In this document: positions 1 to 64,000 of the stretch, piece after piece | Position numbering within the stretch: position 1 is the first letter of the stretch | Layout: every line of letters begins with the position of its first letter | Assembly: GCA_027482685.1 (NCBI GenBank) | Contig: JAIXVU010000001.1 | Location: 11-64,010, forward strand | DNA length: 64,000 nucleotides | Reading direction: 5' to 3' | Origin: a bacterium | GTDB lineage: Bacteria > Patescibacteriota > Minisyncoccia > Phycocordibacterales > UBA5272 | Made by a program: the position numbers and the translations under genes | Notes under the pieces: generated by a model | The model's database searches: none | What the model saw: only the letters and a program-made list of their open reading frames with translations | What the model was told of the DNA's origin: nothing

Positions 1-63
1 TAGGGATCGAACCTACGACCAACGCGTTAACAGCGCGCTGCTCTACCGCTGAGCTATCACGGA
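1..63 (-). tRNA. tRNA-Asn (anticodon GTT), truncated at window edge
   Basis: Reverse complement reads TCCGTGATAGCTCAGCGGTAGAGCAGCGCGCTGTTAACGCGTTGGTCGTAGGTTCGATCCCTA. It has an acceptor 5' strand, D-arm GCTC/GAGC, anticodon stem GCGCG/CGCGT with loop CTGTTAA, and a T-arm GTAGG-TTCGATC-CCTAC. The 3' acceptor strand lies outside the window. Confidence 0.85.
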
Positions 64-283
64 ATATATTTTATTTAGAATGTATATTCTACCTAGTGAC
101 AAAAGAAAGTTCGCGCGGGCGCTTACTGATTCTTCTTGCCGCTTTGCTATCTAGGAATATTTTCTCTCAAAATAAACGTACAATCTATATGATTTCTCAA
201 ATAAATGTCTCATAATCATACTAGAAAATAGGTCTTCTCGCAAGGGGAGAATATCTGGGGATAGAGGAGAGATTTGTAGGGGG

Positions 284-322
284 ATACAGAAAGAGGCGCC
301 GTAGGCGCCTCTTTCTGTATCT
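284..322. terminator. Palindromic hairpin gatacagaaagaggcgcc-GTAG-ggcgcctctttctgtatc (18-bp stem)
   Basis: Perfect inverted repeat with a GTAG tetraloop, directly 3' of the minus-strand membrane-protein gene. Member of the recurring gcc-GTAG-ggc hairpin family. Confidence 0.6.
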
Positions 323-342
323 ATCTGTATATGAACCTATGG

Positions 343-1020
343 TTATTCTTGAGATGATAACTTCTTGTATATTTCAGCTGATGTAAGAAGTGTGAGAGGT
401 ACAGTAATGATGAGGCCCAGACCAAGAGGAATAGCCCCAAGAATATTAAGAAGTACTACAAGAATGATATACACGATAAGTTGTACTGAGTTACCTTTTG
501 TTAGGTGATAACTCTTCTTGAGTGCGGTTATCGCTGTAATGGTTTCGTTTTCAATGATGATGTACTTATAAAACTGTAAACGGATGAGGTAATAGAATCC
601 AATAAGTAGCACAATTCCAGCACCAGTAAGTACCGGGATACTCTTAGTAATATCAAAGTCAAAGGTAGTTCCAAAAGCAAGAACACTAAGAATAGCGAGA
701 ACACCTCCTACAGTAACAGCTGCGAGAAGCCCATACACAATGCTAGCGAGAGTATAGTTAACAAACACTTTATGACTTTTAAAATGATTGAATAAGTCAG
801 CAAAGGTAGGCGTATGGCCATGCGCTATTTGAATACTTACACCGATTAAGGCAATACTAACAATAAGCATCGCAAGCACTTCTAGGAGACCTGTTTTTGC
901 AACTGAAGTTACTATAATTGTTGAAATAAAGAACGCTATCGCGAGAAACCATGCGTGTTTCTTGAGATCAGACCAGCCTTTTGTAAATACTTCTTTTTGG
1001 GTAAATGTGTGTTTTGTCAT
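343..1020 (-). CDS. Hypothetical polytopic integral membrane protein (225 aa, about 6 TM)
   Basis: Full-length ORF with host-like AT-rich codon usage and multiple hydrophobic helices. No recognisable catalytic motif. Confidence 0.55.
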   Translation of the reverse strand: MTKHTFTQKEVFTKGWSDLKKHAWFLAIAFFISTIIVTSVAKTGLLEVLAMLIVSIALIGVSIQIAHGHTPTFADLFNHFKSHKVFVNYTLASIVYGLLAAVTVGGVLAILSVLAFGTTFDFDITKSIPVLTGAGIVLLIGFYYLIRLQFYKYIIIENETITAITALKKSYHLTKGNSVQLIVYIILVVLLNILGAIPLGLGLIITVPLTLLTSAEIYKKLSSQE

Positions 1021-1174
1021 ATGAATGTAGTATACCCTTTAATTTTTCTTTAGCACTTCAAAGAGTGTGAATATCGCTTGTAGTGATTTCATGGTATATA
1101 CTGTATTAGTACATTACCATTATTATTTTTTCATCATACACAAATATATGCACATCATCATCACTGGTATCCAC

Positions 1175-1510
1175 ATGGAAATAACAGAAGCGATACGTAA
1201 CTATATTTTTGAAAAAATGAAGCCACTCGAAAAGCTTGTTCCGAAGGGGGATACAAGCGCTCAGCTCACTATTGAACTTTCTAAGACGACTAATCATCAT
1301 CAACACGGAAATATATTTCAAGCAGAAGCAAGGCTGAAGGTTAAAGGAAAAGAAAAAACTCTTACAACTACTCAAAATGATCTCTATAAGAGTATCGATA
1401 TTGTGAAAGACATGCTCTCAAGAGAGCTTGCGACATATAAAGACAAAGAGCGTTCAGTGGTGAGACGTGGAGCACATAAGGTAAAGGCATTATTTAAGAG
1501 ATTATTATAA
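1175..1510 (+). CDS. hpf: Ribosome hibernation promoting factor / RaiA (sigma-54 modulation protein family)
   Basis: MEITEAIRNYIFEKM...AEARLKVKGKEKT...DLYKSIDIVKDMLSRELATYK is typical of HPF/YfiA. The ORF-track start at 1067 adds a nonsense low-complexity N-terminus, so the internal ATG at 1175 is preferred. Confidence 0.8.
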   Translation: MEITEAIRNYIFEKMKPLEKLVPKGDTSAQLTIELSKTTNHHQHGNIFQAEARLKVKGKEKTLTTTQNDLYKSIDIVKDMLSRELATYKDKERSVVRRGAHKVKALFKRLL

Positions 1511-1517
1511 ACATCGT

Positions 1518-2249
1518 ATGGATAAAGACACACAGATTACATTTGCAGTTATAGGAGGACTAGTGTTGTTCTTAGCAGGGCTAGCGTATTTTTTACGTGA
1601 AAGTATTAATATATCAGATATTACAACTACAGAAGTTCCTGTTAAACAAATAACAGCTAAACCGACCCCGACGAAAACACCTACTAAAGTAACAACAGCA
1701 TCAACCACTAACGCAACATCAACTTCTACAACTACTAAAGCAACAACAACTATGGAAATACCAGAAAAAATTACAAGTGCAACTATTACAACTAACAAAG
1801 GGGTTATTGAAGTGACATTCGGCACAGATACTCCAGCAACTGTAGCTAACTTTGCAAAGCTTGCTAAAAGTGGGTTCTATAACGGTACACGATTCCACCG
1901 TGTTATAAAAGATTTTATGATTCAAGGAGGAGACCCGCTTTCAAAAGATATTAATCAAAAAGGCGTTTGGGGAACTGGAGGTCCTGGGTATAGATTCCCT
2001 GATGAGCTAACAGGTAAAGAAACCTACTCCCAAGGTACTCTTGCTATGGCAAATGCCGGACCTAATACTAATGGTAGTCAGTTCTTCATTGTTACCGCAA
2101 ATCCGTCTGTTGCGTTACCTCCTTCGTATACAGTGTTCGGTAAAGTTACAAAAGGTCTGGATGTGGCGTTAGTTATTCAAGATGTGAAGACCGATCCAAA
2201 TGATAGACCTCTTGAAGATGTGATAGTGGAGAAGGTGGAAGTTAGATAG
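1518..2249 (+). CDS. ppiB: Peptidyl-prolyl cis-trans isomerase, cyclophilin type, with N-terminal TM anchor and Thr-rich linker
   Basis: Cyclophilin motifs GFYNGTRFHRVIKDFMIQGGDP and GTLAMANAGPNTNGSQFFI. N-terminal hydrophobic helix followed by a T/S-rich spacer (TTASTTNATSTSTTTKATTT). Confidence 0.9.
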   Translation: MDKDTQITFAVIGGLVLFLAGLAYFLRESINISDITTTEVPVKQITAKPTPTKTPTKVTTASTTNATSTSTTTKATTTMEIPEKITSATITTNKGVIEVTFGTDTPATVANFAKLAKSGFYNGTRFHRVIKDFMIQGGDPLSKDINQKGVWGTGGPGYRFPDELTGKETYSQGTLAMANAGPNTNGSQFFIVTANPSVALPPSYTVFGKVTKGLDVALVIQDVKTDPNDRPLEDVIVEKVEVR

Positions 2250-2250
2250 T

Positions 2251-2270
2251 TAGGGGTTAGAGATTAGGAA
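2251..2270 (-). repeat. CCCTAA-type leader motif copy in inverted orientation (ttaggggttagagattagg)
   Basis: Reverse complement cctaatctctaacccctaa matches the motif upstream of frr (9664-9693). This copy sits between the convergent ppiB and fmt genes. Confidence 0.5.
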
Positions 2271-2330
2271 TCAGGTGCAGATACTAGAAAGCGATGCCGT
2301 AGGCATCGCTTTCTAGTATCTGCACCTGAT
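2271..2330. terminator. Perfect 28-bp inverted repeat with GTAG loop between convergent ppiB and fmt
   Basis: tcaggtgcagatactagaaagcgatgcc GTAG ggcatcgctttctagtatctgcacctga. The two arms are exact reverse complements. Likely a bidirectional terminator, although the stem is unusually long. Confidence 0.65.
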
Positions 2331-2352
2331 TAATCTGACTATCTCTAGCCAA

Positions 2353-3240
2353 CTAATTCATGTATCCACGCTTAAAATCTTCCCAAGATATTTCTTTTTT
2401 ACCTTCAGGGATTACAGTAAGAATAATATCTTGTACTGTTGCATCTCCTAATGTGTATGACGTTAGATCAACTCCAGTAATTTTTACCCGAATAGTTGTA
2501 CCGTGATGAGGGTAGAAGAAGTACAAAGATGGCCATGGGGTAAACGCACGGAATTTACGTCTCACAACATCTGCACTTTCAGTAAGTGATATTTCACCCA
2601 TTGATTTTTCTATTTTTTTACAATATGTTGCCTTGGTGTGATCTTGTTCTTTTGGAATCAGATTTTTGGCAATGTAACTTTCAAGCACATTACTTAGCAG
2701 GTCGCCACCTAGTTGCCCGCATGCTACTTCAAGAGTTCCGGCAGTAGCGTTAGCATCTATCATAAAGGCATTTTGAATAAGGATAGGTCCATGGTCAACC
2801 TCTTCATCAAGTTTCATAATAGTGACACCGGTTGTCATATGTCCGTCAAGAAGTACTGATTCAATAGGGGAGGCTCCGCGATACAACGGCAAAAGCGATG
2901 GATGTACGTTTAGCGTCCCATGTTTCGGGATTGCGAGAAGTTTCTCTGGGATTATCTTGCCATAACTTGCAACAATGAATACATCAAACTGTTGTGTATG
3001 AAGCGGAGATGTATCTGGTAGTTCACGTAGAGATTCGGGTTGGTAGACAGGTATACCTTGTAGCTCTGCCCATACTTTGATATGAGGTGGAGTGAGTGTC
3101 ATGTGACGACCTTGTGGTGCGTCTGGTTTTGTAACAACAAGAGCTGGAGGGTATCCGTTACGAACAAGAGACGCAAGCACACTCTCAGCAAGAGCTCCTG
3201 TACCGAAGAATGCATATGAGATAGAAGAAGTGTTCGACAT
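2353..3240 (-). CDS. fmt: Methionyl-tRNA formyltransferase
   Basis: N-terminal FFGTGALAE, the formyltransferase core NVHPSLLPLYRGASPIE and a C-terminal Fmt domain. Paired with def on the same strand. Confidence 0.9.
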   Translation of the reverse strand: MSNTSSISYAFFGTGALAESVLASLVRNGYPPALVVTKPDAPQGRHMTLTPPHIKVWAELQGIPVYQPESLRELPDTSPLHTQQFDVFIVASYGKIIPEKLLAIPKHGTLNVHPSLLPLYRGASPIESVLLDGHMTTGVTIMKLDEEVDHGPILIQNAFMIDANATAGTLEVACGQLGGDLLSNVLESYIAKNLIPKEQDHTKATYCKKIEKSMGEISLTESADVVRRKFRAFTPWPSLYFFYPHHGTTIRVKITGVDLTSYTLGDATVQDIILTVIPEGKKEISWEDFKRGYMN

Positions 3241-3362
3241 TAAAAAAGCATAGCAAATAAAAACCTTCTTATATATACTTGACTGTTATAACGAAATATG
3301 ATATTATTTATTAGGCTCCATCAACGTCCTCGCACTGCTTAATTTCCAAGAAAGGAACAGCA

Positions 3363-3851
3363 ATGAAAAAGCTCCTTGGACAAATCGCATTCGTTCTCTC
3401 CCTGCTTTGCTTCGGCAATGCGTTCGCGCAACAAGTGATGTACTCTTTGCAAGACGGGAACGGACAACCTCTCGGCCAGATGAACATCAACTACAAGCCG
3501 AATGGCTACGAAGCCACGATGAACGGTGAGAAGATATCTCTGGAAACTACTCACAACACAGCAACAGTGACGATGGGGAAACTCGTCATCACCATGCCGA
3601 TCAACAATACCTTCTACCACAAGGAAGTTGATAAGTGGGTAGTCAGACCTGTCACCACGTCGTTTGGTGACAAAGGTGTCCACAAGATGCTCTACTTCGG
3701 GCTTGCTATATATGGCCGGCATTATCGTGAAGAACTTTGGTTGAACGGTCGCCTTTTCATGTCATCCTCCACGGTCATCGACCACAACGATCAAATCATC
3801 TGGTCATTTGTGAAAGATTCACATGGGGCACTCTCCCTCAGACGGCTCTAG
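3363..3851 (+). CDS. Hypothetical secreted protein (162 aa), GC-rich relative to flanks
   Basis: Signal peptide MKKLLGQIAFVLSLLCFGNAFAQQ. About 48-50% GC with C-ending codons, unlike neighbours. It sits on the opposite strand between def and fmt and has its own terminator. Confidence 0.6.
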   Translation: MKKLLGQIAFVLSLLCFGNAFAQQVMYSLQDGNGQPLGQMNINYKPNGYEATMNGEKISLETTHNTATVTMGKLVITMPINNTFYHKEVDKWVVRPVTTSFGDKGVHKMLYFGLAIYGRHYREELWLNGRLFMSSSTVIDHNDQIIWSFVKDSHGALSLRRL

Positions 3852-3866
3852 TATTACCTGAGAGCT

Positions 3867-3896
3867 GAGAGCCCGCTACATGCGGGCTTTTTCTTT
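3867..3896 (+). terminator. Rho-independent terminator agcccgc-tacat-gcgggcttttt
   Basis: GC stem plus T-run directly after the 3363..3851 stop codon. Confidence 0.7.
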
Positions 3897-4066
3897 TGTA
3901 TTCCCCACACCCAATCTCATCTTTTACAAAGCGCATCGGAGTTCGGTAGGCGAGATAGAGTGTATTTGTAAGCATGCAAATGACACGTCTTTGTAAAGGA
4001 TGAGGTTATAAAGAAACTATAAAAAATTTTACACGAAATATTCGTCGTATCGAACCACTTAATTTT

Positions 4067-4615
4067 TTACTTTGCTGCATTCCTCACTTCCTCCTCTGTA
4101 AATTCTTCTAAATCAAACCCATGATCAACAAAAAGTATCCCGTCTAAATGATCTATCTCATGTTGAAAGATATGTGCGATTAATCCAGATGCACCATAGG
4201 TGAATTTCTTGCCATTCTCATCGTAGCTTTCGATCGTTGCGCTTATCACACGCTTGGTCTTTCCATATATCCATCTCACTGAGAGACAGCCTTCTTGCAT
4301 TACGGCAGTTTTTTTTGATGCTTTTATAATTTTCGGATTGATAAACACAAGAGGTTTAGATTTAGCTGTCTCAGGATATGCATTAGGGGAGACAACAAAG
4401 ATGCGAAGTGACACACCTATCTGAGGGGCAGCAAGGGCGACACCGTCCTTTTCACGTGCAAGAGCCTTATGCATATTCTTCAAGACTTCAGAAAGATATG
4501 GAGAGTTGTATTCATCTTCTGTTACTTCTCGAGCAATAGCGCGCAGTGGGTTATCTGGAACATCGTCTATCTGAATAATAGAGGTTGGTACTTTTTGGAC
4601 TTTTTTGGTCGTCAT
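4067..4615 (-). CDS. def: Peptide deformylase
   Basis: Motifs GxGLAAPQIG, EGCLS and HEIDHLDG are present. Start chosen at MTTKK; the ORF track begins 9 codons earlier. Confidence 0.9.
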   Translation of the reverse strand: MTTKKVQKVPTSIIQIDDVPDNPLRAIAREVTEDEYNSPYLSEVLKNMHKALAREKDGVALAAPQIGVSLRIFVVSPNAYPETAKSKPLVFINPKIIKASKKTAVMQEGCLSVRWIYGKTKRVISATIESYDENGKKFTYGASGLIAHIFQHEIDHLDGILFVDHGFDLEEFTEEEVRNAAK

Positions 4616-4665
4616 GATACGTGTATATGTGCATTCTATCATATAGGTCTTTGTGCTACCATTGT

Positions 4666-5577
4666 CATATGACTAGAGATGTATCACTCCATACACATAA
4701 ATCAATATGGAAGAAAAAGAACGTTAGTCTCCTTACTGTTCTTATAGTAAGTCTTACAATACTTGTACTCTGGTATCAGACATTTAGCACAGTCCCAACG
4801 CCGTATCAAGATACCTATGTTAGAGAGACAGGTAAAGATATCACATTTACCTACTGTGGAGAGACGTACAGTTCTATCTCAGTTCTCATCCAAGGGATTG
4901 ATATTGTTAAACGCTATGTATCTCTTACGGATGGAAAATATTTTGCATGTAAAGATTGGAATGAAGGACGAAAATCTGCAGGCATAGAGAGAATAGTGCC
5001 AACAGTTCTTCCTCTTGGTGAGGGTGTATATAAAATAGTTCTTTCTCGTGAGATTAGTGAAGGCGTGAGCAAGCCTTTTCTAATCTTCATAGTTACTACG
5101 AGAACTAATGAAATTCTGACAAATGATAGAGAGTTCATTGGTTCGCTTAGTGAACCTATTACCACATTTGATGAATGTCTCGCAACTAAAGGCTCGACAG
5201 GAACCTACACCGAGAAAGAGCAAGTATGTACCGCACCAGATGGACGGATCTTCCCTGATATAAGCAGTGATTGGTATATTTCACGAGAGTTTGTGTCTGT
5301 GTCTATTATCCCACGCATGACATATACGAACCCTCTTGTAGTTAAGGTTTTTAAGAAAATACCTGCTTCTGTAGAAGTTACTCTTGTTAGTCAAGGAGAT
5401 GAGCGAGTTTTAGGTGGAGGGATAGTACAAGCAACAACATCAGTTCCTGTTACGCTACTAACAGCGACAACAACATACCCATTTGGAGATAGTTTTGATG
5501 CTTTTGTTCTTATAAAAATACTCGATGATACACAACGAGAGTTTAGAATTCCGATTAAAGTTAACCTAGCTAAGTAG
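4666..5577 (+). CDS. Hypothetical membrane-anchored/exported protein (about 303 aa)
   Basis: N-terminal basic stretch plus TM (LLTVLIVSLTILVLWY), then an extracytoplasmic domain with several Cys. No known motif. Start chosen at MTRDV. Confidence 0.5.
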   Translation, partial: HMTRDVSLHTHKSIWKKKNVSLLTVLIVSLTILVLWYQTFSTVPTPYQDTYVRETGKDITFTYCGETYSSISVLIQGIDIVKRYVSLTDGKYFACKDWNEGRKSAGIERIVPTVLPLGEGVYKIVLSREISEGVSKPFLIFIVTTRTNEILTNDREFIGSLSEPITTFDECLATKGSTGTYTEKEQVCTAPDGRIFPDISSDWYISREFVSVSIIPRMTYTNPLVVKVFKKIPASVEVTLVSQGDERVLGGGIVQATTSVPVTLLTATTTYPFGDSFDAFVLIKILDDTQREFRIPIKVNLAK

Positions 5578-5591
5578 CATTTTTTGCTTGC

Positions 5592-7463
5592 CTAACCAAT
5601 AAAAAAATGAAGAGGGTTAATTATCGGTTTACCGTCATAGACAACTCTTTTAATTCTTTCACGAAGCGCTTGGTTGTGTGACCACTCAGACTCCTTAATG
5701 TGAATAAAAAGCAACGTTACTCCACGACCTTGCTCGAACCATTCTATGACATATGTGCCGAGCTCTTCTTCTATTTTATGTTTCATTTGATCTTGTAGAT
5801 TATCAAACGATGCTTTGATAACAGTGTAGTATGGTGGAAGTAAGAAACGCTCTCGTTCAGAAAGCAGTGTATCAAACACCTCACGAAACGATGGTGAGAT
5901 GAGTTGCTTAATGACTGGCAGATTTTTCATACGAGTTTGTAATATCATACGACCGCCACGACTACCATCACTTTTTTGTTTAACTTTTTCTGCCATCTCA
6001 GTTACAAGAGTCAGCACCTTCTCATCGTTTCTATATTCAGGAAGTGCAAAGAGTGAGTCAAGAGAAAGTATAACAATACCATCAGCATGAGTTACAACAT
6101 TATGAGCCATCTCAGTTCCAATTAATACACCATACTTGCTCTCAGTCCATTCTTTATATGTTTTTTTTATTTTCGCTCGTGTTGGTGTACGCTCACCATC
6201 AATAACAAAGAGAGGAATTCCTAGTCTTTGTAACTCTTCCTCTATTCCTGTTGTTGCGATACCGAGAGTTGTCATACGCCACCCTCCGCAATGTTTACAT
6301 GAGAGCGTGCTATCATCATCTAGTCTAATAATATTCTCACACCCATGACATACGTAGGTTCTAACTCCACCGATTTTGTGGAGAACATATGGGCGGTTAC
6401 ATGTAGAGCAGGTGAAGAGTAGCCCGCAGTCAGAACATACGGTCGTTGGGTACATTCCTTTTCTATGTGAGTAAAAGAAGTAATGACCGCTTTCATTGAG
6501 TTGCATCATGTGTAATAACGAGAGAGACTGTTTGCTCAGATAGGGACTGCTTGTTTTATTCTCATCTATCATAGGTACTATTGTTATGCCGGCATCATTT
6601 CTATATTGCATAGGCATGACCTCATTTGCATCACGTGTTTTATGTAGGAGATGCGCGTTTAGTGAGAGCATATGAGAACCAAGAAGGCAGGTAGTACTTG
6701 TTCCCTTACATAGCTCCATCAAAACAAATCTCATATCATACCCACCATCTCCATGTGTGTAATAGTAGTGGCTGTGCTCACGTTCAATAATGACTAGACC
6801 AAGATCAACTCTTACCCACGGGAGAAGTGAAGGGGTAGAAAGGATTAGCAGTGGGTGTTGATTAGTAAATAGTTCGTTTTGTGCTTCTGTATATTGTTTG
6901 TCTGTAAGTCCGCTATGAAGTGGGATAACATATTCATCTATTCCGCGAGACAGTTCATTCTTTGCACATTCAAGATCAGTGATCGTAGGGAAGAATATAA
7001 CGATTGACTGTTTCTTAGAAAAAGCTTCGCGTACTGTTGTTTTATAATGAGTGATGCGATGTGCGTAACTTTGTTCAAGAAGAAGGATTTCAAATCCACG
7101 AGGATTAATTTGTGGTTCTATTTTGGTAATAGAAGCAAATGATCTCTCTGAAATGAGGTCATAGAGTATAGTTCCAATTGGTCGAAGTAAGTAGGATGAC
7201 GTATACGAAAGTGCATTCCATAATTTTTGATGCAAGAATTCTTTTGTGATTGTTTTTGAAACTTTTTTGAGCCCAAATGATGCGTGACGGAGTGACTGAC
7301 GTTCTTCTTCTGCTTTTTCTGATGTAAGAACAAGAGCGCGCGAAATACGTCTCTTTATAGTTATCTCCACTAAGTCACCTGCGTGTATATCATCCCTTCC
7401 AAAGTAGGAAAGTTCTTCGTATGGAATGCCGCTTGCAAGTGGGGCTACAGTTACGACGCGCAT
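5592..7463 (-). CDS. priA: Primosomal protein N' (PriA) homologue with degenerate Walker A/B motifs
   Basis: PriA-type Cys-rich zinc ribbon (CSDCG...CSTCN...CHGCE...CKHCGG). N-terminal 3'-DNA-binding/winged-helix region. At the expected Walker A position the sequence reads LLLEQSYAHRITHY (no GxGKT). At the DEAH-box position it reads VIIEREHS. Confidence 0.75.
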   Translation of the reverse strand: MRVVTVAPLASGIPYEELSYFGRDDIHAGDLVEITIKRRISRALVLTSEKAEEERQSLRHASFGLKKVSKTITKEFLHQKLWNALSYTSSYLLRPIGTILYDLISERSFASITKIEPQINPRGFEILLLEQSYAHRITHYKTTVREAFSKKQSIVIFFPTITDLECAKNELSRGIDEYVIPLHSGLTDKQYTEAQNELFTNQHPLLILSTPSLLPWVRVDLGLVIIEREHSHYYYTHGDGGYDMRFVLMELCKGTSTTCLLGSHMLSLNAHLLHKTRDANEVMPMQYRNDAGITIVPMIDENKTSSPYLSKQSLSLLHMMQLNESGHYFFYSHRKGMYPTTVCSDCGLLFTCSTCNRPYVLHKIGGVRTYVCHGCENIIRLDDDSTLSCKHCGGWRMTTLGIATTGIEEELQRLGIPLFVIDGERTPTRAKIKKTYKEWTESKYGVLIGTEMAHNVVTHADGIVILSLDSLFALPEYRNDEKVLTLVTEMAEKVKQKSDGSRGGRMILQTRMKNLPVIKQLISPSFREVFDTLLSERERFLLPPYYTVIKASFDNLQDQMKHKIEEELGTYVIEWFEQGRGVTLLFIHIKESEWSHNQALRERIKRVVYDGKPIINPLHFFIG

Positions 7464-7590
7464 ATAGTACTAGTGTATAGGTTTTAGGGGATAGGGGCTA
7501 GTAGGTAACAAAAAACCTTGCGTGTCATGAGGCTGAGGGGAAAAGGGAACAAGGGGATTGATTATACTAAAAGTGTCAAGTGTTGCGTAT

Positions 7591-7620
7591 CTCTCTAAAC
7601 CTCTAGCCACTATACCCTAG
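7591..7620 (+). repeat. CCCTAA/CCTCTAGCC leader motif upstream of mreB
   Basis: ctaaacctctagccactataccctag lies 30 nt 5' of the mreB ATG. Member of the recurring motif family. Confidence 0.5.
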
Positions 7621-7650
7621 TTACCACTGGTATGATAGAATGCGTTCTAC

Positions 7651-8664
7651 ATGGGATTTTTCTTCAAGAAACTCGGAATTGATTTAGGAACAGCAAACAC
7701 TCTTGTATATGTACCAGGGAAAGGTGTTGTACTTGTTGAGCCATCTGTTGTTGCGGTGTCACAATTTGATAACAAGATAATGGCCGTTGGAAGCGATGCA
7801 AAGGACATGATAGGGAAGACACCAGATTCTATCATTGCATATCGTCCTATGCGTGATGGTGTAATTGCTGACTATCGTGTTACAGAAGCGATGCTACGTT
7901 ACTATATTCATAAAGCACTTGGCGGGTTCGCGCTCTTTAAGCCTGATGTCATGGTATCAGTTCCAGCTGGGGTTACATCAACAGAAAGACGTGCAGTAAT
8001 CGAAGCTGCTCTTAAGGCTGGAGCTCGTAATGCATATGTTGTGAAGGAGCCAATCCTTGCAGCAATAGGTGCGGGGATCCCCATTCATGAGGCGCAAGGG
8101 CGTATGATAGTTGATATTGGAGGTGGGACCACAGACGTTGCGGTGATATCTCTTGGGGGTATCGTATGCAGTACATCAGTTAAGTGTGCAGGCAACAAAA
8201 TAGATCAAGCAATTATTGATTATGTTAAGAAGACCTATAATCTTGCAATAGGAGATCAAACTGCAGAAGAAATAAAGATACAAGTAGGAAGTGCATTGCC
8301 TGTAGAAGAAGAGCTTGTTATGAAAGTAAAAGGAAGAGACTTCATAGCAGGGCTTCCACGAACAGTAGAGATACGAACTAATGAAATTGTAAAAGCGATC
8401 GACAAGGAGTTGCGTGCGATGATAAAAGCAATCAAAGATGTTCTCCAAGAGACACCACCAGAGCTCGCTTCAGATATTATCGATAACGGTATCATCATGA
8501 GTGGTGGTTCATCAATGCTTAGACATTTCCCCGATCTCGTTCTACGTCGTACGGGGGTAAAGGCAGTCCTTGCTGACGATGCGTTCTTCTGTGTTGCAAA
8601 GGGGACTGGTGTTGCGCTTGAGCATCTAGACACGTACAAGCGCTCCATCTTCGCTAAGAAGTAA
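7651..8664 (+). CDS. mreB: Rod shape-determining protein MreB (actin-like), paralog 1
   Basis: GIDLGTANTLVY, DIGGGTTDVAV and actin-fold phosphate motifs. 337 aa. Confidence 0.9.
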   Translation: MGFFFKKLGIDLGTANTLVYVPGKGVVLVEPSVVAVSQFDNKIMAVGSDAKDMIGKTPDSIIAYRPMRDGVIADYRVTEAMLRYYIHKALGGFALFKPDVMVSVPAGVTSTERRAVIEAALKAGARNAYVVKEPILAAIGAGIPIHEAQGRMIVDIGGGTTDVAVISLGGIVCSTSVKCAGNKIDQAIIDYVKKTYNLAIGDQTAEEIKIQVGSALPVEEELVMKVKGRDFIAGLPRTVEIRTNEIVKAIDKELRAMIKAIKDVLQETPPELASDIIDNGIIMSGGSSMLRHFPDLVLRRTGVKAVLADDAFFCVAKGTGVALEHLDTYKRSIFAKK

Positions 8665-8947
8665 CTTGTCGAAAAATCACTGCATCTACTTCTTTGTAAA
8701 GATTTTTTTGCTCCTGTGATGTACAACTTGTACATCTTAGTCTCAAAAAATCTATACGCCTCGTATCTACAGCATTTTTTCAACAAGTGAGTGGGGGATA
8801 AAATGTGTAACTCTTTCGTTACGTTTGTTACTCGCTCGTCAATGTACAAGTAAGTACAACTCCTCGCCCGCTCCTTCCTGATTAAGATTTGCATCATTTT
8901 CTGCTCTCGTTAGAATTTACTACTAACTAGTTTGCTATACTGTTTCA

Positions 8948-9622
8948 ATGAAATCTGTCATCACATTCTCTGAGATTCCTCCACATCATGCTGTGCTTAT
9001 GGTGCATAAAGAGAGAGGCGCCGTGGGCGCCTCTCTCTTTGACGAATTAAAAGAGTTGTCTCCGGTTCATAGATTCTTTGACCAGTCAGTTCTAGATATT
9101 GAGACAGCGAGATATATATCGTCGTGGTCTAACACTCCATACAGTGGAGAAAAAGTTGGGCTTATTTCCTTCAATACAGCTGGACTTGAAGCACAGAATG
9201 CTCTCCTTAAAGTTTTAGAAGAGCCAAGAGCAGGTGTACGCTTCATCATTATTACAACACACAGAGAGCACCTCATCCCAACAGTCTTATCAAGGCTTCA
9301 TCAGATGAATCTTACACAAGATGTTCTTCATGATGAGATGTATACAAAAGCTTACACATTTCTCACAACTCCAAAAGTTAACAGAATGAATCTCAAAGAA
9401 GTAAAATTGCTTCTTGAAGAAGAAGATGAAGAGGGACGCAAGAAACGCGAGTCCGTCAAGAGTTTTATCCTCGCACTTACTGATGTTTTGAAAACTGAAA
9501 ACAGTGAATCAAGATATATTCTTGAAACGTTAGAGTTCGCTTCATATGCATCTCGTCCTTCAACATCAGGCAAAGCGCTCATTGAGTACCTTGCTCTTCT
9601 ATTGCTAGAGATTAGAAATTAA
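8948..9622 (+). CDS. holB: DNA polymerase III delta' subunit-like clamp-loader protein (short form)
   Basis: AQNALLKVLEEP sensor motif and IPTVLSR, with no Walker A, fit delta'. 224 aa. An alternative TTG start is possible near 9055. Confidence 0.7.
   Translation: MKSVITFSEIPPHHAVLMVHKERGAVGASLFDELKELSPVHRFFDQSVLDIETARYISSWSNTPYSGEKVGLISFNTAGLEAQNALLKVLEEPRAGVRFIIITTHREHLIPTVLSRLHQMNLTQDVLHDEMYTKAYTFLTTPKVNRMNLKEVKLLLEEEDEEGRKKRESVKSFILALTDVLKTENSESRYILETLEFASYASRPSTSGKALIEYLALLLLEIRN
9008..9040. repeat. Palindromic hairpin aaagagagaggcgcc-GTGG-ggcgcctctctcttt embedded in-frame in the holB 5' region
   Basis: Core agaggcgccgtRggcgcctct is identical to the intergenic hairpin at 284-322. Here it encodes KERGAVGASLF inside the holB ORF. 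Confidence 0.6.
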
Positions 9623-9663
9623 TGTACAATTTGTCTACTAATAAGGTATTAAATTTTGTATTT

Positions 9664-9693
9664 CCTAACCCCTAATCTCTATACCCTAACTAT
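9664..9693 (+). repeat. CCCTAA leader motif (cctaacccctaatctctataccctaactat) abutting the frr start codon
   Basis: Ends 1 nt before the frr ATG. No SD sequence is present. Confidence 0.55.
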
Positions 9694-10248
9694 ATGTCAT
9701 ACAACTTTACAGATATACATCAAAAGAAAGAGGCAATAATCGATTGGTTGCATGGAGAGTATCGTTCTATTTCAACGGGTCGTGCTACACCTCAAGTGCT
9801 AGATCTTGTACATATAGACATGTATGGGGCACGAACTGCTATAGCGCATGCTGCGAGTATTACAATAGAAGACCCTCGTACACTTCGTGTATCACCATGG
9901 GATAAGACAATTTTAAGCGGAATGGAAAAAGCTATTAATGATGCAGATCTCGGACTATCAGTTGCATCTGACGCTGAAGGGCTACGTGTGCATTTCCCAG
10001 CGCTCACCACAGAGACACGTCAGAAGCTTGTTAAGTTACTTAAGGACAGACTAGAAGATGCCCGTGTGAAAGTCCGTTCTATGCGTGAAGATGGTAACAA
10101 AGATATTGATGCCCGCGAAAAAGCAGGAGAGTATGGTGAAGATGATAAGCGTCGTTATAGAGATGAGATGCAAAAGATAGTAGATGAAGCTAACCAGACT
10201 CTTGAAAGTACTTTTGATAAAAAAGAAAAAGAAGTAATGGGGGAGTAG
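9694..10248 (+). CDS. frr: Ribosome recycling factor
   Basis: Full-length RRF signature (ISTGRATPQVLDLV...RVSPWDK...LRVHFPALTTETRQKLVK). Confidence 0.92.
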   Translation: MSYNFTDIHQKKEAIIDWLHGEYRSISTGRATPQVLDLVHIDMYGARTAIAHAASITIEDPRTLRVSPWDKTILSGMEKAINDADLGLSVASDAEGLRVHFPALTTETRQKLVKLLKDRLEDARVKVRSMREDGNKDIDAREKAGEYGEDDKRRYRDEMQKIVDEANQTLESTFDKKEKEVMGE

Positions 10249-10283
10249 AAGTAAGGAGTATACTATAACAAATAACTAAATTA

Positions 10284-10318
10284 GAAATGAGGGACACCTG
10301 CGGTGTCCCTCATTTCTA
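10284..10318 (+). terminator. Terminator agaaatgagggacacc-tgcg-ggtgtccctcatttct
   Basis: Perfect 16-bp stem after the frr stop. Confidence 0.7.
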
Positions 10319-10382
10319 ATTGTATGTATCGCATGAAATATCTTTGCTATGGTATACTTTTGACTATCAAATAACTTAATTT

Positions 10383-11495
10383 ATGTCGCTTACCACTATC
10401 TTATTGTTCCTTCTTATTATTGTTGTTCTGGTGCTTATTCATGAACTTGGGCATTTCTTAGCAGCGAAGTGGGTTGGGATGAGGGTGGATGAGTTTGCTT
10501 TTGGATTTCCTCCAAGACTTTTCAGTAAAAAAATTGGCGAGACAGTCTATGCGTTCAATGCGTTACCGCTTGGTGGGTATGTTGCTATTTGGGGTGAAAA
10601 TGGATCAGAAGATGATAACAAAGAAGATGGCGCAAAACATCACAAGAGAGCGTTTGGTAATCGTCCATGGTGGGCACAGTTATTTGTACTAGTTGCAGGT
10701 GTAACGATGAACATGTTACTTGCGCTTTTTATATTCATTATTATTTCATACGGTCCAGTAAATATTAGTACCACAGATGAGATATATGGTGATCGTGTAC
10801 GAAATGCACAAATGGTAATTGTCGACACGTTACCTAATAGCCCAGCTCTTAATGCAGGCTTGAAACCAGGAACAGTTATCACGAGTATGACAGCAGGTCG
10901 TCAGAAGGCTGACATGACAACTGCAACATCACTCGTACTCTTTATTAACCGTAACATTGATACACCGTTTGTTGTTACCTATAAGACGCCTAAGGGTGAA
11001 TACGCAAGTACGACAATTGCTGCGGTGTACGGAGTTGTCCCTCATGGTAAGAAGGCGCTCGGTATTGCAGTAGATACAATCGGCACTGTTGATATTGGTT
11101 TTTTTGAATCATTCACGCTTGGTGCTGAGAGAACATATCAGATGACACTCATGACTGTGTATGGCTTACGAGATGTGCTTGTCTCTTTAGGTAAAGGTGA
11201 GAATGTACTTCAATCACTTTCAGGTCCTGTGGGTATCGCACGTATTGTAGGGGAAACGAGTGAGTATGGAATGGATCCACTGCTTACTCTCGTTGCTGTG
11301 CTATCTATCAATCTTGCAATCTTTAATATTCTCCCGCTTCCGGCACTTGATGGTGGGCGTATGGTTATGGTGATTATTGAAACAATTACACGACGCAAGA
11401 TTCCGTTTAAGTATTACTCTTGGTTAAATGGTGTAGGATTCATAGCACTTCTCTTACTTCTCGTTGTTGTAACATTTAAAGATTTTACACAGTAG
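10383..11495 (+). CDS. rseP: RIP zinc metalloprotease RseP (site-2 protease)
   Basis: HELGHFLAAKWVGMRVDEFAFGFPPRL HExxH motif, a PDZ-like middle region and NILPLPALDGGRMV. Confidence 0.9.
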   Translation: MSLTTILLFLLIIVVLVLIHELGHFLAAKWVGMRVDEFAFGFPPRLFSKKIGETVYAFNALPLGGYVAIWGENGSEDDNKEDGAKHHKRAFGNRPWWAQLFVLVAGVTMNMLLALFIFIIISYGPVNISTTDEIYGDRVRNAQMVIVDTLPNSPALNAGLKPGTVITSMTAGRQKADMTTATSLVLFINRNIDTPFVVTYKTPKGEYASTTIAAVYGVVPHGKKALGIAVDTIGTVDIGFFESFTLGAERTYQMTLMTVYGLRDVLVSLGKGENVLQSLSGPVGIARIVGETSEYGMDPLLTLVAVLSINLAIFNILPLPALDGGRMVMVIIETITRRKIPFKYYSWLNGVGFIALLLLLVVVTFKDFTQ

Positions 11496-11519
11496 TACTT
11501 TCAAAGTACAATACTCTTC

Positions 11520-12800
11520 ATGCGACAATCACATCTTTACACTAAGACATTAAAAGAAGCCCCTTCAGATGAAGTATCCAAAAACGCGATACTACTTACA
11601 CGTGCAGGATATATTCATAAAGAAATGGCTGGAGTCTATACCATCATGCCACTTGGTCTACGAGTGCTTACGAAGATTGAGAATATCATTCGTCATCACA
11701 TGGATACCGTTGGTAATGAGCTTCTCATGCCTGCACTTTCTCCAACTGAGAGATGGGAGGCAACAGGGAGATTAGACAGCATCGATGTCCTCATGAAAAC
11801 TGCGCCAGCCAACAAGGCATCTGAGGAACGTTCGTCAGCGTCATACATTCTTAACCCGACACACGAGGATGTCATCACTCCTATTGTGAAAAACATTACG
11901 AGGTCATACAAAGACCTACCTGTTGCGATGTATCAGATACAAAGTAAGTTTAGAAATGAAGCCCGTGCAAAGTCAGGCCTCCTACGCGAACGCGAGTTTC
12001 GTATGAAGGATCTCTACAGCTTCCATGTATCACAAGATGACTTAATGAGATTTTATGAAGAGATGAAGAGCGTATATGCAAATGTATTTCGTGATATCGG
12101 TATTGGCAAAGAGACATTTATCACTGTTGCTTCAGGTGGAGATTTCACTCCGAATTTTTCACATGAGTTCCAGACTCTTACAGATGCAGGAGAGGATGTT
12201 GTGTATCTAGATAGAAAGAATGGTATTGCATATAACAAAGAAGTAGTTACAGAGGAGAACGCGAAGAAGCTCGGTGTTGATTTTGGAACACTTGAGCAAG
12301 TAAAAGCATGTGAAGTTGGAAACATATTTCCACTCGATACTCGTTTTAGTTCTGCACTTGATTATACTTACATCGATGATAAGGGTGAAAAACAGTTAGT
12401 ATACATGGGTAGCTATGGCATCGGACCTACACGCCTTATGGGTGTAGTTACAGAGGTGTTTGCAGATGATAAGGGTCTCGTATGGCCAGCGTCTATTGCA
12501 CCATTTTCGCTACATTTGATTGTCCTTGCAAAAGAAAAAGATGCAGATAGTTACAAGCAAGCAGAAGAGTTATACAAGAAGCTAACCGAGAAAGGTGTTG
12601 AAGTATTATTTGATGATCGTATGGTAGGCGCAGGCGAGAAATTCGCTGATAGTGATCTCATTGGTATTCCGATGCGAGTGGTAGTTAGTGATAAGTCGTT
12701 ACTTGCAGGTGGTGTTGAGATAAAAGAACGCACGAGTGAGAAAAGTGAAGTAGTAACTATTGATGAACTTCTAAAAACCTACACAGGAAATTGTGAGTAG
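11520..12800 (+). CDS. proS: Prolyl-tRNA synthetase (class II, short form without editing domain)
   Basis: ProRS N-terminus LTRAGYIHKEMAGVYTIMPLGLRVLTKIENIIR, class II motifs and a C-terminal anticodon-binding domain. 426 aa. Confidence 0.85.
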   Translation: MRQSHLYTKTLKEAPSDEVSKNAILLTRAGYIHKEMAGVYTIMPLGLRVLTKIENIIRHHMDTVGNELLMPALSPTERWEATGRLDSIDVLMKTAPANKASEERSSASYILNPTHEDVITPIVKNITRSYKDLPVAMYQIQSKFRNEARAKSGLLREREFRMKDLYSFHVSQDDLMRFYEEMKSVYANVFRDIGIGKETFITVASGGDFTPNFSHEFQTLTDAGEDVVYLDRKNGIAYNKEVVTEENAKKLGVDFGTLEQVKACEVGNIFPLDTRFSSALDYTYIDDKGEKQLVYMGSYGIGPTRLMGVVTEVFADDKGLVWPASIAPFSLHLIVLAKEKDADSYKQAEELYKKLTEKGVEVLFDDRMVGAGEKFADSDLIGIPMRVVVSDKSLLAGGVEIKERTSEKSEVVTIDELLKTYTGNCE

Positions 12801-12915
12801 GGGTGTAGATAGTAAATAGCAAAAAGTAGAGTAGATGGTGAGATGTGCAGAGGGCGCCTTACGGTACCCTCTGTTTACGTATTGCTATAAATCAATTGAC
12901 GCTATATAAAAACGA

Positions 12916-12937
12916 ACCCGCGCCGTAGGCGCGGGTC
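12916..12937. terminator. Bidirectional terminator acccgcgcc-GTAG-gcgcgggt
   Basis: GC hairpin with GTAG loop between the convergent proS (+) and 12954..13352 (-) genes. Confidence 0.7.
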
Positions 12938-12953
12938 ACGAAGCGCGAAGGCT

Positions 12954-13352
12954 TCAGACAGGTGAAGGTGTCCGTGTGAACATCTTCTTCTCTTCTTCGG
13001 TCACATCTCCGGGGATCTCGAACTCGTTATCGATCCTCTTGATACGGCCATCACACAGGCCGTCAACGTAGTCGAGGAGCTTCATCTCTTCCGACGTCTG
13101 ATCAGCAATGATCAGTCCGTAGAGGGCAGTTGAGTAGCTGAAGCTTAGCCCCCCGTTGCGTTCTTTTTCTCGATACGAAATCTTGTCGTGATTGATTCCG
13201 TCGAGTAGCAGCTTCTTGGCGAGTTCGTCACGTTGTTTCAGAACCTCGTCGAGACGGCGGCTAAGTATGTTCATTTGTTTGCTGTGACGCTTTTTGTTTT
13301 TCTTGAACGTGTATCGCCAAATCATGATGATGCCGATGTAGACGATGTGCAT
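12954..13352 (-). CDS. Hypothetical protein (132 aa), GC-rich with SD
   Basis: About 50% GC. AGGAG sits 6 nt before the ATG. No recognisable domain. Flanked by AT-rich core genes. Confidence 0.5.
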   Translation of the reverse strand: MHIVYIGIIMIWRYTFKKNKKRHSKQMNILSRRLDEVLKQRDELAKKLLLDGINHDKISYREKERNGGLSFSYSTALYGLIIADQTSEEMKLLDYVDGLCDGRIKRIDNEFEIPGDVTEEEKKMFTRTPSPV

Positions 13353-13469
13353 TGGTACTCCTGGTTTGGATGTGGTAATTGGGACAGCTTATTATATTAT
13401 ACTACATTTATAAAATAAGTCAAGTAAAGCTGAAAATTAAAATCATGATAGAATGAGTCAATACTATCT

Positions 13470-14519
13470 ATGTTTAGCAGTCTCTATCATCGCTTTTCAA
13501 ATGACATCGGAATTGACCTAGGTACTGCAAACACCCTTGTATATCTTGGTGGTAGAGGTATCGTTATCAACGAGCCATCGGTTGTTGCGCTTAACACAAA
13601 GACTAACCGAGTGGTTGCGGTAGGAATGGAAGCAAAGAATATGATGGGTCGCACGCCACAGCATATACGCATTGTTAGACCACTTGTTGACGGAGTGATA
13701 TCTGATTATGAAGTTACAGAAGAGATGCTCAGCTATCTTATCAACAAAGCAAATGAGATAGATAAGAAATTATTCCGCCCACGTGTTGTTATCGGCATAC
13801 CGGTGGGTATCACTAATGTGGAGATGCGCGCTGTGTATGATGCCGCTATATCAGCAGGTGCGCGTGAGGTCTACATCGTAGAAGAACCAATGGCGGCAGC
13901 TATAGGTGTGAGACTTCCAATACATGAACCAGTAGGCAGTATGATGGTGGACATTGGTGGCGGCACAACAGATATTGCAGTTATTGCGCTCTCTGGAGTA
14001 GTGCGCGCAAAGAGCTTAAAAGTTGCAGGCGATAAACTAACAGAAGATATCATCACCTATATGCGTGATGAGTTCAAGATGTTAATAGGAGAAAAGACAG
14101 GTGAGCATATCAAGATGACGATAGGGTCAGCACTCCCAGATGAACATGGTGAAGAGATGAGTATCAAGGGACGAGATCTTGTTACAGGGCTACCACGTGA
14201 AGCAATAATTACTGATGTTGATATCCGTCAAGCAATGTATAGCTCTATCTCCCAGTTAGTTGATGTTATTCGTGAAGTACTTGAGACTACACCACCTGAA
14301 GTACTCTCTGATATCATGCAACGCGGTATAGTAGTTTCAGGTGGTGGGGCGCTTATTCGTAACTTGCCTAAACTACTTGAAATGCAACTTAAAGTTCCAG
14401 TTACTGTATCTGATGATCCATTAACAGCAGTTGCTCGCGGAACAGGAGTTATACTAGAGCATATTGATGAGTACAAAGACGTGCTAATCAAAAATACAGA
14501 TGACATATCTTTCCGATAA
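13470..14519 (+). CDS. mreB: Rod shape-determining protein MreB, paralog 2
   Basis: GIDLGTANTLVY and DIGGGTTDIAVI. 349 aa. Followed by mreC and PBP2. Confidence 0.9.
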   Translation: MFSSLYHRFSNDIGIDLGTANTLVYLGGRGIVINEPSVVALNTKTNRVVAVGMEAKNMMGRTPQHIRIVRPLVDGVISDYEVTEEMLSYLINKANEIDKKLFRPRVVIGIPVGITNVEMRAVYDAAISAGAREVYIVEEPMAAAIGVRLPIHEPVGSMMVDIGGGTTDIAVIALSGVVRAKSLKVAGDKLTEDIITYMRDEFKMLIGEKTGEHIKMTIGSALPDEHGEEMSIKGRDLVTGLPREAIITDVDIRQAMYSSISQLVDVIREVLETTPPEVLSDIMQRGIVVSGGGALIRNLPKLLEMQLKVPVTVSDDPLTAVARGTGVILEHIDEYKDVLIKNTDDISFR

Positions 14520-15303
14520 AAAAAGAAAAATCTCTAAAGTAAAGCTTGCTTTTTTGGTTATACTTTTCTTTCTGCTTACCTATTTTTGGTTTTCTATTAG
14601 AACTTATGTACGCGCGGAAGCCGAGTCTTTACCGTTTATCTATAGTGCAGTAAAAGAAATTACTACACTTTTGCCTAATGCTGTTAGTCTAACTCTTACC
14701 TCGAAGAATACTCTTGCAAAAGAGAATAGTGATCTTAAGAAAAAAGTAGAACAATTACAAAACGAGCTAGCGCTTAATCGTATAGAAAGCATAGAACAAG
14801 TAACCATAAGCGAGGAAAGGGCTTCCACAACAGTACAAACCGCAAAAATAAAAATTCTTCCGCTTGCCATGTATCCACTTATGCAAGATATTAGTTCTAT
14901 CTATGGAACAATATTACTTTCTCGTGGTGCAAATGACGGTGTTCTAAACGATATGTTGGTGTACATACAAGGTAGAGGTCTTGTATGTAAAGTTGTCACA
15001 GTTAATGCACGCACTGCCATTTGTAAGTTATTTACTTCACCAAAAGAAACTGTTGATGGAGTCATTGGAACAACCACACTTACGCTCTACGGTGATGGAG
15101 GTGGTGCGTACATTGCTGATAGTGTGCGTGGAAGTAATATTAACGAAGGTGATACAATTTATTTCAAAAGTGATGAAACTATGACACTTGGAACAGTTGC
15201 AAGTGTTAAGCGCGACCCACAAGCAGCCTTTGAGAAGGTATATGTTCGAGGGGTGTATAGTCCAACCCAAGCACATATTTTTTATGTTGATAAACAACCA
15301 TAA
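14500..15303 (+). CDS. mreC: Rod shape-determining protein MreC-like
   Basis: N-terminal TM, coiled-coil (LKKKVEQLQNELALNR) and a C-terminal beta domain. Sits between mreB and mrdA and overlaps the mreB stop. Confidence 0.7.
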   Translation: MTYLSDKKRKISKVKLAFLVILFFLLTYFWFSIRTYVRAEAESLPFIYSAVKEITTLLPNAVSLTLTSKNTLAKENSDLKKKVEQLQNELALNRIESIEQVTISEERASTTVQTAKIKILPLAMYPLMQDISSIYGTILLSRGANDGVLNDMLVYIQGRGLVCKVVTVNARTAICKLFTSPKETVDGVIGTTTLTLYGDGGGAYIADSVRGSNINEGDTIYFKSDETMTLGTVASVKRDPQAAFEKVYVRGVYSPTQAHIFYVDKQP

Positions 15304-15307
15304 TTCT

Positions 15308-15466
15308 ATGTACTTTCGTTATAGTATCTATACTATTATTTTTTGTATAACATTATTTATTGATGTATTTTTAGGTGTTGCACGAGTACCAATCCTCACA
15401 CTCTTCTTTTGTGGTATAGTAGTCATATATGAAACTGTTTCGCCGTTTATCTACGTATCGCGCTAA
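15308..15466 (+). CDS. Small hydrophobic ORF (52 aa), possible MreD remnant
   Basis: One or two predicted TM helices at the position where mreD usually lies. Overlaps the mrdA start. Confidence 0.25.
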   Translation: MYFRYSIYTIIFCITLFIDVFLGVARVPILTLFFCGIVVIYETVSPFIYVSR

Positions 15467-17141
15467 AGTCCTTTCTTCACATGAGATAGCACCTGAGGAC
15501 GTATTTCTTGATTCTCAGAATCTTTCTAATCTTGATGTTGATCATATGCAAGGGGCTCTTGAAAGACCGCTTGGTAAACATGTATTTTATTTAACAATTG
15601 GGGTCGTCCTGTTACTTTTTTTTGCATTTACCTACAGACTCTTTAGTATGCAGATTATAGAAGGTCAGGAGTACAAAGATAAAGCTGATCGCAACCATCT
15701 TCGCTCAACACCAATATTTGCACTTCGTGGGACTATTACTGATAGAAATGGTGAGCTACTCGCGTGGAATGTATTAGGTACATCAACATCAGCAACATCA
15801 ACTGATGTGCCTAAGCGTAGATACATAGATCAAGAAGGTTTTTCTCATCTCCTTGGTTATGTCAGTTATCCGAAAAAAGATACGAGTGGAATATTTTGGC
15901 AAGATACATACATCGGTAAAGATGGTGTAGAGATGCAATATCAAGATAGACTACAAGGTAAGCCAGGCGAGCGTGTGATAGCAGTAGACGCACTACATAA
16001 TATAGAAGCACAAAACGTAACAATAGACCCAGTTCATGGAGAGAATATCCAGTTAAGTATAGATAGTAAGGTTCAATCAAAACTCTACGAGAGCATTAAA
16101 GCACTTGCGCATAAAGCACCCTTTGTAGCAGGTGCTGGGGTTATCATGGATGTTAATACAGGAGAGATACTAGCTCTTACTAGTTATCCGCAATATAGCA
16201 ATAACATAATTACTAATACCGAAACCAAGGAAGACAAGAAGCAGGTGGCAGACGATTTACTCGATCCTAAAAAGAAGTTTCTTAATCGCATAACATCAGG
16301 CCTCTTTGTCCCTGGGTCTACTGTTAAGCCATATGTAGCTCTAGCTGTACTCATGGAAGACATTATTGATCCGTATACTAATATTTATAGTGCGGGGCAG
16401 TTGGTAATAAAGAATAAGTATGGCGGACCAGATACTATTTTTAAAGATTGGAAGAAGCACGGCTATGTTGATATGCGTCATGCTATCGCAGTATCCTCCG
16501 ATGAATATTTCTATCAGGTTGGTGGTGGATATATGTCACAGAAAGGTATAGGTATTGATAAGATACATGATTATTTGACACGATTCGGTTTTGCAACCAC
16601 AACGGGGATAGATTTACCAGGTGAAAAAGCTGGCACCGTGCCGTCTCAAGAATGGAAAAAGAGGGTCTTTGGAGAAGATTGGTACGTTGGGAATACTTAT
16701 CATACATCTATTGGTCAGTATGGTTTTCAGGTGACACCTCTTGAGCTTGTGCGTGCTGTTGCTATGGTTGCAAATGGAGGCACATTAGTTACACCACATG
16801 TGCTACAAGGTGCAAAAACTTCTCCATTACAAGTTGAGCTTAAGGATAAAGATTTGAAAGTCATTCGAGAGGGTATGCTTCTTGCTGTTACAGAGGGAAC
16901 AGGAAAGTCTCTTAATGTAACAGGTGTAACTTCTGCGTCAAAGTCAGGCACGGCCGAGCTTGGAGTTTCAAAGGATAATGTTAACTCATGGATAACTGGA
17001 TATTTCCCATATGAGAATCCAAAATATGCCTATGTTGTTGTGATGGAGAAGGGAAGTCGTCACAATGTATTTGGTGCGGTTGGTGTTATGCGGGAGATGC
17101 TACTTTGGATGCGTGATAATACAAACTACACTAAGGAATAA
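15429..17141 (+). CDS. mrdA: Penicillin-binding protein 2 (elongasome transpeptidase)
   Basis: N-terminal TM anchor. Transpeptidase motifs STVKP (SxxK), SSD (SxN) and KSGT (KTG). Confidence 0.88.
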   Translation: MKLFRRLSTYRAKVLSSHEIAPEDVFLDSQNLSNLDVDHMQGALERPLGKHVFYLTIGVVLLLFFAFTYRLFSMQIIEGQEYKDKADRNHLRSTPIFALRGTITDRNGELLAWNVLGTSTSATSTDVPKRRYIDQEGFSHLLGYVSYPKKDTSGIFWQDTYIGKDGVEMQYQDRLQGKPGERVIAVDALHNIEAQNVTIDPVHGENIQLSIDSKVQSKLYESIKALAHKAPFVAGAGVIMDVNTGEILALTSYPQYSNNIITNTETKEDKKQVADDLLDPKKKFLNRITSGLFVPGSTVKPYVALAVLMEDIIDPYTNIYSAGQLVIKNKYGGPDTIFKDWKKHGYVDMRHAIAVSSDEYFYQVGGGYMSQKGIGIDKIHDYLTRFGFATTTGIDLPGEKAGTVPSQEWKKRVFGEDWYVGNTYHTSIGQYGFQVTPLELVRAVAMVANGGTLVTPHVLQGAKTSPLQVELKDKDLKVIREGMLLAVTEGTGKSLNVTGVTSASKSGTAELGVSKDNVNSWITGYFPYENPKYAYVVVMEKGSRHNVFGAVGVMREMLLWMRDNTNYTKE

Positions 17142-17178
17142 AAGGAAAATAAGTAGAAAGAATCTAAGTAAAGGAAAA

Positions 17179-17201
17179 GGGACAGTACAAAGTACTGTCC
17201 C
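17179..17201. terminator. Bidirectional terminator gggacagtac-aa-agtactgtccc
   Basis: Perfect palindrome between the convergent mrdA (+) and 17224..17757 (-) genes. Confidence 0.65.
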
Positions 17202-17223
17202 ACTGCATATTTTGACATGCTAA

Positions 17224-17757
17224 TCATGGATTGATCCATTGAAGTTCATGAACCTCATTAAACATCACGATGTATATTGATGGATCATAATATATCCTGT
17301 TTATGCGTTTCGGAAAGTATGCTGATGTGCTCAGTATACTCACAGAACTGACCGTACCCCTGCATGCGCTTACTGTAAGTACTCGTGTATTTCCACTCTT
17401 TTGCTGTGAGGCTATGAGCGCACAATGCTTATTATCTACAAGAAGAGTACCTTCTGTAGATTCATTGTCGTTTAGATTTTCAAGAGCTTGTCTAGACATT
17501 TGAACTACAGATACACCACTTTTAACATCTGTATGTGTGCAATACGTACCAAATCGATTACACGATACAGTTTCTCGCACATTACCATGTCTGTGGTCTA
17601 TTATTTCAGTCTGAAGCCGTGGTAAAGGTCGGACTACCCGATGTGTCTCAAAACGCTCTATTCCTGTGAGCATATCAGTCACTTTGTACAAGGCGCTTTG
17701 TGCAAACACTACATGTGGCATGTTTGCAAGAAGTATCAAGAAAAGGTAAGCCTTCAT
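17224..17757 (-). CDS. Hypothetical secreted protein (177 aa), GC-rich with SD
   Basis: Signal peptide MKAYLFLILLANMPHVVFAQS. AGGAGAGAGCG precedes the ATG. GC content is above the flanks. Confidence 0.55.
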   Translation of the reverse strand: MKAYLFLILLANMPHVVFAQSALYKVTDMLTGIERFETHRVVRPLPRLQTEIIDHRHGNVRETVSCNRFGTYCTHTDVKSGVSVVQMSRQALENLNDNESTEGTLLVDNKHCALIASQQKSGNTRVLTVSACRGTVSSVSILSTSAYFPKRINRIYYDPSIYIVMFNEVHELQWINP

Positions 17758-17930
17758 CGCTCTCTCCTCTAGTGACTAGTAGTTAATAAAAGGTCAAGCT
17801 TATATGGGTATATTCTAAATAAAATTAGTTGTCAAATACATTTGTCGAGGTTTGCAAAATAAATTACTAAAAAACAGAAACCGCCTAAGGCAGGTTCCTG
17901 CGTCGGCGGTTGGTATAGTGAGACTGTCAA

Positions 17931-18170
17931 TCAAGATTGACTTGTGATGAAGCAATGTGTTAGCCACATCGTCACATTGTATGTAACTGCGCCGTAGCAT
18001 CCAAGTTGAAGTCTCGTATCATCTCGTAACCAAAAATAACCAAGAACGACAAACCACACAAGAAATGAGATAAAGAGTACGTACTGTTCTGCATATCGTC
18101 CAGACAACAGTCCAAGTATGAGCATTATTGTGCAAAATTGGACATTAAAAAAGTCTCTTGCTCGGTCCAT
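17931..18170 (-). CDS. Small hypothetical membrane protein (79 aa)
   Basis: Two hydrophobic helices. Low-confidence gene. Confidence 0.3.
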   Translation of the reverse strand: MDRARDFFNVQFCTIMLILGLLSGRYAEQYVLFISFLVWFVVLGYFWLRDDTRLQLGCYGAVTYNVTMWLTHCFITSQS

Positions 18171-18263
18171 GAAAATTCTCCTAGCAACTTGTGTTAGGCC
18201 AAGAACAACTTTTTTATTATATATTAATTTATCGTTTTGTCAATATAACCAACTCTTGTTTTT

Positions 18264-18740
18264 ATGTTATACTATTTAAATATGGAATATCTAACACCAG
18301 AAAAAAAATTAGAACTAGAAAATGAGCTTAACACCCTAAAAACAATACGTCGTAAGGAGATTGCGGACGCTCTTGAGTATGCAAAGTCCTTAGGTGATCT
18401 CTCAGAAAACGCTGAGTATCATCAGGCACGCGAGGATCAGGCTAACTGTGAGGACCGTATTAACCATCTTGAGATGATTCTCAAGAATGCTGTTATTACA
18501 ACAGGTAAACACAAAGCTGGAGTTGTAGAAGTTGGTGTTGTGGTAACGGTAAACAAGAAAGGAGAAAAATCTGACCGTGAATTCACATTAGTTGGAAGTG
18601 AAGAAGCTGACTCACTTACTGGTAAGATCTCTAACGAGTCACCGCTTGGTATTGCACTCCTTGGCAAGATGAAAGGTGATGTTGTAAAAGTTACAACTCC
18701 AAAAGGTGAAAGTGTATATACAATCAAAGCAGTAGCGTAG
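18264..18740 (+). CDS. greA: Transcription elongation factor GreA
   Basis: LTPEKKLELENELNTLKTIRRKEIADALEYAKSLGDLSENAEYHQARE and a C-terminal FKBP-like domain. The true start may be the ATG at 18282. Confidence 0.9.
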   Translation: MLYYLNMEYLTPEKKLELENELNTLKTIRRKEIADALEYAKSLGDLSENAEYHQAREDQANCEDRINHLEMILKNAVITTGKHKAGVVEVGVVVTVNKKGEKSDREFTLVGSEEADSLTGKISNESPLGIALLGKMKGDVVKVTTPKGESVYTIKAVA

Positions 18741-18769
18741 GGGTAGTCAATAGTTTATGGTTAATAGTA

Positions 18770-18800
18770 GAACACGCGCGACCGAAGGTCGCGCGTGTTC
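18770..18800 (+). terminator. Terminator gaacacgcgcgacc-GAAG-gtcgcgcgtgttc
   Basis: Perfect 14-bp stem after greA. Related to the hairpin at 20843. Confidence 0.7.
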
Positions 18801-18923
18801 TGTATTTAACTAATTACAAATTACTAATAACTAATTACTTGTGCTTCCATATCGACTAAACTTCTCCAATTTGTTACTATACTGTATATCAACACGCATC
18901 TCAACTATTAACATTAACTATCC

Positions 18924-20375
18924 ATGGCATCCATCGAAGAACTCCGCAGAGAACGCATGAAGAAACTAGAAGCCCTTCAGTCGCTCGGTGTGAATGCATA
19001 CCCAAGTGCCACATCTCAAACGCATGAACTTAGTAACGTTCTCACAGAGTTTATTTCACTTGATCAGTCACAAGAACAGATTATCGTTACAGGTCGTATC
19101 ATGTCATCTCGTGGACAGGGTGCTATCTCATTTATTGACCTCTACGATGGAACAGCACGCATGCAGGTAGTGATTAAGTTACCAGAGACTCCAGAGGAGA
19201 CGATGAACTTCTATCGTGAGTATGTTGATGTTGGGGACTTTATAGAAGTTACTGGCAAGGTGTTTGTAACAAAATCTGGCCAGCAGAGTATATTGGTAGA
19301 TACTATTGCAATGCTATCAAAGGCTCTTCTTCCGCTACCGGATAAATATCACGGGATACAAGATGAGGAACTTCGTATGCGCGAGAGGTATTTGGATATA
19401 CTCACTAACACAGAATTAAAAGAATTATTTATCAAGAAATCAAAGTTTTGGAATGTTACTCGTAGCTTCTTAACAGAGAAGGGCTTCCTTGAAGTTGAAA
19501 CTCCAACAATTGAGGTTACAACAGGAGGAGCAGAAGCTCGTCCGTTTGCAACACATCATAATGATTTTGATCTTGATGTGTACATGCGTATATCAGTAGG
19601 GGAATTGTGGCAGAAGAGATTGATGGCAGCAGGATTTCCTCGTACATTTGAGATAGGGCGTGTGTACCGCAATGAAGGGAGTTCGCCTGAGCATGTGCAG
19701 GAGTTTACTAACTGTGAGTTTTACATGGCATATGAGAACTACGAAGGTGGAATGAAATTGGTTGAAGAGTTATACAGGAAATTAGCAACGGATGTATTTG
19801 GTACAACAACATTTACAACACGTGGGCATACCTTTAATCTCGCAGATGAGTGGAAAAAGATTGACTATACTGACGAAATAAAACGTCAGACGGGGATAGA
19901 TATCGCAGTTGCAATAGACGATGATATAAAGGAGAAATTATCTGAGCTTCATGTAAAATATGACGGTAATAATCGTGAGCGATTGATAGACACTCTTTGG
20001 AAGTATTGCCGTAAGAATATTTCTGGTCCAGCATTTCTTATCAATCATCCACTCCTTGTTGCTCCACTTGCAAAAGCAAACAAGGATGGCAAAACTGCAC
20101 AGATATTCCAACCAATCCTCGCAGGTAGCGAGATAGGTAAGGGTTATAGTGAGTTAAATGATCCAATCGATCAGCGTAAACGCTTTGAGGTACAACAGGC
20201 ATTACTCGCAGGAGGGGATGAAGAAGCGATGATGGCAGATGATAGTTTTGTAGAGATGCTCGAGCATGGCATGCCACCAACATGTGGCTTCGGATTCGGT
20301 GAACGCCTCTTTGCATTCCTAGCTGATAAACCTATTCGCGAAGTGCACATGTTCCCACTTGTGAAGCCAAAATAA
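18924..20375 (+). CDS. lysS: Lysyl-tRNA synthetase, class II
   Basis: N-terminal OB fold (VTGRIMSSRGQGAISFIDLYDGTARMQVV) and class II motifs (FLEVETP, ELxxGGxE equivalents). Confidence 0.9.
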   Translation: MASIEELRRERMKKLEALQSLGVNAYPSATSQTHELSNVLTEFISLDQSQEQIIVTGRIMSSRGQGAISFIDLYDGTARMQVVIKLPETPEETMNFYREYVDVGDFIEVTGKVFVTKSGQQSILVDTIAMLSKALLPLPDKYHGIQDEELRMRERYLDILTNTELKELFIKKSKFWNVTRSFLTEKGFLEVETPTIEVTTGGAEARPFATHHNDFDLDVYMRISVGELWQKRLMAAGFPRTFEIGRVYRNEGSSPEHVQEFTNCEFYMAYENYEGGMKLVEELYRKLATDVFGTTTFTTRGHTFNLADEWKKIDYTDEIKRQTGIDIAVAIDDDIKEKLSELHVKYDGNNRERLIDTLWKYCRKNISGPAFLINHPLLVAPLAKANKDGKTAQIFQPILAGSEIGKGYSELNDPIDQRKRFEVQQALLAGGDEEAMMADDSFVEMLEHGMPPTCGFGFGERLFAFLADKPIREVHMFPLVKPK

Positions 20376-20531
20376 ATGTGATTACTAATTTCATAATTAG
20401 TAGTATATCAGGCTGATTTCACAAAAGAGTAAGGGATTTATAAAGTTTTTACTATACTAATCCTGATCTGTTTGACTTTATGGTTATCATGAAGTAGTTT
20501 AGTAAAAGTTTGTTCAATCACCATGGAGGTC

Positions 20532-20840
20532 ATGATGCCAACTATCACAGTTCGGCTTGGAAGTACTCAAGATGTAACTACTTGCGAAGTTAGTGAAAAT
20601 GAACTTAAAGTGCTTAATTGTATAGGCGACAAAGAACTTACTCCGCTTCAGATTAGCAGGTTGATAAGTTATAAGGAAATCGAAAAGTCTAAACTTTATT
20701 CCATATTAGCAAAACTTCTTGCTAAAGGTCTCTTACAAAAAAAGCAAAAGTTTGTTCAAGAAGGTACCGCTTTGAAGAAAGCGGTATGTTATAAGAGAGC
20801 CTTTACTTTTGTTATTTTGATGATGGAAACAAAAGTGTAA
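20532..20840 (+). CDS. Small hypothetical protein, possible winged-helix DNA-binding (about 102 aa)
   Basis: LKVLNCIGDKELTPLQISRL...LYSILAKLLAKGLL resembles a MarR/wHTH recognition helix. GGAGGT SD overlaps the alternative ATGs. Confidence 0.4.
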   Translation: MMPTITVRLGSTQDVTTCEVSENELKVLNCIGDKELTPLQISRLISYKEIEKSKLYSILAKLLAKGLLQKKQKFVQEGTALKKAVCYKRAFTFVILMMETKV

Positions 20841-20842
20841 AG

Positions 20843-20874
20843 TAAGCGCGACCGAAGGTCGCGCTTGTTTTTGT
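20843..20874 (+). terminator. Terminator aagcgcgacc-GAAG-gtcgcgctt plus T-run
   Basis: GC hairpin followed by tgtttttg. Confidence 0.7.
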
Positions 20875-20883
20875 ATCAACCAT

Positions 20884-20910
20884 TCCCTAATCCCTAACCT
20901 CTAGACCCTA
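20884..20910 (+). repeat. CCCTAA leader motif (ccctaatccctaacctctagaccctag)
   Basis: Lies between the terminator and the mraZ promoter. Confidence 0.5.
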
Positions 20911-20957
20911 GTTCTGGATATCCACACTTTTTTCTAGGTATTTAGGTAGAAAGTGGA

Positions 20958-20987
20958 GTATAATGGGTGCTAGTGGGGGGAAGTGGG
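20958..20987 (+). promoter_or_regulatory. mraZ promoter -10 (TATAAT) followed by three MraZ boxes TGGGT-N5-TGGGG-N5-TGGGA
   Basis: gagTATAATggg. TGGGT (20963-67), gctag, TGGGG (20973-77), ggaag, TGGGA (20983-87). This is the canonical MraZ operator architecture upstream of mraZ. Confidence 0.75.
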
Positions 20988-21135
20988 AGCTTCCAAAAAA
21001 GTTTTTAATTTTGCGAATTGCATAGAGGTTCCTCACTTTATCATCGTGGTGTACTTACCAGAGGCGTCACAAATAGAGGTGTCCTATGCATTTCGTTATA
21101 ATTAAAAACTTTTACCACACAATTTTTTAACAAAC

Positions 21136-21570
21136 ATGTTAATTGGTAAATACACTCACGATCTAGATCCAAAGAAACGACTAACGCTACCTTCAAAGTG
21201 GCGCCAGGATCTCGGGAAGAAAGTAGTAGTTACCAATGGGCTCGATAGTTCTTTATTTATTTTTTCGGTCAAAGAGTGGGAGAATGTCGCGGTTAAGCTA
21301 TCTCAAGGGGGATTCGGGAACAAGGATACTCGTGACTTCAACAGGTTTATCTTAGGTAATGCCTTTGAGACTGATGTTGATGCCGCAGGACGTATCGTTA
21401 TTCCAGATACTCTAAAGCATTTTGCAAAGCTTAGTGGTAAAGTAGTCCTCGCTGGTATGCATTCACGAGTTGAACTCTGGGATGAAACTGCTTGGAATAC
21501 ATTTACCACAAAAGTAAGCGGCGAAGCAGATGTCTTAGCAGGGAAGTTGAGTGATCTAGGAATTCTATAA
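21136..21570 (+). CDS. mraZ: Transcriptional regulator MraZ
   Basis: Duplicated MraZ/SpoVT-AbrB halves (LDPKKRLTLPSKWRQDLG ... DAAGRIVIPDTLKHFAKL). Confidence 0.9.
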   Translation: MLIGKYTHDLDPKKRLTLPSKWRQDLGKKVVVTNGLDSSLFIFSVKEWENVAVKLSQGGFGNKDTRDFNRFILGNAFETDVDAAGRIVIPDTLKHFAKLSGKVVLAGMHSRVELWDETAWNTFTTKVSGEADVLAGKLSDLGIL

Positions 21571-21588
21571 TTGTATTTGCATCTGAAT

Positions 21589-21630
21589 TTCCTAGACCCT
21601 AGATCTTAATCCCTAACAATCTAACCTCAA
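21589..21630 (+). repeat. CCCTAA leader motif (cctagaccctagatcttaatccctaacaatctaacctcaag) abutting rsmH start
   Basis: Ends 3 nt before the rsmH ATG. Confidence 0.5.
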
Positions 21631-21633
21631 GTT

Positions 21634-22542
21634 ATGTCTCACATCCCTGTACTCCTTCACGAATCAATTGATGCTCTCCAGATTAAACGTGGAGGCATCT
21701 ACGTTGATTGTACGACTAATCGTGGTGGGCACAGTAAAGAGATTGCGGAACTTCTTGGCAAGACTGGTACGCTTATCTGTATCGACTTAGATACCGACGC
21801 CTTGAGAGAAGCAGAAGCTAATCTAATGCAGATAGATAATCACCCGCGTTACATTTTCGTTCACTCTAACTTTCGTCACCTAGGTACCATCCTCGTGACA
21901 CACGGGATAGAGCGCGTTGATGGAATTCTCGCTGACCTCGGTCTATCATCACAAGAGTTAGATAGTGCGGGACGTGGATTCACATTCAGATACGACGAAC
22001 CGCTCCTAATGACATTTGACCCTCATCCAACAGATGATATGACGACAGCATATGACATCATTAACAACTGGGGAGAGGAATCAATTGCAGATGTCCTCTA
22101 CGGGTATGCAGATGAGAGATATGCAAAACGTATCGCAAAGAAGATAGTAGAGACTAGAATAAGCAAGGAGATAAAGACCACATTCCAGCTAGTTGATATC
22201 ATCGCTTCTGCAGTGCCGACACTCTATCGTCATCGCAAGACCCACTTTGCAACGAAGACTTTCCAAGCACTTCGTATGGCAGCAAATGACGAGCTTACAA
22301 GTATCAAAGAAATGATACACACAGCATCATCTGTTCTTGCTTACGATGGTCGACTTGCGATTATAACTTTTCACAGTACAGAGGATAGAGTAGTGAAGCA
22401 CACTCTCAAAGAGTACAGAGACATCCTCACCCTCACTAGCAAAAAGCCAATTGTTCCAAGCGAAGAAGAATTAAACACTAACCCACGCGCACGTAGCGCA
22501 CAATTACGAGTAGCTTATAAACCATTACCAAAGTATAACTAA
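21634..22542 (+). CDS. rsmH: 16S rRNA (cytosine1402-N4)-methyltransferase RsmH/MraW
   Basis: IPVLLHESIDAL...YVDCTTNRGGHS SAM-binding signature. Position in the dcw cluster. Confidence 0.9.
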   Translation: MSHIPVLLHESIDALQIKRGGIYVDCTTNRGGHSKEIAELLGKTGTLICIDLDTDALREAEANLMQIDNHPRYIFVHSNFRHLGTILVTHGIERVDGILADLGLSSQELDSAGRGFTFRYDEPLLMTFDPHPTDDMTTAYDIINNWGEESIADVLYGYADERYAKRIAKKIVETRISKEIKTTFQLVDIIASAVPTLYRHRKTHFATKTFQALRMAANDELTSIKEMIHTASSVLAYDGRLAIITFHSTEDRVVKHTLKEYRDILTLTSKKPIVPSEEELNTNPRARSAQLRVAYKPLPKYN

Positions 22543-22555
22543 AACGTTCATAAGT

Positions 22556-22873
22556 ATGAAAAAGCATCTAACACACGCACAATTTTTTGAAAAGACGGTC
22601 CATGCAATGCTTTTTACACTTTCTATAATTGCACTCGTATATTGTGTAGTGTTACTCTCACTCGTATTTTCTGTTATTGAACGTAAACAAAATATTATTG
22701 CATCTCGTGATCTTACATCACGTCTAAGTACTCTTGAGGCAACATACGCTAATACAGTAGCTTCTATCAATGATGCGAAGCTAGCAGAATATAACTACAA
22801 GCGTGTTGACGGGACTACATTTGCTGTACGAAAAGATTCGATTGCCACCTATTCTGTTCTTTATGCGCGCTAA
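22556..22873 (+). CDS. ftsL: Cell division protein FtsL-like
   Basis: 105 aa bitopic protein (TM LFTLSIIALVYCVVLLSLVF plus coiled coil) between rsmH and ftsI. Confidence 0.65.
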   Translation: MKKHLTHAQFFEKTVHAMLFTLSIIALVYCVVLLSLVFSVIERKQNIIASRDLTSRLSTLEATYANTVASINDAKLAEYNYKRVDGTTFAVRKDSIATYSVLYAR

Positions 22874-24620
22874 GAGGAATAATCCTACACCTCAACTCAC
22901 CGAAGACCAAAAGCTACGCTCGATAGATAGAGCAGGTATCGTTATCGGCGTGTTTTTTTTAGTCGGTATGGTTATCCTTGGAAAAGCTTTTTATATACAA
23001 GTTATTAATCACAAGCATTACACAGAGCTTGCTGATAAACAATATATATCCTTGACAGGAGGAGGGTTCGACCGAGGGGCTATATATTTTGCACACTATA
23101 AAAATGAGCCGGGTATTGCAGCTGAGCTTCGTAGTGTCTATCGTATCGCTGTTAATCCTAATCAGATAACAGATAAGGAAATGGTATACAAAGAATTGTC
23201 ACAGCATATTGATATAGATAAAGATGACTTCATGACAAGAGCCTCAAAGCAAAATGATCCGTATGAAGAAATTGCTAAGAATGTGAGTGAGGAAGTGGTT
23301 AAGAAGCTTCGAGAAAAAAATTTGGTTGGCATTTCATACATAAAAGAAAATAAACGTGCATATCCACAAGATGAAGTCGCTGCGTCTACTATTGGATTTG
23401 TCGGTAATGATGGTACTCGTGTGCGCGGGCAGTACGGAGTTGAGAGATACTATGACGATGTGTTATCTCGTGTAGCGAGTAATCGACGTGTTAATTTTTT
23501 TGCAGAACTTTTTACTAATATAGAAAAAACTATTGCGTCAAATACTGACATGATGGAAGGAGATGTCATGCTCACTATAGATGTCGAAGCACAACGCGCC
23601 CTTCATAACATATTGGTAGAGACTAGAAATCAGTGGAAATCAGATACAATTGGTGGCATCATCATGGACCCAAAGACTGGTGAGATTGTTGCCATGGACT
23701 CTCTCCCATCATTTAACCCTAATGACTTTAGTGGCGTAGAAGATACAAGTGTTTTTGTTAATCAGAATGTATCAGGTGTATATGAGATGGGGAGTATTAT
23801 TAAACCTCTCACTATGGCGGCAGCCTTTGATAGCGGTGCTGTTACATTAGAGACAACGTATAACGATACAGGTATTCGAGAGCTAAATGGGTATAAGGTA
23901 AAGAACTATGATAGCCAAGCGAGAGGTCCTAACACCACCATGCAGACAATACTTGATAAGTCACTTAACGTTGGTATTGTTTTTCTAGTAGAGCAGTTAG
24001 GTATCAAACGTTTTGCAGAATATTTTAACAATTTCGGTATCGGAGAAGAGACTGGCATTGATCTTCCAAATGAAGCAAAAGGATTGAGTAAGAATCTTAA
24101 GAGTGGAGTCTTGGTTGATAGTGCTACAGCTGGATTCGGTCAGGGGATTGCTATTACTCCGATACAGACAATACGCGCGCTTGGTGCATTAGCTAACCAC
24201 GGCAAGCTAGTTACACCTCATGTTGTAAAAAGCATAGTGTACAAAAATGGTACTGTGAAAAAAATAGTCCAAGACGAACAAGATCAAGTTATCAGTGAAA
24301 AAACTAGTGAAGCTGTTTCTCGTATGCTTGTGCATGTTGTTGATACATCACTTAATAAAGGCACATTAAAAATGGATGGTTACAGTATTGCTGCAAAGAC
24401 CGGTACCGCCCAGATGGTAAAGCCAGGCGGTGGATACTATGAAGGTAGATATCTCCACTCGTTCTTTGGATATTTTCCAGCGTATGAGCCTAGGTATATT
24501 GTTTTCTTATTCCACACGTATCCTAAGGGTGCTGAGTATGCATCTGCAACACTAAGTGAGCCATTTTTCAAAATCGTAAAATTCTTGATTAGCTACTACG
24601 AGATACCACCAGATAGATAG
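22863..24620 (+). CDS. ftsI: Penicillin-binding protein FtsI/PBP3-type transpeptidase
   Basis: TM anchor, PBP dimerisation domain and SIIKP (SxxK), SLN and KTGTA motifs. Overlaps the ftsL stop by 11 nt. Confidence 0.88.
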   Translation: MRAKRNNPTPQLTEDQKLRSIDRAGIVIGVFFLVGMVILGKAFYIQVINHKHYTELADKQYISLTGGGFDRGAIYFAHYKNEPGIAAELRSVYRIAVNPNQITDKEMVYKELSQHIDIDKDDFMTRASKQNDPYEEIAKNVSEEVVKKLREKNLVGISYIKENKRAYPQDEVAASTIGFVGNDGTRVRGQYGVERYYDDVLSRVASNRRVNFFAELFTNIEKTIASNTDMMEGDVMLTIDVEAQRALHNILVETRNQWKSDTIGGIIMDPKTGEIVAMDSLPSFNPNDFSGVEDTSVFVNQNVSGVYEMGSIIKPLTMAAAFDSGAVTLETTYNDTGIRELNGYKVKNYDSQARGPNTTMQTILDKSLNVGIVFLVEQLGIKRFAEYFNNFGIGEETGIDLPNEAKGLSKNLKSGVLVDSATAGFGQGIAITPIQTIRALGALANHGKLVTPHVVKSIVYKNGTVKKIVQDEQDQVISEKTSEAVSRMLVHVVDTSLNKGTLKMDGYSIAAKTGTAQMVKPGGGYYEGRYLHSFFGYFPAYEPRYIVFLFHTYPKGAEYASATLSEPFFKIVKFLISYYEIPPDR

Positions 24621-24639
24621 TTCTTGTGCACTAGACAAA

Positions 24640-24917
24640 AACTAAAAAACGTTGTAGTATATTTCCATACTGTTGTTTTGTCCAAGAAAGGTGTAAGCAA
24701 TGAAAGAAAGAAAATCACTTCCCACTCTGTCTCTTGTCGCGTGGATGAGAGTGCGATTTGCGAGGTTCGATCCGCCAACATACGGCGAACTGTGGGTCAG
24801 AACTCTTCTCTTTCTGTCTTCACGTTTGAGAAGCCTTTCTCTCAGGCTCGAACGCGCTGCAAAAAAGCACAAGTGACGAAGTGAAAAGGCCGTACCCACG
24901 TTGTGGGTACGGCCTTT
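24640..24917 (+). ncRNA. Candidate structured ncRNA or cis-regulatory leader (about 270 nt), family unknown
   Basis: GC-rich block (about 50%) in an AT-rich genome with no credible ORF on either strand. Contains a tRNA-T-loop-like GGTTCGATCC. Ends in a strong hairpin aaaggccgtaccc-acgttgt-gggtacggccttt 26 nt before the photolyase ATG. Confidence 0.4.
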
Positions 24918-24942
24918 CCTACAATGCTATACTATTGCAATC

Positions 24943-26373
24943 ATGGTTAACCCTGTACGTGTACAAAAAATCACCGAAAAAGATTACAGTAATGGCACTG
25001 TTATCTACGAGATGTGTCGCGAGCTACGCGCGCATGATAATGACGCACTGCTTTTCGCTCAGGATCTTGCAAAAAGTAATGGGTGTAAGCTTGTAGTGCA
25101 CTACCGTATCTATAACTATCTTTGGCAAGGTGCAACCGCACGCTTTTACGACTGGGTCATAGCATCTCTTAAAGAAGTTGAAGCAACACTCCGTGTGCAT
25201 GCTATCCCTCTTGTGATTATCTTCGAAGATAACAAGTTGTACGCACGTGATACTAAGATATCTCATATACCTCATGATACTGGCGCAGTAGTGATAGAAG
25301 AGATACCGCTACACTTTGCTCGCAAGTGGAAAGATATCTATCTCGCTCATCACAATACTATTCCACTCTATGAAGTCGATGCGCGTAACTGTATTCCAGT
25401 ATGGGAGTTGTCACATAAGCAGGAATTTGCAGCTCGTACAATCCGCTCAAAAGTACACGCGAAGTTAGGAGGGTACCTAGAAGAATATGACAAACTTACC
25501 ACACATACCGCAAATGCTGATCTGCTCACAAAGATGCAACCGATAGATTGGAATGATATTCGCAAAAAGATTATATGTGATGAATCCGTAGCTGAAGTTG
25601 ATTGGATACATGCAGGTGAGAAGGCCGCTCATAAGCAACTCACTCACTTCCTTTCAGAAAAGTTACAAGAGTATGATGAGTCTCGCAATAGTATCAACAT
25701 TGATGGTCAGAGTAACCTCTCACCATACATATCTCATGGCAATATTTCACGTCGACGTATTGTACTAGAGTTACTTAGGACAACTGGGGTGGAGATTCGT
25801 AGTGCGTTTGATCCAGTACAGAATGGCTCAAACGGGAAGTTGGGTAGTATCGCAGCATTTATCGAAGAGTGCGTAGTGCGAGCAGAACTCTGTGAAAACT
25901 TTTGTTACTACAACCACGCGTATGATAAGGTCACAGGCTTTCCAGCGTGGGCAAAGGAGACGCTTGACGCTCATAAACATGACGCGCGAGAGTATACGTA
26001 TACATATAAGCAATTAGAAAAAGGAGAAACTCACGACAGGTTATGGAACGCTGCACAGTTACAAATGGTGCAGACTGGTAAGATGCATGGGTACATGCGT
26101 ATGTACTGGGCAAAGAAAATACTAGAGTGGACCAAGTCCCCAGAGGATGCTATGAAGTTCGCAGTGAAGCTAAACGATACCTATGAGCTAGATGGACGAG
26201 ACGTTGGCGGGTATGTTGGATGTGCATGGTCAATAGGTGGCGTGCATGATAGGCCGTGGTTCACGCGTCCGATATTCGGTACTATTCGCTACATGGCAGT
26301 AAGTGGCGTTGAGAAACGTGGTAGTATAGAAGAATATATAACGAAGTTCGCTTCTCCTCCAAAACTTGTATGA
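24943..26373 (+). CDS. phr: Deoxyribodipyrimidine photolyase, class II CPD photolyase
   Basis: Class II photolyase C-terminal FAD-binding signature GYMRMYWAKKILEWT...GGYVGCAWSIGGVHDRPW...IRYM. Confidence 0.85.
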   Translation: MVNPVRVQKITEKDYSNGTVIYEMCRELRAHDNDALLFAQDLAKSNGCKLVVHYRIYNYLWQGATARFYDWVIASLKEVEATLRVHAIPLVIIFEDNKLYARDTKISHIPHDTGAVVIEEIPLHFARKWKDIYLAHHNTIPLYEVDARNCIPVWELSHKQEFAARTIRSKVHAKLGGYLEEYDKLTTHTANADLLTKMQPIDWNDIRKKIICDESVAEVDWIHAGEKAAHKQLTHFLSEKLQEYDESRNSINIDGQSNLSPYISHGNISRRRIVLELLRTTGVEIRSAFDPVQNGSNGKLGSIAAFIEECVVRAELCENFCYYNHAYDKVTGFPAWAKETLDAHKHDAREYTYTYKQLEKGETHDRLWNAAQLQMVQTGKMHGYMRMYWAKKILEWTKSPEDAMKFAVKLNDTYELDGRDVGGYVGCAWSIGGVHDRPWFTRPIFGTIRYMAVSGVEKRGSIEEYITKFASPPKLV

Positions 26374-27344
26374 AAAAATCAAACAATAGTTTCCCGAAAA
26401 AAGTAAGTACAAACAAAGCCACGAAACCATTTGCAGATAAAGCACCAAGGACAACAGTCATGAATTATGATTCTCCTCGAAAGATAGACAAAAGATTAAA
26501 CTTTAAAAATCCTGATAGATTAGCTGATATAGAATCTCGTCCGAAGCCGATGAGTAAGAGTAAGCATAAGCCAGTAGTAGATACATCATGGGGAACAGTT
26601 GCATCATGGTACGACAGTCATCTAGAAAAGAGTGATGATACCTATCATGCAAAAGTTATCTTCCCGAATCTTCTACGACTACTTGATGATGTTAAAGGTA
26701 AGAAGATTTTAGACCTTGCATGTGGGCAGGGGGTGTTTACTCGTGAGCTACATAGTAAGGGGGCGCTTGTAACAGGTACAGACATCGCAAAGGAACTCCT
26801 TACAATTGCAGAAGAGAAGGGTAAAGCATCAAAAGTCATCCCTAAGATAACCTACATACGAACAAGTGCAGATGATCTTTATATGTTGAAAGACAACACA
26901 TTTGATATTGTCATCTGTATTCTCGCACTTCAAAACATCGAGAACATGCAAAAGACAGTGAAGGAAGCATCTCGAGTGCTCACAACAGGAGGGCGATTTA
27001 TCTTCGTACTTAATCATCCGTCGTTCCGCAATCCTCGTCAGTCCGCATGGGGCTACGATGAGCATACGAGCATGCAGTACAGACGAGTGGACGAGTACAT
27101 GTCAGAGTCTCATGTGAAGATAGACATGACACCAGGGAGTAAAGCCGACAAGAAGTTCACTGTGTCATTCCACCGACCTCTTCAGGTATATGTAAAAGCA
27201 CTTTCAAAAGCAGGCTTTACTATTACTCACCTTGAAGAGTGGATTAGTCACCGTACAAGTGAAAAGGGGCCGAAGCAGCGCGCGGAGGATAGGGCTAGGA
27301 AAGAGATTCCATTATTCATGTGCCTCGAATCTAAAAAAGTATAA
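26370..27344 (+). CDS. Class I SAM-dependent methyltransferase with basic N-terminal extension
   Basis: ILDLACGQGVFTRELHSKGALVTGTDI (motif I) and DIVICILALQN. Overlaps the photolyase stop (ATGA). Confidence 0.75.
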   Translation: MKKSNNSFPKKVSTNKATKPFADKAPRTTVMNYDSPRKIDKRLNFKNPDRLADIESRPKPMSKSKHKPVVDTSWGTVASWYDSHLEKSDDTYHAKVIFPNLLRLLDDVKGKKILDLACGQGVFTRELHSKGALVTGTDIAKELLTIAEEKGKASKVIPKITYIRTSADDLYMLKDNTFDIVICILALQNIENMQKTVKEASRVLTTGGRFIFVLNHPSFRNPRQSAWGYDEHTSMQYRRVDEYMSESHVKIDMTPGSKADKKFTVSFHRPLQVYVKALSKAGFTITHLEEWISHRTSEKGPKQRAEDRARKEIPLFMCLESKKV

Positions 27345-27384
27345 AACTTCCGTACTTGGCGACCTTTTTTGTAGAAATTTCTAA

Positions 27385-27415
27385 TTCATTCGTCAATGTA
27401 GGTTCACTACACCTC
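27385..27415 (+). repeat. Diverged copy of the 3'-UTR repeat element (tcaatgtaggttcactacacctcctcat)
   Basis: Shares the tgtag-gttNa-ctaca hairpin with the copies at 32557 and 37972. Located 40 nt after the methyltransferase stop. Confidence 0.4.
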
Positions 27416-27578
27416 CTCATGAATTTTCGTTTCCCCTCAAATCTCTTCCAGGTATGAAAGTTTTAGTAATGTGTGGTGAACTTCCTTGAATTTCATCTAA
27501 TTTCTAAACTTTTCAATTCCAGTTTATTTATAATTCTCGCGAAAATAATTCTATGCTACACTAGAAAAATATAAAAAT

Positions 27579-28238
27579 ATGAAAAAGTTATCACATTTCT
27601 TAAAAACACCTCAAGGTAAAATTATTAGCGGAATCGTCGGTATTATCGTGCTTCTCTTTGCATACTATTTTTACGCAATGAGTAAAGTAGAAGCTACCCC
27701 AACATCCACCGAAATAACCATCTCAGAAAAAGACCATGTCCGTGGCAAAGGGGGAGCAAAGGTAACTATTGTTGAGTTCGCAGACTTCCAGTGCCCAGCA
27801 TGTCGCGCGTATGAACCGCTTGTTCGTAAAGTAGTTGAGGATAACAAAGACACAGTACAGCTCGTGTTCCGTAACTTCCCACTTACTCAGATCCACCCTA
27901 ACGCTCTCTTAGCTGCAAAGGCAGCTGAGGCTGCTGGTGTACAAGGTAAGTTCTGGGAGATGCATGATGTGCTCTATGACAAGCAAGATGAATGGTCATC
28001 AGCGCTTAACGCTCGTGACAAGTTCATGGTCTATGCAACGACTCTTGGTCTTGATATGACTAAGTTCGCTCAGGATCTTAACAGTAAGGAGATAGAAGAT
28101 AAGATACGTGCTGAGATGAAGGAAGGCGTAGCTCTCGGGGTGCAAGGCACACCATCATTCTTCGTTAATGGTAAGAAGATAGAGAACCCTCGTTCAGTAG
28201 AAGCATTCGATAAAATTGTAAAAGACGCTGCTGAATAG
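27579..28238 (+). CDS. Thiol:disulfide oxidoreductase, DsbA/BdbD-like thioredoxin fold, membrane anchored
   Basis: N-terminal TM and the CPAC active site in FADFQCPACRAYEP. Confidence 0.8.
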   Translation: MKKLSHFLKTPQGKIISGIVGIIVLLFAYYFYAMSKVEATPTSTEITISEKDHVRGKGGAKVTIVEFADFQCPACRAYEPLVRKVVEDNKDTVQLVFRNFPLTQIHPNALLAAKAAEAAGVQGKFWEMHDVLYDKQDEWSSALNARDKFMVYATTLGLDMTKFAQDLNSKEIEDKIRAEMKEGVALGVQGTPSFFVNGKKIENPRSVEAFDKIVKDAAE

Positions 28239-28243
28239 TTAGC

Positions 28244-28270
28244 GCTAACCCCTAACCTCTAGCCCCTAAC
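28244..28270 (+). repeat. CCCTAA leader motif (ctaacccctaacctctagcccctaaca) abutting the start codon
   Basis: Ends 2 nt before the ATG at 28273. Confidence 0.55.
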
Positions 28271-28272
28271 AT

Positions 28273-28500
28273 ATGATAAAAGAATTCCTCCTCAAACAAG
28301 CAGTCAAACGTGGCGCAAAAGATCTTCCAAAAGAACAACAGGAAATGCTCACCAAAGCGGTAGAACAGAACCCAGAGCTTTTCAGTAAGATTGCAAAAGA
28401 AATCGAAGCCTTGAAGAAATCCGGTAAGCCAGAGATGTACGCAGCACTTGATGTGATGAAGAAGTATCAGAAGGAACTTTCGGTACTTTTTAAGCAGTAA
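28273..28500 (+). CDS. Hypothetical small protein (75 aa, helical, Lys/Glu-rich)
   Basis: Host-like codon usage. Preceded by the leader motif. Confidence 0.45.
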   Translation: MIKEFLLKQAVKRGAKDLPKEQQEMLTKAVEQNPELFSKIAKEIEALKKSGKPEMYAALDVMKKYQKELSVLFKQ

Positions 28501-28503
28501 TTA

Positions 28504-28902
28504 ATGAATCCTAATTTTTCTGGTGCGCCATCTCAAAATATACAAAAACCGACTGACATTGAAAGAGAACCATATCTTGATTTAATAAATGATTTTGGTG
28601 TATTTATTAGCCTTAATGCCGTAGCACTTGATACACAAATTATTCCAGGTAAAGAAAAAGAATTATTGGAATTGCGTCAAGTATTAAGAAAGCCTGTCAT
28701 TAACGGCCAAACATTCACTGAGTTTCTTTCTAATAACCATCAAAGTCTGACGAAACCACAAGTTGCGGAGGCTCTTATTTCACAAATTTACAACTTTTTG
28801 TTGTATATAGAGCCAGGACTATCAATATTCACAACAGATGCTGCTTGGCCTAAAAGATTCAATGTTATTAAAGAAAAGTATAGTAAATTAGTACGTGCAT
28901 AA
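28504..28902 (+). CDS. Hypothetical protein (132 aa)
   Basis: ORF immediately follows 28273..28500. No motif recognised. Confidence 0.45.
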   Translation: MNPNFSGAPSQNIQKPTDIEREPYLDLINDFGVFISLNAVALDTQIIPGKEKELLELRQVLRKPVINGQTFTEFLSNNHQSLTKPQVAEALISQIYNFLLYIEPGLSIFTTDAAWPKRFNVIKEKYSKLVRA

Positions 28903-28981
28903 TTTTGGGATATTTGTGGTTGAGTCTACATATTAAATAGACACTTTAGCAGCAGTCTAACTATTTTCTCTGGTATACTGC

Positions 28982-29713
28982 TTGCATATGGATAGACATC
29001 CCGAAATTATCGAGACGACACCAACGATTGGCAACGTGCAAGAACTCCCTCAGGATGTTCCAACACTTCAGGCTGAGGTATTGCGCCTACGAGAGGAAGT
29101 GAGACGTTTACAAGAAGAGGCACTCACAGATAGTCTCACAGGGTTACCTAACAGACGTTACGCTGACCAAGAGATAAAAACTCTTTTCGCCCAAAGAGGG
29201 AGAAATGAGATAGACTCATTCAGTGTTATTGCATTTGATCTAGATGGTTTCAAGGCGATCAATGACAAAGGTGGACACCTCGCAGGGGATGAATGTCTCA
29301 AGATTGTCGCAGAGGAGATCCGGAATACATTACGAACTACCGACTTCTTCGCACGCGAAGGAGGGGATGAGTTTCTTATTTTCCTACGTAACGAGCCACA
29401 TGCAACAACAGTTGCTGAGAATGTGCTCAAGAGAATGAATGACAACGTAACCACAAGGTTACGCGAGTATACAAAGGACGAAACGTCCTGGATATCAGCA
29501 AGTATTGGTCTTGTAACGATAGCAGATGATAGTAGCTTGCGAGGTATCACATCATCAAAGGATGTGCTTACTCAGGCAGACTATGTGAGGTATGTGGTAA
29601 AGGCAGCTGGTAAAAAAGGAGTCTTCACCCTCGAGCAAGCCCGCGAGGTAGACACAGACGGCAGATACTGGAAGCAATTTGTGGAGAATAAAATAGGGAA
29701 GGTCTCAGTGTAA
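28982..29713 (+). CDS. Diguanylate cyclase (GGDEF domain) with N-terminal coiled coil
   Basis: LTGLPNRRY, DLDGFKAINDKGGHLAGDECL and the canonical active site REGGDEFL. Confidence 0.85.
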   Translation: MHMDRHPEIIETTPTIGNVQELPQDVPTLQAEVLRLREEVRRLQEEALTDSLTGLPNRRYADQEIKTLFAQRGRNEIDSFSVIAFDLDGFKAINDKGGHLAGDECLKIVAEEIRNTLRTTDFFAREGGDEFLIFLRNEPHATTVAENVLKRMNDNVTTRLREYTKDETSWISASIGLVTIADDSSLRGITSSKDVLTQADYVRYVVKAAGKKGVFTLEQAREVDTDGRYWKQFVENKIGKVSV

Positions 29714-29810
29714 GTACTATTTAGCAAAAGTGGTTTAAATAGATGTCTATTTTATCTCAACAAAGTTGCAATGTAGTTTGCTGGTAAATATCATTGGATA
29801 AAAAAGAACA

Positions 29811-29840
29811 CACCCCGAACAGCGTCGGGGGTGGGGTGGA
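29811..29840. terminator. GC-rich hairpin (ccccgaac-agcg-tcgggg core) between convergent genes
   Basis: Located between the GGDEF stop and the 3' end of the 29856 ORF. Confidence 0.45.
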
Positions 29841-29855
29841 CCTTGGTGCGATGTG

Positions 29856-30198
29856 TCAGTCATCACTTAGGATATGAAATGAGTGACATGACCTCGCGAT
29901 GAAGGGGATCTCACCCTTTAGTTGTGCGAGCTTACTCTCGGCAACATCGCGTTGCTTGTAGCAGGCGACAACCTGAAGTTCGCCTCGTAGCATCGCAGTT
30001 ACAATAGCGCACTCGAGATCTCGCATCGTGATATCGAGTATCCTCGCAACACGCTCAGCGTGTATGGTGAGGAAGATTATCCTTTCATTTCTGAAGCAAC
30101 GACATACAAAGAGTGCTATACGGACTTCAGGTGGCTCTTTTTGTTGTTCTCTGATATCTGAGGCGGGCCTATGCACCTTATCTGGAGTAGCATACATC
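29856..30198 (-). CDS. Hypothetical protein (about 114 aa), GC-rich with SD
   Basis: ATG chosen at MYATPDK, preceded by GGGAGAAG; the longer ORF starts on TTG. Transcribed divergently from the RhuM-Fic gene. Confidence 0.45.
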
Positions 30199-30309
30199 AG
30201 ATCTTCTCCCGTAATGTAATGAGCAATGCACAAATACTACAACGATTATTGCCCCATCGTCAACTATAGCGGGCAAGGGTATTATTACTTTATCCACAAA
30301 ATATTGAGG

Positions 30310-30338
30310 TTGTTCTATTGATGTAGAACACTTGTTCT
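30310..30338. promoter_or_regulatory. Palindromic operator candidate TGTTCTA-N5-TAGAACActtGTTCTA (GAAC-N4-GTTC, Cheo-box-like)
   Basis: GTAGAACACTTGTTCTAC is a perfect 8+8 inverted repeat 15 nt upstream of the RhuM-Fic ATG. The core matches the Gram-positive LexA box GAAC-N4-GTTC. Confidence 0.5.
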
Positions 30339-30352
30339 ACTAGACTATATAT

Positions 30353-31369
30353 ATGGCAAAGAAAAAACAAACATCAAAAACAACTACAATTTTTAATAAC
30401 AACGTCATTGTCTATCAGACAAAGTCAGGAGCACTCGAGCTAAAGGGTGATTATACAGGTGAGACAGTGTGGGCAACACAGGCGCAGATAGCAGAGGTGT
30501 TTGGTATAGAACGATCCGTTATAACTAAGCACATTAGAAATATTTATAAAGAAGATGAATTAAATGAGAAAGCAACATGTGCAAAAATTGCACAAGTTCA
30601 AATTGAAGGAAAACGTAGAGTTGAACGTGAAGTAGAGCACTATAATCTTGATCTTATTATTTCCGTTGGTTATCGAGTTAATTCAAAGACAGCCACCTCC
30701 TTTCGTCAGTGGGCGACAAGGACGCTTCGTGAACATTTAACTAAAGGGTATACACTGAATAAGAAAGTTATCCTCGAGAACTACGATCAATTTATTAAAA
30801 ATGTGTCCGAAATACAAGCGCTACTTCCGGAGCATGTGACGCTTGACCCAAAGGGAATACTTGATCTAGTAAAAGAATATGCAACAACATGGTCCAAGCT
30901 TGATGCGTATGATAAAGATGAGCTCACCTCAGAAGGTGTCACAAAGAAGAAAATTAAAATTAATGCAGATGAGCTTTCTACTACTGTAGAAACATTCAAA
31001 ACAGAACTTATAAAAAAAGGTGAAGCTACAGAAATTTTCGCACAAGAACGAGCCTCTGGAAATCTAGAAGGTATATTAGGGAATGTGATGCAGTCATTTG
31101 GTGGTTCTGATGTGTATAAGACACTGGAAGAAAAGGCGGCACACCTTCTCTATTTTATGGTGAAGAATCATCCATTTGTAGATGGGAATAAACGCTCAGG
31201 AGCTTTTACTTTTATCTGGTTCTTGAGAAAATCAGGAGTTCGTGGAGCTAAGAACATCAATCCATCCGGACTGACCGCTATTACACTTCTCATTGCAGAA
31301 AGTGACCCAAAGCATAAAGAAAAGGTAGTTGCCCTTGTTGTAGAACTTCTCAAAACAAAAGTGAAATAA
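30353..31369 (+). CDS. RhuM-family N-terminal domain fused to Fic/Doc (death-on-curing-like) domain
   Basis: RhuM signature VWATQAQIAEVFGIERSVITKHIRNIY...YNLDLIISVGYRVNSKTATSFRQWATRTLREH. C-terminal Doc-type motif HPFVDGNKRSGAF. Confidence 0.75.
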   Translation: MAKKKQTSKTTTIFNNNVIVYQTKSGALELKGDYTGETVWATQAQIAEVFGIERSVITKHIRNIYKEDELNEKATCAKIAQVQIEGKRRVEREVEHYNLDLIISVGYRVNSKTATSFRQWATRTLREHLTKGYTLNKKVILENYDQFIKNVSEIQALLPEHVTLDPKGILDLVKEYATTWSKLDAYDKDELTSEGVTKKKIKINADELSTTVETFKTELIKKGEATEIFAQERASGNLEGILGNVMQSFGGSDVYKTLEEKAAHLLYFMVKNHPFVDGNKRSGAFTFIWFLRKSGVRGAKNINPSGLTAITLLIAESDPKHKEKVVALVVELLKTKVK

Positions 31370-31419
31370 TATCTCGTCTATGTTAGAATGCAATGCATTA
31401 AGTATTTATCTAATTAACC

Positions 31420-31454
31420 AGCCCCTAGTCCCTAAACCCTAACCTCTAGCCCTT
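31420..31454 (+). repeat. CCCTAA leader motif (gcccctagtccctaaaccctaacctctagccctt) abutting ychF start
   Basis: Ends at the nucleotide before the ychF ATG. Confidence 0.55.
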
Positions 31455-32552
31455 ATGTCTCTCTCTATCGGAATCGTCGGCCTACCAAATGTTGGTAAGT
31501 CAACACTATTCAATGCTATCACCAAGAAATCTGTTCCAGCAGATAACTATCCGTTCTGTACCATTGATCCATCAGTAGGTATCGTTCCTGTACCAGATGC
31601 ACGTCTAGAAGTCCTCTCAAAAATTTCTAGTTCAAAGAAGATAATCCCAGCTATCGTTGAGTTCGTCGATATTGCAGGACTAGTAAAAGGTGCAAGTGAA
31701 GGGCAAGGACTAGGCAACCAATTCCTCTCACATATTCGTGAGACAGATGCAATTGCTGAGGTGGTACGTATCTATGAGAACGGTGACCTCATCCACGTAG
31801 AAGGGACAGTTGACCCGCTTCGTGATATCGAGATCATCAATATGGAGCTCATACTAGCTGATATGTCTACGGTTGAGAAGCGTATACAGACTATCGGTCG
31901 TGATGTAAAGCGTGGGGATAAGGATGCTATAAAACTAGACGAGCTACTCAAGCGTCTGAAGAGTCACCTAGAAGAAGAAAAACTCGCCAACAGACTATCG
32001 CTTGATGAAGAAGAGAAGCGACTCGTGAAAGAACTTCATTTGATCACGATGAAACCTTTTCTCTATGTACTCAACAAGCAATCAGGTGGCAAGAACCTAG
32101 ATGAAATGGGGGACGATAGATTTACCAAGCTAATAGCGTATTTCAAAGAGCATAACTTCCAGTATGTGGTGGTAGATGCCAAGATAGAAGATGAGCTCAA
32201 AGAGTTTGAAGGCGAGGAGAAGGAAATGATGCGTGCTGAGCTCGGCGCGCATGATAATGGAGTAGATGGACTTATCAAAGCCGGATATGATCTTTTAGGC
32301 CTTGAGACATACCTCACCACAGGGGAGATGGAGACACGTGCATGGACTGTAAAAAAGGGGAGTACCGCACCAGTAGCAGCTAGTGCGATACACACGGACT
32401 TCGAGCAGAAGTTTATACGCGCAGAAGTTGTTGCGTATGATGACCTTGTGAAGGCAGGAGGCTTCGCGGAAGCAAAGTCACAAGGTGTACTACGGACAGA
32501 AGGGAAGGAGTATATTGTTCACGACGGTGACGTCATCGAATTTAAGATATAA
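31455..32552 (+). CDS. ychF: Ribosome-binding ATPase YchF (Obg-family GTPase fold)
   Basis: GIVGLPNVGKSTLFNAIT P-loop, DIAGLVKGASEGQGLGNQFL and the C-terminal TGS domain. Confidence 0.92.
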   Translation: MSLSIGIVGLPNVGKSTLFNAITKKSVPADNYPFCTIDPSVGIVPVPDARLEVLSKISSSKKIIPAIVEFVDIAGLVKGASEGQGLGNQFLSHIRETDAIAEVVRIYENGDLIHVEGTVDPLRDIEIINMELILADMSTVEKRIQTIGRDVKRGDKDAIKLDELLKRLKSHLEEEKLANRLSLDEEEKRLVKELHLITMKPFLYVLNKQSGGKNLDEMGDDRFTKLIAYFKEHNFQYVVVDAKIEDELKEFEGEEKEMMRAELGAHDNGVDGLIKAGYDLLGLETYLTTGEMETRAWTVKKGSTAPVAASAIHTDFEQKFIRAEVVAYDDLVKAGGFAEAKSQGVLRTEGKEYIVHDGDVIEFKI

Positions 32553-32556
32553 ATTA

Positions 32557-32665
32557 CCCCATCTACTTTGTCGCTACGAAATTTTCCTCAGTCATCGTAG
32601 GTCTACTACGACTCTTTCAAAAATTTCTAAGCTTCGCATATCTGAGGCAATTTCTATCTTAAATC
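32557..32665 (+). repeat. 3'-UTR repeat element copy A (catctactttgtcgctacgaaattttcctcagtcatcgtaggtctactacg...tctgaggcaattt)
   Basis: Starts 5 nt after the ychF stop. About 75% identical over about 105 nt to the element after alaS. Contains the hairpin cgtag-gtcta-ctacg. Confidence 0.6.
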
Positions 32666-32714
32666 TGCATAGAATCTATAATAATTTTTGAATTTTGAAG
32701 TATAATATATACAT

Positions 32715-32769
32715 CACCTCATCTACTTTGTCGCTACGAAATTTTCCTCAGTCATCGTAGGCCTACTAT
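32715..32769 (+). repeat. 3'-UTR repeat element copy B (partial direct duplicate of copy A)
   Basis: cacctcatctactttgtcgctacgaaattttcctcagtcatcgtaggcctacta is 52/53 identical to the 5' half of copy A, 160 nt downstream. Confidence 0.6.
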
Positions 32770-32853
32770 CAATGATATATACAGATATGGTATTATGTGG
32801 TATAGTGTGAAGCGAAACAGTTCTGTTTTACCCACTACCATGGAGGTTATGCA

Positions 32854-33159
32854 ATGGAAAATTCAACCGAAGAGTCCAATGTCCATGCAGGAAACGTTGA
32901 CAAGACACCTGCATTTCTCGCATATGAGTTTGCCGTCAAGCTCGTACAAGAACATGGGTTCCCAACGACTGACCCGCTCGTTGCTTACCTCTACGCAGAT
33001 GAGATGATGACGAGCTTGGTAGCGTTCAAGGACCTCTGTGTGGTCTTGGAATTTGCGGAGGGTCTTCCTAAAACAATTCCAGACCTGTTTCATATCAAGC
33101 ATCTTGAGAAGATGAAGCAGGCACTCGAAGATAAACAATCCAATAAAAAATCCTCATGA
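32854..33159 (+). CDS. Hypothetical protein (101 aa), GC-rich with strong SD
   Basis: GGAGGT lies 6 nt before the ATG. About 47% GC. Private terminator. Lies just after the duplicated repeat element. Confidence 0.5.
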   Translation: MENSTEESNVHAGNVDKTPAFLAYEFAVKLVQEHGFPTTDPLVAYLYADEMMTSLVAFKDLCVVLEFAEGLPKTIPDLFHIKHLEKMKQALEDKQSNKKSS

Positions 33160-33169
33160 GGGTTGTTGG

Positions 33170-33197
33170 GCCACGCGGTACTCCGCGCGGCTTTTTC
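33170..33197 (+). terminator. Terminator gccacgcgg-tact-ccgcgcggc plus T-run
   Basis: GC hairpin followed by ttttt. Confidence 0.7.
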
Positions 33198-33268
33198 TTA
33201 TGGGTTTTTTATTGCTTAATAAATGAAATAAAAATCTATTTGAATTGTAGTATTATGAGTAGAACAAT

Positions 33269-33841
33269 ATGACTGAAGAACAAGCAACTTTGACAGATGA
33301 AGATATTGCAATCTGCGTATGTAATGGAGATAAAGATTTGTATGGAGTTCTCATTGATAGGTATGAATCAAAATTAACACGCTATGTTAAACGATTCACA
33401 CAACATGAGGAAGATGTCCTTGATATCATACAAACTATTTTTATAAAAGCATATATACATCTACAGAGTTTTGACAGTAAGCGATCTTTTAATAGCTGGA
33501 TATATCGTATTGCGCATAATGAAAGTGTGAATTATCTGAAGAAGCGAGGGGGAGAGAAAATTTCATTTATTGATTTTGATACATTTCTTCCATATTTATT
33601 CGCGCAAGAAGAGTCTGACAAGCTAGCTCTTGATGACGAGACTAAACGTCTCATGGATGCAAGTTTACAAAAAATACCACCAAAGTATCGAGAAGTATTG
33701 GTGCTTTTCTTTTATGAAGAATTATCATATCAAGAAATTGCAGATGTGCTCCATATACCGATTTCAACCGTTGGGGTACGTATTAAACGAGGAAAAGATG
33801 CATTAGAAAAAACTTTAACAGCTAATCACTATCAATCATGA
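33269..33841 (+). CDS. ECF-type RNA polymerase sigma factor (sigma-70 region 2 and region 4)
   Basis: Region 2 (IIQTIFIKAYIHLQSFDSKRSFNSWIYRIAHNESVNYLKK) and region 4 HTH (LSYQEIADVLHIPISTVGVRIKRGKDAL). Confidence 0.85.
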   Translation: MTEEQATLTDEDIAICVCNGDKDLYGVLIDRYESKLTRYVKRFTQHEEDVLDIIQTIFIKAYIHLQSFDSKRSFNSWIYRIAHNESVNYLKKRGGEKISFIDFDTFLPYLFAQEESDKLALDDETKRLMDASLQKIPPKYREVLVLFFYEELSYQEIADVLHIPISTVGVRIKRGKDALEKTLTANHYQS

Positions 33842-34638
33842 CAATCAAAAATAATATTTTAGATACACTTCATACTAAGAACCTAAAGATGATACCTAGG
33901 TGGCAATTCATCGTGTATTCTATTTTGGTAGTACTTGGCCTGGTCTTTATTTTTTTGGTTACGGTATTTTTCTTTAGCTTGATGCTCTTTGTACTTTCGC
34001 GTTACGGGTACATGTATATGCCATTCTTTGGTTTTATGGCAACCTTGAAGGCATTATCTGCGATCCCACTTCTTCTCTTTGGAGCTACAATTATCCTTCT
34101 TGTTTTAATTGAGGTTATTTCTCGCAAATATACTATTTCTTTTAAGAGACCACTTATTGTTACTCTTTTATCAACCACTTCATTTGTGGTAATAGTTAGT
34201 TTTATCATCAGCGAGACATCAATGCATGACTATATTCATACATATGCCAAGTCTCGTCGTATTGATATCATGTCACGTGCATATGACAGGCCAATACCGT
34301 TTAAGCTAAAGGATGATATGACAGTAGTTCGAGGGGAGGTAGTTGCAACGACAAGCACAAGTACTTCTATCAGGCTTTTTGATGGAGTTATCCTTACCGC
34401 GTATGCGAGTACTTCACTCATGGATAGATTCATTCAGCCGGAAATCGGAAAAGATATCATACTCTTGGGGACATTCCTAGGTGATCGTATTGAAATACTT
34501 GATATTCGTGCGGCACCTCGCGCGACATTTGGTAGACATATGGGTGGCGGGAAGCATATGCACGATGGAGTCAGGGGTAGTATGTCAAATGATATCGGTA
34601 TGCCGATAATTCGAGTTCAAACTGGGGTAGATAAATAG
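33838..34638 (+). CDS. Membrane protein, putative anti-sigma factor
   Basis: Translationally coupled to the sigma factor (ATGA overlap). Multi-TM N-terminal half plus a C-terminal soluble domain. Confidence 0.5.
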   Translation: MTIKNNILDTLHTKNLKMIPRWQFIVYSILVVLGLVFIFLVTVFFFSLMLFVLSRYGYMYMPFFGFMATLKALSAIPLLLFGATIILLVLIEVISRKYTISFKRPLIVTLLSTTSFVVIVSFIISETSMHDYIHTYAKSRRIDIMSRAYDRPIPFKLKDDMTVVRGEVVATTSTSTSIRLFDGVILTAYASTSLMDRFIQPEIGKDIILLGTFLGDRIEILDIRAAPRATFGRHMGGGKHMHDGVRGSMSNDIGMPIIRVQTGVDK

Positions 34639-34836
34639 AATTATTTTAATGTTTTGCCAGCTTGAAAATGATAATTGACTATTTTTAAGCCGGTTAACTA
34701 GATTTAATCTAGAGGTGAAATAAAATATCTACACATCATGTAGTACATAGTGAGAGGGGGAAGGTATATCCTATGAACTAATTTTTCCTCTCCAGTCATA
34801 CATTTGACTATTACTACAAATAACTATCGTATAATC

Positions 34837-35295
34837 ATGAAATCTACAATAAAAAAAGCATCACTCTTAGGAGCGCTAGGTATGGCAGTAGCAGGCGTTG
34901 CAACTGCTTCTGCTATGGGGTTCGGTGGTTTTGGTGGCGGAATGATGAGCACTCTTACAACGGATGAAATTGCGACACGTCAGACAACTATGTTTCAAAA
35001 ACAAGCAGAGCTTATCGGCGCAACTACTGATGAAATCAAGAACGCTTGGGCTGATGGAACAGACTTTCTTACTTTTGCTAAATCAAAAGGGGTAACCGAG
35101 GAAGCTCTCAAGGTCAAATTGCAAGCTGTTCGTGTTGCAGAGTTAAAGACACAGCTAGATATGCTCGTTAGTAAAGGTGTCATCACCCAAGCACAGGCAG
35201 ACAAGCGATTAGCCACCATGCAAACCAAAATGACAAATAAGAAATCATTTGGTATGGGTCGTGGTCATCACGGGATGATGGGCGGATTATTTTAG
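34837..35295 (+). CDS. Secreted Gly/Met/His-rich protein (putative periplasmic metal-binding)
   Basis: Signal peptide MKSTIKKASLLGALGMAVAGVATASA. GFGGFGGGMM and GMGRGHHGMMGGLF Met/His clusters resemble Cu-binding motifs. The ORF track starts 11 codons earlier. Confidence 0.5.
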   Translation: MKSTIKKASLLGALGMAVAGVATASAMGFGGFGGGMMSTLTTDEIATRQTTMFQKQAELIGATTDEIKNAWADGTDFLTFAKSKGVTEEALKVKLQAVRVAELKTQLDMLVSKGVITQAQADKRLATMQTKMTNKKSFGMGRGHHGMMGGLF

Positions 35296-35370
35296 TGCAC
35301 ATCTCTTGCGAATGTAAGGGATGTATAAAAACAATAGTTGTTCTTTAATAAAAGTATAATTATATATTGC

Positions 35371-35404
35371 AAAACAGGCGCCCTAAATGGAGGCGCCTGT
35401 TTTG
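35371..35404 (+). terminator. Terminator aaaacaggcgcc-ctaaatgg-aggcgcctgtttt
   Basis: 12-bp stem plus T-run after the secreted-protein gene. Confidence 0.7.
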
Positions 35405-35552
35405 TTTTTTAGAGAAGTGAAACATCCTTATAGCTTGCCCTGAGTTTGTAAAAGGAAGGTGGGGGATAGTTTGCCGAGTAGACAAAGCACGGTATCAATT
35501 TTTGCAAATTAATTTTTAAACATGTAGAGTATCCCATAGATCCACGTAGGTC

Positions 35553-35885
35553 GTGGAAGGAGAAATGGTGATGAGCGATATCAATCGAGAGTTCGATACA
35601 ACTGTTGAACTTGTGAGGGCAGCTGAGATTGAGCTAATCCAACATATTGGAGAAGTAAACGCCAGAAAACATGAGCTACTCTCCTACAAATTTCTCAAGT
35701 TCAACAGTGAGAAAGAGTATGCCTGGCAGGCGTTATTGCGTAGGTTCTCAAGAAACCCAGAGCAAAAAGGAAACGTGCAAGGTGTCGAAGAGCTCACCTT
35801 TGCACTTCGTGCGTACCTTGCGGCACTAGAAGCAGAACTAGAAAAGCCGCTAGAAGTACAGCAAAAGCAAAGTACTGCAAGCTAG
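35553..35885 (+). CDS. Hypothetical protein (110 aa), GC-rich with strong SD
   Basis: GGAAGGAGAA directly precedes the ATG. No known motif. Confidence 0.5.
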   Translation: MEGEMVMSDINREFDTTVELVRAAEIELIQHIGEVNARKHELLSYKFLKFNSEKEYAWQALLRRFSRNPEQKGNVQGVEELTFALRAYLAALEAELEKPLEVQQKQSTAS

Positions 35886-35931
35886 GGTGTATCTGATGTT
35901 GCTACTTCATCTTCAGATTTTTGAAAGGGTC

Positions 35932-35960
35932 AAGCGCGCCGTAGGCGCGCTTTCTTTTTA
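35932..35960 (+). terminator. Terminator aagcgcgcc-GTAG-gcgcgctt plus T-run
   Basis: GTAG-loop hairpin family member. Confidence 0.7.
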
Positions 35961-36073
35961 TACATACTGCAACGCTAGAATCTCATCACCATCTTTGCTA
36001 TAATCAAACTACTAATTTTGTATTTAGAATTGTATCTGTATCAACTAGACCTAACCTTTACCTACCTAGTACT

Positions 36074-37966
36074 ATGTCACTCACCGTAAATCAAATTCGC
36101 ACCAAATTCCTAAAATATATGGAAAGTAAAGGCCATGTTGTTGTTCCATCAGCGTCTCTTGTTCCTGAGAACGACGCAACAACACTTTTCACTGGTTCTG
36201 GTATGCAACCGATGGTGCCGTATCTCCTGGGACAGCCACATCCGCTTGGTGTTCGTATCACAGACTCACAAAAGTCATTCCGTTCACAAGATATCGAGGA
36301 GGTGGGAGACAATCGCCACACAACATTTTTTGAGATGTTAGGCAACTGGTCATTCGGTGATTATTTTAAAGAAGAACAAATTAGGTGGATGTGGGAGTTC
36401 CTCATTGATGAGCTTAAACTTGATCCTAATAACTTTTATATCACGTGTTTTGCAGGTAATGAGTCACTTGGCGTCAAGCGAGATACGTTCTCTGCAGAAT
36501 TATGGCAGAAGCTTTTTGCGCAGAAGGGTATTGATGCAAAAGTGAGCGATACACCAGAGAGTGGAATGAAAGATGGCGAGAAGATTTTCTACTACAATGA
36601 AAAGAAAAACTGGTGGTCACGTAGTGGAGTACCTGCTAACATGCCAGAGGGAGAACCTGGCGGACCAGATAGTGAGATGTTCTATGATTTTGATGCAACT
36701 GGTCAACAAAAGATTCACGAAACGAGTGCATGGAAGGATGTGCCGTGCCATGTGAACTGTGACTGTGGGAGATTCCTTGAGATAGGGAATAATGTATTCA
36801 TGCAATACAAGAAAGTTGCTGGAGGGTTTGAAGAACTACCACAGATGAATGTGGATCATGGGTCGGGGCTTGAGCGTTACGCAGCGGCACTACGTAATGA
36901 TCCAGATGTTTTCAATATCGACGTGTTTGATGAACCGAAGAAGATGATTGAGCGTTTGAGCGGAAAAGTATATGGTGAGTCAACAGAGGTAACCTACGCA
37001 TATCGTGTTGTGCTCGACCACATTCGTGCGGCAGTATTTCTTATTGGTGATGGAGTGTTGCCAGGGAACAAGGATCAGATGTACTTTGTACGTAGACTTC
37101 TTCGTCGCGCGGTACGATTTGCTCGTAACTTGGGCGTGCATGATAATTTTACTCGAGAAGTTGGAGCTTCTTTTATTCAAACATATAAGGTAGAGTACAC
37201 GCTGCTTGAAGAAAAGAGACAGGTGATTTTAGATGAACTCGAAAAAGAAGAGATGAAGTTCCGCAAGACTCTTGAGAATGGAATAAAAGAGTTCGAGAAA
37301 ATAGCAGATAAGAATATTAGTGGAGTAGATGCATTTAACCTCCTTCAGTCATTTGGGTTCCCAATCGAGCTTACAGAAGAGTTAGCAAAAGAACGTAATA
37401 TTACAGTTGATAGAGTATCCTTTGATGAAGAAAAGAAAAAACATAGTGAAGAATCTCGTACAGCAAGCGCTGGGAAGTTCAAAGGAGGACTAGGAGGGGA
37501 CGGTGAGATGGAGGTTAAGTATCATACCGCAACGCATTTGCTTCATGAGGTACTTCGCCAAGTGCTCGGTGATCATGTACTGCAGAAGGGAAGTAACATT
37601 ACATCAGAGCGATTACGATTCGACTTCTCTCACGGCGAGAAGATGACTGATGAGCAGAAGAAGCAAGTAGAAGATATTGTGAACAAAGTCATTGCAGATG
37701 ATTTACCTGTTCACCGCGAAGAAGTGAGTTATGATGAAGCTCGTGCACGAGGGGCAATAGGAGTGTTTGATGCAAAGTATGGCGATACGGTATCTATCTA
37801 TACCGTAGGTCGTGAGACTGGTACACGTGGTGGAGCGAATCTCTTCTCACTTGAATTCTGTGGTGGTCCGCATGTAGAGCACACAGGAGTACTCGGAACC
37901 TTCAAGATTACAAAAGAGGAGGCGGTATCAGCCGGTGTTCGCCGGATCAAAGCAATTTTATCCTAA
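36074..37966 (+). CDS. alaS: Alanyl-tRNA synthetase, C-terminally short form (630 aa)
   Basis: AlaRS catalytic N-terminus (FTGSGMQPMVPYLLG, WSFGDYFK). Editing-domain metal site HTATHLL...H and CGGPHVEHTG. Lacks the C-terminal C-Ala/DHHA1 region. Confidence 0.88.
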   Translation: MSLTVNQIRTKFLKYMESKGHVVVPSASLVPENDATTLFTGSGMQPMVPYLLGQPHPLGVRITDSQKSFRSQDIEEVGDNRHTTFFEMLGNWSFGDYFKEEQIRWMWEFLIDELKLDPNNFYITCFAGNESLGVKRDTFSAELWQKLFAQKGIDAKVSDTPESGMKDGEKIFYYNEKKNWWSRSGVPANMPEGEPGGPDSEMFYDFDATGQQKIHETSAWKDVPCHVNCDCGRFLEIGNNVFMQYKKVAGGFEELPQMNVDHGSGLERYAAALRNDPDVFNIDVFDEPKKMIERLSGKVYGESTEVTYAYRVVLDHIRAAVFLIGDGVLPGNKDQMYFVRRLLRRAVRFARNLGVHDNFTREVGASFIQTYKVEYTLLEEKRQVILDELEKEEMKFRKTLENGIKEFEKIADKNISGVDAFNLLQSFGFPIELTEELAKERNITVDRVSFDEEKKKHSEESRTASAGKFKGGLGGDGEMEVKYHTATHLLHEVLRQVLGDHVLQKGSNITSERLRFDFSHGEKMTDEQKKQVEDIVNKVIADDLPVHREEVSYDEARARGAIGVFDAKYGDTVSIYTVGRETGTRGGANLFSLEFCGGPHVEHTGVLGTFKITKEEAVSAGVRRIKAILS

Positions 37967-37971
37967 AATTA

Positions 37972-38072
37972 CTTCATCTACTTTGTCGTTACAAAACTTT
38001 TTCAGTTCAATGTAGGTTTACTACATCTCATTAAAAAAGTTTCTAGACTCCTCGTATCTAAGGCAATTTTAA
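37972..38072 (+). repeat. 3'-UTR repeat element copy C (after alaS)
   Basis: catctactttgtcgttacaaaactttttcagttcaatgtaggtttactacatctc...tatctaaggcaatttt. Hairpin tgtag-gttta-ctaca carries compensatory changes relative to copy A. Confidence 0.6.
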
Positions 38073-38098
38073 GACAAAATAATTCTTGAATAAAAAGA

Positions 38099-38127
38099 AA
38101 AACCGCCGAGAAACTCGGCGGCGGTTT
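38099..38127. terminator. Hairpin aaaccgccgag-aaa-ctcggcggcggttt
   Basis: GC stem with flanking A/T runs, 3' of the minus-strand gene 38224..38523. Confidence 0.5.
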
Positions 38128-38223
38128 GAGCAATAAGTGCTCATGATAGTTGAGGTGTCGTGACGACATCGTAGATACGAAGTAAAACGTACAAGAAAAT
38201 CGTCAAAGGAAACAGAAGGACCA

Positions 38224-38523
38224 TCAGAAGTATCTCTTTTTCACCCGCTCCCAGTCAATGAGTCCGAGCTTGTACTTCAGCCGGTACTCGATCACGATGA
38301 GGTGATAAAAGATGAAAAAGTCGACTAGGATGATGAAGCTGATGGCTTTCCAGTTCGATTCATCAAGATGCTTCCATATTGTCACTGCACAAAGGAACGC
38401 AAGTCCGAGTTTTGCAAACTGCACAAGCTCGAGCTTCTTTGTATCAGAAATCTTTTTCATGGGATCTCTCTGGTTGGTTAAGAACAACTTTTTCATAATA
38501 CATCTAATATAAAGAATAGTCAA
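38224..38523 (-). CDS. Hypothetical small membrane protein (2 TM)
   Basis: Two hydrophobic helices. Several alternative ATG starts (MKKLFL / MKKISD). Confidence 0.4.
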   Translation of the reverse strand: MTILYIRCIMKKLFLTNQRDPMKKISDTKKLELVQFAKLGLAFLCAVTIWKHLDESNWKAISFIILVDFFIFYHLIVIEYRLKYKLGLIDWERVKKRYF

Positions 38524-38555
38524 TAGTACTGCATTTTGTGATACTGTTAAAACTA

Positions 38556-38617
38556 TTAACTAGAAACAATTGGCTATCTTTATTAACTATTAACTATTAA
38601 CTATTAACTATTAACTG
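38556..38617. repeat. Heptanucleotide tandem repeat (TTAACTA) x5 plus a nearby sixth copy in a divergent promoter region
   Basis: ttaacta ttaacta ttaacta ttaacta ttaactg at 38583-38617, with another ttaacta at 38556-62. The tract ends 14 nt before the ATG of 38631..39014. Confidence 0.8.
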
Positions 38618-38630
38618 TATACTTATTCTC

Positions 38631-39014
38631 ATGAATCCATTCCTTAGTATCGCAGTTGGAGATATCGCAACACTCATTAACTATGTTGTTGATGATCATG
38701 TTATTGTGTCACACACGCATCCTATCGGGTACAAACACATAGAAGCAGATGGTATGAATCAGATAGCAGCGTCTAAATTTATTGATGGTGTACTCTACAC
38801 GCTTGAGTTCGTATCACTTCACGATAGAATACCTACACACTTTAGACTTGTATCACCGCGATATGCGATGTGGGTAGGGGAAGCTCTTGAGCAGGCATCT
38901 TATACACAGTTCTTTACTGATGGAGCACCTATAAGTGTTACACTAGAAGATACAGAAGCCGTTCCTCTTTTCTATGCAAGACATTCGCAAGCCATACACT
39001 CGTTCAAGATCTAA
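38631..39014 (+). CDS. Hypothetical protein (127 aa)
   Basis: ORF directly downstream of the heptad repeat tract. Overlaps the next ORF by 41 nt in another frame. Confidence 0.4.
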   Translation: MNPFLSIAVGDIATLINYVVDDHVIVSHTHPIGYKHIEADGMNQIAASKFIDGVLYTLEFVSLHDRIPTHFRLVSPRYAMWVGEALEQASYTQFFTDGAPISVTLEDTEAVPLFYARHSQAIHSFKI

Positions 39015-40428
39015 CCGTAATCTCTACGACAGGGTGGAGCAGTTTGAGTCGCGTCGCTATAGAGATGAAGATGAGAGACTTATTGATGATAGATACGATG
39101 ATGAGCCAGTTCGTATAGCACCGAAAGATGCACCGCGTGTTCGTCGCAATGTGGACCAGATGGAGATGTACCCGCTCAAACGTCGCTCAAGTGATGATGA
39201 GTATGAAAGAGAAGATGATAGGGATCAAGAAGAATCTCGTAGTAGTTTCTTCAATAAACGCCGTATACCAATAGATCGCGATCCTCGAACAAGGTACGCT
39301 AAGACACACTCTCTTAGAACATGGCTATTTATTCTCGGTCTTATTGTTATATGTGTGGTTGTATATATGTTCACGTATGTTTTTAATAAAGCGACAATTA
39401 CAGTTGTTCCTAAGTTTCAGGATGTTGAAGTAAAGAAGTCTGTAAACCTTTCACTTGCACCGACTGATAATCAAGTCAAGATTATTGTTGCGTCTACATC
39501 ACTTACTGCATCTAAACAGCTAGAGAAAACTGAAACCAAGAAAGTGGAAGCAAAAGCAAGTGGTAAAATTATTATTTATAACAACAACGATAGTGAGCCG
39601 CAAAGACTGATAAAAAATACTCGCTTTGAGTCTGCTTCTGGTAAAACATATCGTATTAGTGAGTCGGTAACTATTCCAGGAAAGTCAGGCGATAAGCCAG
39701 GAAGCTTAGAAGTAACTGTGTATGCTGATAGTTATGGAGCAGACTATAATACGAATCCGACAGACTTTACCATACCAGGATTTAAGGGGACACCGAGGTA
39801 TACAGCATTCTTTGGCAGGTCAAATGGCCCAATAACAGGAGGATCATCTGGTGAAGTGACATCCCCATCGATGGCAGATATAAATGCTGCAAAAGATTCT
39901 TTAGCTATGGAACTTGCTCCTAAAATTAAACAAAAGCTTCTTCAGGTAAAAGAAAAAGGATATACACCACTTTACTCAGCAGTTGAAGTAGTTTACAAAG
40001 ATAACGAAAAAGATATTCTCCAAGGTAACGCAACAACATATGAAGTTGTTGCAACCGGGTATCTTATGTTGGCTGACACCCAAGAACTTACAAAATCATT
40101 TGCAGATAGTATTCGTGATTATAACAATGAGCCATTTCGCCTAGGTAACGAAGAAAATCTAACGTACACCAAAAAAGAAGGAGATAGTGTCCTTACATCT
40201 CCATCAGTACAGGTCCTTGCTGAGGGAAGTCCTCGTATAATCTGGTCAACAGATGAAAATGAAATAAAGAAATTGTTTGCAGGTAAGAGTAAAAGTGAAT
40301 TCAAAACGCTCATGAACACCATCCCTTCAGTACAGCAAGGCGAGATATCCTTCTATCCATTATGGGTATCGACATTTCCAAAAGATGTAGAAAAGATTTC
40401 TGTTGTAGAAAAGCTACCTAAACGTTGA
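38974..40428 (+). CDS. Hypothetical bitopic membrane protein (484 aa)
   Basis: Charged Arg/Asp/Glu-rich cytoplasmic N-terminus (RRYRDEDERLIDDRYDDEP), one TM (LFILGLIVICVVVYMF) and a large extracytoplasmic domain. Confidence 0.55.
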   Translation: MQDIRKPYTRSRSNRNLYDRVEQFESRRYRDEDERLIDDRYDDEPVRIAPKDAPRVRRNVDQMEMYPLKRRSSDDEYEREDDRDQEESRSSFFNKRRIPIDRDPRTRYAKTHSLRTWLFILGLIVICVVVYMFTYVFNKATITVVPKFQDVEVKKSVNLSLAPTDNQVKIIVASTSLTASKQLEKTETKKVEAKASGKIIIYNNNDSEPQRLIKNTRFESASGKTYRISESVTIPGKSGDKPGSLEVTVYADSYGADYNTNPTDFTIPGFKGTPRYTAFFGRSNGPITGGSSGEVTSPSMADINAAKDSLAMELAPKIKQKLLQVKEKGYTPLYSAVEVVYKDNEKDILQGNATTYEVVATGYLMLADTQELTKSFADSIRDYNNEPFRLGNEENLTYTKKEGDSVLTSPSVQVLAEGSPRIIWSTDENEIKKLFAGKSKSEFKTLMNTIPSVQQGEISFYPLWVSTFPKDVEKISVVEKLPKR

Positions 40429-40471
40429 TTATAAAGACTTTTTTTGATATACTAAAACACTACCCTTACTT

Positions 40472-40684
40472 ATGGATGAAACAGATATTGCTATTGTTGA
40501 TGGCCGCGTAATAGAAGCACTACCAAGCACACTTTTTCGTGTAGAATTGGAGGATAAAAAAGCTCTTATCTGCTATCTAGGAGGTCGTATGCGAGTTCAT
40601 AAGATAAAAGTTCTTGTAGGAGATAAGGTAAGTGTTCAGCTTGATCCATACGGAGGAAAAGGGCGGATCATTAAACGTTTATAG
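40472..40684 (+). CDS. infA: Translation initiation factor IF-1
   Basis: S1-like OB fold (GRVIEALPSTLFRVELEDKKALICYLGGRMRVHKIKVLVGDKV). 70 aa. Confidence 0.92.
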   Translation: MDETDIAIVDGRVIEALPSTLFRVELEDKKALICYLGGRMRVHKIKVLVGDKVSVQLDPYGGKGRIIKRL

Positions 40685-40783
40685 GATTACTAATTTTTTA
40701 AGATTATCTTTATAAGACAGCTTAAACCTTCACTGCTTGCATATATCCTAAGAATATAGTACAATTACACCCACATTTCTCAC

Positions 40784-40897
40784 ATGAAAGTACGATCATC
40801 AGTAAAAACAATCTGCTCAAAATGCCAAATGATTAAACGCGGTGGTGTTCTCCGTGTTATCTGTGAGAACCCTAAGCATAAGCAAGCTCAAGGATAA
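40784..40897 (+). CDS. rpmJ: 50S ribosomal protein L36
   Basis: Not in the supplied ORF track because it is under 60 aa. Translates to [37 protein letters not shown], with the L36 C-x2-C...C-x-H zinc ribbon. Canonical position between infA and rpsM. Confidence 0.85.
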
Positions 40898-40942
40898 GTA
40901 ATCCAGCCTCAATTCTACTACAGAAATTAATAATCACTTTAT

Positions 40943-41323
40943 ATGCGTATCTCAGGTATTACACTCCCAGAAAATAAGCGTCTCGAAATTGCACTCACTG
41001 CAGTGTATGGTGTAGGGCGACCACGCGCACTTGAGATTATCAAGAAGATTGGTCTTGATGCTGGGATGAAGACAACTGAGCTTACTGCCGATCAAGAGAA
41101 TCTTATCCGTCGAGAAATTGAACTTTTCAAAACAGAGGGAGACCTGAAGCGTGAAGTTCAGCAGAACATCAAGCGTTTAAAAGATATCAAGGCGTACCGA
41201 GGTATTCGTCACCTTCGCCATTTACCAGTTCGTGGACAGCGTACAAAGACTAACAGTCGTACCGTCCGTGGTAACGTACGTCGTACGATGGGAAGCGGTC
41301 GTCGTAAGGCAGAGAAGACCTAA
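40943..41323 (+). CDS. rpsM: 30S ribosomal protein S13
   Basis: MRISGITLPENKRLEIALTAVYGVGR...YRGIRHLRHLPVRGQRTKTNSRT. Confidence 0.95.
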   Translation: MRISGITLPENKRLEIALTAVYGVGRPRALEIIKKIGLDAGMKTTELTADQENLIRREIELFKTEGDLKREVQQNIKRLKDIKAYRGIRHLRHLPVRGQRTKTNSRTVRGNVRRTMGSGRRKAEKT

Positions 41324-41357
41324 AAACTAACTGGTTAATTTATATACACAAAACATT

Positions 41358-41792
41358 ATGGGAAAAAAACGTATCGTAAAAAAGAATAGTTCTGGAGTAG
41401 ATACCGCTCTTAAGGCTCGTTCACTAGCAAAAGTTCTCAAGAAGAAAATTGTACAAGGGACTCTTTATGTAGAATCTACTTACAATAATACACGTCTTTC
41501 ACTTTCTGATAAAGACGGTAATATCCTTGCGTGGTCATCTTCAGGCGCGCTAGGATTTAAGGGTGCTAAGAAGGGGACTCCATTTGCAGCATCAAAGATT
41601 GGTGAACTTATTGGAGAAAAAGCTCAGCAAGCAGGACTTAAGGAAGTCGGAGTAGTGGTGAAGGGTGTAGGATCAGGACGTGAGTCTGCTATCCGCGGTT
41701 TCTCTACATTTGGAGTAGAAATTGTTTCTATTATTGATAAGACGCCGGTTCCACACAATGGTCCAAAGCCTCGTAAGCCACGTCACGTATAA
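41358..41792 (+). CDS. rpsK: 30S ribosomal protein S11
   Basis: GTLYVESTYNNTRLSLSDKDGNILAWSSSGALGFKGAKKGTPFAA...VKGVGSGRESAIRG. Confidence 0.95.
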   Translation: MGKKRIVKKNSSGVDTALKARSLAKVLKKKIVQGTLYVESTYNNTRLSLSDKDGNILAWSSSGALGFKGAKKGTPFAASKIGELIGEKAQQAGLKEVGVVVKGVGSGRESAIRGFSTFGVEIVSIIDKTPVPHNGPKPRKPRHV

Positions 41793-41797
41793 CATTT

Positions 41798-42418
41798 ATG
41801 AGTAGAATTACATGTAAAACTTGCCGCCGACTTGGAGAATCACTTTGTGGTCGAGCTAAATGCGCGTATATTAAGCGACCATATGCCCCAGGAAAGCTTG
41901 ACTCTGATCGTAAGCATCGTTCATCTGTATCTGAATACGGTGAGCAGCTCCGAGCAAAACAGAAGATGCGTATTACATACGGTCTTATGGAGAAGCAGTT
42001 TGCTTCATACGTAAAACTTGCTACAGCAAAGCATGAGACTACAGAAGGAGCGGTATCATCTGGTCTTAAGCTCGCACAAATCCTTGAGTCACGTCTAGAC
42101 AACATGGTGTATCGTGCAGGATTCGCTAATACTCGCGCTCTTGCTCGTCAACTTGTATCTCATGGACATATTCTTGTTAATGGTCGTCGTATTAACGTAG
42201 CATCTCACAAGCTTCGCGTTTCAGATACTATCGCTATACGTGAGGGTAGTAAGGGGCTTAAAGTTTTTAGTGGTATACAAGATAAACTCACTGCACAGAA
42301 TCCTAGCTATTTAGTAGCAGTTGATCCAAAATCTCTTAGTGCCACTGTTAAAGCTCTTGCTCGCGAAATAGAACCAAACTTTGATACACAGAAGGTTCTC
42401 GAGTACTATTCACGTTAA
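41798..42418 (+). CDS. rpsD: 30S ribosomal protein S4
   Basis: N-terminal zinc ribbon CKTCRRLGESLC and the S4 domain LESRLDNMVYRAGFANTRALARQLVSHGHILVNGRRINVAS. Confidence 0.95.
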   Translation: MSRITCKTCRRLGESLCGRAKCAYIKRPYAPGKLDSDRKHRSSVSEYGEQLRAKQKMRITYGLMEKQFASYVKLATAKHETTEGAVSSGLKLAQILESRLDNMVYRAGFANTRALARQLVSHGHILVNGRRINVASHKLRVSDTIAIREGSKGLKVFSGIQDKLTAQNPSYLVAVDPKSLSATVKALAREIEPNFDTQKVLEYYSR

Positions 42419-42591
42419 TTCGTGTAAAGTGAAGTTAAGACTGCTCTTGCTGTCCACTACCACAAACTTGCATATTTTGCAATTTTACGATAGAATAGGA
42501 TAACTTTACTTATAAGAGTGCAGTACCAGTTTTTTTGTGTGAATAGTTTACTACAATTTTTATCCTACTAATTTAAGATCTTCATCTTTAT

Positions 42592-43551
42592 ATGTCTTCA
42601 CATTCTATTATTTTGCCGTCAAAGCCAAGAATTGTTAAAGAAGATGCCATCTCAGGCGTGTACGAGATTGATGGACTTTTCCCGGGGTACGGTCATACTC
42701 TTGGTAACTCACTTCGTCGTATTATTCTTTCTTCTATTCCAGGGGCTGCTATCACTTCACTTTCTATCGATGGTGTGAAGCATGAGTTTTCAACAATTGA
42801 TGGTATCAAGGAAGATGTTATAGCTATCATTCTTAATCTCAAAAAGACTCGCTTTAAGTTACACGGTGATGACACACAAAAAGCAACACTTCATATCAAG
42901 GGTGCAAAGACTATTACTGCAAAAGATATCACTCTCCCAACACAGCTTGAGATAATGAATAAGGATCAGTATATTTGTGAGTCTACTGCTAAGGATGTTG
43001 ATATTGCTATCGAACTGACTGTAGAGAAAGGGCTAGGATATGTTCCACGTGAGGTTCTTCAAAAAGAGAAAGCTGATATTGGCACCATTGCCCTTGATGC
43101 ATCGTTTACTCCTATTCGTCGTGCTAGTTACGAGGTAGAGAATATGCGTGTAGGCGACAGAACTGATCATAACAGACTTCGTGTATCTATCGAGACCGAC
43201 GGAACAATCACTCCACACGAAGCTCTTGAAGATGCAATACATACTATGATTAACCAGCTTCAGTCAATTGTTGGATTCCGTGCTGAAGTTATCGAAACAT
43301 CTACCGCTCCAGCTATTGCTGATGTATCATCAGATACCGCAGATACAACAGACGCTAGTAAAGTTAAAGTAGAGGATCTAGGGTTATCAACCCGTACAGA
43401 AAATGCCCTTGTATCAGCTGGGGTTCGATCAGCGGGTGGTCTTACACGTAAGTCAGAAGCAGATTTACTTTCTACTGACGGACTAGGCGAGAAAGGTATA
43501 GATGAGATTAAGAAGGCTCTCTCAGATCTTGGTCTGACTCTTAAAGCATAA
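42592..43551 (+). CDS. rpoA: DNA-directed RNA polymerase subunit alpha
   Basis: N-terminal dimerisation domain (GHTLGNSLRRILLSSIPGAAIT) and C-terminal CTD (LGLSTRTENAL). Confidence 0.95.
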   Translation: MSSHSIILPSKPRIVKEDAISGVYEIDGLFPGYGHTLGNSLRRIILSSIPGAAITSLSIDGVKHEFSTIDGIKEDVIAIILNLKKTRFKLHGDDTQKATLHIKGAKTITAKDITLPTQLEIMNKDQYICESTAKDVDIAIELTVEKGLGYVPREVLQKEKADIGTIALDASFTPIRRASYEVENMRVGDRTDHNRLRVSIETDGTITPHEALEDAIHTMINQLQSIVGFRAEVIETSTAPAIADVSSDTADTTDASKVKVEDLGLSTRTENALVSAGVRSAGGLTRKSEADLLSTDGLGEKGIDEIKKALSDLGLTLKA

Positions 43552-43609
43552 GCAATAATCAAGCTAGCAACTATCAGAAAATCGTGCTATAGTAGAACAC
43601 TACAAGGAT

Positions 43610-43963
43610 ATGAAACATCATAAATCATTCAGAAAATTCGGAAGAGAGAAGAACGAGCGTAAGGCGTTTGTTCGTGGACTCCTCGTTAACCTCATTCGTC
43701 ATGGACGCATTGAGACTACTCTTGCACGTGCAAAAGAGATTCGTCCACATGTAGAGAAGCTCGTTACTCTTGCAAAAGAAGACACTGTACCACGACGTCG
43801 TCTAGTGATGTCTCGTATCATGAATCAAGATATTGAAACGGGGAAGCTATTCTCTGAATATGCTCCTAAGTATAAGAACATTGCAGGTGGGTACACTCGT
43901 ATCCTTAAGCTTCCAACACGTATCTCAGATGGCGCTGAGAAAGCTATCATCGAATTTGTATAA
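43610..43963 (+). CDS. rplQ: 50S ribosomal protein L17
   Basis: MKHHKSFRKFGREKNERKAFVRGLLVNLIRHGRIETTLARAKE. Confidence 0.93.
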   Translation: MKHHKSFRKFGREKNERKAFVRGLLVNLIRHGRIETTLARAKEIRPHVEKLVTLAKEDTVPRRRLVMSRIMNQDIETGKLFSEYAPKYKNIAGGYTRILKLPTRISDGAEKAIIEFV

Positions 43964-43973
43964 TTTACACGCT

Positions 43974-44327
43974 ATGACATCAACCACACACACAATCGAC
44001 GCAACAGATAAGGCACTCGGACGCTTAGCATCAGAAGTTGCCGCACTACTTAATGCAAAAAATAGTATTCACTTCGTAAAGAATCGCGTAGCAGATGTTA
44101 CTGTTACCGTTAAGAATGCATCAAAGGTAAAAGTAACAGGTAATAAGATGAAGGAGTCTGTTCACAAGTCATATTCTGGTTACCCAGGAGGATTAAAAGA
44201 GATGCCTCTAAGTTATGTTGTTGCCAAGAAAGGATACAGTGAAATTATCAAGCATGCAGTATATGGTATGCTTCCAAAGAATAAGCTTCAGGATATTCGT
44301 ATCAAGAATCTCATCATTGAGGAGTAA
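43974..44327 (+). CDS. rplM: 50S ribosomal protein L13
   Basis: MTSTTHTIDATDKALGRLASEVAALL... The ORF track extends upstream to 43833 across rplQ. ATG 43974 is chosen just after the rplQ stop. Confidence 0.88.
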   Translation: MTSTTHTIDATDKALGRLASEVAALLNAKNSIHFVKNRVADVTVTVKNASKVKVTGNKMKESVHKSYSGYPGGLKEMPLSYVVAKKGYSEIIKHAVYGMLPKNKLQDIRIKNLIIEE

Positions 44328-44345
44328 TTTTAATAAATATATATT

Positions 44346-44753
44346 ATGGCAACAGAAACAAAGAATCGTTATATAGAAGCAGTAGGACGTCGTAAGACAG
44401 CAGTTGCTCGTGTTCGTATCACTCCTGCAACAAAGGCATCTTTTACAGTAAACGATAAGGATGTAAAAGAATATTTTACAACACCAGATTTACAGGTTAT
44501 TGCAGAGGAAGCTATCATCAAAGGTGAGGTAGGAGAAAAGTTCTCTGTATCTGTACATGTTGTTGGAGGTGGTATCCATGGACAAGCAGAGGCTATTCGT
44601 CATGGACTATCTCGCACACTCGTACTTCGTGATGAGGAAGTTAAGAATAAGCTCAAGAAACTAGGTTTCTTGAAGCGTGATTCTCGTCAGGTAGAGCGCA
44701 AGAAATTCGGTCTCAAGAAAGCTCGTAAGGCTCCAACTTGGTCTAAGCGTTAA
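44346..44753 (+). CDS. rpsI: 30S ribosomal protein S9
   Basis: YIEAVGRRKTAVARV...GGGIHGQAEAIRHGLSRTL...KKARKAPTWSKR. Confidence 0.95.
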   Translation: MATETKNRYIEAVGRRKTAVARVRITPATKASFTVNDKDVKEYFTTPDLQVIAEEAIIKGEVGEKFSVSVHVVGGGIHGQAEAIRHGLSRTLVLRDEEVKNKLKKLGFLKRDSRQVERKKFGLKKARKAPTWSKR

Positions 44754-44757
44754 TAAT

Positions 44758-44784
44758 AAAAAACTGCACAATGTGCAGTTTTTT
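44758..44784. terminator. Bidirectional terminator aaaaactgcaca-atg-tgcagttttt
   Basis: Perfect palindrome with A- and T-runs on both sides, between rpsI (+) and 44803..45189 (-). Confidence 0.75.
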
Positions 44785-44802
44785 TGTTATTATAATTTTT
44801 GT

Positions 44803-45189
44803 TTATCTTTTTCCAGCCTCTAGAATCGGAATGCCTGCTTCTGTTGGGACATAGATAACTTCTTTTGCTTGATCTTTCATATTGTTGATCCAGAGATAAC
44901 GTAAGTAGGCTTCGTTGCCTTTAAGTGAGTTACCAATAATAGCGTTTGCTTTTGCTACACCTTCAGCGCGTGTTACTTCTGCTTGCGCTTCGTACTTCGC
45001 ACTTTCATTTTTTGCTTCAGCTGTTGCTATGGCTACTTGCTTTAAGTATTGCTGAGCAGCAAGCTCGTTCTTTGCATTAAGTAATGCTTGATAGCGATTA
45101 AATGCTGGTAGTCCGAAGAATATCCCAATGATAATAACCACCACACCGAGAGACATAAATACTATTGTTGATGTTTTTCTTGTGTTCAT
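44803..45189 (-). CDS. Small membrane-anchored protein with SPFH/band-7-like C-terminal helix (128 aa)
   Basis: N-terminal TM (IVFMSLGVVVIIIGIFFGL) then an Ala/Glu-rich helical region (AEAKNESAKYEAQAEVTRAEGVAKANAII) reminiscent of prohibitin-type proteins. Family assignment is tentative. Confidence 0.4.
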   Translation of the reverse strand: MNTRKTSTIVFMSLGVVVIIIGIFFGLPAFNRYQALLNAKNELAAQQYLKQVAIATAEAKNESAKYEAQAEVTRAEGVAKANAIIGNSLKGNEAYLRYLWINNMKDQAKEVIYVPTEAGIPILEAGKR

Positions 45190-45267
45190 ATGGGTATGAG
45201 TATAGCATTTTAGGAAAATGGGTGGCGCTCTAGAGTATCTTTCATTTATAAGATTTTCTGGTAGGAT

Positions 45268-45609
45268 ATGTATAGAGTTTTTTGTTCATTCCCAAACAAA
45301 GCGGTTATTCTACAAGGAGATACATCAATGGGAGAGGGTACATATGGACTTTACGTTGTATACCTAGCACTTTTTGTGGGTTGCTGTGCATCTGCATATT
45401 TTGGTTATAACTTTCGCTTGATTGGAGAGAGTGACTGGTATGCATGGCATGTTGTTGTGACTTTTGGCACTCAAATACTCTGGCTGTATCTTTTCTATGG
45501 TGAAGAGAAGATGCTAGAAATTCTTAGTAAATTTAGTATCACTTTCGTTATCGCTGCTATTTTAGGGGTTGCGGTACATCGCTTCACTCGCATTCGACAC
45601 AAAGGGTGA
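45268..45609 (+). CDS. Small membrane protein, paralog A
   Basis: Three hydrophobic helices. Motif SDWYAWHVVV is shared with the next ORF. Confidence 0.4.
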   Translation: MYRVFCSFPNKAVILQGDTSMGEGTYGLYVVYLALFVGCCASAYFGYNFRLIGESDWYAWHVVVTFGTQILWLYLFYGEEKMLEILSKFSITFVIAAILGVAVHRFTRIRHKG

Positions 45610-45616
45610 TATCATC

Positions 45617-45883
45617 ATGCATGATGTGATTACTGTATTGCTTGTTGTTGGCACAGCGGGTATGTTTGTAACGGGTTGGTATTGCCATGCATGGCATACC
45701 AAGAAGTGCCTAGTTCCTTACTATGCCACAGAATATCTACCCATAATTCTGCTTGGTGCATCTTTTGCAGCATTCGTTCTCGATAAGAGACTATTGCTAG
45801 TTCTGTGGCTTGTATTTCTTGGCGGATATGCATTTGCGTGGTGCTGTGCATATGTCGATAAAGAGATGCAATCGTGGAAGTAG
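45617..45883 (+). CDS. Small membrane protein, paralog B
   Basis: MHDVITVLLVVGTAGMFVTGWYCHAWHTKK. The shared W-Y-x-x-A-W-H motif points to a tandem duplication. Confidence 0.4.
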   Translation: MHDVITVLLVVGTAGMFVTGWYCHAWHTKKCLVPYYATEYLPIILLGASFAAFVLDKRLLLVLWLVFLGGYAFAWCCAYVDKEMQSWK

Positions 45884-45887
45884 TGGA

Positions 45888-45915
45888 AACCCCCGCGCCT
45901 TTAGGCGCGGGGGTT
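45888..45915 (+). terminator. Terminator aacccccgcgcc-ttta-ggcgcgggggtt plus T-run
   Basis: 12-bp GC stem followed by tttattttttt. Confidence 0.75.
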
Positions 45916-45937
45916 AGTGTTTATTTTTTTACAATTC

Positions 45938-45966
45938 TTGACTTTTTTATTGAAATATTTTATATA
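45938..45966 (+). promoter_or_regulatory. Sigma-70-like promoter TTGACT-17-TATATA upstream of grpE
   Basis: TTGACT (45938-43), a 17-nt spacer and TATATA (45961-66), about 100 nt upstream of grpE. No CIRCE inverted repeat is seen. Confidence 0.55.
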
Positions 45967-46064
45967 TAGAAATGCTATACTAGAGAAGTTCAGAGACTAC
46001 AGATAATGACAGATGTGCGGGTATAGCATTATGAAGATATTGAACTTTTATTTGTAACCATATT

Positions 46065-46694
46065 ATGAAAAACAACGACAACGAAATTAATAATGACGTC
46101 TTGATAGACGATATGGAAAGTGAAAGTATTGAGAAAACTAAAGACGAGACAGATGATGTTTCTTTTGAAGAAGTAAACGAAGAAGGAGAAGCAGGTGCAC
46201 GAACAACCATCAAGAAACTTCGTGAGAAGATCAAAAAATTAGAAGGAGAAAAGCAGGAATACCTTGATCTTAGTCAGCGTACACTTGCGGATTATGCTAA
46301 TCTTAAGAAACAAGTAGCAGATGAACGTGCGCTTATGAGTAAGTTTGCAACTAAGCGTTTTATTGAAGACCTTCTTCCTATACTTGATGCATATGATATG
46401 GCGCAAGGGAACAAGGAAGCATGGGAAAGTGTCGATAAGAACTGGAGGATGGGAATCGAGTATATCTTTTCACAACTTCGTGCAGTATTAGAAAAAGAAG
46501 GCGTTGTACAACATGGAAAAGTTGGTGAAGCCTTTGACCCTAACCATCATGAAAGTCTAGAAATAGTGGATGTGGATAATGAGCACGAGCACGACAGAAT
46601 CGTTCGCGTGCTACAGAATGGGTATCGCATGCATGACAAGAATCTTCGCCCAGCACGAGTACACGTTGGTAAGTATTCTAAGAAAGAGAACTAA
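46065..46694 (+). CDS. grpE: Nucleotide exchange factor GrpE
   Basis: Coiled-coil N-terminus, LLPILDAYDMA and a C-terminal beta domain. Confidence 0.9.
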   Translation: MKNNDNEINNDVLIDDMESESIEKTKDETDDVSFEEVNEEGEAGARTTIKKLREKIKKLEGEKQEYLDLSQRTLADYANLKKQVADERALMSKFATKRFIEDLLPILDAYDMAQGNKEAWESVDKNWRMGIEYIFSQLRAVLEKEGVVQHGKVGEAFDPNHHESLEIVDVDNEHEHDRIVRVLQNGYRMHDKNLRPARVHVGKYSKKEN

Positions 46695-46758
46695 TATATA
46701 CTACTAACTAAGAGCGAATTATATTTTATAAAAATTATCTAACTACCTTATAACAACT

Positions 46759-48660
46759 ATGGCAAAAATAATTGGAATTGATCTAGGAACAACAAACAGC
46801 GCGGTCGCAATTATCGAAGGAGGACAGCCAAAGATAATAGAAAATATTGAAGGTAATCGTACCACTCCTTCTGTTGTATCTGTAAACAAAAATGGTGAAA
46901 GATCTGTTGGGCAGATTGCAAAGCGTCAAGCGGTAACCAACCCAGAGAATACTGTATACGGAGTTAAGCGATTCATGGGACATTCATTTACTGATAAGGA
47001 AGTACAAGATGATATACCTCGTGTTGCATACAAGCTAAAGAAAAGTGATAACGGAGGTGTGCTTATCACTCTTGGCGGTAAAGATAGTCGTCCAGAAGAA
47101 ATAAGTGCGATGATACTACAGAAAATTAAGGCAGATGTTGAAGCGAAGCTTGGGGAAACAGTAACTGAAGCTATCATCACAGTACCTGCATACTTTAATG
47201 ATGTACAACGTCAGGCGACGATTGATGCTGGTAAGATTGCGGGACTTGATGTGAAGCGTATTATTCCAGAACCAACAGCAGCAGCACTTGCGTACGGTTT
47301 TAACAGTACGAAGAATGAAAAGATTGCAGTGTATGATTTTGGAGGGGGAACATTTGATATCTCAATTCTTGAAGTAGGTGATGGTGTGGTTGAAGTAAAG
47401 TCTGTAGACGGAGACTCACACCTAGGAGGACGTGATATCGATCAGAAGTTCGTACAGTATATTGCAGAAGAGTTTAAGAAAGATCAAGGTATTGATGTTA
47501 GCAAGGATCCGCTTGCACTACAGCGACTCGATGAAGCTGCGGAAAAAGCAAAGCATGAGCTCTCCACTCAGATTGAGACAGAGATTAACTTACCATTTAT
47601 CACTTCAGGGGCTGATGGACCTAAGCACTTAGTGATGAAAGTAACACGTGCAAAGCTTGAAGAAATTTCAAAAGAGTTCATCGATAGATCTATTGAGATA
47701 ACCAAGCGTGCTCTTGTTAATTCACCATTTAAGAAAGAGGAAATACAAGAGATAATTATGGTTGGAGGACAGACGAGAATGCCAGCTATTGTTGAAGCGG
47801 TAAAAGAGCTTTTCGGTAAAGAGCCTAACCGCTCTATTAACCCAGATGAAGTGGTGGCGCTCGGCGCTGCAGTACAAGCTGGAGTACTACAAGGGGATGT
47901 GAAGGATGTATTACTTCTTGATGTTATTCCGCTATCTCTTGGTATTGAGACCATGGGAGGAGTAGCTACAAAGTTAGTAGAGAAAAACACCACCATTCCA
48001 ACATCTAAGTCTCAAGTATTCTCAACCGCAGCTGATAACCAGACATCAGTTGAGATACATATCACTCAAGGTGAGCGTCCAATGGCGACTGACAATAAGT
48101 CACTGGGCAGATTTATCCTAGATGGTATCCCACCAGCACCACGAGGTATGCCTCAGGTTGAAGTTACATTTGATGTCGATGCTAACGGTATCCTTAATGT
48201 AAAAGCAAAAGATAAAACCTCAGGGAAGGAACAGTCTATTCGCATAGAAGCATCTTCTGGATTATCTGATGAGGATATCAAGCGTATGCAAGCAGATGCA
48301 GAAGCTCACGCAGAAGAAGATAAGAAGAAGCAAGAACTTGCAGAAGTTAAAAACATTGCTGACACTATGGTACATACTGCAGAAAAAGCTCTGAAGGATG
48401 CAGAAGGAAAAATTAGTGATGATATCAAGAAAGAAGTTACAGATGCAATTGTTGAGGTTAAAAAAGCACGTGACGGCTCTGATAAGGATGCAATTACAAA
48501 AGTAAGCGATGCGTTATCTGCCGCAATGATGAAGATAGGTGAGGCCATGAAGAGTGCAAATGATGCAACTGCAAAACCAGAAGAACAACAAGCAGGAACT
48601 GATACAAAAACATCACCTGACACGACTCCAGAGGAACCGAAAACAACCCCACAAGCATAA
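46759..48660 (+). CDS. dnaK: Chaperone DnaK (Hsp70)
   Basis: [25 protein letters not shown] and [13 protein letters not shown]. Confidence 0.97.
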
Positions 48661-48689
48661 GGATTAGCTTTGTGTTAGAATAACTTCAT

Positions 48690-49775
48690 ATGGCAACAAA
48701 AGATTACTATAACGTTTTAGGAATTGATAAAGGTGCTTCAAAAGACGATATCAAAAAAGCGTTCTATAAACTTGCTGCAAAATACCATCCTGATAAAAAA
48801 GGAGGGGATGAGGCAAAGTTCAAAGAAATAAACGAAGCCTATCAAGTTCTCTCAGATGAGAAAAAGCGAAAAGAATACGACACCTACGGTCAGACGTTTA
48901 ATGGAGCAGGGCCTACAGGAGGATCTGGCTTCGGCGGATTCGGAGGATTCAATCAATCAGACTTTGCTGATATGCAGTTTGATTTCGGGGATCTTGGAGA
49001 TATGTTTGGAGATATGTTTGGATTTGGAGGTGGGCAGTCACGCCAGAAACGTGGACGCGATATCTCGCTTGAGATTGATGTACCATTTACCGAAGCAGTT
49101 TTTGGAACGGAACGTAACGTACTGCTTTCAAAAGTAAACACCTGTAAGACATGTACCGGTACAGGGGCAAAGACAGGTAGTAAGATGATTACCTGTACAA
49201 CATGTAATGGTCAAGGCAAGGTGCATGATGTGAAGAAAACGTTCATGGGTAACTTCCAGACTGTGCGTACCTGTGATGTTTGTCACGGTAAAGGCAAAGT
49301 CCCAGAAGAGCGTTGTAATGACTGTCGTGGAGCAGGGGTGGTGAATAGTCGCGAGGAGGTTAACATTACAATTCCAGCCGGAATTAATAATGGTGAAATG
49401 ATGCGTATGTCACAAATGGGTGAGGCGGTGTCAGGTGGTACAACAGGAGACCTTTATGTGAAAGTAAATGTTCAACCGCATAAACTTTGGAAACGTGAAG
49501 GTAATGACCTTGTATATACACATAACATTAAGCTTACTGATGCTCTTATCGGAGTAACTCATTCTATAGATGGACTAGATGGTAAGATAGATCTAGATAT
49601 TCCAGGTGGAGCATCCTCTGGTGAGATACTTCGTGTACGTGGTCGTGGTGTGCCGCATATTCATGAGAAGAATAAACGCGGTGATGTGCTTATCAAGCTC
49701 TCGATTGTTATGCCTAAGAAACTATCACGAAAAGCAATGCAGTATATAGAAGGGTTGAAGGAAGAGGGTCTCTAA
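48690..49775 (+). CDS. dnaJ: Chaperone DnaJ
   Basis: J-domain with HPD, a G/F-rich region and four CxxCxGxG zinc-finger repeats. Confidence 0.95.
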
Positions 49776-49803
49776 TAATGCTCAGTAATTACGTAACCAA
49801 CAA

Positions 49804-49829
49804 AGGATACCAGTAAAGGTATCCTTTTT
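49804..49829 (+). terminator. Terminator aaaggatacc-agta-aaggtatccttttt
   Basis: Hairpin plus T-run 30 nt after the dnaJ stop. Confidence 0.65.
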
Positions 49830-49963
49830 GGCTTGTGGGACTCTATTTAAATGACTCTTGTTTGTAAGTAACTAGCCATACTTTACTTTTGTTCTGTCGT
49901 CTTATAGTATTAATTATAATATCGTTCTTTCGTTTCGGTATGTTGTTAATAAGGAGCACAAAG

Positions 49964-50626
49964 ATGGACGCATATTCTTCATCAGAACCTGCTATTCAAA
50001 AAATAATCACGCGACTACAGGCATTTGCAGAGTATAGAAATGAGGTATGTGGTAAGAGTCAGCGTCAGCTAACAGATCAACTCCTTCATTCTGTAATTGC
50101 AGTACAGAAGCGTAGCCCGATTTTCTTCGTATTTGAGCAACGACAAGATGGATGGTTCATCATTGTTGATATGGACAAGGAATTGCCTGTCACTAGTCGT
50201 TGTGTGCAGGGTCGCACATTGTATGAGTTTAGTGTTACGTTCCCTGCTCTTAAGTATCAGAATAAAAAGAGAACGTTCGAAGAACATTTACAAGAGCTAG
50301 AGGAGTTTGAAGACTCATGGCTCTCTCTGTATGAAGGGTGTTGCAGGAAGATTCGTAAGTACGAACGTTGCCTAAACAATCTTCGAGATATAAGTAGTGT
50401 CGATGTATCGGTGTTGCGACAGTTATCTTCTGATCTACGGTTAGAGATGTCTCGCAAAACCACCGAGATGCGTATCGCAAGACTGCATTTCCCGAAGAAA
50501 AAACTTCGAGCTGACATCGACCAATGTCGATTGCGCCTTCAGGTTGTCATGAGGGAGCTTGAAAAAAGGGGGCATGGCATCAGGTTACTCTCAGCCCCTC
50601 AAAAGCCGAAACAACACAAACCTTAA
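49964..50626 (+). CDS. Hypothetical protein (about 220 aa), Cys/Arg-rich, GC-elevated with SD
   Basis: AAGGAG lies 7 nt before the ATG (MDAYSSSEP). No known domain. Own terminator. Confidence 0.45.
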   Translation: MDAYSSSEPAIQKIITRLQAFAEYRNEVCGKSQRQLTDQLLHSVIAVQKRSPIFFVFEQRQDGWFIIVDMDKELPVTSRCVQGRTLYEFSVTFPALKYQNKKRTFEEHLQELEEFEDSWLSLYEGCCRKIRKYERCLNNLRDISSVDVSVLRQLSSDLRLEMSRKTTEMRIARLHFPKKKLRADIDQCRLRLQVVMRELEKRGHGIRLLSAPQKPKQHKP

Positions 50627-50638
50627 AAGTATTACTTG

Positions 50639-50672
50639 ACCCCCCGCTACAGTTGTAGCTGAGGGGTTTTCA
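50639..50672 (+). terminator. Terminator ccccccgctacag-ttg-tagctgaggggtt
   Basis: Compound GC hairpin followed by ttttcac. Confidence 0.55.
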
Positions 50673-50733
50673 CTTTTAAGTATATTTTCTGTATACTTTA
50701 CATATTTACTAACGGTATATTATTTTCAATATC

Positions 50734-52143
50734 ATGATCGTAGCCATGGCTGTTGTTCTCTATGTTCTTGTGATGATACCAATAGGTCTCTATGCTAGTC
50801 GCAAGGTCAAAAATAGTGAGGATTATGTACTTGCGGGTAGGTCGCTTCCGATGTATATGGCTCTTGCGACTGTGTTTGCAACATGGTTTGGGAGTGAGTC
50901 TATCTTAGGAGCAAGTACTAAATTTGCAGAAGGAGGTTTCAGTAATGTACTTGAGGATCCGTTTGGGGCAGCATTATGTCTCATCATTGCTGGATTATTT
51001 TTTAATCGTAAGTTGTATAATTTCAGTTTTCTTACAATAGGAGATTACTTTAAGCATCGTTATAACACAATCATTGCTACGTTTCTTTCTCTTGCAATCA
51101 TCGTGAGTTATTTTGGTTGGGTGGGGGCACAATTTTTAGCACTTGGTCTCGTACTTTCTACTGTTATCCCAGGGCTATCACTTACATGGGCGATACTATT
51201 CTCTGCTGCACTTGTTCTTGTGTATACATTTTTCGGAGGAATGTACTCAGTGGCTATATTAGATACAATACAAACAGTTGTTATTATTACCGGATTGTCA
51301 GCAATTCTAGCATATGCACTAAACAAAGTCGGTGGTATAGATATTGTGCTTGCAAGTACACCGCCAGACTTTTTTAGAGTATTTCCTGAAAACAAAGACA
51401 GTCTCACATCATGGATTATTTTTGCAACAGCTATTATGACATTTGCTTTTGGTAGTATTCCACAGCAAGATGTCTACCAGCGCGCAATGAGTGCAAAGAA
51501 TGTATCTGTATCTGTGTGGGCGTCTGTATGGGCAGGGGTATTTTATTTTATTATTGTGATGATACCGATTGCAATAGCGCTTGTAGCACGCATGCTATAT
51601 CCTGATGTCTTAGCTAATGAGCCACAACAGCTCATACTCACTCTCGTTGAAGATCATATGCCTGTTGCACTACAGATACTATTTTTTGGTGCACTTGTCT
51701 CAGCTATCATCTCTACTGCTTCTGGTGCATTACTTGCTCCTGGAACATTACTTGCAGAGAACATTGTAAAGCCTTTCTTTACCGGAATGTCAGATAAGTT
51801 GAGGCTCCATCTTATACGTATGGCTATTATTATTGTTACTCTTGGGGGAGTGTTTATGGCGCTTTCACCTGACGCGCGTATCTACGAACTTGTAACAAGT
51901 GCGTACTCGGTAACACTTGTTGCTGCGTTCATCCCTCTAGCTGTTGGGCTTTATAGTACGCGTGCAAATAGCTTCGGTGCACTACTTGCTATTATTTTTG
52001 GTATTACAGTATGGCAGGGGATAGATTCAGTGATTGTTTCTGAGATACCGGCTGTATTTTCTGGGTTTGTTGCAAGTATTGTTGGTATGATTGTGGGGTC
52101 ATTTATTGGTAACTTTGTGAAGAAGGAAGAAAAGATGATGTAG
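50734..52143 (+). CDS. Sodium:solute symporter (SSS family, proline/pantothenate-permease-like)
   Basis: 13-14 TM helices. N-terminal SSS signature YVLAGRSLPMYMALATVFATWFGSESILG. Confidence 0.8.
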   Translation: MIVAMAVVLYVLVMIPIGLYASRKVKNSEDYVLAGRSLPMYMALATVFATWFGSESILGASTKFAEGGFSNVLEDPFGAALCLIIAGLFFNRKLYNFSFLTIGDYFKHRYNTIIATFLSLAIIVSYFGWVGAQFLALGLVLSTVIPGLSLTWAILFSAALVLVYTFFGGMYSVAILDTIQTVVIITGLSAILAYALNKVGGIDIVLASTPPDFFRVFPENKDSLTSWIIFATAIMTFAFGSIPQQDVYQRAMSAKNVSVSVWASVWAGVFYFIIVMIPIAIALVARMLYPDVLANEPQQLILTLVEDHMPVALQILFFGALVSAIISTASGALLAPGTLLAENIVKPFFTGMSDKLRLHLIRMAIIIVTLGGVFMALSPDARIYELVTSAYSVTLVAAFIPLAVGLYSTRANSFGALLAIIFGITVWQGIDSVIVSEIPAVFSGFVASIVGMIVGSFIGNFVKKEEKMM

Positions 52144-52228
52144 ATTTGTAAGCTAGACACTAACTATAAAAAGTGTTAGTGTGAAAGTGAATTTGTTCGT
52201 TCATCAATCTTCATTACGGAGCATCAAA

Positions 52229-52684
52229 ATGTTTCAGAATGTTACAAAAAACAAGCTAGAGCTTGGAAGTCTAGTTCTTGCCTTGCTGGGTGTAGTCATA
52301 TACGGTGGATGTATCAGTTTTGAATTTCAGGTTGGGTTTTTTGCTCCAGAAGGAAAGCCAAAAGAAGGTGCCAGCTATCTCTTTGTTTTTTTGTGTTCAG
52401 TTAGTTATTTTGTGCTATTCCTATTATGTCAGATGCAAGCAGGCATAGTTCTCCACTCACTGTTTGATGACAATGCCGAAACATTTAAGGGAAAAGTACT
52501 GGGAGTGGCCATTGTTTCCTTAGTAGCTATGTATATGCTATTTCAACTAAATCCACTACTAATCATTTCATACATGCTTTTGTTTATGGGTTCGTTTGGG
52601 GTTATGCTTAGTGAATTTCATAAAAACAAAAAACTTCGTCTATGCGATGATCCTCCTGAAGAAGAAAAGACAGAATCTACCTAG
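52229..52684 (+). CDS. Hypothetical membrane protein (about 150 aa, 4 TM)
   Basis: ATG chosen at MFQNV; the ORF track starts at an upstream GTG. Ends in an acidic tail DDPPEEEKTEST. Confidence 0.45.
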   Translation: MFQNVTKNKLELGSLVLALLGVVIYGGCISFEFQVGFFAPEGKPKEGASYLFVFLCSVSYFVLFLLCQMQAGIVLHSLFDDNAETFKGKVLGVAIVSLVAMYMLFQLNPLLIISYMLLFMGSFGVMLSEFHKNKKLRLCDDPPEEEKTEST

Positions 52685-52702
52685 CCTCACAGTTTCGTAC
52701 CA

Positions 52703-52728
52703 AAGCCCCTCAGCGATGAGGGGCTTTT
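52703..52728 (+). terminator. Terminator aaagcccctc-agcgatg-aggggctttt
   Basis: GC stem plus T-run. Confidence 0.75.
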
Positions 52729-52772
52729 GTTTTGTCTATGATTAGTTTACATAATTTGATAGAATAGAATAC

Positions 52773-53750
52773 ATGAAAAAAGTTCTTGTCTCAGGAGTTC
52801 AATCAAGTGGCAGGTTGCATATCGGTAACTATTTCGGAGCGATTAAGCAAAATGTAGAACTTGGCAATAGTGGAGAGTATGATAGTTATATCTTCATTGC
52901 GGACTACCATTCAATGACAACACTTACAGATGCCAAGGAACGTATAGAGAATACATTTGATGCAGCATGTACCTACCTTGCGTGCGGACTTGACCCATCT
53001 AAAGTTGCACTTTTCAAGCAGTCAGATGTACCATCTCATACCGAACTTACATGGATACTCTCAACCGTAACCCCGATGCCGATGCTGATGCTTGCACATG
53101 CGTTTAAGGATAACGAAGCAAAGAACAAAGATATCAATGCAGGACTCTTTACATACCCGGTGCTTATGGCATCAGATATTCTCATGTACAACGCACATGT
53201 TGTGCCAGTTGGTAAGGATCAAGAGCAACATATAGAGATAGCCCGTGAGATAGCAGGGAAGTTCAATCGTGCGTATGAGGAAGTCTTCACTATGCCACAT
53301 GCATACATCGTGAAAGATGTAGCAACTATTCCAGGAATAGACGGTACGAAGATGAGCAAGAGTAAAGGTAACACTATTTCATTATTTGGAACTGACGAAG
53401 AGATTAAGAAACAAGTAATGAGTATTGTGACTGATAGTGCACGCCCTGAGGATAAGAAAAACCCTGATGAGTCTGCGGTGTATCAAATACATAAACTATT
53501 CTTAACAAAAGAACAAGATGCCGTATTACGAAAAAAGTTTGAAGACGGTGGGTATGGATACAAAGAAGCAAAAGAACATTGCGCAGAAGCAATTATTGCA
53601 TTCGTCTCCCCGATGCGTGAGAAGTATAACTACTACCGCTCACATCCAGATGAGGTGTACGCTGTTCTAAACGCAGGTGCTCAACAAGCAGAATCCCGTG
53701 CCAAAGAAATGATGAATCGTGTACGTCACGTAACTGGGTTAGTCAGCTAG
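52773..53750 (+). CDS. trpS: Tryptophanyl-tRNA synthetase
   Basis: Class I HIGH (GRLHIGNYFG) and KMSKS motifs. 325 aa. Confidence 0.92.
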   Translation: MKKVLVSGVQSSGRLHIGNYFGAIKQNVELGNSGEYDSYIFIADYHSMTTLTDAKERIENTFDAACTYLACGLDPSKVALFKQSDVPSHTELTWILSTVTPMPMLMLAHAFKDNEAKNKDINAGLFTYPVLMASDILMYNAHVVPVGKDQEQHIEIAREIAGKFNRAYEEVFTMPHAYIVKDVATIPGIDGTKMSKSKGNTISLFGTDEEIKKQVMSIVTDSARPEDKKNPDESAVYQIHKLFLTKEQDAVLRKKFEDGGYGYKEAKEHCAEAIIAFVSPMREKYNYYRSHPDEVYAVLNAGAQQAESRAKEMMNRVRHVTGLVS

Positions 53751-53807
53751 TGCTATACCTACAAAAGAAAAAGAGAGTGGCTCTAGGCACACTCTCCCTG
53801 AGTGACG

Positions 53808-54284
53808 TTATCGTCTTATTGGATGCAGTAGATACCCAAACACCACGTCTCCCCAGTGGGCAAGATTATGCGGTGGTACGACGGCATTTGGTCGTGTGTC
53901 TATACCGCGCTTACGTAACTGAAAGCACAAATCCCTTTCTGGAGTACCTGTCATTAGAATTACTGGGACAGACATGTTATCGCAGGTAGAGAAAAGAGCA
54001 TCAAGCTCTCCCCAGATTTCTGAGGCATCATTTCTGCTGTCCCATGTCGTATCTCGTATAGAAATTGCAAACACTGGAATTTTTTCAAGCAGTCTATATA
54101 CCCTAGTTACGGCCGACGCTCCATGTACTTGTATTATTTCTTGACGAATCCTCGCGCGATTCTCTATGTGAGTAGATAATTGCCGAAGCCGATCTTCATC
54201 CGGTTCTACAATGATAAGGTTCCATGCTGTTTGAATAGTCGCAGGCATAGCGCCCTCCCGTATCAAAAACTTTGCAGAATTCAT
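53808..54284 (-). CDS. Hypothetical protein (158 aa), GC-rich with SD, possible degenerate receiver-like fold
   Basis: AAGGAAA lies 6 nt before the ATG. The segment LIIVEPDEDRL...IPVFAISIRDTTW...VPVILMTGTPERD loosely resembles a REC domain. Confidence 0.4.
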   Translation of the reverse strand: MNSAKFLIREGAMPATIQTAWNLIIVEPDEDRLRQLSTHIENRARIRQEIIQVHGASAVTRVYRLLEKIPVFAISIRDTTWDSRNDASEIWGELDALFSTCDNMSVPVILMTGTPERDLCFQLRKRGIDTRPNAVVPPHNLAHWGDVVFGYLLHPIRR

Positions 54285-54358
54285 GATGGTTTCCTTGTAT
54301 GCGTAACCAGGTCATGATTCTATCAAAAATAAAAGTATTTTGCTATAATAAACGAACT

Positions 54359-55765
54359 ATGCGTACGTATATCAAAGATGTTTCAGCACATGTTGGAGAA
54401 GAAGTTACAGTAAAGTCGTGGGTGGATGTTCGTCGTGATCAAGGAAAAATGGTATTTCTCGATCTTCGTGATGTGTCTGGCAAAGTACAGGCAGTGGTAT
54501 TACCTAACCACACCGAGGCGCTTGAGGTTGCACAAAGACTCCGTACAGAATGGGTGGTTGAGGTAAGAGGTCTTGTGAATAAACGCCCAGAAAAAAATAT
54601 AAAAGCAGGTGTAGTAAACGGAGATGTAGAACTTGAAGTTCTTTCTATCGTTGTGCTAAATGAAGCAACTACGCCAAGCTTTGATCTCTCAACAGATGGC
54701 AAAGAGATAGGAGAGGAGGTACGACTTGAACACAAATATCTTGATCAGCGTCGTGCTCGTATACAGCATAATATCCGTACACGTCATAACGTTATCAAGT
54801 ATATTCGTAATTATTTAGATAAAGAGAACTTTATAGAAGTAGATACACCTCTCCTTACTAACCCAACACCCGAAGGGTCACGCTCATACCTTGTACCATC
54901 TCGTATTTATCCAGGAAGTTTCTATGCGCTACCACAATCACCTCAACAGTTCAAGCAGTTGCTCATGGTGGGAGGATTTGAGAGATACTTTCAGATTGCA
55001 AAATGTATGCGTGATGAAGATACGCGAGGGGATAGACAACCGGAGTTTACACAGATGGACCTTGAGATGAGTTTTGTTACAGAAGAGGATGTGATGAAGG
55101 TAAACGAAGGCTTACTCATCAAGCTCGTAACTGATCTTTTCCCAGAGAAGAGGATTCAGTCTGTACCATTTCCGCGTATCACGTACAAAGATGCGATGGA
55201 AAAGTACGGTAATGATAGACCAGATATACGAGAAGATAAGAACGACCCTAACCTCCTTGCTTTTTGTTGGGTTGTTGATTTTCCTTCGTTTGAAAAGACA
55301 GGAGCTGATAATGTCGATGATACGGGAGAGTGGACATTCACACATAATCCGTTCACAGGCCCAAAGAAGGAGTATCTTAATGACATGATGGAGAAGAAAA
55401 ATATTGGAGATATAATTTCTTCACAGTATGATATAACTTTGAACGGGTATGAAATTGGTGGTGGGGGTATACGCCTGCATAAGCCAGAAGAACTAAAGAA
55501 AGCATTTGAGATCATGGGGTACAGTGATGATCGTATCGAGCTTAACTTCGGCCACATGTTACGCGCACTCGGTGCCGGTGCACCGCCTCACGGAGGTATA
55601 GCGTGGGGACTTGATCGTCTACTTATGATACTTCTTAACGAACCGAATATTCGCGAAGTAATAGCATTCCCAAAGACTGGGGAAGGTCGTGACCTATTGA
55701 TGCAAGCACCGAGCAAGCCTAATCCAAAGGCACTGAAAGAACTAAAGATACAAGTGAAGGAGTAA
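54359..55765 (+). CDS. aspS: Aspartyl-tRNA synthetase (short form)
   Basis: N-terminal OB fold. Class II motif 2 FERYFQIAKCMRDEDTRGDRQPEFTQMDLEMSF. Motif 3 GGIRLH...GAPPHGGIAWGLDRL. Confidence 0.9.
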   Translation: MRTYIKDVSAHVGEEVTVKSWVDVRRDQGKMVFLDLRDVSGKVQAVVLPNHTEALEVAQRLRTEWVVEVRGLVNKRPEKNIKAGVVNGDVELEVLSIVVLNEATTPSFDLSTDGKEIGEEVRLEHKYLDQRRARIQHNIRTRHNVIKYIRNYLDKENFIEVDTPLLTNPTPEGSRSYLVPSRIYPGSFYALPQSPQQFKQLLMVGGFERYFQIAKCMRDEDTRGDRQPEFTQMDLEMSFVTEEDVMKVNEGLLIKLVTDLFPEKRIQSVPFPRITYKDAMEKYGNDRPDIREDKNDPNLLAFCWVVDFPSFEKTGADNVDDTGEWTFTHNPFTGPKKEYLNDMMEKKNIGDIISSQYDITLNGYEIGGGGIRLHKPEELKKAFEIMGYSDDRIELNFGHMLRALGAGAPPHGGIAWGLDRLLMILLNEPNIREVIAFPKTGEGRDLLMQAPSKPNPKALKELKIQVKE

Positions 55766-55817
55766 ATTAGGAAATTTTCTGCTTTTCTTTTCATCTATAC
55801 TTAGGTATAGTAGGTAT

Positions 55818-57068
55818 ATGAAAGTATCTCGTAAGACATGGTGTATACATAGTGTAGTTGTGGCTTTTTTTGTTATTGCTCCTATTTCGACCGTATTTGC
55901 AGTAACGACTAAGCCTACTTCATCAACTACTACAAAGAAATCCTCACCACAACATGTCTCTGCCAAGAAACAACAACCACAGTTACAATCTAGGGTACCT
56001 TTTGATGTTGCTATCTGGATACCGTATTGGAGAAAAGAAGAGGGGGCAAGTTCAACACTTCAACACTTAGATAAAGTTACTCAGATTAGCCCATTTGCAT
56101 ATGAACTACAACTTGATGGCAGTATAAAAGACGCACTTAAGGCAACCGAGGAACCGTGGACTACCCTCATTACCGAAGCAAGAAAAAAGAATGTAAAGAT
56201 CTATCCAAGTATTTTGTCATATCCAAAAAATCAAACAGAAAAGCAAGCTCAGCTCGACCTTCTCTCCAACAAAAAAAGACGCCAAGCTCATGTTAAAGAA
56301 ATAGTAGTCCTGGTGAAGGTAAACAAGTTTGATGGTATCGATATTGATTACGAAGCGAAACTTGCAGAAGCAAAGCCTCACTTTAGTGCATTTCTAACAG
56401 AATTAAGTGCTGCACTTAAAAAAGAAAAGAAACAGCTTATTTGTACAGTTGAACCACGCACACCACCGGATGCTCGGTATGCAACAACCTCAAAAGAAGT
56501 GTTGTCAAAAGTTGAGTATGCAAATGATTATAAGGTGATAGGAAAGGTATGTGATCAGGTACGTATTATGACCTATGATCAAATAGGGGATGATCTTCAA
56601 CTTGTCTATCAGAATAGAAATGCAGGTAATCTGTATCGACCTGTTGCTGACATTGAGTGGGTAGAAAAAGTCGCAACACTAGCACTTCGTGATATTCCCT
56701 CACGTAAGATTATCCTTGGAGTGGCAACATATGGATACAAGTATGAAATAGTACCTGCTAGTGCAACAACTTCTATTCGTTACCCTCGTATCGGCTCGAT
56801 GAATTTTTTTTATGCTGACGAACTAGCTCGTAACTTAGGTATCACTCCAACTCGTAACATTGCCGGTGAGCTTAGTTACGTATACAGTACTTCAACAGAT
56901 ATCTATGGTGGGTACGTAGGTGGAATGAAGCAGTATCTGATATGGTATTCAGATTCTGTAGCTATAGCTCAGAAAGTCCGTCTTGCAAAATTGTATAAGC
57001 TAGGAGGTGTATCAGTGTTTAAGATAGATGGTGGGCATGACCCGAATGTGTGGAATGTGATTAAATAA
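55818..57068 (+). CDS. Secreted glycoside hydrolase family 18 (chitinase/peptidoglycan-hydrolase-like) protein with Thr-rich linker
   Basis: Signal peptide, a T/S-rich spacer (TTKPTSSTTTKKSS) and the GH18 catalytic motif DGIDIDYE. MTYDQIGD is also present. Confidence 0.75.
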   Translation: MKVSRKTWCIHSVVVAFFVIAPISTVFAVTTKPTSSTTTKKSSPQHVSAKKQQPQLQSRVPFDVAIWIPYWRKEEGASSTLQHLDKVTQISPFAYELQLDGSIKDALKATEEPWTTLITEARKKNVKIYPSILSYPKNQTEKQAQLDLLSNKKRRQAHVKEIVVLVKVNKFDGIDIDYEAKLAEAKPHFSAFLTELSAALKKEKKQLICTVEPRTPPDARYATTSKEVLSKVEYANDYKVIGKVCDQVRIMTYDQIGDDLQLVYQNRNAGNLYRPVADIEWVEKVATLALRDIPSRKIILGVATYGYKYEIVPASATTSIRYPRIGSMNFFYADELARNLGITPTRNIAGELSYVYSTSTDIYGGYVGGMKQYLIWYSDSVAIAQKVRLAKLYKLGGVSVFKIDGGHDPNVWNVIK

Positions 57069-57099
57069 CGGCTCTTCTTGCATGGTACACTAGTATCAT

Positions 57100-57834
57100 A
57101 TGAATACTGATGAAAAATTCACAGTAAAGCTCGAACGTTTTGAAGGACCATATCCTAAACTACTTGAGCTTATTGAGCAGAGAAAACTTTCTATTACAGA
57201 AGTTTCTCTGGTTACGGTTGCTGATGATTACATTACCTACATTAAGACACTTGATCAAAAAAATCTAATTGATATCTCACAATTTATCCTTGTTGCGTCT
57301 ACTCTTATGCTCATGAAGGCAAAGTCGCTTTTGCCAGGAGTAACGTATACAGAAGAAGAAGAGAAGCAGGTGCATGATCTTGAGCGTAAGCTTGCACTTC
57401 ATTCTGTTCTTTTAGCTTCTGTTGAGCGTACTAAGAGCATATACGGTAAAACAGTTCTCTACGGCAGAACGAGAATATCGTATAAAGGAGGAGAGGCATT
57501 CGTCCCTGATGAACGCATCAATAAAGATATCTTACTTTCTGTTGCGTTACTCACACTTGCCTCTTTTGTTACACCAAAAGAACTTGTAAAAGTTGCAGTA
57601 GAGCAAGCGCTACGTATTGAGACAGTTATAGAGAAGTTATTAGAGAGAGTCCGTACCATGCACGCTCTCACACTACAGAGTTTAAGCAATGGTGCAGAGA
57701 CGGTAGAAGAACGTAAGAAATTGCTTATTGTTAACTTTATTGCCATGCTCGAGCTTCTTCGCAGTGGACAAATATACGTAGAACAAAAAGAATCAGGAGG
57801 TGAGATACAAATTCACAAAGCCACAACTCTTTAA
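57100..57834 (+). CDS. scpA: Segregation and condensation protein A
   Basis: LERFEGPYPKLLELIEQRKLSITEVSL and the ScpA kleisin N and C motifs. Confidence 0.85.
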   Translation: MNTDEKFTVKLERFEGPYPKLLELIEQRKLSITEVSLVTVADDYITYIKTLDQKNLIDISQFILVASTLMLMKAKSLLPGVTYTEEEEKQVHDLERKLALHSVLLASVERTKSIYGKTVLYGRTRISYKGGEAFVPDERINKDILLSVALLTLASFVTPKELVKVAVEQALRIETVIEKLLERVRTMHALTLQSLSNGAETVEERKKLLIVNFIAMLELLRSGQIYVEQKESGGEIQIHKATTL

Positions 57835-57854
57835 GATGATATACTAACTCTACT

Positions 57855-58361
57855 ATGCTCCAAAAGATTATTACTGTACTTTTTCTATCAGGGGATGCTC
57901 TCACAAAAGAAAGCATCGCGCGTATCTTGCAAGTAAATGCTGAAGAAATAGATAAGCATATAGAAGAGATTGATACGGCACTTCGTGGGATTGGTCTTTC
58001 ATTACTACAGACTGAGCTTGGTCTTACTATTGTTACACAGCCTCAGCAAGCAGCTACCGTAAAGTCTTTTTGGGAAGAAGAGCTAAAAGGCGAACTCACT
58101 CCAGCTGCCATTCAAGTTCTTACACTTGTTGCGTATCTTGGAAGTCCAACACGTGAAGAGATATCGTATATTCGTGGTGTACAGTCATCACAATCAATAC
58201 GAACACTTACTGTACGAGGACTCATTATGCGTGATGGAGAGAAGTGCATGCTAACAGAAGATGCTCTTAAGCAGTTAGGAGTTACCAAAGCAACACTTCT
58301 TCCAGACTATGAGTCTATCAATACCAGTCTTTCAGAAAAGTTGAAGGAGCGTGAAGGTTAG
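57855..58361 (+). CDS. scpB: Segregation and condensation protein B
   Basis: Tandem winged helices (LTLVAYLGSPTREEISYIRGVQSSQSIRTLTVRGLI). Confidence 0.85.
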   Translation: MLQKIITVLFLSGDALTKESIARILQVNAEEIDKHIEEIDTALRGIGLSLLQTELGLTIVTQPQQAATVKSFWEEELKGELTPAAIQVLTLVAYLGSPTREEISYIRGVQSSQSIRTLTVRGLIMRDGEKCMLTEDALKQLGVTKATLLPDYESINTSLSEKLKEREG

Positions 58362-58376
58362 AACAGTGTTAGTTGT

Positions 58377-59333
58377 ATGATTCCTCGACATTTCCGTCAT
58401 GATTATGTTCTTCTCCAGCTTATTTGTAGTCTTTCAGTTGTACTTACTATTGGACTTATTATATTTTTTTCATATACGAAAAGTATCAACTTAAGAAAAT
58501 TATCTGAAGCAGTTCTTCCAACATCAAAACAAACACAACCAGCATCTTTGTTTAATAAAAATAGTTTTTCTGATGTTACGACACAAGCACGTGCATATAT
58601 TGTGTATGATATCAATAAACAAGAGATTATTGCTTCAAAAAACAGTGACGAAGTTCTTCCTCTTGCGAGTTTGACAAAGGTTATGACAGCTGTTACTGCA
58701 CGCATGCATAGTGACCCAACTAAACAAGTTATTGTTACTGCAAATCCTATTGATGGCAACTATGATCTTGGGCTACAAAAGAATCAAGTCTGGAAGTTAA
58801 ATGAATTACTTAAATATACACTTCTTCTTTCTTCAAATGATGGAGCTTTTATGATAGCAAATGCTCTAGGCGGTGAATCATTTTTTATAGAGACTATGAA
58901 TACTGACGCACAGTCTCTTGGTCTTAGTACGCTTTCTTTTACTAATCCAGCCGGATTAGATAGCAGTACGACTCTTGGCGGTAAAGGAAGTGCTCTTGAT
59001 ACAGCTAAACTCTTAGCATATGCTACGCGTGAGTATCCAGAACTTTTTGATATAACAACAAAAAAAAGAGGTACTGTTACTGCGAATGGGGTTAAATTAA
59101 CTGGTATCCCAAATACTAATCAGTCGATAGATATGCTCACAGAAGCACAAGCTTCAAAAACAGGCTTTACTGACAGCGCTGGGGGTAATCTAGGAGTGGT
59201 TGTTGACGTTACGCTTGGTCGCCCGATTGTTATCCTTGTTCTTGGCTCTACAAAAGAAGAGAGGTTTAGTGACGTAGGCCTCCTCTATAAGAAACTTAAA
59301 GAAAGCATTGTTTCTGAGAGTCACGAGAAGTAG
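58377..59333 (+). CDS. dacA: D-alanyl-D-alanine carboxypeptidase (PBP5/6 family)
   Basis: Motifs SLTK (SxxK), SSND (SxN) and KTGF (KTG). N-terminal TM anchor. Confidence 0.85.
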   Translation: MIPRHFRHDYVLLQLICSLSVVLTIGLIIFFSYTKSINLRKLSEAVLPTSKQTQPASLFNKNSFSDVTTQARAYIVYDINKQEIIASKNSDEVLPLASLTKVMTAVTARMHSDPTKQVIVTANPIDGNYDLGLQKNQVWKLNELLKYTLLLSSNDGAFMIANALGGESFFIETMNTDAQSLGLSTLSFTNPAGLDSSTTLGGKGSALDTAKLLAYATREYPELFDITTKKRGTVTANGVKLTGIPNTNQSIDMLTEAQASKTGFTDSAGGNLGVVVDVTLGRPIVILVLGSTKEERFSDVGLLYKKLKESIVSESHEK

Positions 59334-59382
59334 AATAAGAAGTGTATAACCTAAAAACGCTCATGATATACTAATATTTACT

Positions 59383-60453
59383 ATGTTATTATCGCTTGAT
59401 CCGTTTAAGATACTTCTTCCTGCAGTAATTTCATTTTGTATAGGTATATTGATAGCTCCTCGTGTTATTAGACTCTTATCACATTATAAAGTTTGGAAAA
59501 AGAAAGCAATAACAAAGACAATTGATGGAAAAGATGCAACTATAACTGCATCACTTCACAACGATGAGAGCAAGCAACTTCTTCGTATGGGCGGAATTGT
59601 TATCTGGTTCTCGGTATTTTTTACAGCACTACTTTTTTGGTTTTTGTCGAAAATATATCCAACTGATGTTACAGAGAAGTTAGACTTTATCTCTCGTAAT
59701 CAGACATGGCTACCATTAGTTGGAATGTTAGTAGGAGCTATTGTCGGAGGGATTGATGATTTATTGGTATCACGAGTGTTTGGTAAAGTCGGTACATATA
59801 TTGGAGGAGGATTGTCATTTCCTATACGGCTAGGTGCAGTTGCTTCTATGGGCCTTTTTGCGGGACTTTGGTTTTATTTTAAACTAGGAGTTGCATCAGT
59901 ATATGTGCCATTTTATGGACCTATACTTATAGGCGGCTTTTTGTTTATAACCTTTTTTGTTATTGTCACCGTTGCACTTTTTTCTACGAGTGTGATTGAT
60001 GGGATAGACGGACTATCGGGCGGAATATTTAGTGCAATATTTTCAGCCTACGGAGCTATAGCATTTATCAATAACCAGATAGATATTGCAGCATTGTGTT
60101 TCGTTATTGCAGGGGGGATTATGGCTTTTCTGTGGTTTAATGTTCCACCGGCTTCATTTATGATGGGAGAGACGGGCGTAATGGCGACATTACTTGCATT
60201 GTCTGTTATTGTTTTTCTGACTGATGCAGTTTTGTATCTTTTAATTATTGCGCTTCCTCTCATTGTTACATCATTATCTGTCATCTTACAACTTTCTTGG
60301 AAAAAGTTTTTTAAGAGAAAGCTATTTCTTGTTGCTCCACTTCATCATCATTTTGAGGTTAAGGGTTGGGCTCGTCATACCATTGTGATGAGGTATTGGA
60401 TTGTATCGTATGTATGCGCACTTCTTGGGGTGGTGATTGTACTTGTTAGTTAA
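59383..60453 (+). CDS. mraY: Phospho-N-acetylmuramoyl-pentapeptide transferase MraY
   Basis: 10 TM helices. GIDDLL... and DGIDGLSGG motifs of the PNPT superfamily. Confidence 0.88.
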   Translation: MLLSLDPFKILLPAVISFCIGILIAPRVIRLLSHYKVWKKKAITKTIDGKDATITASLHNDESKQLLRMGGIVIWFSVFFTALLFWFLSKIYPTDVTEKLDFISRNQTWLPLVGMLVGAIVGGIDDLLVSRVFGKVGTYIGGGLSFPIRLGAVASMGLFAGLWFYFKLGVASVYVPFYGPILIGGFLFITFFVIVTVALFSTSVIDGIDGLSGGIFSAIFSAYGAIAFINNQIDIAALCFVIAGGIMAFLWFNVPPASFMMGETGVMATLLALSVIVFLTDAVLYLLIIALPLIVTSLSVILQLSWKKFFKRKLFLVAPLHHHFEVKGWARHTIVMRYWIVSYVCALLGVVIVLVS

Positions 60454-60459
60454 GCATCT

Positions 60460-61563
60460 ATGTTATCAAGAATTGATAAAACGCTTTTTATTACGGTTGT
60501 TATTATTTTAATCTCAGGGTTGCTATTTTTCGGTTCGGCTGCACTGGGGGTGCTTGCAAGCAATGAGGCAAAGTTTTATGGGATTATAGAAAATCAACTA
60601 ATCTATGCTTTTTTAGGCGGGTCACTTGCGTTGTTTTTGGGTATGTCGATTCCGTATCAATTATATAAAAAGTATGCATACGTACTTTTTGCTTTTTCTT
60701 TAGTGGTCACATCTCTTGTATTTGTACCAGGTCTTTCTATGTATCATGGTGGAGCGCACAGATGGATAGATTTAGGCCCCATTACTATTCAACCGAGTGA
60801 ATTCATGAAGTTTTGTTTTGTTGTTGTTGTTGCGTACTGGTGTAGCACATATAGGCATCTTTTTAAGAACTGGAAGTATGGACTGCTACCTTATGTTCTA
60901 GCGGGAGGACTTGTATCATTGTTATTGTTACTTCAGCCTGATTTCGGTACATATACGATTATTATGGCTTCATCGTTTGTTGTTTACTTTGTTGGAGGTG
61001 CTCGCAAGAAACATATTTATATCCTTCTTTTGCTTGCAGTGGTTGGCGCTGTTTTACTTATATCTGCTCGACCGTATATGTTGGAACGTGTTAAGACATT
61101 TTTTAATAATGAGTATGATCCTCACGGGGCATCATATCAACTACGGCAAGGGCTTATTGCTCTTGGAAGTGGGGGGCTTACTGGACGAGGTCTTGGGCAA
61201 AGTGTGCAAAAGTTTAATTATTTACCAGAGCCGATTGGAGATTCTATTCTTGCCGTTATTGGGGAAGAGCTTGGTTTTCTTGGGGTTGCGTATGTTGTTA
61301 TTCTCTATGGTATAGTAGGTAGGCGGGGATACTATATCTCAGTACATGCGGGTGACCAATTTGGAAGACTTCTGGCTATCGGAATAACTGTTATCATATT
61401 AACTCAAGCAATGATTAACATTATGTCTATGATCAAACTTTTCCCTCTTACAGGAGTACCTCTTCCTCTTATTTCGCATGGAGGAACAGCACTTATGGTT
61501 GTATTATTCCAGCTTGGTGTACTTCTTAATATTTCAAAATCATCTGATCAAAATCTTGTATGA
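60460..61563 (+). CDS. ftsW: SEDS-family peptidoglycan glycosyltransferase FtsW/RodA
   Basis: Polytopic membrane protein with the SEDS signature (PSEFMKF, GIPLPLISHGGTA), located between mraY and murG. Confidence 0.88.
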   Translation: MLSRIDKTLFITVVIILISGLLFFGSAALGVLASNEAKFYGIIENQLIYAFLGGSLALFLGMSIPYQLYKKYAYVLFAFSLVVTSLVFVPGLSMYHGGAHRWIDLGPITIQPSEFMKFCFVVVVAYWCSTYRHLFKNWKYGLLPYVLAGGLVSLLLLLQPDFGTYTIIMASSFVVYFVGGARKKHIYILLLLAVVGAVLLISARPYMLERVKTFFNNEYDPHGASYQLRQGLIALGSGGLTGRGLGQSVQKFNYLPEPIGDSILAVIGEELGFLGVAYVVILYGIVGRRGYYISVHAGDQFGRLLAIGITVIILTQAMINIMSMIKLFPLTGVPLPLISHGGTALMVVLFQLGVLLNISKSSDQNLV

Positions 61564-62666
61564 AAATACTACTAACAGGCGCAGGAGGAGGACATTTCAC
61601 ACCGCTTATAGCAGTAGCTGAACGGGTGCGTAAAGAGGTTTTCGTACAAAAAATCGTCCCACCAGAGCTATATTTTATGTCCGATAGACCCTATGACGAA
61701 AAAGCCCTCTCACAGAATCAGATAACATTCATTCAAGTTCCTGCTGGTAAACTTCGTCTTTATCCGTCACTTGAGACTATCCCTGATATTTTCAAAACTA
61801 TCTGGGGGTGCATTGTTGCTCTAAAAAAAATGTACTCCCTCTATCCAGATGTTATATTTGCAAAAGGGGGGTATGCTAGCTTTCCGGCGCTCTTTGCTGC
61901 GCGTATTTTATCTATTCCTGTAATTGTCCATGAAAGTGATACGGTGCCGGGAAGGACTACACTTTGGGCTGGGAAGTTCGCATCACGTGTAGCACTTTCA
62001 TATCCCGAGGCATCGCACGCCTATCGACGTGATGTCGTTGCATTAACAGGCCAACCTATTCGTGAGGCCCTGCTTCCACCAGAAGGATATACACGTAATT
62101 ATGGAAATAAAGAACGCCCTCTTATTCTTATCTTAGGTGGTTCACAGGGTAGTGCGGTTATTAACTCTCTTATAGCCGGCCTACTTCCTGATCTTCTTAA
62201 TAAATATGATGTTGTCCATCAAACAGGGGATACAAATGCAGATACAATGAAAGAACTTGTAAAAGAGACAATAACTACACATCCCTTTAAAGATCACTAT
62301 TTTGCAGCTGGGTATATCGATACTGGACTTTTTTACCCAAAAGCTGATATGGTTATTACTCGCGCCGGATCATCAATGTTTGAGATGGCGCTTTGGCAGT
62401 TACCAATGCTTGTTATTCCGATTCCAGAGACTATAAGTCGTGATCAGATAACTAACGCATACGCAATGGCTGGGAAGGGGACTGCTCTTGTACTTGAGGA
62501 AAATAACTTAGGTAAGACTCTTGTCCTTGAAGAAGTTTCACGTATCCTTGAAGACAAGGATACGTATGCAAAGATGTCACAAGCAGGCCTTCAGTTCGAG
62601 AACTCTCGCACTGCAGCAACAGTAATTGCTCGAGAACTTATTAGAATTGGGTTAAGCCATGCATAA
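61560..62666 (+). CDS. murG: UDP-N-acetylglucosamine--N-acetylmuramyl-(pentapeptide) pyrophosphoryl-undecaprenol N-acetylglucosamine transferase MurG
   Basis: N-terminal GGGHFTP glycine-rich loop, GGSQG and the GT-B fold. Confidence 0.9.
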   Translation: MKILLTGAGGGHFTPLIAVAERVRKEVFVQKIVPPELYFMSDRPYDEKALSQNQITFIQVPAGKLRLYPSLETIPDIFKTIWGCIVALKKMYSLYPDVIFAKGGYASFPALFAARILSIPVIVHESDTVPGRTTLWAGKFASRVALSYPEASHAYRRDVVALTGQPIREALLPPEGYTRNYGNKERPLILILGGSQGSAVINSLIAGLLPDLLNKYDVVHQTGDTNADTMKELVKETITTHPFKDHYFAAGYIDTGLFYPKADMVITRAGSSMFEMALWQLPMLVIPIPETISRDQITNAYAMAGKGTALVLEENNLGKTLVLEEVSRILEDKDTYAKMSQAGLQFENSRTAATVIARELIRIGLSHA

Positions 62667-62682
62667 GTGTATAAAAAAATTT

Positions 62683-64000
62683 ATGATCGAAGATTTAACA
62701 CCATCACATTCTATCGTTACCAGATTCGCTCCAAGTCCAACTGGTTTACTTCATCTCGGTAACTATCGCACTGCAATATTTGCATATCTTTATGCTCGTC
62801 GTCATCAAGGGAAGTTCATTCTTCGTATTGAAGATACCGACAGAGCACGTAGTACTAAGGAGTATGAAGATAATATTATAGAAAGTCTCGCGTGGCTTGG
62901 ACTTTCGTATGATGAACGATATCGTCAAAGTGAGCACATCGAAGAACACACAAAATGTTTGCAAAAATTAATAGATGAAGGTAAGGCATATATTAGCGAA
63001 GAAGCTGCAAAAGATGGCAGTGGAGTAGTAAAGTCAATAGTACGTTTCAAGAATCCTAACAAAAAAGTTGTTTTCAAGGATGAGATACGAGGCGTAATAG
63101 AAACAGATACAACTGACCTTGGAGATTTTGTTATAGCAAAATCAATAACTGAGCCACTTTTCCATCTTGCTGTAGTGGTTGATGATCATAATGAAGGAGT
63201 AACTCATGTTATACGTGGTGAAGATCATATACCAAATACCCCACGTCAAATTCTTATTGCAGAGGCACTTGGTTTCTCACCACCATCGTATGCACATCTC
63301 CCGCTTGTTTTATCTGAAGACAGAACTAAGCTTTCAAAGCGTAAAGGTGCTCTTCCTGTAACCGCGTATCGTGATATGGGATATTTGCCAGAGGCTATTC
63401 TTAACTTCATGGCATTTATTGGTTGGAATCCAGGTGGAGAACGTGAGATCTACACACTTGCTGAGCTTGTTGAGTTATTTGATTTTGAAAAGATTCATAA
63501 AGGTGGAGCAATTTTCAATAAAGAAAAACTTTCATGGATGAATAAGGAGCATATGCGGTTAAAGACCACAGAAGAGAATCTTCATAATGTAAAAAAACAC
63601 ATGTCAGAATATAGCGATGATATTCTTCAGAAACTTCTTCCAACGATTATTGATCGTGTCTCATCATATGGGGAGTTATCTGGTATCAAAGATAGTGAGT
63701 TTGGATTTTTTATCAAACGCCCTTTAGTCGATATCTCAAAAGTCATATGGAAGGATGATGAGTCTTATATAACAATTAATCATCTAGAAGCTGTGTATGA
63801 CATTTTGCAAAACACTAACTTTGATACGATAGAAGGTATTAAACAGGCCATCATGGCCTACGCAGAGATACACGGAAAAGGAAGTGTGCTCTGGCCACTA
63901 CGAATGTCTCTTTCAGGACAAGAAAAGTCTGTTGATCCTTTTACAATTCTCTATGTTCTTGGTCGCGAAGAATCATGTGCGCGTATTTCAGAAGTAATTA
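62683..64000 (+). CDS. gltX: Glutamyl-tRNA synthetase (3' end beyond window)
   Basis: RFAPSPTGLLHLGN (HIGH) and KLSKRKG (KMSKS). The ORF is open to the window end. Confidence 0.9.
   Translation, partial: MIEDLTPSHSIVTRFAPSPTGLLHLGNYRTAIFAYLYARRHQGKFILRIEDTDRARSTKEYEDNIIESLAWLGLSYDERYRQSEHIEEHTKCLQKLIDEGKAYISEEAAKDGSGVVKSIVRFKNPNKKVVFKDEIRGVIETDTTDLGDFVIAKSITEPLFHLAVVVDDHNEGVTHVIRGEDHIPNTPRQILIAEALGFSPPSYAHLPLVLSEDRTKLSKRKGALPVTAYRDMGYLPEAILNFMAFIGWNPGGEREIYTLAELVELFDFEKIHKGGAIFNKEKLSWMNKEHMRLKTTEENLHNVKKHMSEYSDDILQKLLPTIIDRVSSYGELSGIKDSEFGFFIKRPLVDISKVIWKDDESYITINHLEAVYDILQNTNFDTIEGIKQAIMAYAEIHGKGSVLWPLRMSLSGQEKSVDPFTILYVLGREESCARISEVI

Follow-up and report, generated by a model that had tools for sequence, protein, structure and literature searches.

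The perfect hairpins found along a chromosome piece of an uncultivated bacterium seem to be mostly ordinary transcription stop signals and not a jumping element, and the copy lying inside holB appears to be a separate object. The window, that is the whole 64,000-nt stretch of DNA which was analysed, has 40% GC and is part of the chromosome of a bacterium of Candidatus Paceibacterota (CPR). The intergenic hairpins are read here as putative intrinsic (Rho-independent) terminators, many of them two-way, which descend vertically and are now and then copied locally. For the holB hairpin the favoured reading is that of an ancient in-frame GC-rich stem of 12-15 bp, probably selected as a cis-acting nucleic-acid structure. 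Taken jointly, these two readings are regarded as the probable explanation.

Number and architecture of the hairpins

Perfect hairpins with a stem of at least 10 bp occur 14 times in the window against 0.37 expected (100 dinucleotide shuffles, with a shuffle maximum of 3). A preliminary description had proposed a genome-wide family of at least six such hairpins. Perfect inverted repeats are indeed present at all eight sites which it named, but the set is larger and more varied, comprising at least 17 hairpins when stems of 9 bp or more are counted. The stems are perfect and 9-30 bp long, forming stable GC-rich stem-loops with folding energies from -19 to -59 kcal/mol for the eight named copies and from -13 to -55 kcal/mol for the wider hairpin set; the RNA folding z-scores range from -2.7 to -13.3. 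An Rfam search of the hairpins gave no family above threshold.

The loop had been described as the tetranucleotide GTAG or GAAG. The actual loops are the triloops GTA, GTG and GAA closed by a C-G pair, since gcc-gta-ggc totals 9 nt and leaves three nucleotides for the loop. Beyond these, the window contains the loops TGC, AAA, GTT, AAT, GCGA and AGTAAA. GNA/TNC triloops, expected at 12.5%, account for 7 of 12 in the window; in related genomes the figure is 23 of 80. d(GNA) loops with a C-G closing pair are very stable in DNA (PMC3201870). The arms agaaag...ctttct, thought to be a common trait, are present at 283 and 2269 only; the copy at 9008 has agagag, the one at 35932 matches in part and the one at 12916 does not match. 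The identical core noticed near the left end and in holB was confirmed as a 21-nt sequence, AGAGGCGCCGT(A/G)GGCGCCTCT, common to 283-321 and 9008-9040. The motif GCCGTRGGC occurs five times in the window (0.2 expected), in all five cases on the + strand.

Hairpins at gene ends as putative terminators

The terminator reading is based on the position of the hairpins at gene ends, on their U-rich 3' sides and on palindromes of the same style at the gene ends of relatives. Of the 17 hairpins, 12 are found within the 60 nt that follow an ORF stop, a placement seen for 9% of segments drawn at random (p about 1e-9), and for most of them the gap between stop and hairpin is 3-46 nt. The hairpins of holB, murG, rpsI and the wHTH gene are intragenic. 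Both direct view and a consensus scan revealed that most hairpins join a GC core with a U-rich 3' side. A U-rich tract follows the GC core at 3867, 18769, 20844, 35932, 44758, 45888 and 52702, and on the - strand at 12916 and 17179, while at 283, 2269 and 10279 the T-rich arm itself serves as the U-rich side. The T-run is missing on the + strand at 12916 and 17179, and weak or missing at 24885. When the first 20 kb were scanned with a loose terminator consensus, no overall enrichment was seen (16 found, 12.4 expected); only the strong hairpins stand out. The hairpins and their positions are observed directly; termination at them is what we infer from the sequence.

The bidirectional terminators suggested in the preliminary description thus find support, but the statement that most hairpins lie between convergent genes is true of two of the eight named copies (2269 and 12916). 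Among the other six, four follow + strand genes in tandem, one follows a - strand gene and one is intragenic. The 18-bp perfect hairpin at 283..321 (-), with core GGCGCC and a loop that reads GTA on the + strand and UAC in - strand RNA (dG -37 kcal/mol, z -8.5), is placed 21 nt past the 3' end of a DUF975-like gene (343-1020, -), of which it is the likely terminator. The longest stem, a 30-bp perfect hairpin with loop GTA at 2269..2331, separates the convergent genes of a PPIase (1518-2249, +) and fmt (2353-3240, -) and likely acts as a two-way terminator for both. A likely one-way terminator is the 9-bp hairpin at 12916..12936 (-), with core CGCGCC, loop GTA and a T-run on the - strand only, which follows a hypothetical gene (12954-13352, -) at 17 nt from its 3' end.

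Four further hairpins on the + strand are likely terminators as well. These are a 20-bp perfect hairpin at 10279..10321, 30 nt past frr, with loop TGC (GCA on the - strand); a 9-bp hairpin at 35932..35952 with core GCGCGCC and loop GTA, followed by TCTTTTTATA, 46 nt past a hypothetical gene and upstream of alaS; a 12-bp hairpin at 45888..45915 with core CCCCCGCGCC and loop TTTA, 4 nt past an ORF stop and upstream of grpE; and a 10-bp hairpin at 20844..20866, followed by GTTTTTGTAT, 3 nt past a small winged-helix gene (20523-20840). The last one has a 19-nt core identical to that of the 15-bp hairpin at 18769..18801 (+; core GCGCGACC, loop GAA), situated 28 nt past greA, and was likely copied locally from the core of the greA terminator. 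No small winged-helix gene was seen between aspS and mraZ in L171, the sole relative in which both these genes were called.

Six more hairpins were located. A hairpin at 3867..3891 (+), GAGAGCCCGC-TACAT-GCGGGCTTTT, is followed by a T-run and lies 15 nt past ORF 3363-3851; a 10-bp hairpin at 17179..17201 (-), with loop AAA/TTT and a T-run on the - strand, is found between the genes of PBP2 (+) and a hypothetical protein (-); a 15-bp perfect hairpin with loop GTT at 24885..24917 (+) lies as far as 264 nt past an ftsI-like PBP gene. The 12-bp hairpin AAAAAACTGCAC-AAT-GTGCAGTTTTTT at 44758..44784 lies where rpsI (+) and a hypothetical gene (-) converge, a 10-bp hairpin with loop AGTAAA at 49802..49827 (+) is 26 nt past dnaJ, and an 11-bp hairpin at 52702..52727 (+), capped by a GCGA (GNRA-type) tetraloop and followed by a T-run, is 17 nt past ORF 52181-52684.

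Some 20-odd related loci with conserved gene order (holB identity 46-58%, the closest relative compared being at 58%) are likewise rich in perfect palindromes with an A-rich arm, a GC core and a T-rich arm. Many of them sit at the same gene ends as in the window, some with recognisably related arms. By this comparison the putative greA terminator is orthologous across relatives: in L012, L014 and L009 it has the GCGA(C/A)CC arm in common with the window, with the loop flipped GAA/TTC. The putative PPIase|fmt terminator is probably orthologous too, with AAAGCG(A/G) arms common to five or six genomes. It can be proposed that this lineage builds its terminators as long, perfectly complementary palindromes, in which an A-rich 5' arm and a T-rich 3' arm enclose a GC-rich core, often with a C-GNA-G triloop cap, and owing to these arms many of the hairpins could halt RNA polymerase from either side. 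Such terminators would pass down vertically at gene ends and drift with their pairing kept, with an occasional local copy.

Two-way terminators are described as widespread (Ju, Li and Liu 2019, PMC6814526, as cited in PMC13613805). The window hairpins resemble known intrinsic and two-way terminators in having a GC-rich stem-loop just past the stop codon with a U-rich 3' and an A-rich 5' side, and in keeping the position while the sequence drifts. In contrast to the known intrinsic terminators, their stems are unusually long and perfect (up to 30 bp), their loops are mostly of 3 nt with C-GNA-G over-represented instead of the usual tetraloops, and one core is over-used within the genome. In the literature searched no publication on Patescibacteria terminators was found.

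Shared cores and the question of a mobile unit

The window genome over-uses the core GCGCC-GTA-GGCGC. Stem tops of at least 8 nt are common to 3 of 136 pairs within the window (0.13 expected) against 6 of 6145 pairs between genomes, and the GCGCC top is present in 5 of 17 window hairpins against 5 of 243 in relatives. The hairpins at 283, 2269 and 9008 cluster as one repeat family (D4, 66-84% identity), and those at 18769 and 20844 form a second one (D6) with their 19-nt core. In the relative L173 two identical 27-nt palindromes have unrelated flanks. The over-use may be due either to copying or to a genome-specific preference; the sharing of stem tops within the genome together with the identical pair of L173 suggests some copying process beyond plain vertical descent.

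These observations are what could be expected if a small palindrome (REP-, MITE- or BIME-like) were a mobile unit that spreads through the genome and had landed also in holB, as proposed in the preliminary description. Such a unit is nevertheless considered improbable. Only 9-13 nt are common to the copies (19-21 nt in two pairs), their outer arms and flanks are unrelated, and neither target-site duplications nor flanking direct repeats were seen around copies with a common core. Among about 50 window proteins scanned there was no transposase or RAYT-like protein (RAYT being the Y1 transposase associated with enterobacterial REPs). Moreover, there is just a handful of copies per 64 kb beside many unrelated hairpins with the same job, and the putative greA terminator, probably that of PPIase|fmt too, is orthologous in relatives. 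A MITE, whose terminal inverted repeats enclose an internal segment between target-site duplications, was rejected because the triloop copies consist of nothing but a single hairpin, with a 3-nt loop and without flanking direct repeats. In holB the copy brings in no extra residues, and 10 other genomes have its orthologue. The proposal of insertional copies, which by its own terms would yield to strict orthology, therefore fails for holB, where the copy is strictly orthologous and without indel. What is left of the idea of a copied unit is the hairpin at 20844, apparently copied locally from the core of the greA terminator, and the excess of stem tops shared within the genome, but not a mobile element.

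Enterobacterial REP/BIME sequences are short extragenic palindromes at gene 3' ends which can affect termination and mRNA decay (bioRxiv 10.64898/2026.03.23.713779). The window hairpins are also short palindromes at gene 3' ends and contain the GTAG tetranucleotide, yet they are few and have no full-length consensus, whereas REPs are defined by many copies of one imperfect palindrome of 20-40 nt. The GTAG of REPs is carried 5' of the stem; in the window it falls at the junction of the loop and the 3' arm. In addition, REP/BIME sequences are strictly extragenic, in contrast to the in-frame, orthologous copy at 9008-9040.

Even less probable is that the GCGCC-GTA-GGCGC core, the holB copy included, is the recognition site of some sequence-specific factor in this genome, for instance a dimeric DNA-binding protein, an RNA-binding protein or nuclease, or a restriction-modification enzyme for GGCGCC/GCGC. 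The core is two-fold symmetric as well as strongly over-represented, and the GGCGCC-GTA/TAC-GGCGCC top is also found on L171 and L173 terminators and in the holB hairpin of L004. However, the orthologous holB hairpins keep their pairing and not the sequence (GAGGCC, AAAGCC, GATGCC and GGCAC tops), most window terminators have other cores, the loops show no orientation bias relative to the transcript (6 GNA vs 8 UNC) and no candidate factor was identified.

The palindrome within holB

The gene holB (8948..9622, +) encodes the delta' subunit of DNA polymerase III (224 aa) and is the host of a 15-bp perfect palindrome at 9008..9040 (+) with loop GTG, translated in frame as K E R G A V G A S L F. 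The hairpin lies some 50 nt inside the ORF, at only 17 codons from its start, and overlies what looks like a degenerate Walker-A (P-loop)-like segment of delta'. At the same codons the hairpin is present in the window, L004, L007, L009, L014, L091, L169, L171, L173 and L174, and in part in L172, giving 11 genomes. As the protein alignment with 16 homologues has no indel and runs gap-free through residues 20-32, the hairpin is by this alignment not an insertion. Rickettsia palindromic elements (RPEs) were reportedly found by Ogata et al. in 2000 inserted in frame into genes; these elements are insertions of 100-150 bp which add residues. The holB palindrome is similarly translated as part of an essential protein, but it aligns residue for residue with the homologues, and an RPE-like in-frame insertion was rejected because no extra residues exist in comparison with them.

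The hairpin is conserved, its arms covary and its synonymous sites are constrained. Seven of the 12 pairs have changed on both sides and 95.5% of cells are paired, a result matched by none of 500 shuffles and set against 32-54% in slid controls; the sequences were picked for their palindromic look, so this percentage is inflated, but the variety of pairs is not. Mirror-image codon changes occur in the arms (GAG/CTC, CGC/GCG, AGA/TCT, GGC/GCC, AAA/TTT, GAT/ATC and others), and pairing is kept across relatives although the protein sequence changes. Of 116 homologous proteins 20 are fully compatible with a codon palindrome, against 14 of 23,799 windows taken as background. The GC content of the 27-nt segment is 73% compared with 38% for the gene (38% vs 40% in hairpin-less homologues), codon identity given the same residue is 0.80 in the arms and 0.46 elsewhere (0.39 vs 0.41 in the group without hairpin), and GC3 reaches 0.86 in the arms against 0.28 in the rest of the gene (0.30 vs 0.30).

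It is possible, though distinctly less likely than selection, that the palindrome is functionless and maintains itself, template switching between the arms repeatedly homogenising them and inverting the 3-nt spacer. Weak protein constraint on the degenerate P-loop-like segment of delta' would allow it to persist. Documented cases show that template switching during replication can produce perfect hairpins, keep them perfect and invert spacers without selection, also in coding sequence (PMC8794818, PMC8604942), and homogenising in one step gives apparently compensatory changes. The holB hairpin resembles such cases in its perfect arms, changes in both arms and coding location with multi-residue protein changes. 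L014 and L091, with holB genes 87% identical, differ by a GTA/TAC loop flip, the signature that template switching predicts, and the number of Watson-Crick pairs at the site is bimodal (9-12 or at most 5). The C-GNA-G cap is, as mentioned, exceptionally stable in DNA. Furthermore, the hairpin is scattered on the tree and missing from the majority of holB homologues, L006 and L011 among the closest, hence it is dispensable. Template switching alone, however, is a mutational process which predicts neither the GC3 nor the GC content of the segment. Hairpins of this size inside other genes of the surveyed loci are rare, scattered and non-recurrent, and this one is kept at one site over lineages with holB genes only 57-66% nucleotide-identical. 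Besides, at the same place the holB genes of another, distant clade (L109, L141) have an unrelated hairpin of 10-12 bp.

If the holB hairpin is selected, as we favour, the stable mRNA structure would most likely lower or uncouple holB expression relative to the downstream frr, and candidate routes are slowed translation, blocked RNA decay, and transcription pausing or attenuation. The E. coli gene dnaX, which also encodes a clamp-loader subunit, has a frameshift-stimulating stem-loop in its coding sequence. In the case of holB no slippery heptamer (X XXY YYZ) was found 5-9 nt upstream of the stem in 11 sequences, the upstream codons being CAT AAA, CAT GGT, GAT AGT or similar, so a dnaX-type programmed frameshift signal was rejected; a shift 17 codons from the start would also yield no useful second product. 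No U-tract follows the holB hairpins of relatives, and there the hairpin is thus not a canonical terminator. In the window the arms of the holB copy are extended and its 3' side is U-rich, so that this copy resembles the genome's own putative terminators.

Anatomy and position of the hairpins

All hairpins listed in the preliminary description are present in the window, at positions correct to 1-2 nt. When the window was searched exhaustively for perfect inverted repeats with loops of 3-8 nt, 27 were recovered with a stem of 8 bp or more, 18 with 9 bp or more and 14 with 10 bp or more, against means of 6.1, 1.65 and 0.37 in 100 dinucleotide-preserving shuffles. The eight named copies fold at -19 to -59 kcal/mol (z-scores -2.7 to -13.3), and the motif GCCGTRGGC occurs five times, every time on the + strand, where 0.2 occurrences are expected. 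The supposed GTAG/GAAG tetraloop is a triloop, since gcc-gta-ggc comprises 9 nt, and the motif should be read as C-GTA-G or C-GAA-G. The members of the described family of six to eight do exist; the set is broader and includes other loops, namely TGC at 10279, AAA at 17179, GTT at 24885, AAT at 44758, GCGA at 52702 and AGTAAA at 49802. The agaaag/ctttct arms are found at 283 and 2269 (hairpins are named by their start position) and at none of the other copies, and a location between convergent genes, thought to be typical, applies only to 2269, which separates the PPIase and fmt genes, and to 12916. An 11-bp perfect hairpin also lies inside murG (62540-62565, ACGTATCCTTG-AAGA-CAAGGATACGT), about 100 nt before the stop. 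In an Rfam search of the window no family reached its threshold except a tRNA (positions 1-63, - strand, 49.7 bits) cut by the window start, which is missed by ARAGORN because of the truncation. MicX (32.9 bits, cut-off 75) and mir-BART16 (29.2 bits, cut-off 100) were rejected as chance matches to a hairpin.

The interpretation of the hairpins as terminators is supported. Of the 17 hairpins with a stem of at least 9 bp, twelve lie no more than 60 nt past the stop codon of an ORF that is 90 aa or longer; among random segments 9% do so (p about 1e-9). The gaps are typically 3-46 nt. Most intergenic hairpins have a GC core with a U-rich run behind it, as read on the transcribed strand, and in many of them the A-rich 5' arm pairs with this run, which makes the palindrome long and perfect. 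This is the anatomy of intrinsic terminators, two-way ones included, and judged by sequence-level criteria the intergenic hairpins are predicted terminators. Intrinsic terminators that work in both directions are widespread (Ju et al. 2019, PMC6814526, as cited in PMC13613805). At 12916 and 17179 the T-run is present on the - strand only, so these two probably serve only the adjoining - strand gene. A literature search on terminators in Patescibacteria (CPR) returned no paper; the value of the intergenic hairpins lies mainly in annotation and in describing the terminator grammar of this group.

Triloops of the GNA type (TNC on the other strand) closed by a C-G pair account for 7 of the 12 triloops in the window and, across 1.6 Mb of related loci, for 23 of 80, where 12.5% would be expected. 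The unusual stability of d(GNA) loops closed by a C-G pair is known (PMC3201870). When the loops are read in transcript sense there are 6 GNA and 8 UNC, that is no preference for one RNA loop, and selection of the loop sequence at the RNA level was rejected on this ground. The preference is compatible with two-way use or with the stability of one DNA strand.

Inheritance and possible duplication of the predicted terminators

In syntenic loci of related genomes (designated L004, L007 and so on) the same hairpin architecture is found throughout, often at gene ends matching those of the window, for example after frr in L004 (AAAAAACCCGCAG-TCGC-CTGCGGGTTTTTT) and after greA in L014, where the stem has 22 bp. 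To call the hairpins at orthologous sites unrelated would be too strong. The arms at the greA site are recognisably related across the window (AGAACACGCGCGACC-GAA), L012 (ACAAAGTGCGACC-TTC), L014 (..AACACGAGCGAAACC-TTC) and L009 (CAAAGAGCGACCAC-AAA), with a loop that flips between GAA and TTC from genome to genome, and at the PPIase-fmt site the arms are partly related, AAAGCG(A/G) being common to the window, L173, L007, L021 and L093. By these related arms the greA terminator, and probably the PPIase-fmt terminator, are orthologous and vertically inherited, and by the preliminary description's own standard this refutes the proposal that the palindrome is a mobile element.

The same proposal held that the hairpin core was copied within the genome, possibly as a mobile unit of the REP or MITE type, and here a part of it stands. 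Most window hairpins are unrelated to one another. At least 8 loop-proximal stem bases are common to 3 of 136 window pairs (0.13 expected, p about 4e-4) against 6 of 6145 pairs between genomes, and a GCGCC top is present on 5 of the 17 hairpins in the window but on only 5 of the 243 found in relatives (p about 1e-4), so the sharing of stem tops within the genome is real. A repeat finder joined 283, 2269 and 9008 in one family (D4) and 18769 and 20844 in another (D6). The hairpin at 20844 shares a 19-nt core with the greA terminator (18769) 2 kb upstream and is therefore likely to be a local copy of that core; it follows a small winged-helix gene which is not seen between aspS and mraZ in L171. 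Among these genomes the copying of a terminator is plainest in L173, where identical 27-nt palindromes (AAAAAGCCCCGC-GTT-GCGGGGCTTTTT) stand after frr (11303-11329) and after proS (14349-14375) in unrelated flanks.

The mobile unit itself does not hold. The extended identity between window copies never passes the palindrome and usually covers 9-13 nt at most, no target duplications were seen flanking the copies, and no transposase was found among about 50 window proteins scanned. The intergenic hairpins do not qualify as REP/BIME, MITE or RPE elements. It is concluded that terminators are occasionally duplicated, or that one core is preferred by the window genome, and that the hairpins do not form a REP/MITE family. 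They show that palindromes of similar appearance can be something other than mobile elements.

The in-frame hairpin of holB

The hairpin set is thus mostly ordinary and its description as a mobile element incorrect; the one unusual object is a conserved hairpin at 9008-9040, in frame inside holB (DNA polymerase III delta', 8948-9622, + strand). Gene callers agree on the ATG, and a start downstream of the hairpin is excluded by this and by the conserved N-terminus MK.S.LP.HHAVL. In an alignment with 16 homologues no gap falls among the residues encoded by the hairpin (K E R G A V G A S L F), which rules out an in-frame RPE-like insertion, and together with the recurrence of the hairpin at the same codons in relatives this dismisses the view of the holB copy as an inserted unit. 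A frameshift signal like that of dnaX was rejected, as no slippery site is present. The hairpin codons presumably correspond to the degenerate Walker-A segment of delta', by likeness to the DnaX motif HHAYLFSG-RGVGKTS; because the alignment of the holB protein to solved structures starts only at the Walker-B region, we infer this assignment from the motif.

At identical codons the hairpin recurs in relatives with differing sequence: GAGCGCGGCGCC-GTA-GGCGCCGCGCTC in L004, GAGCGCGAGGCC-GTA-GGCCTCGCGCTC in L007, GAGCGCAAAGCC-TAC-GGCTTTGCGCTC in L171, GAACGCGATGCC-GTA-GGCATCGCGTTC in L174 and AAGATCGAGGCAC(T-TAC-G)GTGCCTCGATCTT in L169. L173 has the arms of L007 except for the closing pair (GCT, not GCC) and a GAA loop, L009, L014 and L091 keep 10-11 of 12 pairs, and in L172 the hairpin is decaying. 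Pairing is retained in 95.5% of cells of an 11-sequence alignment, with changes on both sides at 7 of the 12 pairs; none of 500 shuffles reached this level, and when the partner is shifted by 1-3 columns the pairing falls to 32-54%.

Since the arms are in frame, the protein carries mirror-image residue pairs (E/L, R/A, R/S, G/A, K/F, D/I) around a variable centre. Full compatibility with a 12-bp codon palindrome is found in 20 of 116 homologues and in only 14 of 23,799 background 9-residue windows; in L170 the protein is still compatible and the hairpin has decayed at the DNA level. The 27-nt segment has 73% GC, against 38% in the host genes and 38% at this place in hairpin-free homologues. 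In hairpin-bearing genes codons for the same residue are identical at a frequency of 0.80 in the arms and 0.46 elsewhere, and GC3 is 0.86 and 0.28 respectively, whereas in the hairpin-free group neither measure differs between arms and elsewhere.

The hairpin is absent from most homologues, the close ones L006 and L011 included, and on a rough neighbour-joining tree the sequences compatible with it are dispersed. It is thus dispensable, and either it is old and was lost many times or it has formed anew on several occasions. Among 46 distant holB genes checked most are without a hairpin and only L109 and L141 have one. That hairpin (10-12 bp, TCCCGAAGAG...CTCTTCGGGA, L109 1796-1824) is unrelated in sequence and out of codon register; it directly follows the HHAYLLVG strand, which is the same place as in the window, and its clade has about 29% identity to the window protein. 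Long intragenic hairpins elsewhere in these loci are rare and non-recurrent, and a literature search on the holB hairpin found nothing relevant.

In relatives there is no U-tract after the holB hairpin, which in those genomes is therefore no canonical terminator. The window copy has arms lengthened to 15 bp (AAA..TTT, encoding K and F), and its core and U-rich 3' side match the terminator at 283, which makes some termination within holB conceivable. The favoured reading is that of a cis-acting mRNA structure under selection. A stable hairpin about 50 nt into the ORF would be kept because it tunes the output of holB relative to the downstream frr, by slowing of ribosomes, by a barrier to exonucleolytic decay, or by transcriptional pausing or attenuation. 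The joint reading, to which we give slightly less than an even chance, is that in a family of Paceibacterota a stable GC-rich hairpin is under selection within the holB frame, exactly on a relic Walker-A-like segment, where structure and not protein dictates the local residues, that it serves as a cis throttle, decay barrier or attenuator of holB-frr, and that the window copy converged on, or exchanged sequence with, the terminator core.

The main rival explanation is that the palindrome maintains itself through template switching during replication. It is documented that template switching can give rise to perfect hairpins and maintain them, make their arms uniform in one step and invert their spacers, coding sequence included (PMC8794818, PMC8604942). 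Exactly this signature is seen between L014 (117-141) and L091 (690-714), whose holB genes are 87% identical at the nucleotide level: the arms are identical, and the loop reads TAC (Tyr) in L014 and its exact inverse GTA (Val) in L091, a very small inversion such as hairpin template switching produces. In favour of selection are the extreme GC3 and the return of the hairpin at this one site, a signal that conversion dependent on stability could mimic in part. The holB hairpin is a clean natural case of pairing conserved at the expense of the protein in an essential replication gene, whether as an undescribed cis-regulatory element of a clamp-loader/ribosome-recycling operon, as the selected structure would be, or as a striking coding palindrome perpetuated by template switching.

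Upstream of holB, the 283 nt between mreB and holB (8665-8947) are free of genes. The same position is filled by two - strand genes in L006, L007, L170, L171 and L174 and by one in L173; the sole window ORF near the gap (8256-8897, - strand) overlaps mreB and is probably spurious.

The host chromosome and other repeated elements

The window has 40% GC and positive GC skew throughout, and most genes lie on the + strand. The encoded proteins are housekeeping ones: fmt, def, MreB, delta', RRF, an M50 protease, short ProRS and AlaRS, PBP2, GreA, AspRS, MraZ, ribosomal proteins, RpoA, GrpE-DnaK-DnaJ and MurG. All matches to the holB protein come from Logan and NCBI assemblies; the closest of them, with identities of no more than 58%, bear the annotation Candidatus Paceibacterota or Nomurabacteria, and by this affiliation the window is a CPR/Patescibacteria chromosome. 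A gene with RhuM and Fic/DOC domains (30353-31369), adjoining a GGDEF gene (28982-29713) in otherwise housekeeping surroundings, may be an accessory or toxin-like insert.

Two further repeated elements were noticed. A C-rich heptad (CYCTARN) is repeated three to five times, e.g. CCCTAATCCCTAACCTCTAGACCCTAG, at 7593-7624, 9662-9693, 20880-20915, 28242-28273 and 31423-31460 (+), and at 2251-2274 and 7485-7501 on the - strand; the pattern CTAAYCCCTAAYCTCTA has 12 matches in the window where 0.38 are expected. Start codons follow the end of several copies at a distance of 0-30 nt (those of a priA-like gene, mreB, frr and ychF, and an ATG at 28271); two copies abut the hairpins 2269 and 20844, and a looser copy flanks 283. 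The heptad may be a leader or promoter-proximal element replacing the Shine-Dalgarno sequence. The second element, located at 3' ends and unrelated to the GC-core hairpins, is about 66 nt long with 70-92% identity (32543-32608, 32703-32768, 37958-38023, and its 3' part only at 27393-27415). Its copies start directly at a stop codon or shortly behind it, two in tandem after ychF and the others after alaS and a methyltransferase gene, and the element ends in a small conserved hairpin, GTAG-GTTYA-CTAC.

Follow-up and report, generated by a model that had tools for sequence, protein, structure and literature searches.

Short genes with Shine-Dalgarno sites and predicted terminators of their own lie between predicted leaderless housekeeping genes in a patescibacterial genome

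ORFans of the classic kind and acquired genes usually have a higher AT content than the genome that hosts them. Phage morons are autonomous units of 'more DNA' that were first described in the phages HK97 and HK022 (PMC3594210). Genomes of the leaderless type, found in Actinobacteria and Deinococcus-Thermus, form 'group C' in the classification of GeneMarkS-2 (PMC6028130). Here we describe a 64-kb window, i.e., the whole stretch of DNA that was analyzed, in which 12 of 70 genes are preceded by a Shine-Dalgarno (SD) sequence and 58 are not. The reading that we favor, and that we consider fairly probable, is that two expression architectures coexist in this genome and that moron-like autonomous accessory units are exchanged within its clade. 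A literature search found no report of such an SD/leaderless split for Patescibacteria/CPR. In the reference genome collection, the window has a single relative, a metagenome-assembled genome labelled Candidatus Parcubacteria.

A preliminary description of the window had pointed out nine GC-rich ORFs (c1 to c9), most of them with strong SD sequences and private terminators; this observation proved to be largely real, GC content not being the best marker of the class. All nine ORFs are present at or near the positions given there, with small corrections for c4, c6, c8, and c9. Pfam annotation was available for 47 of the 70 genes, leaving 23 Pfam-less genes. SD sites were called when the duplex energy was -5.5 kcal/mol or lower, a threshold reached by 12.8% of random ATGs. 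They were found in 12 of the 23 Pfam-less genes versus 0 of the 47 annotated ones (Fisher p=1.3e-7), an association that is somewhat inflated because the SD partly guided start choice for c6, c8, unk101, unk88, and unk151; independent gene-caller coordinates in relatives gave the same result. The SD proposal was thus confirmed, in a stronger form than previously claimed. Eight of the nine candidates reached the threshold (c9 is weak), as did four ORFs not listed before (17931-18170 on the minus strand, 20535-20840, 45617-45883, and 52229-52684). The 58 non-SD genes, including all 47 annotated ones, extend over positions 343..62666 and serve as the background class.

Promoters, leaderless starts, and terminators were identified as consensus matches. 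Putative -35/-10 promoters lie 30-60 nt upstream of most SD-led starts; for promoters with a -35 element, the distances found were 34-68 nt. The proposal of private terminators was borne out, since strong terminators followed 11 of the 12 SD-led genes versus 7 of the 58 others (automated criterion, p=1.6e-7); the 12th SD-led gene is followed by a hairpin of -27 kcal/mol that this criterion overlooked, as it did the hairpin of greA. Strong terminators also occur behind some core genes (frr, greA, S9, and trpS). The terminator stem GCGCGACCGAAGGTCGCGC is identical at positions 18776 and 20846, and this hairpin also stands behind the core gene greA; the same stem was found four times in the related locus L007.

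The c1 unit (3279..3899, plus strand) lies antisense between fmt and def and consists of the promoter match TTGACT-17-TGnTATTAT (3279-3307), a leader of about 49 nt with the SD GAAAGGA, an ORF of 162 aa (3363-3851) predicted to form a 12-stranded beta-barrel, and a hairpin plus T-tract (3867-3891). In the c2 unit (12915..13423, minus strand), the promoter TTGACT-16-TATAAT (13423-13396) and the SD CAGGAG precede an ORF of 132 aa (13352-12954), for which gene callers give a 106-aa form, and a terminator at 12937-12915. The unit at 17179..18243 (minus strand) contains two genes: a perfect consensus promoter, TTGACA-16-TATAAT (18243-18216), precedes the SD-led, membrane-like orf79 (18170-17931; absent from the earlier list), which is followed by a weak hairpin (17893-17881), c3 (17757-17224, SD GGAGAG), and a terminator (17201-17179). 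The two signal-peptide proteins mentioned in the preliminary description are c1 and c3, both of which bear hydrophobic N-terminal signal-like segments. The newly recognized unk101 unit (20500..20875, plus strand) has the SD GGAGG, an ORF of 101 aa (20535-20840) with weak winged-helix-like matches and an ordinary GC3 (0.28), and the terminator GCGCGACCGAAGGTCGCGC at 20846-20864. The c4 unit (29813..30263, minus strand) comprises the promoter TTGACG-18-TAGTAT (30263-30234), the SD GGGAG, an ORF of 113 aa (30197-29856; the start previously placed at 30198 is out of frame), and a terminator at 29830-29813.

On the plus strand, the c5 unit (32778..33195) carries a promoter with TGn-TATAGT (32778-32806), the SD GGAGG, an ORF of 101 aa (32854-33159), and a hairpin plus T-tract (33174-33187), and the c6 unit (35502..35960) carries a candidate promoter (35502-35530), the SD GGAAGGAG, an ORF of 104 aa (35571-35885; 35571 is the most likely start, 35565 the alternative), and a terminator at 35932-35952. 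The c9 unit (38102..38523, minus strand) has the promoter TTGACT-17-TATTAT (38523-38495) and a weak SD; its ORF of 78 aa with two TM-like segments (38460-38224, start most likely 38460) overlaps by TGATG a hydrophobic ORF of 27 aa (38224-38141), and the terminator lies at 38122-38102. The unk88 unit (45617..45915, plus strand), also new, consists of the SD AAGGGTGA, an ORF of 88 aa with three TM-like segments (45617-45883), and the very strong terminator of -27 kcal/mol (45888-45915). The c7 unit (49892..50670, plus strand) includes a candidate promoter ending in TATAAT (49892-49920), the SD AAGGAG, an ORF of 220 aa (49964-50626), and a terminator at 50640-50670. In the likewise unlisted unk151 unit (52154..52727, plus strand), a candidate promoter (52154-52182) and the SD ACGGAG precede an ORF of 151 aa with four TM-like segments and ordinary GC3 (52229-52684) and a terminator at 52702-52727. 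The c8 unit (53763..54328, minus strand) begins with the extended -10 element TGATAGAAT (54328-54317) and a leader of about 60 nt with the SD GGGAGGG, followed by an ORF of 146 aa (54248-53808, start most likely 54248) and a terminator at 53798-53763; the divergent neighbor starts at 54359.

The start regions of the background class look different. Of the 58 non-SD genes, 25 have a -10 hexamer that lies 5-10 nt ahead of the ATG, versus 7.8% of control ATGs (p=3e-13), and 14 have a TGn-extended -10, versus 0.4% (p=3e-21). Because of this position of the extended -10 box, leaderless mRNAs are predicted for the core genes, which would be translated without SD pairing. One gene, unk302 (4669-5577), is missing in the relative L006, yet it is of the leaderless type with low GC3, and so not all variable genes are SD-led.

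The claim that the candidates are GC-rich was overstated. The GC content is 40.4% for the window and on average 41.0% (sd 2.6) for the Pfam-annotated genes, not 36-38% as described for the core; total GC is clearly raised only in c1 (48.7%), c2 (48.9%), and c4 (48.0%) (z about 3), borderline in c5, c6, and c8, and ordinary in c3, c7, and c9. Compared to a core GC3 of 0.32 +/- 0.05, GC3 is strongly raised in c1 (0.63), c2 (0.65), and c9 (0.62) (z about 6) and moderately in c5 (0.50), c4 (0.47), c6 (0.44), and c7 (0.41). The excess is limited to third codon positions, GC1 and GC2 being host-like. No excess was found for c8 (0.35), c3 (0.32), orf79, unk101, and unk151 despite their SD-led architecture; the class is not defined by GC content. 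The leaders of c1 and c2 have a GC content of 0.49 versus 0.31 for typical upstream DNA, and ribosomal proteins use more A/T-ending codons.

The two-class layout recurs in six related metagenomic genomes (L006, L007, L009, L011, L012, and L013); ORF calls in L006 and L011 are our own, those of the other loci mostly stem from independent gene callers. In the window pooled with five relatives (all except L011), 29 of 33 SD-led versus 25 of 113 other genes are Pfam-less (p=8e-12), and the mean GC3 excess over the host baseline is +0.116 for SD-led genes versus +0.009 for others (p=3e-7; p=9e-5 with the window left out). As described before, c1 splits fmt and def, which in the nearest reference genome are separated by 10 bp; in L006, where c1 is missing, the two genes are adjacent. 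PBP2 and greA are adjacent in L007 without the orf79-c3 unit, and in L011 trpS and lysS are neighbors with no c8 counterpart, while an unrelated ORF comes after dnaJ and c7 is missing. The c2 site is occupied by unrelated small genes in two relatives. Genes upstream of mreB2 are unrelated between the window, L007, and L012, and those downstream of dnaJ are unrelated between L011 and the window or L016. L007 contains a tandem array of five units of this kind, in which two 26-nt terminators are 100% identical and the T-tract of each terminator leads straight into the -35 element of the next unit.

The c1 family comprises 25 full-length homologues, in which 20 residues are invariant, and has a confidently predicted fold (pLDDT 87); it occupies five different contexts across six lineages. 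L007 and L012 are sisters (MreB2 96.6% identical) and share the same c1 site between SpoU and YgjP, yet their c1 copies are only 44% identical, whereas L007 and the non-sister L013 have c1 copies with 75% identity. The c1 tree is in conflict with core-gene relationships. Across genomes, c1 is accompanied by a conserved promoter, leader, and terminator; the purine-rich SD in the leader reads GAAAGGA, or AAGAGGA in the copy that diverges most. Upstream and downstream, the similarity ends at the -35 element and the T-tract, respectively. In all six genomes, which range from 35 to 49% GC, c1 exceeds the host GC3 baseline by 0.11-0.36; this offset regardless of host GC agrees better with an effect that is intrinsic to the gene or common to a pool than with a single recent import.

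The candidates had been said to match no known family, and indeed none had a match in Pfam, NCBIfam, PHROGs, or PADLOC. In large protein databases, c1, c2, and c7 had no homologue outside the clade and c2 none at all, making it an orphan; no homologue of any of the 13 proteins was found in phage and plasmid records. Therefore, no outside GC-rich donor is visible. c7 belongs to a fast-evolving family with conserved motifs, and in L016 a distant homologue (22% identical) directly follows dnaJ. By the yardstick of the preliminary description, which had named conservation of position across relatives with similar composition as evidence against its reading, c7 looks like an old resident. Given this position and the c1 site common to L007 and L012, the class is partly vertically inherited, and 'mobile' is not applicable to every unit.

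These observations were weighed against several other explanations. It is possible, albeit rather improbable, that no mobility is involved and that the SD-led genes are vertically inherited, lineage-specific, and fast-evolving, with leadered, SD-dependent mRNAs (e.g., for conditional or translational control), losses in relatives, and a GC3 raised by selection on mRNA stability or structure. The distant c7 homologue beside dnaJ, the shared c1 site of L007 and L012, the constant positive GC3 offset of c1 across hosts, the conservation of its SD and leader, implying functional constraint, and the A/T-ending codons favored by ribosomal proteins, with GC3 of small genes as a separate regime, would fit this explanation, but the higher c1 identity with a non-sister than between sisters, the five contexts of c1, and the unrelated genes at the same inter-block sites (upstream of mreB2 and downstream of dnaJ) argue against it. 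Moreover, def and fmt are conserved neighbors in many bacteria, and a gain of c1 between them is therefore more probable than its loss elsewhere. The original proposal of recent, independent single-gene acquisitions from an unrelated higher-GC donor, preceding amelioration, is unlikely. Its accessory insertions stand, c1, c3/orf79, c7, and c8 being missing at the syntenic sites of relatives, and the GC3 of c1, c2, and c9 about 6 sd above the core, the GC-rich c1 and c2 leaders, and the orphan c2 speak for it; its GC-rich foreign donor is not supported, in view of host-like GC1 and GC2, the lack of homologues outside the clade (for c1, c2, and c7 in large protein databases) or in phage, plasmid, and viral collections, the old, clade-wide c1 family with raised GC3 in six genomes, the c7 counterpart in L016, and the five genes that share the architecture without GC excess. 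An import of the GC3-high units from an unrelated GC-rich organism is not supported.

A dedicated integron- or transposon-like system, in which the hairpins would be recombination sites instead of or besides terminators, is very unlikely. Recurring terminator stems (GCGCGACCGAAGGTCGCGC twice in the window, four times in L007), the two identical 26-nt terminators, and T-tracts abutting the next -35 element are suggestive of it; however, in contrast to attC sites, these hairpins are short and perfect and run into T-tracts, in contrast to integron cassettes, the units have predicted promoters of their own, and the same hairpin stands behind greA. No integrase, transposase, or recombinase domain was found by Pfam in the window or the cassette neighborhoods, and no recombination sites, terminal (inverted) repeats, insertion scars, or target duplications were found, so that the suggested mobile cassette class lacks the elements that would define one. 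That the ORFs are non-coding, mis-framed, or derived from a chimeric assembly is barely conceivable: most lack homologues, some starts are ambiguous, and c9 has no clear SD, but GC periodicity of three bases is strong in c1, c2, and c9, the c1 homologues, invariant residues, and confident fold and the c7 motifs indicate genuine proteins, and the same junctions recur in contigs assembled independently for other samples and therefore are no assembly artefact.

According to the two-architecture reading that we favor, housekeeping genes with an extended -10 directly upstream of the ATG and no SD would give rise to leaderless mRNAs, and a second class would encode short, fast-evolving proteins, mostly secreted, membrane-bound, or of unknown function. 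This class would be built of autonomous monocistronic units, rarely of two genes. In each of them, the ORF would be preceded by a -35/-10 promoter and by a leader of 30-60 nt that contains a canonical SD, and it would be followed by an intrinsic terminator rich in GC. Since no signal has to be supplied from outside and transcription stops within the unit, such a unit may be tolerated between essential genes, often in antisense orientation, without disturbing them and be expressible wherever it lands, which is the logic of phage morons. The units would form the flexible part of the genome, with gain, loss, replacement, and relocation among related genomes, probably through exchange by recombination among clade members, while some, like c7, may persist long at one site. 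The GC excess at synonymous sites most likely means that the genes belong to a GC-richer exchangeable pool and have since been partly ameliorated, or that a GC bias is linked to recombination.

Like ORFans and acquired genes, the units are short, evolve fast, have a restricted taxonomic range and an atypical composition, and lie at synteny breaks; unlike classic ORFans, they are GC-richer, at synonymous sites only, and carry a complete, distinct set of expression signals. With integron cassettes they share the form of small single-ORF modules, each followed by a hairpin-forming sequence and sometimes arranged in tandem (here in L007), whereas integron cassettes are promoterless, have attC ends, and depend on IntI, and the units have their own predicted promoter, ordinary terminator hairpins, and no integrase. 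As in group C genomes, many genes (43% of the non-SD genes of the window) have a Pribnow box at a distance of about 6-10 nt from the start codon, and SD-led genes coexist in the same genome. In group C, however, operon-internal and leadered genes generally have an SD, whereas 0 of 47 annotated genes in the window do, operon-internal ones included, and the SD is reserved for accessory genes that lack annotation. Phage morons resemble the units in being inserted singly between two genes that relatives have side by side, in having their own promoter and factor-independent terminator (predicted here), in an often membrane- or surface-located product, in horizontal spread (which seems probable here), and, for a subset of the units, in a base composition unlike that of the neighbors. 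Unlike morons, the units have no phage genes or PHROG matches nearby and reside not in a prophage but among the housekeeping genes of a cellular chromosome (between fmt and def, PBP2 and greA, trpS and lysS); they also differ from their neighbors in translation initiation (SD versus predicted leaderless), and some appear to be long-term residents.

The window has a GC content of 40.4% and carries ~70 genes, nearly all of them on the plus strand. Pfam scans and Pfam annotations on matching public contigs revealed an ordinary housekeeping set: HPF, PPIase, fmt, def, two mreB genes, holB, frr, rseP, aminoacyl-tRNA synthetases, mreC, PBP2, greA, mraZ-rsmH-ftsL-ftsI, photolyase, DsbA, GGDEF, Fic, ychF, an ECF sigma factor, alaS, the S13-S11-S4-rpoA-L17-L13-S9 cluster, grpE-dnaK-dnaJ, scpAB, dacA, ftsW, and murG. 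The two mreB paralogues are 49% identical. The cell-division genes mraZ, rsmH, ftsL-like, and ftsI (21136-26373) have a photolyase gene and a methyltransferase gene behind them instead of mur genes, and ftsW and murG lie 35 kb from this cluster, after dacA and a GT4 gene. Exact contig matches to the window were confined to the Logan assemblies SRR16126875, -78, and -79 and an NCBI record of 129,980 bp; the candidate junctions recur in independent assemblies. The sole relative in the species-representative genome collection was the MAG Candidatus Parcubacteria bacterium (46% GC; 93% identity for MreB and 64% for Fmt). As Rfam and tRNA scans yielded a truncated tRNA at 1-63 as the only RNA gene, the GC-rich segments are not known RNA genes.

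The nine small ORFs of the preliminary description were present after small coordinate corrections: c1 (3363-3851), c2 (12954-13352, minus strand), c3 (17224-17757, minus strand), c4 (29856-30197, minus strand), c5 (32854-33159), c6 (35571-35885), c7 (49964-50626), c8 (54248-53808, minus strand), and c9 (38460-38224, minus strand). When the 17 nt upstream of each start codon were paired to an anti-SD that may differ from the host's own, with a cut-off of -5.5 kcal/mol or better, 12 genes were SD-led: c1 to c8 and four ORFs previously missed, namely orf79 (17931-18170, minus strand), unk101 (20535-20840), unk88 (45617-45883), and unk151 (52229-52684). All 12, some of whose start codons were picked knowing the SD position, are Pfam-less, and the cut-off was reached by 0/47 annotated genes (Fisher p=1.3e-7), which bears out the proposed contrast between strong SDs on small ORFs and a core largely without them. 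Since random ATGs reach the cut-off in 12.8% of cases, annotated genes are depleted in SD-like sequence. SDs are absent even from operon-internal annotated genes, e.g., mreC, S11, and S4. In the PPIase gene, for which gene callers placed the start at 1518, 8 nt past the HPF stop, the stretch 1518-1565 contains an internal SD-like alternative, a strong AGGAGG before in-frame GTG/TTG codons at +45/+48; no other annotated gene has one.

The SD-led genes are also self-terminated, as had been claimed: the terminator criterion was passed by 11/12 of them compared to 7/58 other genes (p=1.6e-7). These 11 have a GC-rich hairpin of -14 kcal/mol or better with a T-tract at their 3' side, and the twelfth has a hairpin of -27 kcal/mol that the criterion overlooked. 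In most units, each predicted to consist of promoter, leader with SD, ORF, and terminator, sigma-70-type -35/-10 matches (9-12/12 positions) were found with the -10 element ending 34-68 nt before the ATG, and one match is perfect (TTGACA-16-TATAAT). Promoter-like sites overall were not enriched compared to shuffled sequence, and the unit promoters are consensus matches; like the SDs and terminators of the units, they are predictions. The SD-led proteins are short (median 122 aa vs 266), and 5/12 of their genes lie on the minus strand compared to 6/58 other genes. Two have signal-like N-termini, in line with the two signal-peptide proteins reported before, and TM-like segments are present in three. 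That none matches a known family also held: searches in Pfam, NCBIfam, PHROGs, and PADLOC were empty save for weak winged-helix-like hits for unk101. No match to the 13 concatenated proteins was obtained by tblastn in phage and plasmid records, PDB sequence searches with c3, c7, and c8 gave none either, no relatives of c1 (alignment query), c2, or c7 were found in viral contigs, and none of the candidates is related to another. A receiver-like fold of c8 is unsupported, the single-sequence model with a pLDDT of 49 being unusable.

In the case of c9, only a weak SD is present, and the protein has two TM-like segments. A 27-aa hydrophobic ORF (38141-38224, minus strand) overlaps the c9 stop codon (TGATG) and precedes a terminator common to both, and therefore the two ORFs probably form a two-gene unit encoding small membrane peptides.

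The high GC content ascribed to the nine ORFs applies to c1, c2, and c4 in total GC, and the remaining ORFs do not stand out; the core value of 36-38% on which the claim was based is too low, as annotated genes average 41.0% (sd 2.6). The deviation sits at third codon positions (GC3), whereas GC1 and GC2 are host-like (0.49/0.34 for c1 and 0.51/0.31 for c2 compared to 0.52/0.37 for the core). Against a core GC3 of 0.32 +/- 0.05 (mean +/- sd), c2 reaches 0.65, c1 0.63, and c9 0.62 (z ~6); the excess is moderate for c5 (0.50), c4 (0.47), c6 (0.44), and c7 (0.41). In c8 (0.35), c3 (0.32), orf79, unk101, and unk151, GC3 does not differ from that of the neighbours. Both C and G are increased at four-fold sites of c1, c2, and c9, and C is increased in their NNY codons. 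Classical translational selection was ruled out as the source of the GC3 excess because the ribosomal protein genes are even more A/T-ending than the average gene and because C and G rise together.

Of the 58 non-SD genes, 25 have a -10 hexamer whose 3' end lies 5-10 nt upstream of the ATG, compared to 7.8% of control ATGs (p=3e-13), and 14 have a TGn-extended -10, compared to 0.4% of controls (p=3e-21). The same pattern is present in L006, L007, L009, L011, L012, and L013, which are loci from related metagenomic genomes. Judged by these sequence signals, the core genes look leaderless. The Pfam-less gene unk302 (4669-5577; 302 aa) has TGCTACCAT six nt before its ATG and is thus leaderless-type, with a low GC3 of 0.27. 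It is absent from L006 between the gene unk623 and def, and therefore not all variable genes are SD-led.

Several core genes carry CCCTARn heptads (telomere-like, G-poor) at 7- or 14-nt spacing in their short leaders, located at 7484 (minus strand), 7615, 9670/9684, 20885/20892/20906, 21597/21611, 28250/28264, 31423/31430/31437, and 40870. The genes concerned mostly lack a -10 box at the ATG (frr, rsmH, unk75, ychF, and S13), whereas unk623 and mreB combine the repeats with a -10 box; a cluster also lies well upstream of mraZ. The total of CCCTARn hits is not above that in shuffled sequence, and about half of them are sense-oriented within core-gene leaders; the heptads may be bound by a regulator or may act as a leader element other than an SD. 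Five tandem TATTAAC heptads (~38585-38625) lie directly upstream of the predicted leaderless promoter of the gene unk127, and ATTAAC-like repeats precede aspS (upstream of 18924) and, in L009, clpB (upstream of 17828). The 300-nt gap between ychF and the c5 promoter contains a 42-nt exact duplication (32560-32601 and 32720-32761, 160 nt apart; ~66 nt at 92% identity) with an internal inverted repeat, CTACGA...TCGTAG, and no further copy in the window.

The related loci were reached via c1 homologues and one reference genome, and their contexts are possibly biased by this c1 sampling. The genomes span 35-49% GC and contain both gene classes. In a pooled set of the window and five relatives, in most of which coordinates came from independent gene callers, 29/33 SD-led genes were Pfam-less compared to 25/113 other genes (p=8e-12), and the mean GC3 excess over the host baseline was +0.116 for SD-led (n=33) and +0.009 for other genes (n=113; p=3e-7, or 9e-5 without the window). 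L011, which was outside the pool, has the same two-class layout.

The core blocks show well-preserved synteny, with the units lying where it breaks. In L006, c1 and unk302 are missing; the absence of c1 from this site follows from a def-fmt gap of only 10 bp. Likewise, c3 and orf79 are missing from L007 because PBP2 adjoins greA there. The order in L011 is dnaJ, an unrelated 175-aa SD-led ORF, trpS, and lysS, with trpS and lysS as neighbours and without c7, the SSF transporter gene, unk151, and c8; its S9-grpE gap holds other genes and a c1 homologue. The reverse case is the holB-mreB junction, which has no insert in the window but in L006 accommodates two SD-led genes of higher GC3 with a terminator behind them. 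No homologue of any candidate except c1 was detectable in the fetched loci. At the site upstream of mreB2 occupied by c2 in the window, L007 (5853-7720) has five promoter-SD-small ORF-terminator units arrayed in tandem, in which the T-tract of each terminator abuts the -35 element of the next unit, and L012 carries a different SD-led ORF together with MarR and RND efflux genes. This position appears to be a hotspot of variable genes.

Some of the terminators resemble each other. The hairpin GCGCGACC-GAAG-GTCGCGC is identical at 18776-18794, after the core gene greA, and at 20846-20864, after unk101, with ~35 nt of flank likewise similar, and the GCGCGACC stem occurs four times in the L007 array (6186, 6976, 7336, and 7693), two copies being 100% identical over 26 nt. 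The terminators of c2 (12919-12933), c6 (35935-35949), and unk88 (45894-45909) share the core CGCGCC(GTA/TTTA)GGCGCG, and the 15-mer of c2 and c6 is identical on the plus strand although the genes lie on opposite strands. Terminators appear to be a small repeat family common to several genomes.

With 25 full-length homologues of 42-69% identity and 20 invariant residues, c1 is a real, conserved family; a metagenome scan with an alignment query returned one locus only. For the c1 protein, predicted to form a beta-barrel, a LolA/YmcC-like or porin-like fold is at most a candidate assignment after comparison with solved structures. Promoter, SD leader, and terminator are conserved with the gene, the promoter across four genomes, and the leader SD is GAAAGGA, or AAGAGGA in the most divergent copy. 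The -35 element and the T-tract mark the limits of similarity. The gene was found in six lineages and five contexts, namely fmt/def, SpoU/YgjP (L007 and L012), adjoining rbfA, ribosomal-protein cluster/grpE, and adjoining a trypsin-like gene, and is antisense to both neighbours except in the last context, where the gene downstream of it shares its orientation. Every c1 homologue locus examined in these six lineages belongs to a genome with the same predicted leaderless architecture, and in all six genomes the GC3 of c1 exceeds the host baseline, by +0.11 (L012) to +0.36. L007 and L012 are sisters (MreB2 96.6% and MreC 68% identical, compared to 85-87% and 35-36% with the window), but at the site that they share, the two c1 copies are 44% identical, whereas the L007 copy shares 75% identity with that of L013 and 64% with that of the window. 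This conflict between c1 and the core genes indicates that c1 is subject to horizontal exchange or allele replacement.

A supposed 60-nt direct repeat flanking c1 (spacing 720) was dismissed, its identity being only 46%. The terminator of c1 and the 3' end of def are separated by 175 nt of non-coding DNA; within it lies a 19-nt inverted repeat (3913-3931 and 3989-4007; 89% complementary, 57-nt spacer), which may serve as a terminator for def.

For c2, no homologue but itself was found among 5.8 billion proteins, and c7 has only four remote relatives (22-33% identity). The one examined belongs to a genome of the clade: in L016 it lies directly downstream of dnaJ and is SD-led and self-terminated as in the window, and for this reason c7 appears to be a long-standing resident that evolves very fast, and not a newcomer.

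The preliminary description had explained the ORFs by repeated acquisition from a donor of higher GC content. Accessory insertions, missing at the syntenic sites of relatives, are in agreement with our results; a GC-richer foreign donor is not supported. Import from an unrelated GC-rich organism would account for a raised GC content, but the increase affects GC3 only and not all codon positions, GC1 and GC2 being host-like, no homologues of c1, c2, or c7 were found outside the clade, and the c1 offset is constant across hosts. A GC-richer pool within the clade with subsequent amelioration would fit the graded GC3 of the units, the small excess of the L012 copy of c1 (+0.11), and the higher GC content of the c1 and c2 leaders compared to typical upstream DNA. 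Recombination-linked GC bias would also fit, as would selection on the unit mRNAs. Accessory genes whose GC surplus over the core is restricted to synonymous sites offer a test case for amelioration versus GC-biased gene conversion.

The class is best described as predicted autonomous, leadered, SD-dependent transcription units with flexible, fast-evolving genes, in a lineage whose core would be leaderless. Being self-terminated and placed antisense, the units would interfere less with the flanking essential genes, each of which would have its own promoter at the ATG, and unit exchange through homologous flanks with occasional illegitimate insertion would be the simplest assumption. Further-reaching, and in our estimation rather unlikely, is a functional split of the proteome of this candidate-phyla-radiation-like clade into leaderless, SD-free housekeeping genes and exchangeable, fast-evolving, SD-dependent accessory genes (secreted, membrane, regulatory), which would give the cell a channel for expressing, regulating, or quarantining its accessory pool apart from the core, with the GC3 excess as the signature of this pool. 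If the partition were genome-wide, a sequence-level rule would sort core from flexible genes in poorly understood uncultured bacteria, a group in which many secreted and membrane proteins are unknown (PMC10849945), and leaderless and SD-dependent initiation would coexist with a near-complete division of labour. It bears on the expression of newly arrived genes where native genes lack an SD, and on gene calling, since in such genomes it is easy to assign start codons and small genes wrongly.

A -10 box ~6-10 nt upstream of the start is the leaderless signature that defines GeneMarkS-2 'group C' genomes, whose remaining genes, operon-internal and leadered, normally use an SD (PMC6028130). The window resembles group C in having this box near the start codon of a substantial fraction of genes and differs in that its remaining annotated genes lack an SD (0/47). 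Our literature search on Patescibacteria and the candidate phyla radiation found no report of such a leaderless-core, SD-less pattern. Integron cassettes are promoterless and depend on a common Pc, whereas each unit is isolated, has its own promoter-like element, and is often antisense; the unit hairpins are short perfect stems (5-12 bp) with T-tracts and not attC sites. No integrase domain was present among the window's proteins, and no recombinase, terminal repeats, or target duplications were found. A phage moron is defined as extra DNA plainly added between genes that would otherwise be neighbours; it brings a promoter and a terminator of its own, and its GC content deviates (PMC3594210). 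The units are alike in having their own factor-independent terminator and in lying between genes that are adjacent in relatives (def-fmt, PBP2-greA, trpS-lysS), but they reside in a cellular chromosome among housekeeping genes and without phage context, and searches of PHROGs, phage records, and viral contigs gave no hit. Save for this chromosomal location, the anatomy and behaviour of the units, with putative promoters and a base composition that deviates in part of them, broadly match the definition of a phage moron, and with a genome-wide partition the moron concept would reach cellular chromosomes.

Follow-up and report, generated by a model that had tools for sequence, protein, structure and literature searches.

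In the E. coli PriA variants K230R (priA300) and K230A/D, the ATPase, helicase and translocase activities are all absent; these variants still assemble primosomes in vitro and are near wild type in vivo by way of the PriA-PriB pathway (PMC5778457). The PriA protein of Deinococcus radiodurans likewise neither hydrolyses ATP nor unwinds DNA, but it does bind DnaB as well as fork DNA (PMC4504706). Throughout Deinococcus-Thermus, motifs I and II are poorly matched and the lysine of GKT is replaced by arginine (Lopper et al. 2015, PMC4504706); PriB and DnaT are not recognisable in this lineage, and its PriA has been proposed to bind forks and to recruit DnaB directly (PMC4504706). The 2015 survey comprised 100 PriA sequences from 18 phyla and predates most genomes of the Candidate Phyla Radiation (CPR) (PMC4504706). 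A literature search for ATPase-dead PriA in Patescibacteria or the CPR yielded no relevant report, and nothing specific was retrieved on the motifs of mycobacterial PriA. Actinobacterial PriA is described by UniProt/HAMAP as being without detectable helicase motifs, and it is possibly another natural motif-poor PriA lineage.

A PriA-like protein of 623 aa, encoded in a 64-kb stretch of DNA from a member of the Patescibacteriota (64,000 nucleotides, hereafter the window), was compared with these systems. It is best explained as a PriA pseudohelicase, which would recognise forks and recruit the replicative helicase without ATP and which would be ancestral to a large Parcubacteria clade; the probability of this reading was estimated at about 75%.

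The priA-like gene and its locus

The gene and its conserved neighbours are located in the window as follows:
5592..7463, minus strand: priA-like gene for the predicted PriA pseudohelicase, 623 aa plus stop codon (5592-5594), ATG start
4067..4642, minus strand: def (peptide deformylase), downstream; TIGR00079, E 2.5e-38, above cutoff
2353..3240, minus strand: fmt (methionyl-tRNA formyltransferase), third in the arrangement; TIGR00460, E 1.4e-66, above cutoff
7651-8664, plus strand: mreB, divergent, upstream neighbour; 6.5e-138
8948-9622, plus strand: short holB-like gene for clamp-loader delta', upstream; delta' models 1.7e-20, below cutoff; Pfam DNA_pol3_delta2 1.2e-11

In the NCBIfam scan, the protein matched TIGR00595 over residues 142-570 (E 6.7e-40, 137 bits) and NF004069 over residues 12-568 (E 1.7e-30). 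The score of 137 bits did not reach the TIGR00595 cutoff of 230 bits, all other NCBIfam PriA models were far under their cutoffs, and a Pfam scan of the 623-aa protein itself gave no match. The actinobacterial PriA model PRK14873 matched only weakly (E 3e-6 to 1.6e-3, versus 7e-40 for PRK05580/TIGR00595), indicating that actinobacterial PriA is not of the same subfamily. PriA chains of the PDB matched the 623-aa protein at 4e-24 and the family profile at 3e-70, the identity of E. coli PriA to the family being about 18-22%. An AF2 model of the protein was compact and confident (pLDDT 88.3, pTM 0.86), and its best Foldseek match was 8fak_H, i.e. E. coli PriA (E 4e-37, TMq 0.75), weaker matches being other SF2 helicases. 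The Foldseek matches and four CxxC pairs together revealed an SF2 core of two RecA-like lobes, into which a Cys-rich region is inserted. The TIGR00595 match and the fold similarity to 8fak agree with the initial annotation, which had called the protein a PriA homologue with its fold kept. As the Pfam and NCBIfam scores were sub-threshold, it is the E-values, the fold and the synteny on which the identification as PriA is based.

Related loci were found using an alignment of closer relatives, and among 79 of them def lay downstream of priA in 65, and fmt was present in 61, mreB in 70 and the holB-like gene in 65. The frr-holB-mreB / priA-def-fmt synteny persisted down to 27% identity. A position of priA next to def-fmt is common to many bacteria, as in the gene order of B. 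subtilis, and the gene under study occupies this ancestral priA position in the priA-def-fmt locus. When the 64-kb window was searched by tblastn, using either E. coli PriA or the 623-aa protein as query, this gene was the only match, and no second PriA or other helicase was detected. The only ORFs of the window with a Walker A match were mreB, by chance, and a GTPase-like ORF; neither dnaB nor a loader was found in NCBIfam scans of 20 ORFs of the window.

Replacement of the ATPase motifs

The segments corresponding to the ATPase motifs are the following:
7041..7088, minus strand: degenerate motif I / Walker A, ILLLEQSYAHRITHYK, residues 126-141, R136 at the Lys position
6729..6803, minus strand: degenerate motif II / Walker B (E227-R228-E229-H230-S231) and what is left of the aromatic-rich loop, together residues 221-245
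6666..6680, minus strand: degenerate motif III, GSHML for GSATP (SAT to SHM)
5982..6125, minus strand: helicase lobe 2 segment, LIGTEM kept, motifs V and VI lost

Three independent alignments agreed on the motif register: a MAFFT alignment with E. coli PriA, an ungapped register anchored at Y140=Y234 and consistent with the NCBIfam model coordinates, and an alignment of the family profile with PDB PriA. The last starts exactly where the invariant Arg of the family faces the GKT lysine, and it places 'IIerEss' opposite 'VIDEEHD'. The stretches concerned are LEQSYAHRITHY (residues 129-140) and IIEREHS (residues 225-231). In all three alignments K230 corresponded to R136 and DEEHD to EREHS, confirming the replacement of the Walker A lysine and the DEAH box that the initial annotation had described. 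The same annotation spoke of a loss of the lysine and of the Asp-Glu pair; the residues are indeed changed, by substitutions (Lys to Arg, Asp to Glu and Glu to Arg) rather than by simple loss. It had also pointed to an intact GKT or DExH elsewhere in the protein as possible contrary evidence, and loose regular-expression scans of the whole protein for GK[ST], G.G[KR][ST], DExH, hhhhD[DE], SAT and GRxGR found none.

In motif I, GVTGSGKT of E. coli PriA is replaced by EQSYAHRI. T231 has become I137 and all three glycines are gone, G224, G227 and G229 being replaced by E130, Y133 and H135. The AF2 model showed a strand at residues 126-130 and a helix from residue 133, with a 2-residue loop where the P-loop is expected. 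R136 was 99% conserved in the family alignment (rank 10 of 623 positions) and Y140 95%. In motif II, D320 is replaced by E227 and the catalytic E321 by R228, and E322 and H323 are retained as E229 and H230. EREHS was invariant among 120 close relatives; family-wide, E229 was 97% conserved and the catalytic-Glu position 228 was variable (R, K, H or N). Residues W333 and Y335 of the aromatic-rich loop, which are essential in E. coli PriA (PMC5175346), correspond to G240 and Y242 in this protein and to Pro or hydrophobic residues across the family. The family consensus at motif III was GDxLLR, 'KGHHFP' of motif V is lost, and 'QVAGRAGR' of motif VI, with its arginine fingers, is replaced by EMAEKV at positions poorly conserved across the family. 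Judged from the aligned sequences, nothing remains of the elements for ATP binding, for ATP hydrolysis or for its coupling to DNA, i.e. of motifs I, II, III, V and VI and the aromatic-rich loop.

Few residues of the family are as well conserved as R136, E227 and E229, indicating that the former active site is constrained and not drifting. This conservation might be taken to mean that the protein is still an ATPase or helicase, with R136 in place of the Walker A Lys, E227 in place of the Walker B Asp and E229 as catalytic base. Such a non-canonical ATPase is highly improbable, as the K230R change is by itself enough to make E. coli PriA inactive both as an ATPase and as a helicase (PMC5778457, PMC4504706), and in this protein the three P-loop glycines and T231 are gone as well, the model showing nothing but the short loop before the helix. 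The missing arginine fingers at variable positions, the loss of motifs III and V and of W333/Y335, and the variation among R, K, H and N at the catalytic-Glu position also argue against it. The arginine at 136 and the acidic residues at 227 and 229 may instead bind nucleotide without hydrolysis, or another anionic ligand. For the pseudohelicase reading, the predicted absence of ATP hydrolysis and unwinding follows from the motif losses together with the E. coli K230R data.

Retained modules and the missing winged-helix domain

Outside the ATPase motifs, the following modules were recognised:
7149..7463, minus strand: N-terminal 3'-DNA-binding domain (3'BD), residues ~1-105, then a short linker; aligns to E. 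coli residues 1-105
6444..6476, minus strand: retained motif IV, FYSHRKGMYPT versus LFLNRRGFAPA in E. coli
6288..6437, minus strand: Cys-rich region (CRR) with two predicted Zn sites, four CxxC pairs; aligns to the E. coli CRR
5595..5831, minus strand: C-terminal domain (CTD), shorter than that of E. coli, residues ~545-623, confidently modelled (AF2)

The 3'BD was modelled at pLDDT 80-96, and its residue Y20 was 99% conserved in the family. Motifs Ia and Ib are kept, as is motif IV, in which R334 and G336 were 98-99% conserved. The CxxC pairs are C343/346, C352/355, C372/375 and C389/392, and their eight cysteines were 95-100% conserved, so that the Cys4-Cys4 zinc ribbon of the initial annotation was recovered as an invariant or nearly invariant feature of the family. 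The alignment with E. coli PriA continued past the R..LPP hinge, and R537..PP543-544 of this hinge was invariant in the family. R145, D243 and W395 were family-specific invariant residues. A counterpart of the winged-helix (WH) domain, E. coli residues ~105-200, was found neither in the query nor in the family in the MAFFT alignment; the N-terminal DNA-binding region, previously noted as kept, is thus present as the 3'BD and missing as the WH domain. Two of the Pfam models suggested there for checking the assignment matched relatives, PF17764 recognising 47 of 56 diverse family members (best 4e-11) and PF18074 five of the 56, but not the 623-aa query itself. The clade-wide occurrence of the trait, the loss of motifs III, V and VI and of the aromatic-rich loop, and the missing WH domain go beyond what had been noted before.

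Canonical PriA of E. coli and Klebsiella (8fak, 4nl4, 6dgd) shares with this protein the fold, the 3'BD, motifs Ia, Ib and IV, the four CxxC pairs, the R..PP hinge and the CTD, whereas functional motifs I, II, III, V and VI, the aromatic-rich loop and the WH domain are found only in the former. The second-best Foldseek match was 6dcr, an E. coli WH-deletion construct of the same domain composition, in which the 3'BD is joined to the core. This construct is engineered and catalytically intact, while in the present protein the WH-less state is natural and the ATPase site is lost as well. E. coli K230R has the same arginine at the Walker A Lys position, but it is an engineered single substitution in a helicase that is intact in all other respects and has PriB, DnaT and DnaC as partners, which are not known from the CPR, while here evolution has remodelled the whole nucleotide site. 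Deinococcus-Thermus PriA shares the Walker A Lys-to-Arg change, the poor motifs I and II and the occurrence of the trait across a lineage, and the Deinococcus radiodurans protein cited in the initial annotation is accordingly a real helicase-inactive precedent with the same substitution (PMC4504706). In contrast to Deinococcus PriA, the present protein of ~620 aa has also lost motifs III, V and VI, the aromatic-rich loop and the WH domain; moreover, the inactivity of the Deinococcus protein was assayed, while that of the Parcubacteria protein is predicted from sequence.

The family is so divergent (about 18-22% identity to E. coli PriA) that it might have been derived from PriA and moved to another DNA transaction as a structure-specific binder or regulator, with replication restart handled otherwise or absent. 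The missing WH domain, the family-specific invariant residues R145, D243 and W395, and the reduced genomes of the CPR, which may lack the known PriA partners, would fit such a change of function. It appears improbable, because the modules retained are those for fork recognition and primosome assembly (3'BD with Y20, CRR and CTD), because the gene has kept its ancestral position beside def-fmt, with a gene of the clamp loader nearby, and because helicase-dead PriA is documented as restart-competent. Fork binding and interaction with DnaB, as expected of a PriA pseudohelicase, are suggested by the retained 3'BD, motifs Ia, Ib and IV, CRR and CTD. The absence of ATPase and helicase activity with a scaffolding and recruitment role kept, as predicted initially, is supported by this combination of modules and substitutions.

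Distribution, selection and proposed role

Motifs I and VI were missing in all 120 close relatives, in all 150 representative clusters (27-45% identity) and in 78 of 78 species-genome copies, showing that relatives share the substitutions, a point on which the initial annotation had advised a check. A profile search using distant family representatives only yielded 96 further hits together with ten canonical PriA proteins (P0423-P0432). Walker A was present in 0 of the 120, 0 of the 150 and 0 of these 96 relatives, and motif VI (QxxGRxGR) in 0 of the 96 compared with 10 of the 10 canonical proteins, all of which also had DExH and nine of which had GxTGSGKT. Some members, such as P0402 with its relic DEEH, may represent intermediates in the motif loss. 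The two groups were separated by a gap in profile score, family members reaching at least 553 bits and canonical PriAs at most 282 bits, and the motif-less proteins were monophyletic in a neighbour-joining tree. A relative was contained in at least 538 GTDB species genomes. All members carrying names were from Patescibacteria/Parcubacteria; the canonical profile hit with a name was from Limnocylindrales, i.e. from another phylum, and no Patescibacteria-named hit had intact motifs. Many members are annotated as 'hypothetical protein' by NCBI. A spread to Saccharibacteria, proposed by the label 'uncultured Candidatus Saccharibacteria' on many TPA MAGs, was not accepted; these labels look generic, as the proteins concerned were 55-69% identical to Paceibacteria ones. 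The lost ATPase site is a trait inherited from the ancestor of a large Parcubacteria clade, and not a peculiarity of this genome.

Since the search for a second PriA covered 64 kb of the genome, the protein might be a degenerate paralogue whose missing helicase activity is provided by a canonical PriA encoded elsewhere. This is quite improbable: it is the present copy that occupies the conserved locus beside def and fmt, in 61-65 of 79 genomes, the window holds no second PriA-like sequence and CPR genomes are small, and among the profile hits intact motifs did not occur under a Patescibacteria name. Values of dN/dS ranged from 0.03 to 0.2 with a median of 0.12, showing that purifying selection on the gene is strong. 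A decaying gene, pseudogene or assembly or annotation artefact, for which the 'hypothetical protein' labels could be cited, was excluded with near certainty by the full-length ORFs in hundreds of species and the dN/dS of ~0.12; the confident compact model and the invariance of the replacement residues in close relatives likewise speak against decay. The product of 5592-7463 is the organism's own orthologous PriA, and not a one-off or decaying gene.

The pseudohelicase keeps the PriA scaffold of 3'BD, two-lobed RecA-like core with DNA-contacting motifs Ia, Ib and IV, predicted two-zinc CRR and CTD. In the proposed mechanism, abandoned forks would be recognised through the 3'BD and the core surface, and reloading of DnaB would be nucleated without unwinding, as E. 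coli K230R does in the PriA-PriB pathway and as D. radiodurans PriA appears to do through direct DnaB binding. The nearly invariant R136 and E227/E229 might be linked permanently by salt bridges, which would fill the space of the former nucleotide site and keep both lobes in a single conformation. A more far-reaching version, which we regard as speculative and rather unlikely, is that the ATP site has been rebuilt as a conserved ligand-free latch, in which the invariant Arg pairs with the retained acidic Walker B residues, and by which a minimal, WH-less PriA would be locked in a fork-bound state competent for loading and would by itself recruit DnaB without ATP, PriB, DnaT or WH gating. If true, no natural system for replication restart would be simpler, and it would go back to the ancestor of a large part of the CPR.

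From their taxonomic distance, an origin of the Parcubacteria trait independent of that in Deinococcus-Thermus is assumed. Sub-threshold model scores and 'hypothetical protein' labels imply that comparative surveys may overlook PriA, or replication restart itself, in the CPR and record it as missing by mistake. The naturally minimised PriA of ~620 aa would be a tractable model for the handover of DnaB without PriB, DnaT or ATP. In a Parcubacteria clade, replication is probably restarted by a PriA able to recognise forks and unable to unwind DNA, and this clade strengthens the case that what selection maintains at the core of PriA function is the recognition of forks and the recruitment of the helicase rather than unwinding.

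Replacement of the helicase motifs in the PriA homologue

The initial annotation had placed a PriA homologue at 5592-7463, and an intact ORF was found there:

5592-7463, minus strand: priA-like ORF, ATG start, 623 aa (the query)

Homology to PriA was confirmed with NCBIfam, where TIGR00595 (priA) matched the query with an E-value of 6.7e-40 and several PRK05580 models (primosomal protein N') at 1e-16 to 1e-40, and by a phmmer search of PDB sequences, which returned PriA chains only (E. coli and Klebsiella, ~4e-24). All NCBIfam PriA scores were far under the curated cutoffs (TIGR00595, 137 bits vs 230), and a Pfam search of the query protein gave no match. An AlphaFold2 model built from 71 sequences was confident (mean pLDDT 88.3, pTM 0.86). 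Its best Foldseek match in the PDB was fork-bound E. coli PriA (8fak_H, E 4e-37, TMq 0.75), followed by an engineered winged-helix (WH) deletion PriA (6dcr_A) and Klebsiella PriA (4nl4); the SF2 helicases Mfd, DEAD-box and RecQ scored far more weakly than PriA.

To map residues, the query was aligned with E. coli K-12 PriA (GSGKT 227-231, DEEH 320-323, GSATP 355-359, GRAGR 583-587) and 146 representatives of its motif-less relatives (the family). Query residues 129-140 read LEQSYAHRITHY and residues 225-231 IIEREHS.

Helicase motifs of E. coli PriA and the aligned residues of the query
Motif I: G224 V T G227 S G229 K230 T231; query E130 Q S Y133 A H135 R136 I137
Motif II: D320 E321 E322 H323 D324; query E227 R228 E229 H230 S231
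Motif III: GSATP; query GSHML
Motif V: LIGTQMLAKGHHFP; query LIGTEMAHNVVT
Motif VI: QVAGRAGR; query EMAEKV, without arginine fingers

In the motif I register, Y234 of E. coli PriA corresponds to Y140. A profile of the family aligned with PDB PriA gave the identical register: the alignment starts exactly at the invariant family arginine opposite the GKT lysine ('RlseYks' / 'KTEVYLS'), 'IIerEss' lies opposite 'VIDEEHD', and the glycine-rich loop upstream of GKT has no alignable counterpart in the family. At the two sites named initially, both alignments show K230 replaced by R136 and DEEHD by EREHS. Loose pattern scans of the rest of the protein for GK[ST], DExH, SAT, GRxGR and hhhD[DE] gave no hit; an intact GKT or DExH elsewhere in it, which would have refuted the initial claim, was thus not found. 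The first strand of the modelled core comprises residues 126-130 and the next helix begins at residue 133, which would leave only two residues where a P-loop of about eight is expected. The aromatic-rich loop (ARL) of E. coli PriA couples DNA binding to ATP hydrolysis, W333 and Y335 being essential (PMC5175346); the query has G240 and Y242 at these positions, and the family consensus Pro/hydrophobic residues. In addition to the Lys to Arg exchange, the query has lost all other elements that contact ATP or couple its hydrolysis to DNA. That it might be an active, non-canonical ATPase is very unlikely because of the number of independent losses.

Motifs Ia (PT/PE), Ib (T210) and IV (R334-x-G336), the R537..P543-P544 hinge and a shortened C-terminal domain are kept. 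The zinc-ribbon cysteines were present as predicted, in four CxxC pairs (343/346, 352/355, 372/375 and 389/392). The N-terminal DNA-binding region, likewise said to be retained, was so in part: Pfam detected the 3'-DNA-binding domain (3'BD) in 47 of 56 diverse family members, and the WH domain (E. coli residues ~105-200) had no counterpart in the alignment. Compared with the consensus of the wider family, proteins of the query's clade have an insertion of about four residues in the Cys-rich region (CRR), between CxxC pairs three and four (ENIIRLDDDS region; 6309-6347, minus strand; PriA residues 373-385).

Distribution of motif loss

Walker A and DExH were missing in all 120 closest database proteins (66-75% identical over the full length), in which the replacement residues EREHS.YY, R136, GSHML and EMAEK were invariant or nearly so. 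Searched exhaustively with phmmer, 1.84 billion cluster representatives yielded 631 matches below 1e-30; the aligned set comprised the 146 near-full-length proteins among the best 150 (27-45% identity, mostly 600-680 aa). Motifs I, II, III and VI were missing at the aligned positions in 146/146, and hhhQ...[DE][DE]R...YK and IIxE+ESS formed the common consensus. The substitutions are thus shared by relatives, which the initial annotation had left to be checked. Conservation in this diverse set was high for R136 (99%, rank 10 of 623), E229 (97%, rank 24) and Y140 (95%), and E227 was found in 79%, with Asp otherwise; conservation was poor where motif I once had its glycines, at the catalytic-Glu site (228) and across motif VI.

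A second profile, built from distant representatives alone, recovered 96 further family proteins (553-892 bits), none with Walker A or motif VI. Scores then dropped sharply to canonical PriAs (P0423-P0432; 282 bits or less, 720-990 aa), all ten of which had DExH and motif VI, nine G[VI]TGSGKT, and which carry Pfam DEAD, Helicase_C, CRR and PriA_C domains. One of the 96, P0402, showed a canonical-looking DEEH at motif II ('AYVLDEEHSS') without motifs I and VI; as a possible relic or intermediate, it could help to order the losses. A neighbour-joining tree placed 35/35 motif-less proteins in one clade containing no canonical PriA, with the query nested deep within it. Motif loss is a clade-wide trait and not a one-off.

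Family proteins bore the source names Candidatus Paceibacterota, Pacebacteria, Nomurabacteria, Wolfebacteria, Parcubacteria group and Patescibacteria group. When each GTDB species was represented by a single genome, at least 538 genomes held a relative; those named among the matches listed were Paceibacterota, Parcubacteria, Nomura-, Taylor-, Zambryski-, Vogel- and Yonathbacteria and Minisyncoccia. NCBI taxonomy assigns the named lineages to the Patescibacteria group, Parcubacteria group. Many TPA MAGs with related loci (L009, L014-L016, L018-L022 and others) were titled 'uncultured Candidatus Saccharibacteria bacterium'. Their PriAs were 55-69% identical to the query (Paceibacteria/Nomurabacteria-type) with the same synteny, and the organism named in these titles is probably a generic or mistaken label.

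The priA locus and its surroundings

The window is ordinary housekeeping chromosome of ~40% GC. The genes around priA are:

2353-3240, minus strand: fmt, downstream of priA
4067-4642, minus strand: def, downstream of priA
7651-8664, plus strand: mreB, divergent from priA
8948-9622, plus strand: short holB-like gene (224 aa), divergent from priA
frr: divergent from priA

The order frr-holB-mreB / priA-def-fmt is kept in 61-70 of the 79 related loci, even where identity is just 27-30%, and the motifs were missing in all 78 PriA copies extracted from genomes with related loci. That the genome encodes another, canonical PriA outside the window is disfavoured by this synteny and by the profile search, in which no match named Patescibacteria had intact motifs; no second PriA-like gene was found within the 64-kb window. 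In the close clade dN/dS was 0.03-0.2 (median 0.12, 99 unsaturated pairs). Gene decay is refuted by this median and by the conservation of the motif replacements in relatives.

The holB-like clamp-loader delta' gene lies beside mreB, near priA, in 65/79 loci. Its delta' matches were weak and under cutoff (NF006296, 1.7e-20; Pfam DNA_pol3_delta2, 1.2e-11), and it is a second minimised replication protein of the neighbourhood. Further examples of protein minimisation are a short alanyl-tRNA synthetase (36074-37966, plus strand; 630 aa, PRK01584 type) and a short aspartyl-tRNA synthetase (54299-55765, plus strand; 488 aa), whose match to the bacterial model of ~590 aa is split in two, as though it lacked an internal domain. 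Def usually directly follows priA in the 79 loci. Here, an ORF on the opposite strand (4621-5577, plus; 318 aa, N-terminal hydrophobic segment) lies between them, with no Pfam or NCBIfam match; tblastn against the 79 loci likewise gave none. It resembles an insertion peculiar to this genome that separates two genes otherwise conserved as a pair.

Elsewhere in the window, a class II photolyase-like gene (24901-26373, plus strand; TIGR00591, E 3.6e-142, 475 bits, just under the 550-bit cutoff) suggests that this bacterium, with its reduced CPR genome, repairs DNA directly in a light-dependent manner. A chitinase-like glycosyl hydrolase of family GH18 (55818-57068, plus strand; Pfam 1.8e-29) and a 484-aa ORF whose sole domain match was a GlxA beta-barrel (38974-40428, plus strand; 6e-06) matched no NCBIfam model. 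A tRNA gene is truncated at the window edge (1-63, minus strand; Rfam RF00005, 49.7 bits).

A predicted pseudohelicase

The fork-recognition and protein-interaction modules of the query are kept, under strong selection and at an orthologous locus. The E. coli PriA mutant K230R is without ATPase, helicase and translocase activity, but primosome assembly and restart by the PriA-PriB pathway still take place with it (PMC5778457). The precedent cited initially also holds: in D. radiodurans PriA, motifs I and II match poorly and include the identical Lys to Arg change, and the protein binds ssDNA, fork DNA and its own DnaB but lacks ATPase and helicase activity (PMC4504706). As a prediction, the initial interpretation of a helicase-dead PriA with a retained recruitment role is supported and extended. 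We infer that the query is a pseudohelicase, which would recognise abandoned forks via the 3'BD and the core DNA surface and recruit the replicative helicase without unwinding. Its repurposing away from restart is improbable, nothing specific having been found in support. More speculatively, the conserved R136 could be paired permanently with E227/E229 in an ionic network that takes the place of nucleotide-Mg and would fix the lobe arrangement, by analogy with apo P-loop NTPases, in which Lys contacts Asp.

Natural PriA pseudohelicases as a kind are already known from Deinococcus-Thermus, and a literature search found no published link between PriA motif loss and CPR/Patescibacteria; this makes the Parcubacteria family, as judged from sequence, a new and very large lineage of them. 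Compared with Deinococcus, its loss is more complete (motifs III, V and VI and the ARL), and it is naturally WH-less. Taxonomic distance points to an origin independent of the Deinococcus lineage. The actinobacterial PriAs (PRK14873), likewise annotated as lacking helicase motifs, are only weakly related to the query. The PriA survey in the Deinococcus study covered 100 sequences from 18 phyla (PMC4504706).

Most or many family members are labelled 'hypothetical protein' by NCBI PGAP, since they score under the NCBIfam PriA cutoffs, and primosomal protein N' by JGI. Surveys using curated cutoffs would count PriA as absent from Parcubacteria, which is an annotation blind spot. A PriA of this kind is no surprise in principle; the family is a clade-scale natural experiment on the purpose of PriA.
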